DNA of 34,721 nucleotides from the NCBI GenBank assembly GCA_903911455.1, contig CAIWDQ010000623.1:1-34721 (forward strand), in the 5' to 3' direction. Origin of the DNA: an uncultured bacterium (lineage in GTDB: Bacteria > Bacteroidota > Bacteroidia > Bacteroidales > JACABE01). The notes beneath the pieces were generated by a model. That model saw only the letters and a list, made by a program, of their open reading frames with translations. It did no database searches and had not been told where the DNA came from. The position numbers were made by a program, and so were the translations under genes. Shown one piece after another: positions 1 to 34,721 of the stretch; position 1 is the stretch's first letter, and each line of letters opens with the position of its first letter.

Positions 1-517
1 CTTCAACTTGTGCTTTTAACAACGTTTTATCAGATTGTTTTGTGGTAATTTCACTTTGTTTTAGTATTAAATCAGCTTTGATGGCTGCCAATTTAACATC
101 TGAGCCACATGCTAACAGGAAACGTCTTACATTTCCCAATTTAACAGATATGCCACCTCTAAACATATCAGAAATATTCATAAAGAATAACTCCTTATAT
201 TTATCAGTTTCGGGCTTATATATTCCCACTATAGTTTGTTGATATCCTGTAAATACCGAATTCAAACCTTTTTCCAATACATCAAAAGCTGCATTCATTA
301 ATTTTAAATCTCCTTCACCTTTATCAAATTTAGTTTTATCAACCATAAAAGTATCGTAAAGTGGATGTGTAGCTGTCCACATTGCCAAAATTTTGGGGTC
401 AACTAGTTTGTTGGCATTTAAAGCCTCCACATGAAATGCTCCATCAGTAGCTGTAGTTTCTAATGGTGCAGGAGGAATGGTGGCGAAAATTTCATTGAAA
501 ATTGGTAATCCTTCCAT
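1..517 (-). CDS. Hypothetical, probably alpha-helical protein, truncated by the window edge (absent from the ORF track)
   Basis: Manual translation from ATG at 517 reads MEGLPIFNEIFATIPPAPLETTATDGAFHVEALNANKLVDPKILAMWTATHPLYDTF...KQSDKTLLKAQVE with no stop before base 1 (172 codons). A TATATTTG box lies on the minus strand at 590-597. Confidence 0.8.
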   Translation of the reverse strand, partial: MEGLPIFNEIFATIPPAPLETTATDGAFHVEALNANKLVDPKILAMWTATHPLYDTFMVDKTKFDKGEGDLKLMNAAFDVLEKGLNSVFTGYQQTIVGIYKPETDKYKELFFMNISDMFRGGISVKLGNVRRFLLACGSDVKLAAIKADLILKQSEITTKQSDKTLLKAQVE

Positions 518-589
518 AATTATGTTGTGTTAATTTTGTGTGTAATTTGAAATTTAAAAAATGTTTAACTATCAATTTAAATAATTTTG

Positions 590-597
590 CAAATATA
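590..597 (-). promoter_or_regulatory. Bacteroidota -7 promoter box (TAnnTTTG)
   Basis: CAAATATA on plus = TATATTTG on minus, about 70 bp upstream of the ATG at 517. Confidence 0.55.
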
Positions 598-957
598 ATA
601 AAAAATTAATTCATATGCAAACGAACTATTTTTTTAAAAATAATTTTAAAATTATTATTAACAACAGATAATGGTTATCTTTAACACTATACTGATTTAA
701 TTTGTGCTAATTTTTAGTTTATTTATTTTTATTATTCCTTGTTTAACGAATATTTATCGATTTTTAGGACAGAAATACCCTCCTTTTTTATTGATTTTAT
801 ATAAATTTATTTTTCAGAATTCATAATTTTAAGGTTAATTACTAAACTGAAAAATAAAAGTGGCAATAATGTGTTTCAATGTGGACATTTTATTTTTTCA
901 GATGCATAAATGAAGACTTAAAATTGCCAAAAAATATTTTTATTTATGAAAAAAGGC

Positions 958-1167
958 ATTGTAATACGTCATCTGCATTTTACAAAAGCATAGATACAAT
1001 GACTTTTTCGTGTTTATAAATTAATATTTGTCCAAAACCTGACAAAATGTCAGGTTTTTATTTTGAATTTGACCACATTTTAATACAAAATAACCTTTTG
1101 TAAAAAAAATATGGCGTACTTTTGATTGTACTAAGCCATTTGTAAAATGCAGATGGCGTATTACAAT
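958..1167. repeat. 29-bp inverted repeat pair with 152-bp spacer
   Basis: ATTGTAATACGTCATCTGCATTTTACAAA (958-986) versus TTTGTAAAATGCAGATGGCGTATTACAAT (1139-1167); 28/29 complementary. Confidence 0.9.
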
Positions 1168-1254
1168 TACCACTAAGCTAGTTAAAAACATGAAATGACG
1201 CGTTTTAACGATTTTTGCCTATTTTCACAAATAAGTTTTTGACAAAATGTCAGG
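1034..1254. repeat. Duplicated TGACA-AAA-TGTCA palindrome (operator- or REP-like)
   Basis: TGACAAAATGTCAGG at 1040-1054 and 1240-1254. The first copy extends to the dyad AAAACCTGACA-AAA-TGTCAGGTTTT (1034-1058). Confidence 0.75.
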
Positions 1255-1295
1255 GTTTTTGGATGCAGGAAAAATGGGGTGATAAAAATGTTTTT

Positions 1296-1323
1296 GTAGG
1301 GACATTCCATGGAATTTATTTAC
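1296..1323. repeat. Degenerate GTAG-type REP palindrome
   Basis: GTAGGGACATTCCATGGAAT matches 19 of the first 20 nt of the intact palindrome at 21493-21520; the right arm is decayed. Confidence 0.65.
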
Positions 1324-1514
1324 GAAAGAAATCATTTTATTTTGGTAAGATTGGGATTATTTTGTGTAATTTTGTTGGGTGATTTGGATAAGTTTAAATA
1401 ATAGAATAATAACCTTTTATTTATTATTGTGATTTTACATTATTTTTACAATGATTATTAACTTAAATCCATAAAACACAAATTGTAAATACTATTTACG
1501 TTAAAATATGAACT

Positions 1515-1921
1515 ATGGATTTTAGTGAACTTAATGGTAATGAATGGGGATTAATTCAAATAATCCGAGCTTTTGATTTTTTATATGATAATCATTATGA
1601 CGGAAAAGAATTTACTTATAGAGTAAGAGGTAATCCATCTATAACGTTTTATAATTATAGAATAAATCAAACAATTAGTGTAATTGGTGATGAAAGTCAA
1701 TCCTGGTCAGTTGTTATACAAAGAAAAAAAAATTTCATATGTACAAAAAGTCTTTTGTTTTTGATATTAGTGATTATTATAGTTGTTTTGATTGTAGTTT
1801 GTTAAAAGGAAGAAATTATACTTTACAAACACAAGCAAAATTTATCCAACAATTTTTAATGCCTGTAATAACTGGAGAGATATGGATTGAGGAGTTGATT
1901 AAAAAAAATATTAATCATTAA
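1515..1921 (+). pseudogene. Orphan hypothetical gene split by a frameshift at an A9 tract
   Basis: ORFs 1515-1805 and 1739-1921 overlap. One extra A in the run at 1724-1732 fuses them into a 135-aa frame (...VVIQRKKKFHMYKKSFVFD...KKNINH). Confidence 0.6.
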
Positions 1922-1987
1922 AACTTTAAAAGAAATAATCTTTTTTCTAAAGAAATACTTTATCAATAATAAAATCATAAAAACTGT

Positions 1988-2297
1988 GGGCTGAAGCCCG
2001 AGGGGTGTTTTGCCATTCTACCCTAGCTTGAAGGCTAGGTCTAACACATAAAATGCAATCCTAAAAATAAATTATTCATACCTATTATATATAATAGCAT
2101 TCTTAATATCTATTATCCCCAGCATTTATGCCGGGGGTTGAATACTAATATAATCTTACCGCAATTCCCTTCGACAGGCTCAGGGGCCCTTTTTGTAGTG
2201 TGTCATTTGATTTCGGTCCTTGAGCTTGTCGAAAGGACAAAATGCTGATTCGTGCTTTGGATTGCTTCTTAACAATATAATTTGGGGCTATAAGCCA
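1988..2297. repeat. Cluster of short GC-rich REP-like hairpins
   Basis: GGGCTGAAGCCC (1988-1999), CCTAGC-TTGAAG-GCTAGG (2022-2039), CCCCAGCAT-TT-ATGCCGGGG (2117-2136) and GGCT-ATA-AGCC (2286-2296), all in very AT-rich surroundings. Confidence 0.6.
2166..2237. repeat. 23-bp inverted repeat of the TTCGACA(A/G)GCTCA family
   Basis: TCCCTTCGACAGGCTCAGGGGCC (2166-2188) and GGTCCTTGAGCTTGTCGAAAGGA (2215-2237); 4 mismatches, 3 of them G-U compatible on the plus strand. Confidence 0.75.
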
Positions 2298-2332
2298 CAT
2301 GTCATATTATTATTATAAATAAAACCATTATG

Positions 2333-2437
2333 CATCCTGTCAGGTTTTTCATCCTGACAGGTTTTAAACTTAAAAATGAAACAAATTTCTTACTTTTTGT
2401 TATTTATACCTGACAGGATTGGAAACCTGTCAGGATG
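2333..2437. repeat. Inverted doublet of CCTG(T/A)CAGG palindromes (REPIN-like)
   Basis: CATCCTGTCAGGTTTTTCATCCTGACAGGT (2333-2362) and ACCTGACAGGATTGGAAACCTGTCAGGATG (2408-2437). Each is a hairpin, and the two are inverted relative to each other. Confidence 0.8.
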
Positions 2438-2464
2438 TACACTTTCGATTATTACAAAAATAAC

Positions 2465-2917
2465 TTACTCCTTATCCTTTGTATCTATGTAAATAGTCAC
2501 CGGACCGTCGTTTGTGAGCGAAACTTTCATGTCGGCACCAAAAATACCCGAATGGATGGCTCTTACTAATTCAAAATGGATTTGTTGTTTAAACTTTTCA
2601 TATAATGGTTTTGCTTTATCGGGGTGTGCAGCCTTTAAATACGAAGGACGACTTCCTTTTTTGGTGGATGCATGCAACGTAAACTGACTTATCAATAAAA
2701 TATCTCCTTTTACTTCTTCAATTGAGAGATTCATTACTTTGTCGGCATCGTTAAAGATGCGTAGCTTGCAAATTTTGTTACTCAACCACTCAATATCTTC
2801 TTTTGTATCGGTGTCTTCGATTCCTAATAACACCACCAAACCAAGATTTATTGAATCGTGTATTTTGCCATCTATCGTTACCGAAGCTTCGCTGACTCTT
2901 TGTATAACTGCTCGCAT
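2465..2917 (-). CDS. dtd: D-aminoacyl-tRNA deacylase
   Basis: MRAVIQRVSEASV, SQFTL and NDGPVT motifs; 150 aa. Confidence 0.97.
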   Translation of the reverse strand: MRAVIQRVSEASVTIDGKIHDSINLGLVVLLGIEDTDTKEDIEWLSNKICKLRIFNDADKVMNLSIEEVKGDILLISQFTLHASTKKGSRPSYLKAAHPDKAKPLYEKFKQQIHFELVRAIHSGIFGADMKVSLTNDGPVTIYIDTKDKE

Positions 2918-3030
2918 CTTTTTATTTCATTAAATTAATATTCTGCAAAAGTAACTAAATAGTTGTTATAACCACTTAACATTAAATTAATATAGCTTTC
3001 GCAGAAATTGGTGAAATTTAACCTTGTATT

Positions 3031-3080
3031 TAAATACTCTAAGTACTCAAAGCACTCAAGTCACTCTAAGTACTTTTCTT
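3031..3080. repeat. 9-10-bp mini-repeat tract (TACTCTAAG / CACTCAAG)
   Basis: TAAATACTCTAAGTACTCAAAGCACTCAAGTCACTCTAAGTACTTTTCTT. Its reverse complement resembles 8217-8256. Confidence 0.75.
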
Positions 3081-3143
3081 ATCCTTATATTAAATCTTTG
3101 TTAACTTTCAACATTTTAATTCCAAGTATTCATAAAATTAGTT

Positions 3144-3151
3144 TACTTTTG
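3144..3151 (+). promoter_or_regulatory. Bacteroidota -7 box for the two-component operon
   Basis: TACTTTTG 33 bp before ATG 3185. A divergent TACTTTTG for dtd lies on minus at 2946-2953. Confidence 0.6.
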
Positions 3152-3184
3152 TGCAATAATTAAAGGCATACAAATATTAATAAT

Positions 3185-3868
3185 ATGAAAGAGGAAGTTT
3201 TTAGCATACTGCTTGTAGACGACGAACCGGATATTTTAGAATTTCTGGGTTACAATCTTCGTAAAGAAGGCTACATCGTATATACTGCCGAGAACGGTAA
3301 GGATGCGATAAAGATAGCCACGCAAATTTTGCCGCAGTTAATTATATTAGATGTGATGATGCCTGTAATGGATGGCATTGAAACTTGCGCCGAACTAAAG
3401 AAAATTCCTAAACTAGAGAATACTTTAATCGTCTTTTTAACTGCCCGCGGAGAAGATTACTCTCAAATAGCCGGCTTTGAGGCAGGCGCAGATGATTATA
3501 TCACCAAACCTATCAAACCTAAGATAATTGTAAGTCGCATAAAGGCATTATTGCGCAGATATAAGGATGATGATGCTAAAAGTACTGCAGTTGAACTGAT
3601 AGATATAACAATTGATAGAGAAAGATACGTAGTTGTGAAGGATGGTCAGGAATATTCACTTCCCAAAAAGGAGTTTGAACTGCTTTTATTCCTTGCTTCA
3701 AAACCCAATAAGGTGTTTACCCGTACAGATATCTTTTCGGAAGTTTGGGGAAACGATGTTATTGTAGGAGACAGGACAATTGATGTTCACGTGCGCAAAA
3801 TCAGGGAGAAATTAGGGATAGAAAATATAAAAACCATCAAAGGAGTTGGCTATAAATACGAACAATAA
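3185..3868 (+). CDS. OmpR/PhoB-family DNA-binding response regulator (PhoB/PhoP-like)
   Basis: Receiver motifs LLVDDE, LDVMMP and GADDYITKP; winged-helix motif RTIDVHVRKIREK...GVGYK. Confidence 0.95.
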   Translation: MKEEVFSILLVDDEPDILEFLGYNLRKEGYIVYTAENGKDAIKIATQILPQLIILDVMMPVMDGIETCAELKKIPKLENTLIVFLTARGEDYSQIAGFEAGADDYITKPIKPKIIVSRIKALLRRYKDDDAKSTAVELIDITIDRERYVVVKDGQEYSLPKKEFELLLFLASKPNKVFTRTDIFSEVWGNDVIVGDRTIDVHVRKIREKLGIENIKTIKGVGYKYEQ

Positions 3869-4918
3869 ATGACTAATTCCTATCCTAAGAAAATAGCTTT
3901 CAATATTTCGTTATTGATAACGGGTATATTCGTAATAATATACCTAAGTTTATCATTAGCCTTTGATATCTTCAGAATAATCCCTTTTATTGTTCTTCCG
4001 ATTGTATTGTTTTTTGCCGTTTTTTATGTAGTTAGTTTTGTATTAAAGAAGTTTATTTATGAAAAGATACGTATCATCTATAAAACGATTCATAATATTA
4101 AAGGAACCGAGAAATATGTAAAAGAAGAGTTGGGTAAAGATAAGAATCTATTGGAAAACGTAAATCAGGAAGTGCTTAATTGGGTTTCGGATCGCCGTAA
4201 GGAAATAGAAGAATTAAAGAAATTAGAGATTTATCGCAGAGAATTTATTGGGAATGTTTCGCACGAATTAAAAACACCTATATTTAATATACAAGGTTAC
4301 ATACTTACCCTGCTTGATGGAGGTCTTGAAGATCCAACTATCAACAAAGAATATCTTTTGCGTACCGAGAAAAGTATCAACCGCATGATTTCTATCGTTA
4401 ACGATTTGGAAGCAATCTCGCAACTGGAATCCGGCGAACTTAAACTGGAGTTCTCAAAGTTTGATATCATTGCTTTGGTTAAAGAAGTAATAGAGTTTTT
4501 AGAGATTAAAGCAAAAAAGAGAAATGTTAAGCTTAATTTAAATCAGGGAAGCGATAAATACCTAATGGTTTACGCCGATAAAAAACGCATACGACAGGTA
4601 TTGACTAATCTTCTTGAAAACTCAATTAAATATTCGGGAGAAAAGGAACAAGCTACCAAGATTAGTTTCTTTGATATGGATGAGGTGATGCTTATTGAGG
4701 TTGCGGATAATGGCGTTGGCATAGCCGATAAGGATATTCCCCGTTTGTTTGAAAGATTCTTCCGAACTGATAAAAGCAGATCGCGTGAGCAAGGTGGAAC
4801 CGGCTTAGGTTTGTCAATTGTTAAGCATATTATAGAAGCCCACAACCAAACTATCAACGTAAGAAGCGCCCTCGGAATCGGAACAACCTTTGGTTTTACA
4901 CTAAAGAAAGGGGAATAA
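3869..4918 (+). CDS. Sensor histidine kinase (PhoR-like), two N-terminal TM helices
   Basis: H-box NVSHELKTP, N-box NLLENSIKY, G-boxes DNGVG and GGTGLGL; ATG directly follows the regulator stop codon. Confidence 0.95.
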   Translation: MTNSYPKKIAFNISLLITGIFVIIYLSLSLAFDIFRIIPFIVLPIVLFFAVFYVVSFVLKKFIYEKIRIIYKTIHNIKGTEKYVKEELGKDKNLLENVNQEVLNWVSDRRKEIEELKKLEIYRREFIGNVSHELKTPIFNIQGYILTLLDGGLEDPTINKEYLLRTEKSINRMISIVNDLEAISQLESGELKLEFSKFDIIALVKEVIEFLEIKAKKRNVKLNLNQGSDKYLMVYADKKRIRQVLTNLLENSIKYSGEKEQATKISFFDMDEVMLIEVADNGVGIADKDIPRLFERFFRTDKSRSREQGGTGLGLSIVKHIIEAHNQTINVRSALGIGTTFGFTLKKGE

Positions 4919-4944
4919 AAACGATTTTCTTTATAAATAAGAAA

Positions 4945-5679
4945 TTATTGCTTTACAGCGAATGCTATCTCTTTGATAAGTCCGCTTTCTTTCTCAAAAG
5001 CATTACCAATCACTACTAAATCTGCTCCATTTTGACAATGTTCAAATGCTTTTTCAGGAGTTTTGATTCCACCTCCAACAATTAAAGGTACATTTATGTT
5101 ACTTTGAACACTTTTTATCATTGAGGCAGAAACAGGATTCAAAGCGCCACTACCTGCATCCATATAAATAAGTTTTAAACCCAACATTTCGCCAGCCATT
5201 GCAGTACAAACAGCTATCTCGTCCTTATCTGAAGGAATAGGTTGCGAATTGCTCATATAAAGTACCGTAGTTGCCTTGCCACTTTCAATTAACATATATC
5301 CTGTTGGGATAATTTCCAGCTTACTATCCCTTAAATAAGGTGCAGATACCACATGTTTGCCAATAAGCATCTCAGGATTTCTTCCGGATATCAAAGATAA
5401 TAGTAGAATTGCATCAGCGTTAGAATTAATTTGCATAGAACTGCCCGGAAATATAACTACAGGAATATTACTATGTTGTTTTAATAGCAAAATACACTTC
5501 CCCAGATGATCATTTGTTAATAAACTGCCACCAACAAAGAAATAATCAACCTTAGCATCGTTAGATATTGAAGCTATTCGTTCAATTTCTTCGGGTATTG
5601 CTTTATCAGGATCAATTAATACAGCAAATTGTTTCAAGCCTTTAGCTTTCTTTTCCAGGATTGTAGTATAGACATTCAT
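4945..5679 (-). CDS. Geranylgeranylglyceryl/heptaprenylglyceryl phosphate synthase (GGGP/PcrB family)
   Basis: LIDPDK, FVGGS, FPG, SLISGRNP, YMDAGSGA and VGGGI motifs. Confidence 0.93.
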   Translation of the reverse strand: MNVYTTILEKKAKGLKQFAVLIDPDKAIPEEIERIASISNDAKVDYFFVGGSLLTNDHLGKCILLLKQHSNIPVVIFPGSSMQINSNADAILLLSLISGRNPEMLIGKHVVSAPYLRDSKLEIIPTGYMLIESGKATTVLYMSNSQPIPSDKDEIAVCTAMAGEMLGLKLIYMDAGSGALNPVSASMIKSVQSNINVPLIVGGGIKTPEKAFEHCQNGADLVVIGNAFEKESGLIKEIAFAVKQ

Positions 5680-5735
5680 GAAGTTGATATTTTTGACAAA
5701 TATACAATTAATAACAGTATTAATCTTAAATATGT

Positions 5736-6629
5736 TTAGATTTTTTTAATGAATTTAAAAGAACTTTGCTGAATAGCTATCCCGCCAAGGATAAAAACTA
5801 ATCCCGCCAAGGTATAAATTGCTATCGTTTCCTTTATTATTAAATGGATAAATAGTAATGATAAGAAAGGGGAGAGGAATATTAACTGACTAACCTTATC
5901 TGTAGAAGCAGTATACTTTAAAGCTAATAGCCAGAACACAAAAGTTACGCTCATTTCTAATATCCCAACATAAACTATTGCAGGTATTGCTTCCGGATTT
6001 AGACTTGTAAATCCCGTTAAGGCAATCATTAAAATACCTGAACATATTGTTCCCGCAAGGAAGTTTAAAAACAGCTTAATAACCTCATCTTTCTTATCCT
6101 TTACATTATAAATCCAGAACAAAGCCCAGATGATAGAACTCCCAACCGCTAAAGTATCGCCAAATACATTACTCAGACTTAAATTTATGATGTTTCCTTT
6201 AGTTGTAATGATGATTATACCTGTAAAACTCACAAATATTGCCACCATACTCTTGATGGTAAGTTTTTGTTTTAACAATGGTATTGATAACAGCACCAGC
6301 ATAACCGGCCAGGTGTAGTTTAAAGTCATGGCTTCCTGTGCAGGCAAAATGGAATAGGCTTTAAATAAGATGGTATAGTACAAAAACGGATTCAATATCC
6401 CTAATGTTAAAGAGTATGCGGCAGTTTTTCTTTCTATTTTAATTAACTGAGAAGTTTTCTTCTGTATAATTAAAATAATAAACAACATTATGGTAGAGAT
6501 AAACGAAGTATAGAATAATAATTGAATAAAAGTGCAATTTTGTAAAGCAATTTTAAAAGCAGTAGCTACAGTTGACCAGCACAAAACTGCCATTAATGCA
6601 AATATATACGCTTTCTTTTGGTTATGCAT
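5736..6629 (-). CDS. DMT/EamA-family transporter
   Basis: About 10 hydrophobic helices in two repeats, NYTWP motif; 297 aa. Confidence 0.9.
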   Translation of the reverse strand: MHNQKKAYIFALMAVLCWSTVATAFKIALQNCTFIQLLFYTSFISTIMLFIILIIQKKTSQLIKIERKTAAYSLTLGILNPFLYYTILFKAYSILPAQEAMTLNYTWPVMLVLLSIPLLKQKLTIKSMVAIFVSFTGIIIITTKGNIINLSLSNVFGDTLAVGSSIIWALFWIYNVKDKKDEVIKLFLNFLAGTICSGILMIALTGFTSLNPEAIPAIVYVGILEMSVTFVFWLLALKYTASTDKVSQLIFLSPFLSLLFIHLIIKETIAIYTLAGLVFILGGIAIQQSSFKFIKKI

Positions 6630-6740
6630 CTGTGTTTTTTAAGTCATTTTAATAATAGTTTTCAAAAGTACTAATTTAAACTTTTGTTATTTGCTTATTT
6701 TAGATTAATTTTGCAGAAAATTTATTAACACAATAATAAA

Positions 6741-8150
6741 ATGACAGATTCTAATCTAACATACAAAGTAGCTGACATTAAATTAGCGGATTGGGGCAGA
6801 AAAGAAATAGAAATTGCCGAGAAAGAGATGCCGGGTTTGATGTCTTTAAGAAAGAAATATGGTGCTGAGAAACCATTAAAGGGTGCCAGAATTACCGGTT
6901 CTCTTCACATGACGATTCAAACTGCAGTCTTAATTGAAACATTGACAGAATTAGGTGCTGATGTTCGTTGGGCAAGTTGTAATATCTTTTCAACTCAGGA
7001 TCATGCAGCAGCAGCGATTGCAGCAGCAGGTATTCCTGTGTTTGCCTGGAAAGGTGAAACTCTTGAAGAGTATTGGTGGTGCACTAATCAGGCATTAGCT
7101 TTTCCTGGCGGCAAAGGTCCTAACTTGATTGTGGACGATGGTGGCGATGCTACCCTCTTTATTCACATTGGTTTCAAGGCTGAGAAAGATGCAAGTGTTT
7201 TAGATAAAACTCCTGAGAGCAGAGAAGAAGGAATTATTTTAAATGCATTAAAAGATATCTTAAAAGAAGATAATCAAAGATGGACTAAGGTAGTTGCTGA
7301 GCTTAAAGGTGTTTCTGAAGAAACTACAACAGGTGTTCATCGTCTGTACCAGATGATGGAAAAGGGTGAATTATTGATCCCTGCTATCAATGTTAACGAT
7401 TCAGTTACTAAATCTAAGTTTGATAACCTTTACGGATGTCGCGAATCTTTGGCTGACGGTATTAAACGTGCTACAGATGTTATGATTGCCGGCAAAGTTG
7501 TTATCGTTTTAGGTTATGGTGATGTTGGTAAGGGTTGTGCACATTCAATGCGCTCTTACGGTGCCAGAGTTATCGTTACCGAGATTGATCCTATCTGTGC
7601 TTTACAAGCTGCAATGGAAGGTTTTGAAGTAAATACCATGAACGATGCAGTTACCGAAGGTAATATATTTGTAACTACTACAGGTAATAAAGATGTAATC
7701 ACTGTTGAGCACATGGCTCGCATGAAAGATCAGGCAATTGTATGTAATATTGGCCATTTTGACAACGAAATTCAAGTTGATTTGCTTAATGAATTTCCTG
7801 GTATTAATATGATCAATATCAAACCTCAGGTTGATAAGTATATTTTCCCTGACGGACATGCTATCTTCATGTTAGCTGAAGGTCGTTTGGTTAATTTAGG
7901 TTGTGCTACAGGTCATCCTTCTTTTGTAATGAGTAATTCTTTCACAAATCAGACCTTAGCTCAGTTAGATCTTTGGAAAAACAAGTTTGAAATTGGTGTT
8001 TATCGTCTTTCAAAACAATTAGACGAAGAAGTTGCTCGTTTACATTTAGAAAATATAGGTGTAAAGCTAACTAAACTTACTCCCGAACAGGCTGCTTACA
8101 TCAGCGTACCTGTTGAAGGACCATACAAAGCGGATCACTACCGTTACTAG
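6741..8150 (+). CDS. ahcY: Adenosylhomocysteinase
   Basis: [34 protein letters not shown] and GYGDVGKG motifs; TAATTTTG box at 6706-6713. Confidence 0.98.
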
Positions 8151-8153
8151 AAG

Positions 8154-8279
8154 AAGAAAGTGCCTTGAGTACTTGGATTGCCTTGAGTACTTAGAGTTAT
8201 AAAGGCAATTAATAATAAGAAAGTGTCTTGAGTACTTGGATTACTTAGAGTATTTAGAGTTGAAAAGGCATTAAATAAT
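8154..8279. repeat. 63-bp tandem duplication built from 9-10-bp GAGTACTT mini-repeats
   Basis: AAGAAAGTGCCTTGAGTACTTGGATT...AAAGGCA starts at 8154; AAGAAAGTGTCTTGAGTACTTGGATT...AAAGGCA starts at 8217. Confidence 0.8.
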
Positions 8280-8282
8280 ATT

Positions 8283-8314
8283 AAAGCTCTGTCATTTACT
8301 TGGCAGAGCTTTTT
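8283..8314 (+). terminator. Rho-independent terminator of ahcY
   Basis: AAAGCTCTGTCA-TTTACT-TGGCAGAGCTTT followed by a T run. Confidence 0.8.
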
Positions 8315-8503
8315 GTTTTAGTATGAATATGTATTAATTCATCATTTTCTTAAATACTCTAAGTACTCTAAGTATTATAAATACTCTATGAACTTTTTCT
8401 ATCTTCTTTTTTATCTTAAATTAAATTACATTTATTAATAAGATAAGAAAGAACAGAATAAGAAAGACAATAATTTCCCTTTCGGGGAAAGAATAATTAT
8501 GTT

Positions 8504-8536
8504 AGACCTAACAGGTTTCCAAAACCTGATAGGTCT
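8504..8536. repeat. REP-like palindrome of the CAGGTTT/AAACCTG family
   Basis: AGACCTAACAGGTTT-CCA-AAACCTGATAGGTCT; shares its core with 2333-2437 and 1034-1058. Confidence 0.8.
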
Positions 8537-8599
8537 TAATCATTCAAATCACAATTATATTTATATCTGCGAAAGCATTCTTAATAACATTGGGCATTT

Positions 8600-8646
8600 C
8601 CTGCCTGCCGGTAAGCAAGGTAGGCACTTAAAGTACTTTAGGCACT
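8600..8646. repeat. Degenerate CCTGCCTGCCGG palindrome followed by GCACTT mini-repeats
   Basis: CCTGCCTGCCGGTAAGCAAGG (8600-8620), then GGCACTTAAAGTACTTTAGGCACT (8623-8646). Confidence 0.6.
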
Positions 8647-8779
8647 CTTTGTTTTAGTATGATTTATTATTTATAACAAGAGGAAATGGATAATTTATTT
8701 CTAAAATAAATAATTTTAGATGGCAATTTTATCAATACAATTTCCATTAATAAAGACTCAGATTTCAAATTAGGCAGTC

Positions 8780-9010
8780 GAGGTCTCAACTTTGTCATTG
8801 GAAGTCTCAACTTCATCAGTGGAGGTCTCGGAAGAGTCATTGGAAGTCTCAACTTCATCAGTGGAGGTCTCGGAAGAGTCATCCGAAGTCTCGGAAGAGT
8901 CATTGGAAGTCTCAACTTCGTTAATGGAAGTCTCAACTTCGTTAGTTGAAGTCTCAACTTCATTAGTGGAAGCCTCAACTTCATCATTGGAAGTCTCGAC
9001 TGCTATTTCA
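8780..9010. repeat. 21-bp tandem array, 11 units, core GA(A/G)GTCTC
   Basis: Cores start at 8780, 8801, 8822, 8843, 8864, 8885, 8906, 8927, 8948, 8969 and 8990, with no indels. Confidence 0.97.
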
Positions 9011-9111
9011 CACCCTTATATCTAATTATGATAAGAATGAAGTTGTGATAATTGTGTAATGTAGCTTAAGCAACTCATATTATCTATTAAAAAACAAGAA
9101 TAATTAACAAC

Positions 9112-9148
9112 AAAAAACCGCTTAACAGTAAAAGAACTATTAAGCGGT
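9112..9148 (-). terminator. Rho-independent terminator of the pyrK-pyrD operon
   Basis: ACCGCTTAACAGT-AAAAGA-ACTATTAAGCGGT preceded by an A run on plus (U tail on minus). Confidence 0.7.
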
Positions 9149-9175
9149 AACATTTTTTCTTTATAAAAATTAATT

Positions 9176-9256
9176 CACTTTAAATCTAAATCATTAAATC
9201 ACAAATTTACTATATCACCAAATCTCTAAATCACCATATCACCAAATCACCAAATA
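9176..9256. repeat. Degenerate 8-bp tandem repeat (ATCACCAA)
   Basis: ...TATCACCAAATCTCTAAATCACCATATCACCAAATCACCAAATAC directly after the pyrD stop codon. Confidence 0.8.
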
Positions 9257-9257
9257 C

Positions 9258-10166
9258 TTATCTTAATCCCCCAATGATATCATAAACAGAGTTATGGCGA
9301 TGTCGACGGAGGTAATCTTCAATACCATCAATAATTTTAACAGATACTGCCGGATCAATGAAGTTAGCGGTACCGATCTGGATAGCAGTAGCTCCGCAAA
9401 GCAGAAATTCAATAGCATCAGTGGCAGTCATAATGCCACCCATACCAATTACAGGTATCTTTACAGCTTTCGAAACTTGCCAAACCATACGTAAAGCAAT
9501 AGGTTTAACGGCAGGGCCTGACAAACCACCTGTTATAGTTGACAAAAGAGGTCTTTTACGTTCGGCATCAATTGCCATCCCTAATAAGGTATTAATTAAA
9601 GAAACCGAATCGGCACCAGCAGCTTCAACAGCCACAGCCATCTCGGCAATATTGGTTACATTTGGCGAAAGCTTCACAATTAAAGTCTTCTTGTAAACTT
9701 CTCGTATCGCTTTTGTTACAGTACTTGCCGAATGGCAACTAGTACCAAAAGCCATACCGCCTTCTTTAACATTAGGACACGAAATATTAAGCTCAATAGC
9801 AGGTATTTTATCCAACTCATTAAGTTTAGATGCCACCTCAATGTACTCTTCAACAGTTGAGCCCGAAACATTAACGATAAAATGAGTATCAATATCCTTG
9901 ATGCGAGGATAAATATCGGAGATAAAGTAATCAACGCCTTTGTTTTGCAATCCAACAGCATTCAGCATTCCCATTGGAGTTTCGGCCATGCGTGGATACG
10001 CGTTGCCTTCGCGATGTGCACCTGTAGTTCCTTTAACAAAAATGCCGCCCAACCTTGCAATATCAAAGAAATCAGTAAACTCTTCGCCGTAACCGAATGT
10101 TCCCGATGCCGTCATCACAGGATTCTTAAGATATAAATCTTTTATAGTAACGCCTAAATCAATCAT
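9258..10166 (-). CDS. pyrD: Dihydroorotate dehydrogenase class 1B, catalytic subunit
   Basis: [27 protein letters not shown] and GGLSG motifs. Confidence 0.97.
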
Positions 10167-10178
10167 ACTAATGTTTTA

Positions 10179-10955
10179 TTAAATCCAACCAACCAGCTCT
10201 TTAGAATTATAAATCGGTCCTTCGGTACATGTACATTTATTACCATGTCGGGTCTCAACCACACAACACAAACAAGCACCTATGCCACAAGCCATCATGT
10301 TCTCAAGCGAAACTTCACAAGGTTTGCCATGTAGAACTGCAAATCTTGAGATAGCTTTCATCATAGCCAGTGGGCCACAGGTATATACCATTGAATACTC
10401 AAACTTTTTAGCTTTAAACAAACTGTGTTCGGTAACCAAACCTCTCTCACCCAAAGAACCATCCATTGTAGTGATGAAAACATCACCATATTTACGATAT
10501 TCATCTGGCTCAATGATGTCTCCCTTGCTTGCACCACCAATCAAAGTAGTAACTTTATAATTTCTTTCGGATAAATATCTTGAAAGATATAATAAAGGAG
10601 CAATACCACAACCACCTCCTACTAAAAGCAGGTTGTCTTCGTGTGGTTTGCTGAACCAATTGCCTAATGGATAGATAATATTCAATTTCTCGCCACTCTT
10701 AATATGACTTAAAGTATTGGTACCCTCACCTAACTTCTGTATAAGTAGCTTAATAGTGTTTTCTTCGGTATTAATGTCGTGTATAGAAATAGGACGACGC
10801 AGAAAAACATTTTTATTCCCCTTAATCTCCACCTGAACAAACTGTCCGGGAATGATTTCGGGTAGCACATCGGGTGCTTTGAGTTCTAATATATAATAAT
10901 GAGTGTTGATGTTTCGTCGTCCAACAACCAACATATCGTGAATAAACTTCTTCAT
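10179..10955 (-). CDS. pyrK: Dihydroorotate dehydrogenase electron transfer subunit
   Basis: LRRPIS, GGGCGIAP, CGP and MACGIGACLCC...CTEGP 2Fe-2S motif; adjacent to pyrD. Confidence 0.95.
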   Translation of the reverse strand: MKKFIHDMLVVGRRNINTHYYILELKAPDVLPEIIPGQFVQVEIKGNKNVFLRRPISIHDINTEENTIKLLIQKLGEGTNTLSHIKSGEKLNIIYPLGNWFSKPHEDNLLLVGGGCGIAPLLYLSRYLSERNYKVTTLIGGASKGDIIEPDEYRKYGDVFITTMDGSLGERGLVTEHSLFKAKKFEYSMVYTCGPLAMMKAISRFAVLHGKPCEVSLENMMACGIGACLCCVVETRHGNKCTCTEGPIYNSKELVGWI

Positions 10956-10985
10956 TTAATAATATTTAGTAAAAATAATAATAGA

Positions 10986-11447
10986 TTACATCCCTCTGTT
11001 TCTTCCACTTATTTCTTCAATATTAACAACAAAACAAACAACATTTTTAATAGCCGGAGCCGAATATTCAAATGTCTTGTTGGTATATTTAAGCATTACT
11101 TTGTTCATCATATCAATCTTCTTCTCAATATCCTCTTCAAAAACTACCTTACCACTTACAACAACGCTCTTGTATAACATACTATAACTACATGCAACAG
11201 TCTCATGCTGATGAAAAAGCTTATGCCCGATACTAAAAGCAATGCATACATCAGGATTTTCTCTGAGAATCTCTAATTTCTTACCATAATTACCTGAATG
11301 CAAATAGATCTTGTTGTTTTCGTAAGCAAAATTATAAGGCAACACATAAGGCTTGCCTTCCTTATCAATCATACTTAAATAACAAACCTCACACGTATTG
11401 ATAACTTCCTCCAGTTCGCTATGTTTCTCAATTACTGTAGTCTTCAT
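10986..11447 (-). CDS. Pyridoxamine 5'-phosphate oxidase-like flavin-binding protein (Nim-like)
   Basis: PYVLPYNF, IYLHSGNYGKK, NPDVC and YKSVVVSG pattern. Confidence 0.85.
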   Translation of the reverse strand: MKTTVIEKHSELEEVINTCEVCYLSMIDKEGKPYVLPYNFAYENNKIYLHSGNYGKKLEILRENPDVCIAFSIGHKLFHQHETVACSYSMLYKSVVVSGKVVFEEDIEKKIDMMNKVMLKYTNKTFEYSAPAIKNVVCFVVNIEEISGRNRGM

Positions 11448-11818
11448 TCTTTATATTTTTTAATAACAACCTTGCCGGATTTAAGTTTATCAGGCAATTC
11501 TAATACAAAAGTGATTAGTGATAGTATAATACTGAATAAAATTGCTGTTCCAAAGCTCCGAACTTCAAAATCTTTGACAATATATGAAGTAAGTTCAATC
11601 ATAAATGCATTAAGTATTAGTAAAAATAATCCCAGAGTAAATATTGTTGCAGGTATTGTTAGTATTAACAGTAATGGTTTCAGGAAAGTATTTAGTAACG
11701 AAAGTACAACCGCAACAATGATTGCTGTGATAAAATTGGGCACATATATACCCGGGAGTAGCTTTGCTGTGATGACAACAGCAAAAGATGTAACTATTAT
11801 TTTATAGATAAATTTCAT
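11444..11818 (-). CDS. 4-TM membrane protein (YvlD/DUF360, 'phage holin family')
   Basis: LNTFLKPLL...TIPATIFTLGLFLLILNA signature. Confidence 0.9.
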   Translation of the reverse strand: MKFIYKIIVTSFAVVITAKLLPGIYVPNFITAIIVAVVLSLLNTFLKPLLLILTIPATIFTLGLFLLILNAFMIELTSYIVKDFEVRSFGTAILFSIILSLITFVLELPDKLKSGKVVIKKYKE

Positions 11819-12072
11819 AATATTATGTATTTACTGTCTTTAATTGCTTAAAGAACTTGTTAAAATAATTCTGTACAAAACTAATAATTTTTCATGATTT
11901 AAAAGAGATAAAATTAAATAGTTTAATTTAAGCGATCTTGTTTTTATTTATCAATACAATATTCTTTAACAAATTAAGTTCTTATTAACAAATGACTGTT
12001 CAAAAATAAGTTGAAAAGATAGTTTTACTATCAGTATAAAGTACTAATTTTAAGAACTAAAATAATGTAACA

Positions 12073-12801
12073 ATGATTGGAATAATTTTGCAAATAACAC
12101 AAGCCGCAACTAACGTTGGGGACACCATTAACAAAGTAGCAAATCAAGTGGTTAATACTCCAGTGGCACCACCAAAAGAGGAAGCAATTACAATAATGAA
12201 CCTCGTAATAAAAGGTGGCTGGATAATGATACCAATCGTTATTTTGTCGTTAATTACAGTATATGTTTTTATAGAAAGATATATTGCGATTAAAAAAGCG
12301 TCAAGAGAAGAAGCTAATTTCATGAATAATATTCGTGATTTTATAGTAAATGATCGCCTTGATTCTGCAACAGCTTTGTGTAAATCAACCGACAGTCCTA
12401 TTGCCCGTATGACAGAAAAAGGATTGTCACGTTTAGGTCGTCCGCTTAAAGATATTGAAGAATCAATTGAGATAGTCGGTAAGTTTGAGGTATATAAACT
12501 TGAAAAGAACCTTGCTATCCTTGCAATTATTGCAGGTATAGCACCTATGTTCGGGTTTATCGGAACAATTATCGGTGTAATTAAGATCTTCCACGACATT
12601 TCCATAGCAGGAGATGTAAGTATTTCAAGTGTTTCGGCAGGACTTTATACTAAGATGGTGTCAAGTGCTTCGGGACTTATTGTTGGTATCGTAGCTTTTG
12701 TATGCTATCATTGGTTGAGTATAATGATAGAAAAGATTGTTCAGAAAATGGAATACAATGCGATGAACTTTATTGATTTCTTACAAGAACCAACACGATG
12801 A
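12073..12801 (+). CDS. exbB: MotA/TolQ/ExbB proton channel
   Basis: KGGWIMIP, APMFGFIGTIIG and TM3 SASGLIVGI motifs. Confidence 0.92.
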   Translation: MIGIILQITQAATNVGDTINKVANQVVNTPVAPPKEEAITIMNLVIKGGWIMIPIVILSLITVYVFIERYIAIKKASREEANFMNNIRDFIVNDRLDSATALCKSTDSPIARMTEKGLSRLGRPLKDIEESIEIVGKFEVYKLEKNLAILAIIAGIAPMFGFIGTIIGVIKIFHDISIAGDVSISSVSAGLYTKMVSSASGLIVGIVAFVCYHWLSIMIEKIVQKMEYNAMNFIDFLQEPTR

Positions 12802-13208
12802 AACTTCGCAGGAAAAATAAAACAACAATAGAAGTAGCCACATCTTCAATGAACGACATCATGTTCTTCCTGATGTTGTTCTTCTTGATTATGTCTACTT
12901 TGCTTAATCCGAATGTGATTAAGCTATCGTTGCCAAGTTCACAGCATCCGGGTAGAGTTAACACTAAAGAAATAAGTTTATCGGTTACTAAAGAGATGAA
13001 TTACTTTATTAACAACAGACAGATTCCTTTTAGTAATCTGGAAGCAGAGTTGATTACAGAACTTAAAGGTGCACAAGAAGCAACAGTTATACTTCGTTGT
13101 GATAACTCTCTTACGGTTCAGAATCTAGTGGATGTATTGGAGATTGGAAATAAGTTAAGGGTAAAGATGATACTTGCAACTAAAGCATCAAATGGAACAA
13201 AGAACTGA
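12798..13208 (+). CDS. exbD: ExbD/TolR biopolymer transport protein
   Basis: SSMNDIMFFLMLFF TM segment with the conserved Asp; ATGA overlap with exbB. Confidence 0.92.
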   Translation: MKLRRKNKTTIEVATSSMNDIMFFLMLFFLIMSTLLNPNVIKLSLPSSQHPGRVNTKEISLSVTKEMNYFINNRQIPFSNLEAELITELKGAQEATVILRCDNSLTVQNLVDVLEIGNKLRVKMILATKASNGTKN

Positions 13209-14109
13209 TAGTAAAGACGTCAAACGCCAAATACTGGGAGTTTCAGGAACGATCTTCTTTCATGCGTTGCTGATACTCTTACTATGGCTTGCTGTTCTTA
13301 AAACTCCTATCCCACCTTGGCCTGATGCAGGTGGAGGAGGCGGTGGCTTAGGTATTGAAGTTAACCTTGGCAACTCTGATAACGGTATGGGAATAAGTGA
13401 AGCTAACATTGCTTTCCCAGAGTTCAAAGAACAGGCACAGAATATTATCAATCCTGATCCGGTTGATTTAAAATCTCCTATTAAAGACAATCAGGAGAAT
13501 ATTATTACAGATGAAACAAGCACTGACAATGCTACTTCGTTAAAAACTAATAAAGAGAAAACTAATAAAAAGGTTGAAGTTAAGCACGACGAAGTTAAGA
13601 TTAATCAGAATGCTTTGTTTACTAAAACTAAAGGCGACGGCACTACCAATAAACAAGGCAATCAGGGTGATCCTAACGGTAATCCTAATAGTAAGAACTA
13701 TACTAAAGGAGGTGGTTCAGGTACAGGCCAGGGAACTGGAAATGGTTCGGGTATTGGTCCGGGTAATGGTTCAGGAACAGGTGGCGGGACTGGTTCAGGT
13801 GTAGGTACTGGTACAGGTCCTGGTAAGGGCCCTGGTATTTCTTATAGTTTATCTGGCAGGTCTAATAAATCTTTACCACATCCTAATTATAATTCTAATA
13901 GTAACGGAACTGTTGTTGTTAAAATATGGGTGAATAAAAATGGTCAGGTTACGCGAGTTCAGGAAGGTGTAAGTGGCACTACTACAACTGATCAGAATTT
14001 ATGGGCTCAGGCTCGGATTGCTGCTTTAAAAGCTACATTTAGTTCGGATGCTAATGCTCCTGAAGAACAAACCGGAACAATTACGTATCGTTTTATTCAT
14101 CAAAACTAA
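13192..14109 (+). CDS. TonB-family energy transducer with Gly-rich linker
   Basis: N-terminal TM with T-x3-H (TIFFH), G(S/T)G repeats and a C-terminal domain GTVVVKIWVNKNGQV...GTITYRF. ATG 13192 is preferred over the TTG at 13174. Confidence 0.88.
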   Translation: MEQRTDSKDVKRQILGVSGTIFFHALLILLLWLAVLKTPIPPWPDAGGGGGGLGIEVNLGNSDNGMGISEANIAFPEFKEQAQNIINPDPVDLKSPIKDNQENIITDETSTDNATSLKTNKEKTNKKVEVKHDEVKINQNALFTKTKGDGTTNKQGNQGDPNGNPNSKNYTKGGGSGTGQGTGNGSGIGPGNGSGTGGGTGSGVGTGTGPGKGPGISYSLSGRSNKSLPHPNYNSNSNGTVVVKIWVNKNGQVTRVQEGVSGTTTTDQNLWAQARIAALKATFSSDANAPEEQTGTITYRFIHQN

Positions 14110-14160
14110 GCTCCTTTTCATTTATTTATCTTACTTTTGCCTTTGTAATTAAATTCAACA

Positions 14161-15450
14161 ATGGATTACAAAGAATCACTGGAATATATGTTCAATCAGT
14201 TCCCTATGTTTCATCGCGTGGGTGCTGCTGCTTACAAGGCTAATCTTGACAATACAATTGCCTTGCTTTCTCTTTTAAATAATCCTCAACATAAGTTCAA
14301 AAGCATACACATTGCCGGTACTAACGGCAAAGGTTCTGTATCTCATTACATGGCAGCCATACTTCAGAGTGCAGGTTATAAGACAGGTTTATATACTTCT
14401 CCACATCTAAAAGACTTTAGGGAGCGTATTAAGATAAATGGTGTTATGATAGATGAGCAAAAGGTTTGTGAGTTTATTAATGCTTATTATAATGACTTTA
14501 ATGAATTAAAACCTTCCTTTTTTGAGATGACCGTGGGAATGGCTTTTCAATATTTTGCAAATGAAAATGTAGAAATTGCAGTCATTGAGACAGGTCTTGG
14601 TGGTCGTCTTGATTCTACTAATATTATTATTCCCGAACTCTCTATTATTACTAATATTAGTTTTGATCATACACAGTTTCTTGGTGATACTTTAGATAAG
14701 ATAGCTTCTGAAAAGGCAGGTATTATAAAGCCTGGGATTAATGTTGTAATTGGTGAAACACATCCCGAAACTAAGGATGTATTTATTAATAAAGCTTTGC
14801 AAGAGTATTCTCCAATTGTCTTTGCTGATGAAAAGTATAAGATATTAAGTCATTCTTTTAATGATAATAATTATCTTGAAGTTTTGGTTAAAGATATTAA
14901 TAATAATGTTGAATTTAAAGTTGAATCAGGTTTAAAAGGTATTTATCAGCTTAAAAACATTATTACTACATTAACTGCTATTGATTTTCTTAAAGATAAA
15001 TTCAATTTAATTAATGATGATACTATTTATAAAGGTATTAAAGATGTTGTGGAGCTTACTGGTCTGATGGGGCGGTGGCAATGCCTTACTACTAATCCTC
15101 TTACTATCTGTGATATCGCTCATAATGTTGATGGTATAAAAGAAGTTTTAAGTCAGATAAAAACTGTAACTCATCATCAATTACATTTTGTGTTGGGGAT
15201 GGTTAATGATAAAGATATTGATAATGTATTAGAGCTTTTACCTAAAGATGCTGTTTATTATTTCTGTAAAGCAGATATTCCACGTGGTCTTGATCAATAT
15301 ATTTTACAAGAAAAAGCTATTGCAAAACAACTTAAAGGTACTGTTTATAATTCAGTTAAAGATGCATTGAAAGCTGCTCAACATTCTGCCAAAGCTAACG
15401 ATCTTGTTTTTGTAGGAGGAAGTACTTTTGTTGTTGCTGAAATAGTTTAA
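14161..15450 (+). CDS. folC: Bifunctional folylpolyglutamate synthase/dihydrofolate synthase
   Basis: HIAGTNGKGS, YTSPHL, ETGLGGRLDSTN and DIAHN motifs; TACTTTTG at 14132-14139. Confidence 0.97.
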   Translation: MDYKESLEYMFNQFPMFHRVGAAAYKANLDNTIALLSLLNNPQHKFKSIHIAGTNGKGSVSHYMAAILQSAGYKTGLYTSPHLKDFRERIKINGVMIDEQKVCEFINAYYNDFNELKPSFFEMTVGMAFQYFANENVEIAVIETGLGGRLDSTNIIIPELSIITNISFDHTQFLGDTLDKIASEKAGIIKPGINVVIGETHPETKDVFINKALQEYSPIVFADEKYKILSHSFNDNNYLEVLVKDINNNVEFKVESGLKGIYQLKNIITTLTAIDFLKDKFNLINDDTIYKGIKDVVELTGLMGRWQCLTTNPLTICDIAHNVDGIKEVLSQIKTVTHHQLHFVLGMVNDKDIDNVLELLPKDAVYYFCKADIPRGLDQYILQEKAIAKQLKGTVYNSVKDALKAAQHSAKANDLVFVGGSTFVVAEIV

Positions 15451-15489
15451 GGGATTATTAGTAATGTTATTTAATAAAGGTAAAACAAT

Positions 15490-15520
15490 TTTGGTAAGAA
15501 TAAAAAAAGTAGTATCTTTG
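15490..15520 (+). promoter_or_regulatory. Consensus Bacteroidota -33/-7 promoter of tRNA-Leu
   Basis: TTTG (15490-15493), 19-nt spacer, TATCTTTG (15513-15520). Confidence 0.75.
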
Positions 15521-15538
15521 CAGTCTGAAATCTTAAGA

Positions 15539-15620
15539 GCGGATGTGGCGTAATTGGTAGCCGCGCCAGACTTAGGATCTGGTGTCGAGAGACGTGGGGG
15601 TTCGAGTCCCTTCATCCGCA
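15539..15620 (+). tRNA. tRNA-Leu (anticodon TAG)
   Basis: Acceptor stem GCGGATG/CATCCGC plus discriminator A, anticodon arm CCAGA-CTTAGGA-TCTGG, long variable arm, T-loop TTCGAGT; CCA not encoded. Confidence 0.97.
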
Positions 15621-15631
15621 CACAATCAATG

Positions 15632-15659
15632 AAAAAGCCTGCAATTGCGGGTTTTTTTT
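15632..15659. terminator. Bidirectional Rho-independent terminator
   Basis: AAAAAGCCTGCAATTGCGGGTTTTTTTT between the convergent tRNA and DUF3127 genes. Confidence 0.8.
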
Positions 15660-15712
15660 ATTTTAAATATATTCTAAGGATTTTAAATTACACCTTATTT
15701 TATTATTATTGA

Positions 15713-16060
15713 TTAAAATGGTAAGTCATCTTCCTCAATATAAGGTACTCTATCTATTTCGGGAGGTGCTTCTATACCTTGATTTGATGGTTCTTTAGAT
15801 TCCTTTTTAATCATCCATGCTCTGGCTTCAGTAAACCACTTTCCATTATATTCTTTACTCTCTATGTCAAAAGAAACCACAACATTATCTCCCACAACAG
15901 CATCTAGTTTGTCAATTTTATCACCCCATAAAGTAAAGCAAACCTTTTTAGGATATTGAGCATTAGTTTCAACTACGAAGTCTTGTTTCTTCCAAACTCC
16001 GTTTTTACCTTCACCTGATACTATCTGATTTTTAAGTATCATCTTACCTGTTACTTCCAT
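15713..16060 (-). CDS. DUF3127-family protein (OB-fold-like, SSB-type DDLPF tail)
   Basis: WKKQDFVVET..QYPKKVCF, FDIESKEYNGKWFT and a terminal EEDDLPF. Confidence 0.88.
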   Translation of the reverse strand: MEVTGKMILKNQIVSGEGKNGVWKKQDFVVETNAQYPKKVCFTLWGDKIDKLDAVVGDNVVVSFDIESKEYNGKWFTEARAWMIKKESKEPSNQGIEAPPEIDRVPYIEEDDLPF

Positions 16061-16078
16061 ATATTTAATTTATTCTTT

Positions 16079-16729
16079 TTATTGATTAAAAACATATCTA
16101 ATTATATTCGCACCCATCTTTAAAGCCTGTGTCCTCTTGGCTTCCGAATCCTTATGAACATCCTGATCTTCCCAACCATCACCTAAATCAGTTTCATATG
16201 AATAATATACAATAAGTCTACCTTTATAAATCAAACCAAAACCCTGTGGTCGTTTACCATCATGCTCATGTATCTTAGGCAATCCATTTGGGAAATCATA
16301 TTTCTGATGAAAGATAGGATGATTAAATGGTAACTCAACTAAATCAAGTTCAGGGAATAGCTTTTTTAACTGTGGACGAATAAATTTATCCATACCATAG
16401 TTATCATCAATATGTAAGAATCCTCCACCTATTAAATAGGTACGAAGATTCTCCATTTCTCTATCCGAAAACACAACATTCCCATGGCCGGTCATATGCA
16501 AGAAAGGATAATTAAAGATCTCAGAACTCCCAACATCAACTGTCGCATATTCAGGGTTTATATTTGTGCCAATATTATCATTGCAAAACTTAATAAGATT
16601 AGTTAATGAAGTTGGATTAGCATACCAGTCGCCACCTCCATTATATTTGAGCAATGCAATTTGGAACGAGGGTGTATTAAAGGATGTAAGTGATATAAAT
16701 AGTATTACAAAAAGAAATATCTTTTTCAT
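16079..16729 (-). CDS. DUF4159-family exported protein
   Basis: Signal peptide; GGGDWYANP, MTGHG, GGFLHIDDNYG and DLGDGWED motifs. Confidence 0.88.
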   Translation of the reverse strand: MKKIFLFVILFISLTSFNTPSFQIALLKYNGGGDWYANPTSLTNLIKFCNDNIGTNINPEYATVDVGSSEIFNYPFLHMTGHGNVVFSDREMENLRTYLIGGGFLHIDDNYGMDKFIRPQLKKLFPELDLVELPFNHPIFHQKYDFPNGLPKIHEHDGKRPQGFGLIYKGRLIVYYSYETDLGDGWEDQDVHKDSEAKRTQALKMGANIIRYVFNQ

Positions 16730-16735
16730 TAATGG

Positions 16736-17449
16736 TTATTCATTTAAAAAATTTATAGAATGACAAGCCACTAAAGCAGCTGTTTCTGTCCTTAAACGTG
16801 CTTTACCCAAAGTTATTATTTTAAAACCATTTTCTATTGCCAGTGCAACTTCTTTTGGACTAAAATCTCCTTCAGGACCAATCAATATCAAAGCATCTTT
16901 TTTCTTTTTATAACATTGTTTTATTGATAAGCGTTCACTCATATCATCATCACAATAAGCTATATACTTCTCACCTGAATAAGTTTTAGTTGATTTAATA
17001 AAATCCTTAAACTTAACAATTGTATTTAACTTTGGATGATATGCTTTGATGGATTGTTTAACAGCAGATGTAACTATTTTGTTCAGTCTGTCAGTATTAA
17101 TTACAGTTCGTTCGGAGTGCTCACAATTAAGGAAGCTTACTTCATCAATACCTATCTCTGTTGCTTTCTCCATAAACCATTCAACACGTGATATATTCTT
17201 AGTTGGAGCCATTGCAATATGCAGATTAAAGTTCCTCTTCTCATAATCATGTATTGTTTCCTTTATTTCTACAATACAGCACTTTGGACTATCATCTATA
17301 AGAATTGCATGAAAAAGATTCCCTTTCCCATCTGTTAAATGTATAGCACTCCCTATTTTTAGCCTTAATACATTTACACAATGTGTTGATTCATCCTTAC
17401 TAAGTGTATGTAAACTTGAAGTAATTTCAGGCGAATAGAATAAATTCAT
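16736..17449 (-). CDS. rsmE: 16S rRNA m3U1498 methyltransferase
   Basis: HCVNVLR, EKATEIG, IGPEGDFS and LRTETA motifs. Confidence 0.96.
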   Translation of the reverse strand: MNLFYSPEITSSLHTLSKDESTHCVNVLRLKIGSAIHLTDGKGNLFHAILIDDSPKCCIVEIKETIHDYEKRNFNLHIAMAPTKNISRVEWFMEKATEIGIDEVSFLNCEHSERTVINTDRLNKIVTSAVKQSIKAYHPKLNTIVKFKDFIKSTKTYSGEKYIAYCDDDMSERLSIKQCYKKKKDALILIGPEGDFSPKEVALAIENGFKIITLGKARLRTETAALVACHSINFLNE

Positions 17450-17476
17450 TTAATTATATTGTTTTCTTTTTATAGA

Positions 17477-18349
17477 TTAATGAGTTTTTGTCATATCATC
17501 TGGTATACAGAGGATATAATCAGCTTTATTTAAAGTTTCTTTTGATAATTCGTTAATATTTTCCTGCTCTGTTGAAGCTATAGTTATTATTTTTAGAGTT
17601 GGATCCATTTGTTTTAGATACCAAACAATACCTTCATGATCTTCAGAATGATAAGAGCCATTAAAGTGTAGGAATACTTTTCCTTTAGTCCTGTTTTTCA
17701 TAATAAAATAAGCCATCGTTGCATCCTTTATAGCTTGTGCCTTAGGTAGATTTGGTGTTATATGAGCTGCAGCCATATTTGTAGAATCCTTGCCCATCAT
17801 ATCTTTATAACATTTAAGCTCTTTGTCATATTTAGGTGGCAAAGGGGCAATAAATTTCTTTGCTTCTACATCAAGAGCATCCAGTGCTTCAAATCCGCCT
17901 TTATTAACCATTGAAGCATATCTTCGTGGTATGTTTGTAGCTATAAAAGGTATCTGATTTTTAAGCGAAAATGTAAGTAAAGCCTTATAATCTGTTTTAT
18001 AATTTGGCCATAATTTAGCTTCAGCTTCAAAACTTTTTTCTGAAACACGTTTTGATAAATATTCATTTAAGATTAACTGATTATCGGCTTCAAACATTTC
18101 AGCGCCAAGCACTAAATTGTTTTTCTTTTCTTTATAAAGATCTTTTGCAACCTGTAATTCCAACCAATGACAGATTGGATTCTCATGCATCTCACCAAAA
18201 AATACGATATCAGCTTTCTGCAAATCGTCCATCATTGATTCATAGGAAGATTTGCTCCCTTTTGCATCATAAATAATATAAGCAGGTTTATCAAACTTCA
18301 TGGCAATTGTTGTAAGAAAGATAATTAATAAAAGAATTTTGTGTTTCAT
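17477..18349 (-). CDS. ChaN-family (haem-binding/iron-regulated) exported protein
   Basis: DIVFFGEMH, GAEMF, AQAIKDATMA and NGSYH motifs. Confidence 0.82.
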   Translation of the reverse strand: MKHKILLLIIFLTTIAMKFDKPAYIIYDAKGSKSSYESMMDDLQKADIVFFGEMHENPICHWLELQVAKDLYKEKKNNLVLGAEMFEADNQLILNEYLSKRVSEKSFEAEAKLWPNYKTDYKALLTFSLKNQIPFIATNIPRRYASMVNKGGFEALDALDVEAKKFIAPLPPKYDKELKCYKDMMGKDSTNMAAAHITPNLPKAQAIKDATMAYFIMKNRTKGKVFLHFNGSYHSEDHEGIVWYLKQMDPTLKIITIASTEQENINELSKETLNKADYILCIPDDMTKTH

Positions 18350-18367
18350 ATGATATGTTTATTATGT

Positions 18368-18853
18368 TTATTTAAGATTATCAGCATTAAAAACAAAAGG
18401 AAGCAGGTTTTCAATACCATTAATAATAAGTATTTTACCTGATGCTCCTTTAAGTATTATCTTAATATGTTTTTGTTGTTTATGCTCATACTCAGCCATT
18501 ACCTGACGACAAGATCCGCAGGGCGAAACAGGGATATCTATTTCAAACTTATCAGTATGAGCAGTTATTGCAATAGTTTTCATAGCTACATCAGGATATT
18601 GTGATGCTGCTGCAAACATTGCCACTCTCTCGGCACAAAGTCCTGAAGGATAAGCAGCATTTTCCTGATTACTACCACATATTATCTCACCATTATCTAA
18701 TAAAATTGCAGCCCCAACACAAAATCCTGAGTAAGGAGCATAAGCTTTCTTAGTAGTTTCAGTTGCTTTAGCCAAAAGAGTTTTATCTTCTTCAGATAGT
18801 TGATCTAAAGATAGATACTCTTCATAACTTATTTTAATTTCTTTAGTATTCAT
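18368..18853 (-). CDS. cdd: Cytidine deaminase
   Basis: AYAPYS, NQENAAYPSGLCAER and PCGSCRQ motifs. Confidence 0.96.
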   Translation of the reverse strand: MNTKEIKISYEEYLSLDQLSEEDKTLLAKATETTKKAYAPYSGFCVGAAILLDNGEIICGSNQENAAYPSGLCAERVAMFAAASQYPDVAMKTIAITAHTDKFEIDIPVSPCGSCRQVMAEYEHKQQKHIKIILKGASGKILIINGIENLLPFVFNADNLK

Positions 18854-19080
18854 GTTTTTAGATACTGAAATATTTGTCCCAAAATTACTAATAATTATTG
18901 ATTAATTATGAATAATTATTAATGTTTTATTCTTATTTAAATTAGTTCTAATTATAAAGTGATTTAATTGTCTAGTAAATAAGTTATCAACTTTAAGTAA
19001 TATAAAAGTTGTTATCATAAAATATATCGAAACTAAAAAGAGTGATGCTATGTGTTTATATTATAAGCTATTGGTATAAT

Positions 19081-19332
19081 AAAAAAACGTTGCGGATGGG
19101 TAAAACAACTTTGCACCTACATAAAACAACTTTGCGCCTACCTTAAACAACTTTACTCCTTGGTAAAACAACTTTGATTCTGACTAAAACAACATTCCAT
19201 CTGCAAAAAAGAACTTTGATTCTAACTTAAACAACTTTACACCTAAGTTAAACGACTTTACTCTTCTATAAAATAACATTACACCTTCAAAAAAGAACTT
19301 TGATTCTACCTAAAACAACTTTACACTAATAT
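19081..19332. repeat. 21-bp tandem array, 12 units, core (A/T)AAACAACTTT plus 10 variable nt
   Basis: Units start at 19081 (degenerate), 19102, 19123, 19144, 19165, 19186, 19207, 19228, 19249, 19270, 19291 and 19312, with no indels. Confidence 0.95.
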
Positions 19333-19360
19333 TTCATAGTTTCTTATTATAATAAATACT

Positions 19361-19391
19361 AAAAAAGGCTGCCGGAATCCCCAACAGCCTT
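19361..19391 (-). terminator. Rho-independent terminator of the T9SS cargo gene
   Basis: Minus strand reads AAGGCTGTTGG-GGATT-CCGGCAGCCTT-TTTT. Confidence 0.8.
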
Positions 19392-19415
19392 CTCATTTAA
19401 TACAAATCAATCACA

Positions 19416-21335
19416 CTATTTAATTACAACCATCTTTTTAGTTGTTGTACTTTTATCAGTTTTTAAACTATAGAAATAAGTTCCACTAGCAAAGGCATTC
19501 AGATTAATTTCAATAGAATGATAACCTGCTGCTACTCTTCCTTCATTAAATGTCTTAATTTTATTACCTAAAAAATCATAAATATCAATATTTACAGTCT
19601 CAGTTTTCTTAAGTTCATAAGATATCCTTGTAGTATTAGTAGCCGGATTAGGCATGTTCTGATATAAAATTGCATTGGTTAGATTATATTCATTAATATT
19701 ACTTGGAGGACCGGTATAAAATCTAATCATAGCTGGAGCAGTTCCTTTAGGATAATAATACCAGGTGTTATCAGTATCAAAGATATACATACTATAATCA
19801 GGCTGAGGAATTGTACTACTTCCAACTGCTAACCAAACACTATCACTACCCCCAAAAGCTTGCAAAGCCACAAAATAAACTGAATCTTTTTGAAGCTTAC
19901 AATTTGTATAATTATTAAAGTATAAATTTATTTCATGAGGATTATCACCAATAGTATGTACAATTTCGTTAGCTTGAATAAAATGATAATCAGTTTCTGC
20001 AACTACAGTTTTGCTTTGTCCCCAACCCCTATATAATATAGCCTTTATTGGAGCATTAATTGTAGTTCCTTCTCCTATTATTACACCGATTGATTTTGCC
20101 CAAAAGCCAGGATATTCTGCATTCACCTCAACCAGATTTGCGAACTGATAAGCATTCACACTTGATCCATTTACTCCATTCCATCTTCGGTAACCATTAT
20201 AATAATTGTTATCTCTCGAGTAAAGCCCTTGATAATAATTGTTAACTACTAAAGATAAAGTGTCTTTATATGGAATTTGACTAATTGAATCACTTACGAC
20301 CTTTATAGCATATTTATATGTTCCTATGGTACTTAAGGTATCAATATCTACGTAAGTAGTATCAGTAATAATTATAGGTAAGGAATCAATATTAGCAGAG
20401 GTTCCGGTTTTAGAATTCGTTAGATCTTTAATTATTAGTTTAACATTCTTCTGAGTAGCTCCTCCGGTATTCGTAAAAGAAGCCTGCATTGTAACCGGAT
20501 AGCTTTGTCCCGAAGGAAATTTAGTATAGCCACTCCACATTGCAGGAGATTGTGCTGCAAAACCACCCCATAACTCACTAAATTCTATGCGATTGCTAGG
20601 GGCGTCTTCAATAGAAACATCATCTATCATCCATCCATAACCACCACTGTATTGTGCTCCACTTGAGGTAGTAGCAGGTGCAATAAATCTAAATCGTATC
20701 CATACCTGAGCCTTATTACCTGCCCACGGAGTAATATTAAATTCTTTGATTCCATATGCATATTTATTAGCATTGCCATTAGCAGTAATGTCAGGATTTG
20801 CTAATACTTTATACCATGTTACATTATCATTACTTACCTCAATAAGAGTGGTGTCATGATTATATGCTTTATATAACTGATAGAATTTAAGACTTACAGC
20901 ATTATGACCAAGAGTATTGATAGGAGTAGAATTCGTTAGTTTAGAGTTCTCATATCCATAGGTGGAATTTACAAGATTAGTGATCCCATCAAAATAAAAT
21001 ACTCCCTGATTTGCAGTTGGGGATAACATATAAGTAGAAGATCCTACATATTGTTTAAAATAAGTTGAAGCATGGGCAGTATCCTGTATCCATGTCCATT
21101 GAGTAGATAATGTCCCTGATTCGTTTGCAACTGTCCACCCTGATGAAGAACTCATATTTGATGACCAGATTACTGCCCTTGTTTGATTTACATTCTTTAC
21201 AAAATAATGATCAAGGTTTTGATAAGTATTCTTTTCAATCCCTGAAAACTTAACAGGAGCAGGTGATACCTGTTGTCCATTTGTAATAATACTACTAATA
21301 ATTAAAAGTATTATAACTGATAAAAATTTTTTCAT
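19416..21335 (-). CDS. Secreted protein with T9SS type A C-terminal sorting domain
   Basis: Signal peptide; beta-rich body (VWIRFRF, GWMIDDV); C-terminus LYQNMPNPA...IYDFLG...SGTYFYSL...TTKKMVVIK. Confidence 0.9.
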   Translation of the reverse strand: MKKFLSVIILLIISSIITNGQQVSPAPVKFSGIEKNTYQNLDHYFVKNVNQTRAVIWSSNMSSSSGWTVANESGTLSTQWTWIQDTAHASTYFKQYVGSSTYMLSPTANQGVFYFDGITNLVNSTYGYENSKLTNSTPINTLGHNAVSLKFYQLYKAYNHDTTLIEVSNDNVTWYKVLANPDITANGNANKYAYGIKEFNITPWAGNKAQVWIRFRFIAPATTSSGAQYSGGYGWMIDDVSIEDAPSNRIEFSELWGGFAAQSPAMWSGYTKFPSGQSYPVTMQASFTNTGGATQKNVKLIIKDLTNSKTGTSANIDSLPIIITDTTYVDIDTLSTIGTYKYAIKVVSDSISQIPYKDTLSLVVNNYYQGLYSRDNNYYNGYRRWNGVNGSSVNAYQFANLVEVNAEYPGFWAKSIGVIIGEGTTINAPIKAILYRGWGQSKTVVAETDYHFIQANEIVHTIGDNPHEINLYFNNYTNCKLQKDSVYFVALQAFGGSDSVWLAVGSSTIPQPDYSMYIFDTDNTWYYYPKGTAPAMIRFYTGPPSNINEYNLTNAILYQNMPNPATNTTRISYELKKTETVNIDIYDFLGNKIKTFNEGRVAAGYHSIEINLNAFASGTYFYSLKTDKSTTTKKMVVIK

Positions 21336-21452
21336 ATTCTTTGTATTTAAATTGTAATTATTATTCTATTTCCCAATGTAGATATAATAGTGTAAAATTA
21401 CTACAATGTGAAGATAAAAACAACAAATAATAAAAGAAAATGAAAAGAAATC

Positions 21453-21485
21453 AGTTAACGGTAATTTATGAAAAGTTAACGGTAA
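21453..21485 (-). promoter_or_regulatory. Putative LytTR-family regulator binding site (direct repeat, 21-bp period)
   Basis: AGTTAACGGTAA at 21453-21464 and 21474-21485 (TTACCGTTAACT on minus), about 120 bp upstream of the T9SS gene. Confidence 0.6.
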
Positions 21486-21492
21486 AATTGCT

Positions 21493-21520
21493 GTAGGGAC
21501 ATTACATGGAATGTCCCTAC
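21493..21520. repeat. GTAG-type REP palindrome
   Basis: GTAGGGACATT-ACATGG-AATGTCCCTAC, 3 bp past the receptor stop codon, with no U tail. Confidence 0.8.
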
Positions 21521-21523
21521 GGA

Positions 21524-23950
21524 TTAAAATTCAATTATAAAACCTAATGAAGGTGTGAAATTAGAACTTTGATTTTCTAATATCATAGGAATGCCATTGC
21601 TGCCATCAGGTTTCAAAGCATTGCCATCAGTAGTGGCAAAGCCTGAGTTGTCTGCTTTTCTTTTAAAAGTATAAGTAGGAATTCCGGCATTACTTAACAT
21701 TAATACATTGGTAAAGTCTAAATAAAAGTCATAACTAATATGTTTAGCATAGAATTTTTTATCAATACGAAAATCTATTTCTTTATAAGGAGTAAGTTTT
21801 AATGAGTTTAAATGGGTGTAATCTAATATCCCCACACCTGTTGTTACATAATTTTGTTGCGAACTTTGCATATCAAATGGTGTATAAGGTGAAGCACCTG
21901 TTATTCTTACTTTTAATCCTGCCTCCCAGTCTTTCCCAAATTTCTTACCTAAAATACATGATAACAAATGGCGGGTATCCCAAGCTGAAGAGATATAAGT
22001 ATTAGTAGTACCTGTAAACTCACTCCAGAATAGAGTATATGAAGCTGTTATAAATAAATTTTTAATAAGCTTTTGCTGAACAAATAATTCAAAACCATAG
22101 GCACGACCTTTACCAGTACTTAATGTTTTTTCGTTGCCTATTGCACCAAAGTCTCCTCCTTCATTAGCTATTGAAATTCCATCACGAGATGAGACAGGAT
22201 AATTACTGTATTGTTTATAAAAGGCTTCTGTAGTTATACGTAATGAGTTTGTCGGGTTATATTCTAAGCCTGTTACAAAATGATTGCAAAAGATATAATC
22301 ATTGTCTTTGTTAACAAAATCATTAAAATCATTTTTAAAACCTAATATAGTATAAATTGGTATCTTTGCATACCTTCCAACACTTGCATTTACATTCCAC
22401 TTTGAATTTAAAGCATAAGAAAGAGCCACTCTAGGTGATAGATTTTGTAAGAAGTTATTCCCATTAGTCATAAAGGTATTTCCATCAGTTCTAATCCCTA
22501 AGGTAACTGAAAGTTTATCATCAAGTAATTTCTTATTTAATGAAGCAAAAGCTCCGTACTTAAAGAACTCAAGAGCTGTATTAAAATTAAGATTATATCC
22601 CGGAACTAATATATTTCCTGCGCTGTCAGTAATAGTTTTACGTAGTACTGCAAAAGTAGTATTGTTATATTCTACATATTGAGCCATAGCGCCATAACTA
22701 AGCTTCCAGCCATCCATCATTCTAACTACATCAAACCGAAGTTTGTTTTCAATCTCCTGTGATGTAGTTTTGAGTGTTCTTTTACTTTCATCATTTTGCT
22801 GAGCATCTTCAAACTGATCCAGACGATTGTTAAACATATTTCTACTTAAAGATAAATCCCAATAACCTTTATTTAAAAGATGTTTTAAACTCACACCCAT
22901 AGTATAAGTCCATTGATTTATATTAGGATAAGCCCTTAATACATATTCTTTTTCGGGTGTAGAATTCTTAGGCACACCAAAACTAAAATCATCAATTGCT
23001 CCTAAACCAATAGATGTTAAGGTAGTTTTAGGATCAATCTTATAAGTTATCTTATATTGAAAGTCCCAATAATTAGGACGAATAGGTAAATCAATTGCTT
23101 GAAATAAATACTGAAGATACGAACGACGGGCCGATGCCATATAAGTTACTTTATTACTTATAGGTCCATCTAAAGTCAAAGCAAGTTCGGTACTGCTCAA
23201 TCTAATATTTCCTTCTGTTTTATAAGGATTTCCTTCTTTTTGTTTAAATTGTAGGACAGAAGAAAGTGCATTGTCATATTTAGCATTAAAACTACTACTG
23301 CTTAAAGTAACATCGTCAATAAAAGATACATTAAGAATCCCTGCAGGACCTCCTGCACTTCCTTGTGTTGCAAAATGATTGATCTGAGGTACTTCAATGC
23401 CATCAAGATAATATACATTTTCGTTGGGGGCGCCTCCTCTTATAATAATATCATTCCTAAAGCCGGCTGTAGCAGTGGTTCCACTTACGCCCGGTAATAC
23501 TTGTACTACTTTAGAAATGTCGAAGTTACCTCCCGGATTACTCTTAATCTCTTCGGCTGTCATACTTTGAACCGATAGAGGAGTTTCAGTTTGTTTACCA
23601 TAAGTATTAGCAGTAATAGTAACTTCCTTTAAGTCTTTAGACATTGATTCCATCTCAGCATTAATACTGATAGAATTACCTGTCCCTACAATAATATTAT
23701 AAAGTGTTAATGGTTTATAACCAATAAGCTGGAATTTGAGATTATAACTCTTTGGTGTGATGTCTGTGATCTTAAATTTCCCATCTATATCCGCAACAGT
23801 ATTATAACTTGTGTTTTCAATAGAAATGATGGCTCCCGTCAATATTTCCTGTGTTTCCCTATCTTTCACAGTTCCGTAAATAGTACCAGTCTTCTGGGCA
23901 AATATATTTAGTGATAATACGATAAGTGTTATTAAAATTATATGTTTCAT
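21524..23950 (-). CDS. TonB-dependent receptor with N-terminal carboxypeptidase-regulatory-like domain
   Basis: GTIYGTVKD..T, plug motif IIIRGG...NVYYLDG, beta-barrel pattern and C-terminal Phe. Confidence 0.93.
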   Translation of the reverse strand: MKHIILITLIVLSLNIFAQKTGTIYGTVKDRETQEILTGAIISIENTSYNTVADIDGKFKITDITPKSYNLKFQLIGYKPLTLYNIIVGTGNSISINAEMESMSKDLKEVTITANTYGKQTETPLSVQSMTAEEIKSNPGGNFDISKVVQVLPGVSGTTATAGFRNDIIIRGGAPNENVYYLDGIEVPQINHFATQGSAGGPAGILNVSFIDDVTLSSSSFNAKYDNALSSVLQFKQKEGNPYKTEGNIRLSSTELALTLDGPISNKVTYMASARRSYLQYLFQAIDLPIRPNYWDFQYKITYKIDPKTTLTSIGLGAIDDFSFGVPKNSTPEKEYVLRAYPNINQWTYTMGVSLKHLLNKGYWDLSLSRNMFNNRLDQFEDAQQNDESKRTLKTTSQEIENKLRFDVVRMMDGWKLSYGAMAQYVEYNNTTFAVLRKTITDSAGNILVPGYNLNFNTALEFFKYGAFASLNKKLLDDKLSVTLGIRTDGNTFMTNGNNFLQNLSPRVALSYALNSKWNVNASVGRYAKIPIYTILGFKNDFNDFVNKDNDYIFCNHFVTGLEYNPTNSLRITTEAFYKQYSNYPVSSRDGISIANEGGDFGAIGNEKTLSTGKGRAYGFELFVQQKLIKNLFITASYTLFWSEFTGTTNTYISSAWDTRHLLSCILGKKFGKDWEAGLKVRITGASPYTPFDMQSSQQNYVTTGVGILDYTHLNSLKLTPYKEIDFRIDKKFYAKHISYDFYLDFTNVLMLSNAGIPTYTFKRKADNSGFATTDGNALKPDGSNGIPMILENQSSNFTPSLGFIIEF

Positions 23951-24011
23951 AGTGGTTTCAATTGACCCATTTAAACATACTTTTTACTAAAATGTTCACA
24001 GGATAATCTTT

Positions 24012-24063
24012 GTATAGACCTTGAATGCAAAGTCTCATTAAATAAAAAAACCGTCATTGCGAG
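24012..24063. repeat. Decayed REP fragments
   Basis: GTATAGACCTTGAATGCAAAGTCTC imperfect dyad (24012-24036) and a GTCATTGCGAG fragment (24053-24063). Confidence 0.4.
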
Positions 24064-24170
24064 CCCAATACTTTCAGCATACCAAATGAAATTAAAAACC
24101 TGACAAACATTAAAAATCAACTGTATTGATTAATAAAATAATTTAATATTAAATTTTAACAAAGTGTTAA

Positions 24171-24458
24171 TTAAAAAAAAGATAGTAGTTTAAAGTTTCA
24201 AACACCTCCATTTTCAAAAAATATACTGTTTGAAAGTTTCAAGTACTCTTTATTTCAAAAAATATACTGTTTGGAAGTACCAAGTACCATCTTTTTCAAA
24301 AAATATAGTGTTTGAAAGTTTCAGGTAGTATTTTTTTCAAAAAATAAAATGAGAAAAAAGTTTCAAGTACCATCTTTTTCAAAAAATGTATTGTTTGAAA
24401 GTTCCAAGGTGTCCATATTTCAAAAAATACTATAGTTGAAAGTTTCAAAGTGTCTATA
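24171..24458. repeat. 41-bp tandem array, 7 units, two conserved boxes per unit
   Basis: Consensus TTTCAAAAAAT-N7-TTGAAAGTTTCAA-N10. Units start at 24171 (degenerate), 24212, 24253, 24294, 24335 (42 bp), 24377 and 24418. Confidence 0.93.
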
Positions 24459-24552
24459 TTTATTTATCAATGTCTGGCGAAAGTACTCACAGCTTTATAA
24501 AAATATATTTTCATTAGTTAGTAGTTTTTTTTGTATTATATAAATAATGTCG

Positions 24553-24560
24553 TATCTTTG
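24553..24560 (+). promoter_or_regulatory. Bacteroidota -7 box for the beta-barrel gene trio
   Basis: TATCTTTG 26 bp before ATG 24587; TTTG at 24530-24533 gives a 19-nt spacer. Confidence 0.7.
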
Positions 24561-24586
24561 TTCTCTTATTAACAAATATATTACCC

Positions 24587-25231
24587 ATGAAAAGAAAAAC
24601 ATTATTTATTATCTGCCTGATGATAATCAGTTTGCAGCTAACAGCCCAAAGCAAGAAGTTTTATATTGGCTTGATGGGCTCTACAGATTTTTATTATCCT
24701 AAATTTGAAAGCTCATATCAGATTAATACTATTCAAAGAGATCTGGGTTTCCATTATGGTGTTACTATACAATATAATATAAGTGAGAAGTTGTCTATCA
24801 AAACTGGATTAAACTATTCTACTTTCAATTATAAAGTTATAACTAGTTATTTTGATCCAAAATATGGTTTTGGTGGTCATGAGGACAGTTTAAGTTTTAG
24901 GAATTGGAATATTCCAATTATGCTAAAATATTCATTATTTTCAGAAGGTAATTTTAAAATTACTCCCTCTTTAGGATATGTTATTAGTTTTTTAAAAGGT
25001 AATCGTTCATCTTTTTACGTATTTTCATACTCTTTAGATTCAAATAAAGATTATAAATTAACTATGCATTCGACCCAGTTTAATTTAGGCTTAGAATATT
25101 TAATTAAAGATAAAATCCTCATCACCTTAGAGCCCTATATTAATTGGAACTTTACCGAGATAGATGCCATTCTTTATAAAAAGAATACCATTTCCTTTGG
25201 CGAGATATTAAGTATTAACTATAAATTTTAA
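24587..25231 (+). CDS. Outer-membrane beta-barrel protein (PorT/porin-like), paralogue 1
   Basis: Signal peptide, alternating beta-strands, NIPIMLKY motif, terminal SINYKF. Confidence 0.82.
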   Translation: MKRKTLFIICLMIISLQLTAQSKKFYIGLMGSTDFYYPKFESSYQINTIQRDLGFHYGVTIQYNISEKLSIKTGLNYSTFNYKVITSYFDPKYGFGGHEDSLSFRNWNIPIMLKYSLFSEGNFKITPSLGYVISFLKGNRSSFYVFSYSLDSNKDYKLTMHSTQFNLGLEYLIKDKILITLEPYINWNFTEIDAILYKKNTISFGEILSINYKF

Positions 25232-25244
25232 ACACAATATTATT

Positions 25245-25940
25245 ATGAAAAGAAAAATATTAATTAGTATCTGCCTGTTGATATTCAGTTTGCAGATAAA
25301 AGCGCAAGATCATAAGTTTTATTTAGGTATAATGAGTTCTATGGATTACTATAAATTTCAAAGAGATGATTATTCAATCACTTCCTCGAATGATACTTAT
25401 TTGGGATATCATTTGGGAATAAAAGCCCAGTATGATATTAATAAGAAGTTCTCGTTAAGAAGTGGAATTGATTACTCAAAAATAGTAATTAAGTTTGATT
25501 ACACAGGATTCTTGCCAATTGATGCTGCAGACCCATTGCTTATGAATGATCCTAAAAACACAATAGATAAAAGTTATTTTCTTCATATTCCATTAATGGC
25601 AGGTTATACTATATATAAAAAAGGGGGCTTTAGATTCACTCCTTCTTTTGGATATATATTAAATATTAAACTAACTAGTAGGGTAAATACTACTTTAATT
25701 ACATATGATGCACAAAAAAACGCATATATTGAAACACCTCAGTTTACAGTATATAACAATCTGCTTACGTATCATTCGTTGCAGCTAAATTTAGGTTGCG
25801 AATACATGCTTGGCAAGAAATACCTTATCACCTTCGAGCCCTATTTAAACTACATCATTGATAAAAATAATTCTTATCTAAATATATTAAGTTCGCCATT
25901 TACCTTTGGCGGAATAGTAAGTGTTAATTATAGATTGTAA
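25245..25940 (+). CDS. Outer-membrane beta-barrel protein, paralogue 2
   Basis: Same layout; HIPLMAGY, QLNLG, TFEPY, terminal SVNYRL. Confidence 0.82.
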   Translation: MKRKILISICLLIFSLQIKAQDHKFYLGIMSSMDYYKFQRDDYSITSSNDTYLGYHLGIKAQYDINKKFSLRSGIDYSKIVIKFDYTGFLPIDAADPLLMNDPKNTIDKSYFLHIPLMAGYTIYKKGGFRFTPSFGYILNIKLTSRVNTTLITYDAQKNAYIETPQFTVYNNLLTYHSLQLNLGCEYMLGKKYLITFEPYLNYIIDKNNSYLNILSSPFTFGGIVSVNYRL

Positions 25941-25951
25941 ATATTGTTATT

Positions 25952-26620
25952 ATGAAAAGAAAATTATTAATAACTATCTGCCTGTTGATATTCAGTTTGC
26001 AGATAAAAGCACAGCATCATAATTATTATGTTGGCTTAATGTCATCCGTAGATTTTTATAATTATTATTACAACTCGTATGGTAATTTTCATGAAAACAT
26101 TGAAAATAATTTAAGCTATCATTATGGTTTAAAGTTGCAATTTGATGCTAATAATTGGTTTTCGCTACGACAGGGAATATATTTCTCAAGGGTTGCATAT
26201 AGATATGATGATCCATATTTTGGCACAATATATCAAAGTAATCCACTTCAAACTGTTCCCACTTATTATATAATTAAAAATTACTTTATAAATATTCCTT
26301 TTATGGCTGGCTTTACTCTATTTTCAGAAAAGGATTTTAAATTCACGCCTTCAATAGGTTTAATATTAAATATAAATAATAGTTCAAGTTTTACTACTTA
26401 TTATCCTACATATACAACTAACTATACTGATAATTATAATGATATTTCTATTTCTGTTCAACTTAATTTAGGGTTTGAATATTTATATAAAGATAAATTC
26501 CTTTTTACTCTTGAACCTTTAACAACTTTTAAATATGGTAACGAAATAAATAATGGCAATATAATATCTACACCCCGGAATTTTGGAATAATGCTTAGTG
26601 TAAATTATAAATTATTATAA
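25952..26620 (+). CDS. Outer-membrane beta-barrel protein, paralogue 3
   Basis: Same layout; NIPFMAGF, QLNLG, TLEP, terminal SVNYKLL. Confidence 0.82.
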   Translation: MKRKLLITICLLIFSLQIKAQHHNYYVGLMSSVDFYNYYYNSYGNFHENIENNLSYHYGLKLQFDANNWFSLRQGIYFSRVAYRYDDPYFGTIYQSNPLQTVPTYYIIKNYFINIPFMAGFTLFSEKDFKFTPSIGLILNINNSSSFTTYYPTYTTNYTDNYNDISISVQLNLGFEYLYKDKFLFTLEPLTTFKYGNEINNGNIISTPRNFGIMLSVNYKLL

Positions 26621-26644
26621 GTACTTATTTTAATTTATACTTTC

Positions 26645-26678
26645 TATTGCCTATTGCCTAATTTCGTAATTCGTAATT
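26645..26678. repeat. Short heptamer repeats between convergent genes
   Basis: TATTGCC-TATTGCC-TAATTTCG-TAATTCG-TAATT. Confidence 0.55.
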
Positions 26679-26679
26679 T

Positions 26680-28746
26680 TTAAAGAGTGGGATACTCCAA
26701 ACGTACATGGTGAACACTCATCAGATTCCTTTTTAGTATCTTCTTTATCTTTTCAATATCACGAAAAGTAATATTAGAATTATTAAATTGATTTAATTTA
26801 ATCTGTTTGTTAATAATATTCTCAACCAGATCATTTATTGATTGCTCATCAATAACCTGTGTACTTCGGGTAGCAGCTTCCACCGAATCAACCATCATAA
26901 CTACAGCAGTTTCTTTGGAGAAAGGAATAGGTCCGTGATAGGTAAACTTACCCTCGTTAAAACCTTCTTCAGCAAATTCATCTTTCTGCTTACTAAAGAA
27001 ATAATCAGTCTTACGCGTACCATGATGCGTTCGGATAAAATCAATAAGTTGTTCAGGGAGATTATGTTTCTTAGCCTTCTCCACACCTTTAATAACATGA
27101 CTAATAATAATCTCAGCACTCTCTTCGCTCGATAATTCGTTGTGAGGATTAATACCGTGCGCCTGATTCTCTATAAAATAAACAGGCATGTCGAGTTTAC
27201 CAATGTCATGATACAATGCACCTGCACGCGTTAATAAAGGATTGCCACCAATCTCAAATATAACTTCCTCGGCCATATTAGCCACCTGCATCGAATGCTG
27301 GAAAGTCCCGGGAGCTTTAGCAGCAAGTTCGCGCAAGAGTTTAGTATTAGTATTAGATATCTCCATCAACGAAACATCAGTAACATAGCCAAACATCTTC
27401 TCGAAAAGAAAGATAAGAGGATACGAAAAGAGAGTCATCAAAGCACTTCCTCCAAAATAAGCAAACCGAATATAAGTAATATTATGAAGATTGCCATCCT
27501 GAATCATCGTCAATCCAATATATATTAACGAATAAGTGAAGAAGATAAACAAAGAGGTAAGGAAAAACTGCGCCCTTCTTTCCAGATTAGAAATACTAAT
27601 AATAGTAATAATACCGGCTATCAACTGCAGGAAAATATACTCAAAACTATTAGGTGCCAGAAATCCAATGATCATAATAGTAACAAGATATACGAACAAT
27701 GCAAGTCGTGTATCAAAGAAAACGCGGATAATAATCGGCACCAGACACAACGGAACTAAATACAATAAACTTGGATTGGTACGGATAACGATACTTGTAA
27801 TAAGCACCATCATTATAATAACTAATAGTATGAATACGATGTTTTTGTTATCAAGAATAATCTCTCTGCGGAATGAATATAAAAATAATGCAAGCACAAT
27901 TAATGATAACGAAAGTAGAATAATTTGTCCTAATATAATAATATAATATTTAGAAGTAGAACCCAATTGCTTTTCATATTCTGCTTTTAAAGATATAAGC
28001 ACCTGATACTTCTCAGCAGTAATAATATCTCCTTTCGAAATAATACGTTGCCCATTTTCAATCATCCCTTTAGTAGCAGAGATCTTAGCCAACGTATTTT
28101 GTTTTTCCTTTTCAGTAATATCAGGATCATATTTTACATTCTGGAAAACAAAAGACTGAAGCAAAGGTATCAAAAGATCTTTATCAATATCTTTAACAGA
28201 ATTAAACTCCTGTTGAATAAAATTATTAGCATTGGTTATTGTAAAAAAAGAAGTAAGATCACGAGGGTCGGCTGTATTCTTATTAAGAAGATTAATAGTA
28301 AGATTTGTAGGTTTGTTTTCAATCTCAGGAACTAATTCAATAACTCCCTTATTATATATTGTATCAAAAATCTTAATAGCAAAAATTTTATTCTTCTCTT
28401 TATTAATAATGATCTTTTTATATTTCTTATTCCAGGCATCCTCAAAAGCAGTTTGTAATTCCTGTTTTTTCTGATTTGTTTCTTCTATATTCTTCCTAAA
28501 AAAAGGTTTAGTATCTTTAAGGATAGTATCCTTTTCAGCCCCCAGATCTTCTTCAGATTTATTAATAGCAAAATCAAAAGGAGCAATCAAATCATCATGC
28601 ATCCAGAACTTACCCTTATGAAACTCATATTTAAAAGTACCTTCTTTTGGAAAAAGCAATACTAAAATAATAATACCTAATACAAAGAGAATGACTTTGT
28701 AGATATTAGCAAACTGATTCCTTAAGTAGCCAAATATTTTCTTCAT
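26680..28746 (-). CDS. 7TM-HD membrane phosphohydrolase (PgpH-like, HDIG domain)
   Basis: N-terminal TM, large extracytoplasmic domain, 7 TMs, then APGTFQHS, ALYHDIGK, FIENQ, HHGT and DSVEAA. Confidence 0.93.
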   Translation of the reverse strand: MKKIFGYLRNQFANIYKVILFVLGIIILVLLFPKEGTFKYEFHKGKFWMHDDLIAPFDFAINKSEEDLGAEKDTILKDTKPFFRKNIEETNQKKQELQTAFEDAWNKKYKKIIINKEKNKIFAIKIFDTIYNKGVIELVPEIENKPTNLTINLLNKNTADPRDLTSFFTITNANNFIQQEFNSVKDIDKDLLIPLLQSFVFQNVKYDPDITEKEKQNTLAKISATKGMIENGQRIISKGDIITAEKYQVLISLKAEYEKQLGSTSKYYIIILGQIILLSLSLIVLALFLYSFRREIILDNKNIVFILLVIIMMVLITSIVIRTNPSLLYLVPLCLVPIIIRVFFDTRLALFVYLVTIMIIGFLAPNSFEYIFLQLIAGIITIISISNLERRAQFFLTSLFIFFTYSLIYIGLTMIQDGNLHNITYIRFAYFGGSALMTLFSYPLIFLFEKMFGYVTDVSLMEISNTNTKLLRELAAKAPGTFQHSMQVANMAEEVIFEIGGNPLLTRAGALYHDIGKLDMPVYFIENQAHGINPHNELSSEESAEIIISHVIKGVEKAKKHNLPEQLIDFIRTHHGTRKTDYFFSKQKDEFAEEGFNEGKFTYHGPIPFSKETAVVMMVDSVEAATRSTQVIDEQSINDLVENIINKQIKLNQFNNSNITFRDIEKIKKILKRNLMSVHHVRLEYPTL

Positions 28747-28809
28747 AATGATAAGATATCTATTTATATTAATGTATCAAATAGAAGAATCGAACATATC
28801 AATTTAAAA

Positions 28810-29838
28810 TTATAAAGGAACTATATCCAATATAGTAAACGAATTAGGTTTAGGAGCAGGACGAGGTTTAGGATTCTCAGCAGTTGGCTTGGGAGCAGGC
28901 TGAAAGTCAGAACAAGGTAAATAAATATGATGTGTCTTTTGATTAACTGCAATAGTACGGGCTCCTCTTTGGGTAATAGTATTTTCAATCACTACATATT
29001 TATCTTTGCCCTCTTGCTGCACAACAGTCATAGTCCCATCGCCATTAGAGCTGTATATTCTTTTTAAATCTATATCAAAAGCAACTCCATCCACTCTTTC
29101 TCCAATAGGAATAGTTGTAATAGTATTTCCTGTTTCTGCATCAATAATAACCATCAACTTGTTTCCACAAACAGTAAATAGACGATGATTAACATTGTCA
29201 ATGGCTAAACCACTTGGCTCTTCTCCTTGTTTAACATCAAAATACTTTTCAACTTTTAAAGTAATTGAATTAATAACTGCTATCTGGTTTTTGTCTTCTA
29301 TATTTACATAAACTAAACCATTATTATTGGTAACAGAAAACTCAGGTTTACCACTAAGCGGAATTGTAGCTATTACTTTATTTTCTTTTGCATCTATAAC
29401 AGTAGCACTTGCACTTCCTCCATTATAAGCAAATACTTTATGTGAAAACGGATCATAAAGAATAGCATCAGGATTACGTCCTGTAACTTTAATCTTAGTA
29501 ATAGTCTTTAATGTTGTTAGATCAAAGATAGTAACAGCCGAATCTCTGCCATCACTAATAAAACCTTTGTTAAGATCTGCAGCAATAGCTATCCCATGAA
29601 CTCCTTTAGTATCCTGAATAGTTCCAACGACTTTATTTTTGGTAATATCTACAACCTGTACCATATTTCCATGCGAAACATACAATCTGCCTGCTACATC
29701 ATCCACTGAAAGATAATCCCAACCTGCATCACCATCTAAATGAATGCGGTCGCTTATCTTATATTTATTTACATTCTGAGCTTCCACTCTTATAAAAAGA
29801 GCAAAAAGTAGAACGATTAAAACATTAATTTTTTTCAT
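28810..29838 (-). CDS. YncE/YVTN-type beta-propeller exported protein
   Basis: Signal peptide; GWDYL, GVHGIA, NPDAILYD and GARTIA blade motifs; Pro-rich tail. Confidence 0.85.
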   Translation of the reverse strand: MKKINVLIVLLFALFIRVEAQNVNKYKISDRIHLDGDAGWDYLSVDDVAGRLYVSHGNMVQVVDITKNKVVGTIQDTKGVHGIAIAADLNKGFISDGRDSAVTIFDLTTLKTITKIKVTGRNPDAILYDPFSHKVFAYNGGSASATVIDAKENKVIATIPLSGKPEFSVTNNNGLVYVNIEDKNQIAVINSITLKVEKYFDVKQGEEPSGLAIDNVNHRLFTVCGNKLMVIIDAETGNTITTIPIGERVDGVAFDIDLKRIYSSNGDGTMTVVQQEGKDKYVVIENTITQRGARTIAVNQKTHHIYLPCSDFQPAPKPTAENPKPRPAPKPNSFTILDIVPL

Positions 29839-29883
29839 TGTTTAAATATTAAATTGTCATTAACTAAAGTACAAAATTAAGCT

Positions 29884-30606
29884 TTATTCTTTTAAAGCAT
29901 CAATTAAAACATTTCCTTTTAACACAGGAACTACATTTGTTGAGTCATTTTTAAAAGTATATTCAAGTACATCATCAAGTTTTAATCTTTTTAAACGATG
30001 TCGGTGAGCAGCTTTCTCAATATAAGCCAAAGGATCTTTCTTAGCTGTCAACCAAAGATCTAATGAGGCTTCTGCAGCATCACAATCCATCTTAAAATTA
30101 TTATTTAAAAGAAGTCTTTCAATTAATGCTCCTGCAAAGATAGTATCTTCCAGATTAAATTTATTCTTCCATCCTGCACATAAAATTACAAGATTCTTAT
30201 TTTCTTTTATTAAATAATCAGCTAATACACTTAAATTATTAAACGCACCAATTGCAAGTCCCTTAGCATGTTTTGCCAGATCAATTGCCTGAGTCCCGTT
30301 AGTTGTACTATAAACTATTGTCTTTCCTTTTACTTCTTCATTCATAAAATTGAATGCAGAATTACCGAAGTCAGCAAAATCCAGTACCTTTCCATCTCTT
30401 TCAGAAGCCACAAGAAAACCTTTACTTTTATATTCTTTTGCCTGCTCAATAGTTGCAACAGGTATTATTTCTTTTACACCGTTTTCGAATGCAGCACAGA
30501 TAGATGTACTTGCTCTAAGTATATCTACCATCACTACAATATAGTTTTCTTTAGTCATTATCTCATCAAATAACTTAGGCGTAAGACAAACCTCAATAGT
30601 ATTCAT
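29884..30606 (-). CDS. comB: 2-phosphosulfolactate phosphatase family
   Basis: DILRAS, ERDG, FGNS, STTNGT, CAG and LED motifs. Confidence 0.9.
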   Translation of the reverse strand: MNTIEVCLTPKLFDEIMTKENYIVVMVDILRASTSICAAFENGVKEIIPVATIEQAKEYKSKGFLVASERDGKVLDFADFGNSAFNFMNEEVKGKTIVYSTTNGTQAIDLAKHAKGLAIGAFNNLSVLADYLIKENKNLVILCAGWKNKFNLEDTIFAGALIERLLLNNNFKMDCDAAEASLDLWLTAKKDPLAYIEKAAHRHRLKRLKLDDVLEYTFKNDSTNVVPVLKGNVLIDALKE

Positions 30607-30692
30607 AAAAATTGAATTAAATTCACTACAAAATTAATGCTTTCTATGATATAAATGAGAGGAAATGTTAATTGTTTTAAAATTGTTAATAA

Positions 30693-32753
<2,061 letters not shown>

Positions 32754-32777
32754 TTAGGGTGTTTATACTGTTTGTTT

Positions 32778-32810
32778 AAAAATACTGCCTCTCTGGCAGT
32801 ATTTTTTTTT
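32778..32810 (+). terminator. Rho-independent terminator of gyrB
   Basis: AAAAATACTGCC-TCTCT-GGCAGTATTTTTTTTT. Confidence 0.88.
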
Positions 32811-32894
32811 GCCTTTTTATCAAAAATCTTCTTATAAAAGATGTCATTCATTCGTTAGAAATTATTATTTTTACATCCTAAATGATTTATCACA

Positions 32895-33428
32895 ATGAAA
32901 GAGTTAGAAAACATGCTTTACGACAGTAGCAGAAGGTGTATTCTGTTGGCTGTAGATGTGTTGGAGCAAAAGCCCGAACTATTTAATGACATGCTTTCAC
33001 TTTGTATGGAAAGCAAATATCCAATGGCAATGCGTGCTGCCCGTGTTATCCAGTTTTATTGTGATAAATTTCCTGAAACCATCCTTAATCATATCGATTA
33101 CGTTATTCCATTGTTTATTAAAACTAATGTGGATGGTGTGAAAAGAAGTATTATGAAGATTTTTATCGATCGTATTGATGTAAATCTTATTCCTGACCTA
33201 GGGCTCGTCCTCTCAAAATGTTATGACTGGCTTCTTTCAGATAAAGAACCAATTGCCGTAAGGGTTTACAGTCTTGAATTGATAAATAAAATAGCTTTAT
33301 CCGAACCCGATCTCTTTCTGGAACTTAAAATTGTTATTGAGCAAATGGATTTTGATAATTATCCAAGCCTTCGTTATAGAACGCAAAGGATTTTAAAGTA
33401 TCTTAGGAAAAAAGAAATGCTTTATTAA
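32895..33428 (+). CDS. Hypothetical protein, probably helical-repeat (HEAT/ARM-like)
   Basis: 177-aa ORF with amphipathic helices (AMRAARV, EPIAVRVYSLELI). Confidence 0.75.
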   Translation: MKELENMLYDSSRRCILLAVDVLEQKPELFNDMLSLCMESKYPMAMRAARVIQFYCDKFPETILNHIDYVIPLFIKTNVDGVKRSIMKIFIDRIDVNLIPDLGLVLSKCYDWLLSDKEPIAVRVYSLELINKIALSEPDLFLELKIVIEQMDFDNYPSLRYRTQRILKYLRKKEMLY

Positions 33429-34603
33429 TGTAGTCTAAGCTTTTCAACTGAACCTGAAAATGTATCGTACTCAATTGAGCGTGTTGAGCGAGGCAAATTC
33501 ACAACAATTCCAAACTGACTTATTGATGTTTTGTAATCCTTTAATATATTATTATGATATGATATTATTACTTCCGAAAACTCAGGTATTCTGTAAGCAA
33601 ACCCATGTTTCCCTTTGTTAAGAGATTCCTTTTGTTTATTATAAATATTTGTATTGTAAAGACACCCTTTACTACTTACATTAATATTTACATAATCACC
33701 TTCTTTACTATATAAATCAAGGACTCCTTTACTTGCTGAGAACTTGAATAATGGAGCATTATTAACAGTCGTCACCTTTGCTGAAGTATCTTTTTGAGGT
33801 AAATAATAAAAAGTATATGTTAAAGTATGCTTCACGGTTATTCCCGAAAAGAGTTTCAGATAATCATTTTCCTGCTTATCCAATTCATTGTAAATAAACT
33901 CAAGTGTTGATTTATCTTTCACATCCTGATCACCGTTAAGGTACGAAAATCTGGTTTCTTTAAGTTTATTAATAAAGTCAACCATCTCTTTGGCTTTCTG
34001 TTCAGTAGGTTTTTCAACAATAGTTTTCTTTAAAATAGTTTCTCTAACTATTCCCGTATCACCTTCCACGTCACGATACATAGTATCAACCTTTTCGTAC
34101 ATATTTAACTCAACAAAATTCTTAAACAATTCAGGAATGTCGCCATTATCTTTTGTGTCTTTTACATTATCTTTATAATAATTTTGTTCTGTTTCTATTT
34201 TTTTTATTCTTTTAGGATTAATAGCTTTAAGATAACCTCTATAGTCAATATCAACACCTAGTTTTTTACAATTAGTTTCAACAAAATAAAACTGACTTGT
34301 ATCCGGTTCACTATACGAAATTATTTCAACGTCAGCAATCTGATATGAGGTAGCATTTTCAGTAATAATATTCTTCAATCCCAGATATTTGGCAGCATAT
34401 TCAGAGTATGGCCCTTTGATATTCTCCTTTTGCACAACTTTAACAGTTATCTTAAAATAAGTTTGTGGAAGCATATAATAAAAACCCGCTTTCTTGGTGG
34501 GTTTAGCATCTTTAGTAACGCGAATAACATTGTAACCGGGCAGGCACGACGTCATTACAACGACAACCATCAGCATATAAAAGCCAAATCTAATCTTATT
34601 CAT
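33425..34603 (-). CDS. Lipoprotein, DUF4831-like
   Basis: Lipobox MTSC; YMLPQT, GPYSEYAAKYLG, YLKLFSG, YRIP and SQFG motifs; TACTTTTG on minus at 34650-34657. Confidence 0.8.
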   Translation of the reverse strand: MNKIRFGFYMLMVVVVMTSCLPGYNVIRVTKDAKPTKKAGFYYMLPQTYFKITVKVVQKENIKGPYSEYAAKYLGLKNIITENATSYQIADVEIISYSEPDTSQFYFVETNCKKLGVDIDYRGYLKAINPKRIKKIETEQNYYKDNVKDTKDNGDIPELFKNFVELNMYEKVDTMYRDVEGDTGIVRETILKKTIVEKPTEQKAKEMVDFINKLKETRFSYLNGDQDVKDKSTLEFIYNELDKQENDYLKLFSGITVKHTLTYTFYYLPQKDTSAKVTTVNNAPLFKFSASKGVLDLYSKEGDYVNINVSSKGCLYNTNIYNKQKESLNKGKHGFAYRIPEFSEVIISYHNNILKDYKTSISQFGIVVNLPRSTRSIEYDTFSGSVEKLRLH

Positions 34604-34721
34604 ACTCTTAATTATTATTTTGTTGATAGAAATAAGTATTTCTTTTCTGCAAAAGTAGTTATTTTTTAGCTATTGAAGTCTTTTTTAATTCTTAAAATTA
34701 TCTTAATAATAAAATTGAACA

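Follow-up and report, generated by a model that had tools for sequence, protein, structure and literature searches.

Three intergenic arrays and their surroundings

The window, i.e., the whole 34,721-nucleotide stretch of DNA analysed from an uncultured Bacteroidales bacterium, carries three tandem-repeat arrays among unrelated housekeeping and envelope genes, which encode S-adenosylhomocysteine (SAH) hydrolase, dihydroorotate dehydrogenase B, cytidine deaminase, a T9SS cargo protein, a TonB-dependent receptor and outer-membrane beta-barrel proteins. The arrays as called by TRF and the features flanking them are listed below.

8283..8312, + strand: terminator-like hairpin 3′ of the SAH hydrolase gene, with array 1 downstream of it
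8765..9001, no strand: array 1, 21 bp × 11.3, 73% matches, 0% indels, 237 bp
9117..9148, − strand: predicted terminator-like hairpin 3′ of the dihydroorotate dehydrogenase gene
18880..18887, − strand: TAATTTTG, candidate Bacteroidetes −7 promoter box of the cytidine deaminase operon, read from the sequence
19101..19326, no strand: array 2, 21 bp × 10.6, 68% matches, 0% indels, 226 bp
19362..19394, − strand: terminator-like hairpin 3′ of a gene with a T9SS sorting domain; array 2 begins 36 bp beyond it
24167..24449, no strand: array 3, 41 bp × 6.7, 75% matches, 283 bp
24530..24560, + strand: TTTG + 19 nt + TATCTTTG, candidate −33/−7 promoter, likewise read from the sequence, ahead of an outer-membrane beta-barrel gene at 24587

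Array 1 sits between two convergent terminator-like hairpins, and array 2 lies between a terminator-like hairpin, which is recognisable in the sister species too, and the next candidate promoter, about 210 bp upstream of its −7 box; both arrays are outside the predicted transcription units. The candidate promoter that follows array 3 falls within the conserved "tail" after this array. Both candidate promoters were assigned on the basis of TAnnTTTG, which we take to be the Bacteroidetes −7 consensus.

All three arrays are intergenic, and their units are mutually unrelated in sequence. The anchors of array 3 are spaced by 41, 41, 41, 42 and 41 bp, revealing a single 1-bp insertion that is the sole indel across the three arrays. 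The periods, the lone indel, the unrelated sequences and the intergenic position amid housekeeping DNA had been described in a first-pass annotation, with which TRF and the anchor spacing, the comparison of units and the identity of the neighbours agree. Higher-order repeats of 42/63 bp are present within array 1 and of 42/84 bp within array 2. Array 1 has one paralogue in the genome (contig C305:1004-1231, ~75% identical), and array 3, whose unit contains the palindrome TTGAAAGTTTCAA, belongs to a small dispersed family (C184:2359, C588:4928 and C588:5258), the members of which have both flanks in common despite their different gene contexts.

Coding amino-acid repeats were considered and rejected, as the window arrays are not spanned by any uninterrupted ORF that has both a start codon and flanks outside the repeat. 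The frames of array 1 are open only because its repeat contains no stop codons, and the Glu/Thr/Ser-rich frame over it (8770-9015, minus strand) has no start codon. The three arrays gave no Rfam matches and no fold signal (z from −0.7 to +1.5), and among the window neighbours no rep or par gene, i.e., a gene for a cognate initiator or partition protein, lies beside them.

It had also been claimed that substitutions cluster within a single portion of each unit, giving a fixed core and a variable segment. The contiguity of variable columns was assessed by a column-permutation test on indel-free arrays, from which array 3 was left out because of its indel. The resulting p values of 0.052 (array 1) and 0.025 (array 2) make the claim marginal for these two arrays, whereas genome-wide p < 0.05 was reached in 9/130 indel-free arrays (6.9% vs. 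5% expected), showing that such an organisation is not general in the genome.

A genome-wide population locked to three periods

The window arrays are not exceptional in this genome but belong to a large population of non-coding tandem repeats spread across it. A count over the 4.44-Mb genome (97.6% complete), covering arrays of at least 120 bp and at least 4 copies, returned 262 arrays, among which the period is 21 bp in 156, 41 bp in 47 and 42 bp in 48, i.e., in 251 altogether, with any other period in only 11. Two of these arrays have a period of 20 bp and none has a period of 22 bp, and among clusters with at least three copies the numbers for periods 20, 21 and 22 are 5, 201 and 6, respectively. 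This enrichment is far beyond chance, and the array population, at a density of ~57 arrays per Mb, is unusually amplified in this uncultured Bacteroidales genus.

The first-pass annotation had grouped the window arrays into one class by architecture, which holds in the sense that the class is set by period and not by sequence. The 251 arrays of period 21, 41 or 42 fall into 192 unit families, 150 of them singletons. No k-mer is common to most units, the maximum being about a third of units and the enriched ones merely G+C-rich, nor does any 4–6-mer occur in most units, the best being TCCGAA in 11/69 arrays of period 41/42. Dimers of 21 bp are apparent in only 4/69 arrays of the 41/42-bp class. 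Solo units outside arrays are rare (found for 43/251 arrays vs. 16 for shuffled controls). As for coding status, 244/251 arrays are not contained in any ORF of at least 120 aa reaching past the array, and the 7 flagged ones are mostly ORFs created by the repeat, with one clear coding case on contig C155.

The whole unit is repeated, with a unit identity within arrays of 68–98%. The median array length is 207 bp for period 21, 257 bp for period 41 and 250 bp for period 42, where the upper size limit is partly technical because short-read assembly truncates long high-identity arrays. Array length and unit identity show no correlation (Spearman 0.02 and −0.07). The copy number of period-21 arrays peaks at 7–14, and other periods of 14–30 bp almost never exceed 7 copies, the exception being one 20-bp array. 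The G+C content of the arrays is 35–39%, that of the surrounding intergenic DNA 25.5% and that of coding DNA 33%. Small intergenic 21-bp repeats comprise 50 of low identity vs. 1 of high identity, and a residual excess of matches is seen at lags of 21, 42, 63 and 84 in repeat-masked intergenic DNA, both in line with arrays that decay where they stand.

With respect to genes, arrays are held by 37/110 divergent, 25/72 convergent and 56/209 tandem spacers of at least 300 bp. No spacer type is thus favoured, as roughly one in three long spacers of each orientation is occupied, which speaks against the co-occurring gene family that had been envisaged. Neither strand bias nor base skew relative to the direction of the flanking genes was found (n = 59). 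Pattern scans of viral contigs gave no matching arrays.

Distribution among relatives

The period enrichment that the first-pass annotation had proposed as a check was found in relatives as well as genome-wide. The same periods are shown by 4/4 arrays in one sister species (G001) and by 16/19 in another (G002), and in the neighbouring genus by one of seven sampled genomes (G005); four other genomes of that genus yielded 0 arrays in 386 kb. In a sister species, the spacer orthologous to that of array 2 is also occupied by a 21-bp array (× 11.5), the unit of which differs. More broadly, 5/9 assessable arrays have a same-spacer array in at least one sister species, and some arrays persist between species whose flanking genes are just 76–80% identical, which could represent retention by selection. 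One orthologous pair keeps a similar unit (13/21 positions, p = 0.003).

Comparison with known repeats

Several known systems share single features with the arrays. Plasmid iterons (19–22 bp), the 20-bp repeats of pSK41 parC and the 43-bp repeats (×12) of F sopC are also repeated in tandem, with a unit of ~21 or ~43 bp; some of these units combine a conserved or palindromic core with a less constrained spacer, and the sequence is private to each replicon. However, none of the window arrays has a rep or par gene beside it, and a separate cognate protein for every one of ~250 arrays on a single chromosome is not feasible. REP/BIME elements are likewise intergenic repeated units, often palindromic, which belong to one or few sequence families dispersed genome-wide and are associated with RAYT transposases; in contrast, the sequences here are private, hairpins are confined to a minority of the units and Y1 transposases do not track the arrays. 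CRISPR loci are also regular repeats of fixed period, but the arrays repeat their unit in full, leaving no unique spacers. CRISPR was rejected on this ground together with the too short periods and the failure to find Cas1 in this genome, and Argonaute or small-RNA guide loci were rejected because Piwi was not found in this genome, G001 or G002 and there is no strand skew.

The primary description of constant-size bacterial repeats is reportedly that of Subirana and Messeguer (J Bacteriol 2020). According to the accessible text of a later paper by the same authors (Int J Mol Sci 2021, PMC8161180), these tandem repeats are of constant size (20–21 or 52 nt, with few of 40–41 nt) and variable sequence, non-coding, species-specific and taxonomically patchy, and they are described from many bacteria, with many arrays per genome; those of 20–21 nt occur in Bacillus and cyanobacteria. 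As the authors point out, their length equals two helical turns; no function is assigned by them. The arrays can thus no longer be regarded as a candidate for an undescribed system, as they had been in the first-pass annotation. They resemble the published class in having one dominant repeat length (156/262 of period 21), unit sequences that differ between arrays (192 families for 251 arrays) and a non-coding position (244/251 outside long ORFs). They differ in their host, an uncultured Bacteroidales (the word "Bacteroid" is absent from the accessible text of PMC8161180, and the papers' supplementary tables may list Bacteroidetes), in the absence of the 52-nt class among the arrays of the genome and in the abundance of 41/42-bp arrays (95 vs. 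156 of 21 bp), which is the new part relative to the published repeats. In addition, many of the Bacillus species have, in that text, a short species-wide motif, which is not clearly defining and has no counterpart here.

BrickBuilt of Porphyromonas gingivalis is described in the accessible text of Klein et al. (2015, PMC4596501) as a minisatellite-MITE with a 23-nt unit, 19 loci and terminal inverted repeats. It also belongs to the Bacteroidales and consists of intergenic, spacerless tandem repeats of about two helical turns, and its leader–array–tail layout is matched by the array-3 family. However, BrickBuilt has one unit at many loci, unlike the units of 21 or 41/42 bp with 150/192 single-copy families found here; a common leader and tail occur here only in small families such as that of array 3, and no flank inverted repeats were found.

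Origin and alternative explanations

The arrays are best explained as non-coding, period-locked minisatellites of the published constant-length, variable-sequence class, amplified in register and decaying in place, with a probability of roughly 0.55. An arbitrary seed of ~21 or 41/42 bp would be amplified in register to a characteristic 200–260 bp, blocks of 2–4 units would sometimes be re-duplicated to give higher-order repeats, and the array would then decay in situ, chiefly through point substitution. In-register amplification of arbitrary seeds followed by decay implies that the period reflects a length-selective step of amplification or retention, not sequence-specific recognition. The period would be fixed at birth, and the elements would work at the DNA level, acting, if at all, as double-stranded DNA and not as RNA guides, coding repeats or cis-elements of any particular gene family; they probably have no gene-specific function.

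Several observations sit uneasily with in-register amplification and decay. No mechanism is known to measure 21 bp, and young two-copy 21-bp duplications, which would mark the birth of an array, are almost absent. The G+C content of the arrays, above that of their surroundings, is not predicted by simple local duplication. Arrays persist in orthologous spacers, one pair with a significantly similar unit. Finally, the 20–21 nt size recurs in distant phyla, as given in the accessible text of PMC8161180, which may suggest a constraint, functional or physical, more than an accident of lineage.

Alternatively, the arrays could be functional phased DNA tracts, i.e., retained structural or insulating elements on which a sequence-tolerant protein, e.g., a nucleoid-associated one, polymerises with a 21-bp two-turn step, a possibility that we entertain tentatively; the cooperative protein-binding tracks raised in the first-pass annotation are a candidate reading too. 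The sharp lock at 21 and 42 bp would correspond to 2.00 and 4.00 helical turns, and yet arrays of 41 bp, at 3.90 turns (all computed with twist tables), are as common as those of 42 bp, no compensating composition is seen (41 vs. 42, p = 0.9) and arrays of one, three or five turns are absent. The characteristic array length regardless of unit size and the location of arrays 1 and 2 between predicted transcription units are consistent with such tracts, whereas the 21-bp units show no 10.5-bp A/T periodicity, no motif is common to the units and the arrays are allowed to decay. The same-spacer co-occurrence in sister species argues for retention, but 5/9 does not clearly exceed the background, given that ~30% of long spacers carry an array anyway, and the distribution is patchy, as the four array-free samples of the neighbouring genus illustrate. 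The same idea is proposed in the discussion of PMC8161180, in its accessible text.

It is unlikely that the arrays are transcribed and act as RNA, be it in the form of small RNAs or guides one unit long or of tandem hairpins that work as terminators, stabilisers or protein sponges. A minority of units folds better than shuffles (z < −2 in 31% of 41-bp, 24% of 42-bp and 13% of 21-bp units; null 8%), some 41-bp units resemble a hairpin followed by a T-run, and 52-nt repeats are transcribed in Bacillus coagulans according to the accessible parts of PMC8161180 (discussion) and PMC8625621. However, the window arrays lack fold signal and Rfam matches, arrays 1 and 2 lie beyond terminator-like hairpins, strand bias relative to genes is absent and convergent spacers are equally rich in arrays. 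Moreover, Piwi was not found in 3/3 genomes of the genus, nor Cas1 in this genome (G000) or G001, and the guide or small-RNA arrays suggested in the first-pass annotation are disfavoured on these grounds.

We likewise consider it improbable that the arrays are minisatellites inside non-autonomous mobile elements that consist of leader, array and tail, as in BrickBuilt, and were spread by a transposase. Array 3 and its three relatives, sharing both flanks in different gene contexts, would fit this, as would a total of 8 array pairs with both flanks in common; however, the flanks of 144/251 arrays match those of no other array, and most unit families are single-copy. In the 50 bp adjoining each side of an array, there is no excess of inverted repeats between the left and right flanks (best 14-nt match of at least 12 in 7/150 arrays vs. 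4/150 mismatched pairs). Of the 3 Y1 transposase genes in the genome, 2 have a 21-bp array less than 1 kb away, but Y1 transposases are present in 16/18 related genomes irrespective of arrays.

A de Bruijn assembly artefact (loops at k = 21 or 41, both common k-mer sizes) or remnants of coding heptad or 14-residue repeats (21 and 42 being multiples of three, and array 1 open in several frames) are highly improbable, given that graph loops do not produce a 3–40% unit divergence within arrays or higher-order repeats, that array 2 was reproduced with 0 differences by one 5118-bp contig spanning it in an independent k=31 assembly, that the same periods occur in the assemblies of other species, that 41 is not a multiple of three, that array 1 offers no start codon in its acidic frame and that only contig C155 offers a clear coding case among the 7 ORF-flagged arrays.

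Implications

The period might be read by a molecular ruler indifferent to sequence, i.e., an as yet undescribed protein filament or DNA-processing machine with a 21-bp step and a 41/42-bp double step that either constructs the arrays out of arbitrary seeds or binds whatever DNA repeats with this step, although we regard this as rather doubtful. If true, it would make the arrays a sequence-independent, period-encoded chromosomal element common to distant bacteria, covering the 20–21 nt of Bacillus and cyanobacteria and the 21 and 41/42 nt found here. Why some bacterial tandem repeats combine constant length with free sequence has been a question since 2020, and this lineage lends itself to a comparative search for the protein or process responsible, as a single genome offers ~250 independent arrays with two discrete steps, alongside dense sister species and array-free related genera. 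Recognising the arrays also improves the annotation of Bacteroidales metagenome-assembled genomes, because arrays break short-read assemblies and generate spurious ORFs; here, 39/1314 contig ends stop in long high-identity repeats, vs. 6/1314 internal controls.

Structure and gene context of the window arrays

Tandem Repeats Finder (TRF) on the window gave three arrays, listed here with the neighbouring hairpins.

8765-9001: array 1, period 21 bp, 11.3 copies, 73% matches, 0 indels
19101-19326: array 2, period 21 bp, 10.6 copies, 68% matches, 0 indels
24167-24449: array 3, period 41 bp, 6.7 copies, 75% matches
8283-8312, plus strand: terminator-like hairpin on one side of array 1
9148-9117, minus strand: terminator-like hairpin on the other side of array 1, convergent with 8283-8312
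19394-19362, minus strand: terminator of the gene upstream of array 2, which begins 36 bp beyond

The first-pass annotation had described these arrays as intergenic, unrelated in sequence and nearly free of indels, and this description held in each part: all three lie between genes, their units bear no relation to each other, and the only indel is a 1-bp insertion in array 3, as shown by the spacing of its anchor motif (41, 41, 41, 42, 41). Higher multiples of the period also score (42/63 bp in array 1, 42/84 bp in array 2 and 83 bp in array 3), indicating that blocks of two to four units were re-duplicated. A further claim, that a fixed core is joined to a variable segment, fared less well. 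When unit columns were permuted to ask whether variable columns are contiguous, arrays 1 and 2 were marginal (p = 0.052 and p = 0.025), and genome-wide the pattern is not general, with p < 0.05 in only 9 of 130 indel-free arrays (6.9%, vs. 5% expected).

The genes adjoining the arrays are mutually unrelated, encoding S-adenosylhomocysteine (SAH) hydrolase, dihydroorotate dehydrogenase B with its electron-transfer subunit, a ChaN-like protein, cytidine deaminase, a T9SS sorting domain protein, a TonB-dependent receptor and three tandem outer-membrane beta-barrel paralogues. The spacer of array 3 is divergent, and the array precedes a candidate -33/-7 promoter. Array 2 lies ~210 bp upstream of a candidate -7 box, judged by the promoter consensus. 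The beta-barrel paralogues (24587-26620; 214, 231 and 222 aa) have near-identical signal peptides, and the convergent 1.1-kb spacer with array 1 also contains, at 8442-8657, a small open frame and a hairpin (8474-8490).

Census of the genome

The assembly that holds the window as its contig C623 (4.44 Mb, 657 contigs, 32% G+C) was searched with TRF for arrays with a minimum of 120 bp and 4 copies. Among the 262 arrays recovered, 156 have period 21, 47 period 41 and 48 period 42; the other 11 have periods of 7, 12, 18, 20 (two arrays), 24, 63, 84, 102, 201 and 300. The peaks are equally narrow in clusters with at least 3 copies (5, 201 and 6 at periods 20, 21 and 22; 1, 50, 55 and 0 at periods 40, 41, 42 and 43), a tally that holds no one- or five-turn period and a single cluster of period 31 (three turns). 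Enrichment of 21- and 41-42-bp periods elsewhere in the genome, which the first-pass annotation had proposed checking, is thus strong, and the window arrays are not a local trio. Array DNA sums to 63.7 kb.

Arrays of these three dominant periods number 251 and make up 192 unit families, 150 of them singletons. No motif is common to all units, which share no k-mer, and no leader or flank is common to all arrays; no inverted repeats link left and right flanks. The flanks of 144 of the 251 match no other array's flanks, and both flanks are common to only 8 pairs.

Coding repeats were ruled out. The repeat of array 1 is free of stop codons, and this alone opens several frames on either strand; the acidic one among them (8770-9015, minus strand) has none of the starts ATG, GTG and TTG, and an ATG-started ORF (8667-8987) translates the array into leucine-, arginine- and proline-rich nonsense. 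Genome-wide, 244 of the 251 arrays lie outside any ORF of at least 120 aa reaching beyond the array. ORFs flagged over arrays are products of the repeat itself, the sole clear coding case among the seven flagged being on contig C155 (963-1415), a genuine 42-bp coding repeat whose 14-residue units resemble YSEYLAENLDKNID, in an open frame of 716 aa cut off by the end of the contig. Unrelated to the arrays are ordinary coding repeats in the window at 13666-13837 (ORF 13174-14109), which are rich in glycine and have 6-, 12- and 18-bp periods.

Micro-arrays form a second, separate population, with 182, 53 and 38 clusters of at least 3 copies at periods 7, 8 and 9 genome-wide. In the window, an 8-bp repeat (AAATCACC x 8.5, 9188-9255) adjoins the stop of the dihydroorotate dehydrogenase gene. 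Clusters of 9-bp repeats on AGTACT-like words (GAGTACTTA and variants) occur in the window at 8154-8280, 8351-8388 and 3036-3074. They follow the SAH-hydrolase gene in two species (the window, and stretch L014 of sister species G001, just past the stop), and another genus has an array of 14 copies (L053:1284-1435, genome G009); their sequence is common family-wide, unlike that of the 21-bp arrays.

Assembly checks

Since 21 and 41 are popular k-mer sizes, the assembly was checked for artefact. A 5118-bp contig from Logan's independent assembly of a lake-water metagenome run matches 18902-24019 with 0 differences and thus spans array 2, although the run may be the source sample, so that the independence is that of the assembler only. 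Further Logan contigs enter array 1 from either side (to 8823; from 8911), and another covers array 3 from 24203 on. The contig across array 2 and the same periods in other genomes rule out an assembly artefact. A strain mixture in the bin as the origin of paralogous arrays was likewise ruled out by inter-contig identities, since 351 of the 365 alignments of 500 bp or more fall at 60-85% identity, 14 at 85-95% and none above 95%. Only 39 of 1314 contig ends stop in such repeats, so fragmentation has mainly other causes.

Position, size and decay

About a third of long spacers (at least 300 bp) carry an array regardless of orientation (divergent 37/110, convergent 25/72, tandem 56/209), with spacers typed by an ORF proxy that leaves 129 of the 251 arrays unclassifiable. 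In co-directional spacers, array composition (A/T, G/C, purine) is not skewed with respect to the direction of the genes (n = 59). Array-bearing spacers are long (median 754 bp vs. 88 bp for all spacers), and still long with the array subtracted. Arrays are comparatively rich in G+C, at 38.8% (period 21), 34.7% (period 41) and 38.5% (period 42), vs. 33.0% in coding and 25.5% in intergenic DNA.

Median lengths of internal arrays are 207 bp (period 21; interquartile range 180-238), 257 bp (period 41) and 250 bp (period 42). Copy number at period 21 peaks at 7-14, the counts being 67, 29, 32, 74, 57 and 12 in the classes <2.5, 2.5-4, 4-7, 7-10, 10-14 and at least 14, and other periods of 14-30 bp almost never exceed 7 copies, the lone exception being a 20-bp array in the 10-14 class. 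There is no correlation between array length and unit identity (Spearman 0.02 and -0.07). Small intergenic 21-bp repeats are nearly all degenerate (50 below 95% identity, one above), and intergenic DNA with all TRF matches masked retains excess self-identity at lags 21, 42, 63 and 84 over the period-3 background, both of which indicate that arrays decay in register. Solo units are rare in this genome.

Distribution among relatives

All four arrays in 163 kb of G001 have period 21, and 19 arrays in 189 kb of the other sister species, G002, include 13 of period 21, two of period 41 and one of period 42.

Density of arrays with periods of 20-22 or 41-43 bp, per 100 kb (relatives sampled by their longest contigs, where arrays may be under-represented)
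G000, window's genome: 5.7
G002, same genus: 8.5
G001, same genus: 2.5
G005, neighbouring genus: 1.3 (4 arrays in 300 kb, periods 21, 42, 42, 43)
No such array was found in 386 kb of G004, G006, G007 and G011, 59 kb of G009 or 18 kb of G016 (all neighbouring genus), nor in 100 kb of G003 (third genus) or 92 kb of G017 (another family); G019 (another family) has a single one, of period 22, in 54 kb.

SAH-hydrolase surroundings in 80 genomes of uncultured Bacteroidales (1.37 Mb), many from lakes and sediments, contain 13 arrays, of which one has period 21, one period 22 and two period 42. Foreign origin found no support in three pattern scans of viral contigs, which returned 0, 9 and 0 stretches, none of the nine with a matching array. 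G003 carries arrays of 66-bp period with a 30-nt repeat, typical of CRISPR (L043:1460-3145); the contig also has a Cas1 match ~3-5 kb away (G003:C1:6326-7192).

Flanks of G001 and G002 arrays mostly map onto different short contigs of the window's genome, and nine of its arrays were assessed by hand in either sister species. Five of the nine have an array in the matching spacer of at least one, which is not strong evidence of retention, given that ~30% of long spacers contain one in any case.

Arrays in matching spacers of sister species
Array 2, G001: 21 bp x 11.5, position kept beside conserved terminator
C383:41910, G001: 21 bp x 8.6
C411:8755, G002: 21 bp x 4.7
C411:26996, G002: 41 bp x 3.8, at contig end
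C657:9974, G002: 21 bp x 6.9 (41 bp in G000)

The arrays at C383:36436 and C411:18888 are absent from both species. In G001, array 3 ends where the contig breaks, and G002 lacks it within 1.5 kb; for array 1, an unrelated array (21 bp x 11.1) lies downstream of the matching gene in G001, but synteny does not extend to the far side. Of four syntenic same-period pairs, one shows significant unit similarity and has a TTTTACC..AAA half in common (13 of 21 positions, p = 0.003), while the array 2 unit matches that of G001 at 10 of 21 positions ungapped (p = 0.44). From these alignments, the period and place of an array can outlast its unit sequence.

Unit structure and explanations

Fold z-scores below -2 are reached by 31% of 41-bp, 24% of 42-bp and 13% of 21-bp units vs. 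8% in the null, a modest hairpin enrichment with no fold signal in arrays 1-3 of the window; Rfam gave no match on the arrays. Units of 21 bp show no helical A/T phasing (10.5 bp), only a purine/pyrimidine asymmetry between half-units (z = 5.8 at the first harmonic), and 41/42-bp units have signals at the second and fourth harmonics, both against a weak mononucleotide-shuffle null. The longer units were tried as 21-bp dimers, and only 4 of 69 look so.

The proposed explanation is that a length-selective step would amplify or retain seeds of 21 or 41/42 bp up to ~200-260 bp, after which the arrays would drift by substitution and occasional block duplication. They would have no gene-specific role and, if they work at all, would do so as double-stranded DNA. 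The main rival is a DNA-binding protein that reads the period. By twist tables, 21 bp makes 2.00 turns and 42 bp 4.00, in agreement with such a protein, whereas 41 bp makes 3.90 and disagrees; by the same tables, the composition of 41-bp units does not compensate in twist relative to 42-bp units (p = 0.9). The protein would also leave the missing other whole-turn periods unexplained. An explanation by mobile elements suits only small families like the one that includes array 3. Small-RNA or guide arrays, raised in the first-pass annotation, lack support, given that searches found Piwi in none of three genomes of the genus and no Cas1 in G000, there is no strand bias and arrays 1 and 2 lie beyond terminators.

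The suspicion of an undescribed system did not survive comparison with the literature, since the window arrays fit a published class. The class comprises non-coding, species-specific repeats that measure 20-21 nt across many groups of bacteria, or 52 nt in the case of Firmicutes, with a few of 40-41 nt; as possible functions, its authors suggested a polymerising nucleoid protein or small RNAs (Subirana and Messeguer 2021; PMC8161180). The nearest described Bacteroidales element is BrickBuilt of Porphyromonas gingivalis, a 23-nt minisatellite within a MITE (PMC4596501); in the literature covered, neither a mechanism for the 21-nt rule nor any other Bacteroidales account was found. What is new here is the host lineage with its density of ~57 arrays per Mb, and a co-dominant 41/42-bp class, mostly not 21-bp dimers. 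The data also give new evidence that array length is independent of age and that period and place persist longer than sequence.

Dispersed copies of array 3 and transposase neighbours

Array 3 is one copy of a dispersed leader-array-tail element found in differing gene contexts (24100-24166 and 24450-24560 in the window; C184:2359-2631; C588:4928-5508). Both arms of the palindromic core of its unit change together (TTGAAAGTTTCAA, TTGGAAGTACCAA, TTGGAGTTACCAA), and C588 holds two different 41-bp arrays back to back. Two of the three Y1 (IS200/RAYT-type) transposase genes in G000 (C305:2165-2506 and C351:4685-5026) lie <1 kb from a 21-bp array, at C305:1004-1231, a paralogue of array 1, and at C351:3936-4157, with a rough chance estimate of ~0.04. 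The C305 transposase copy contains an in-frame TAG.
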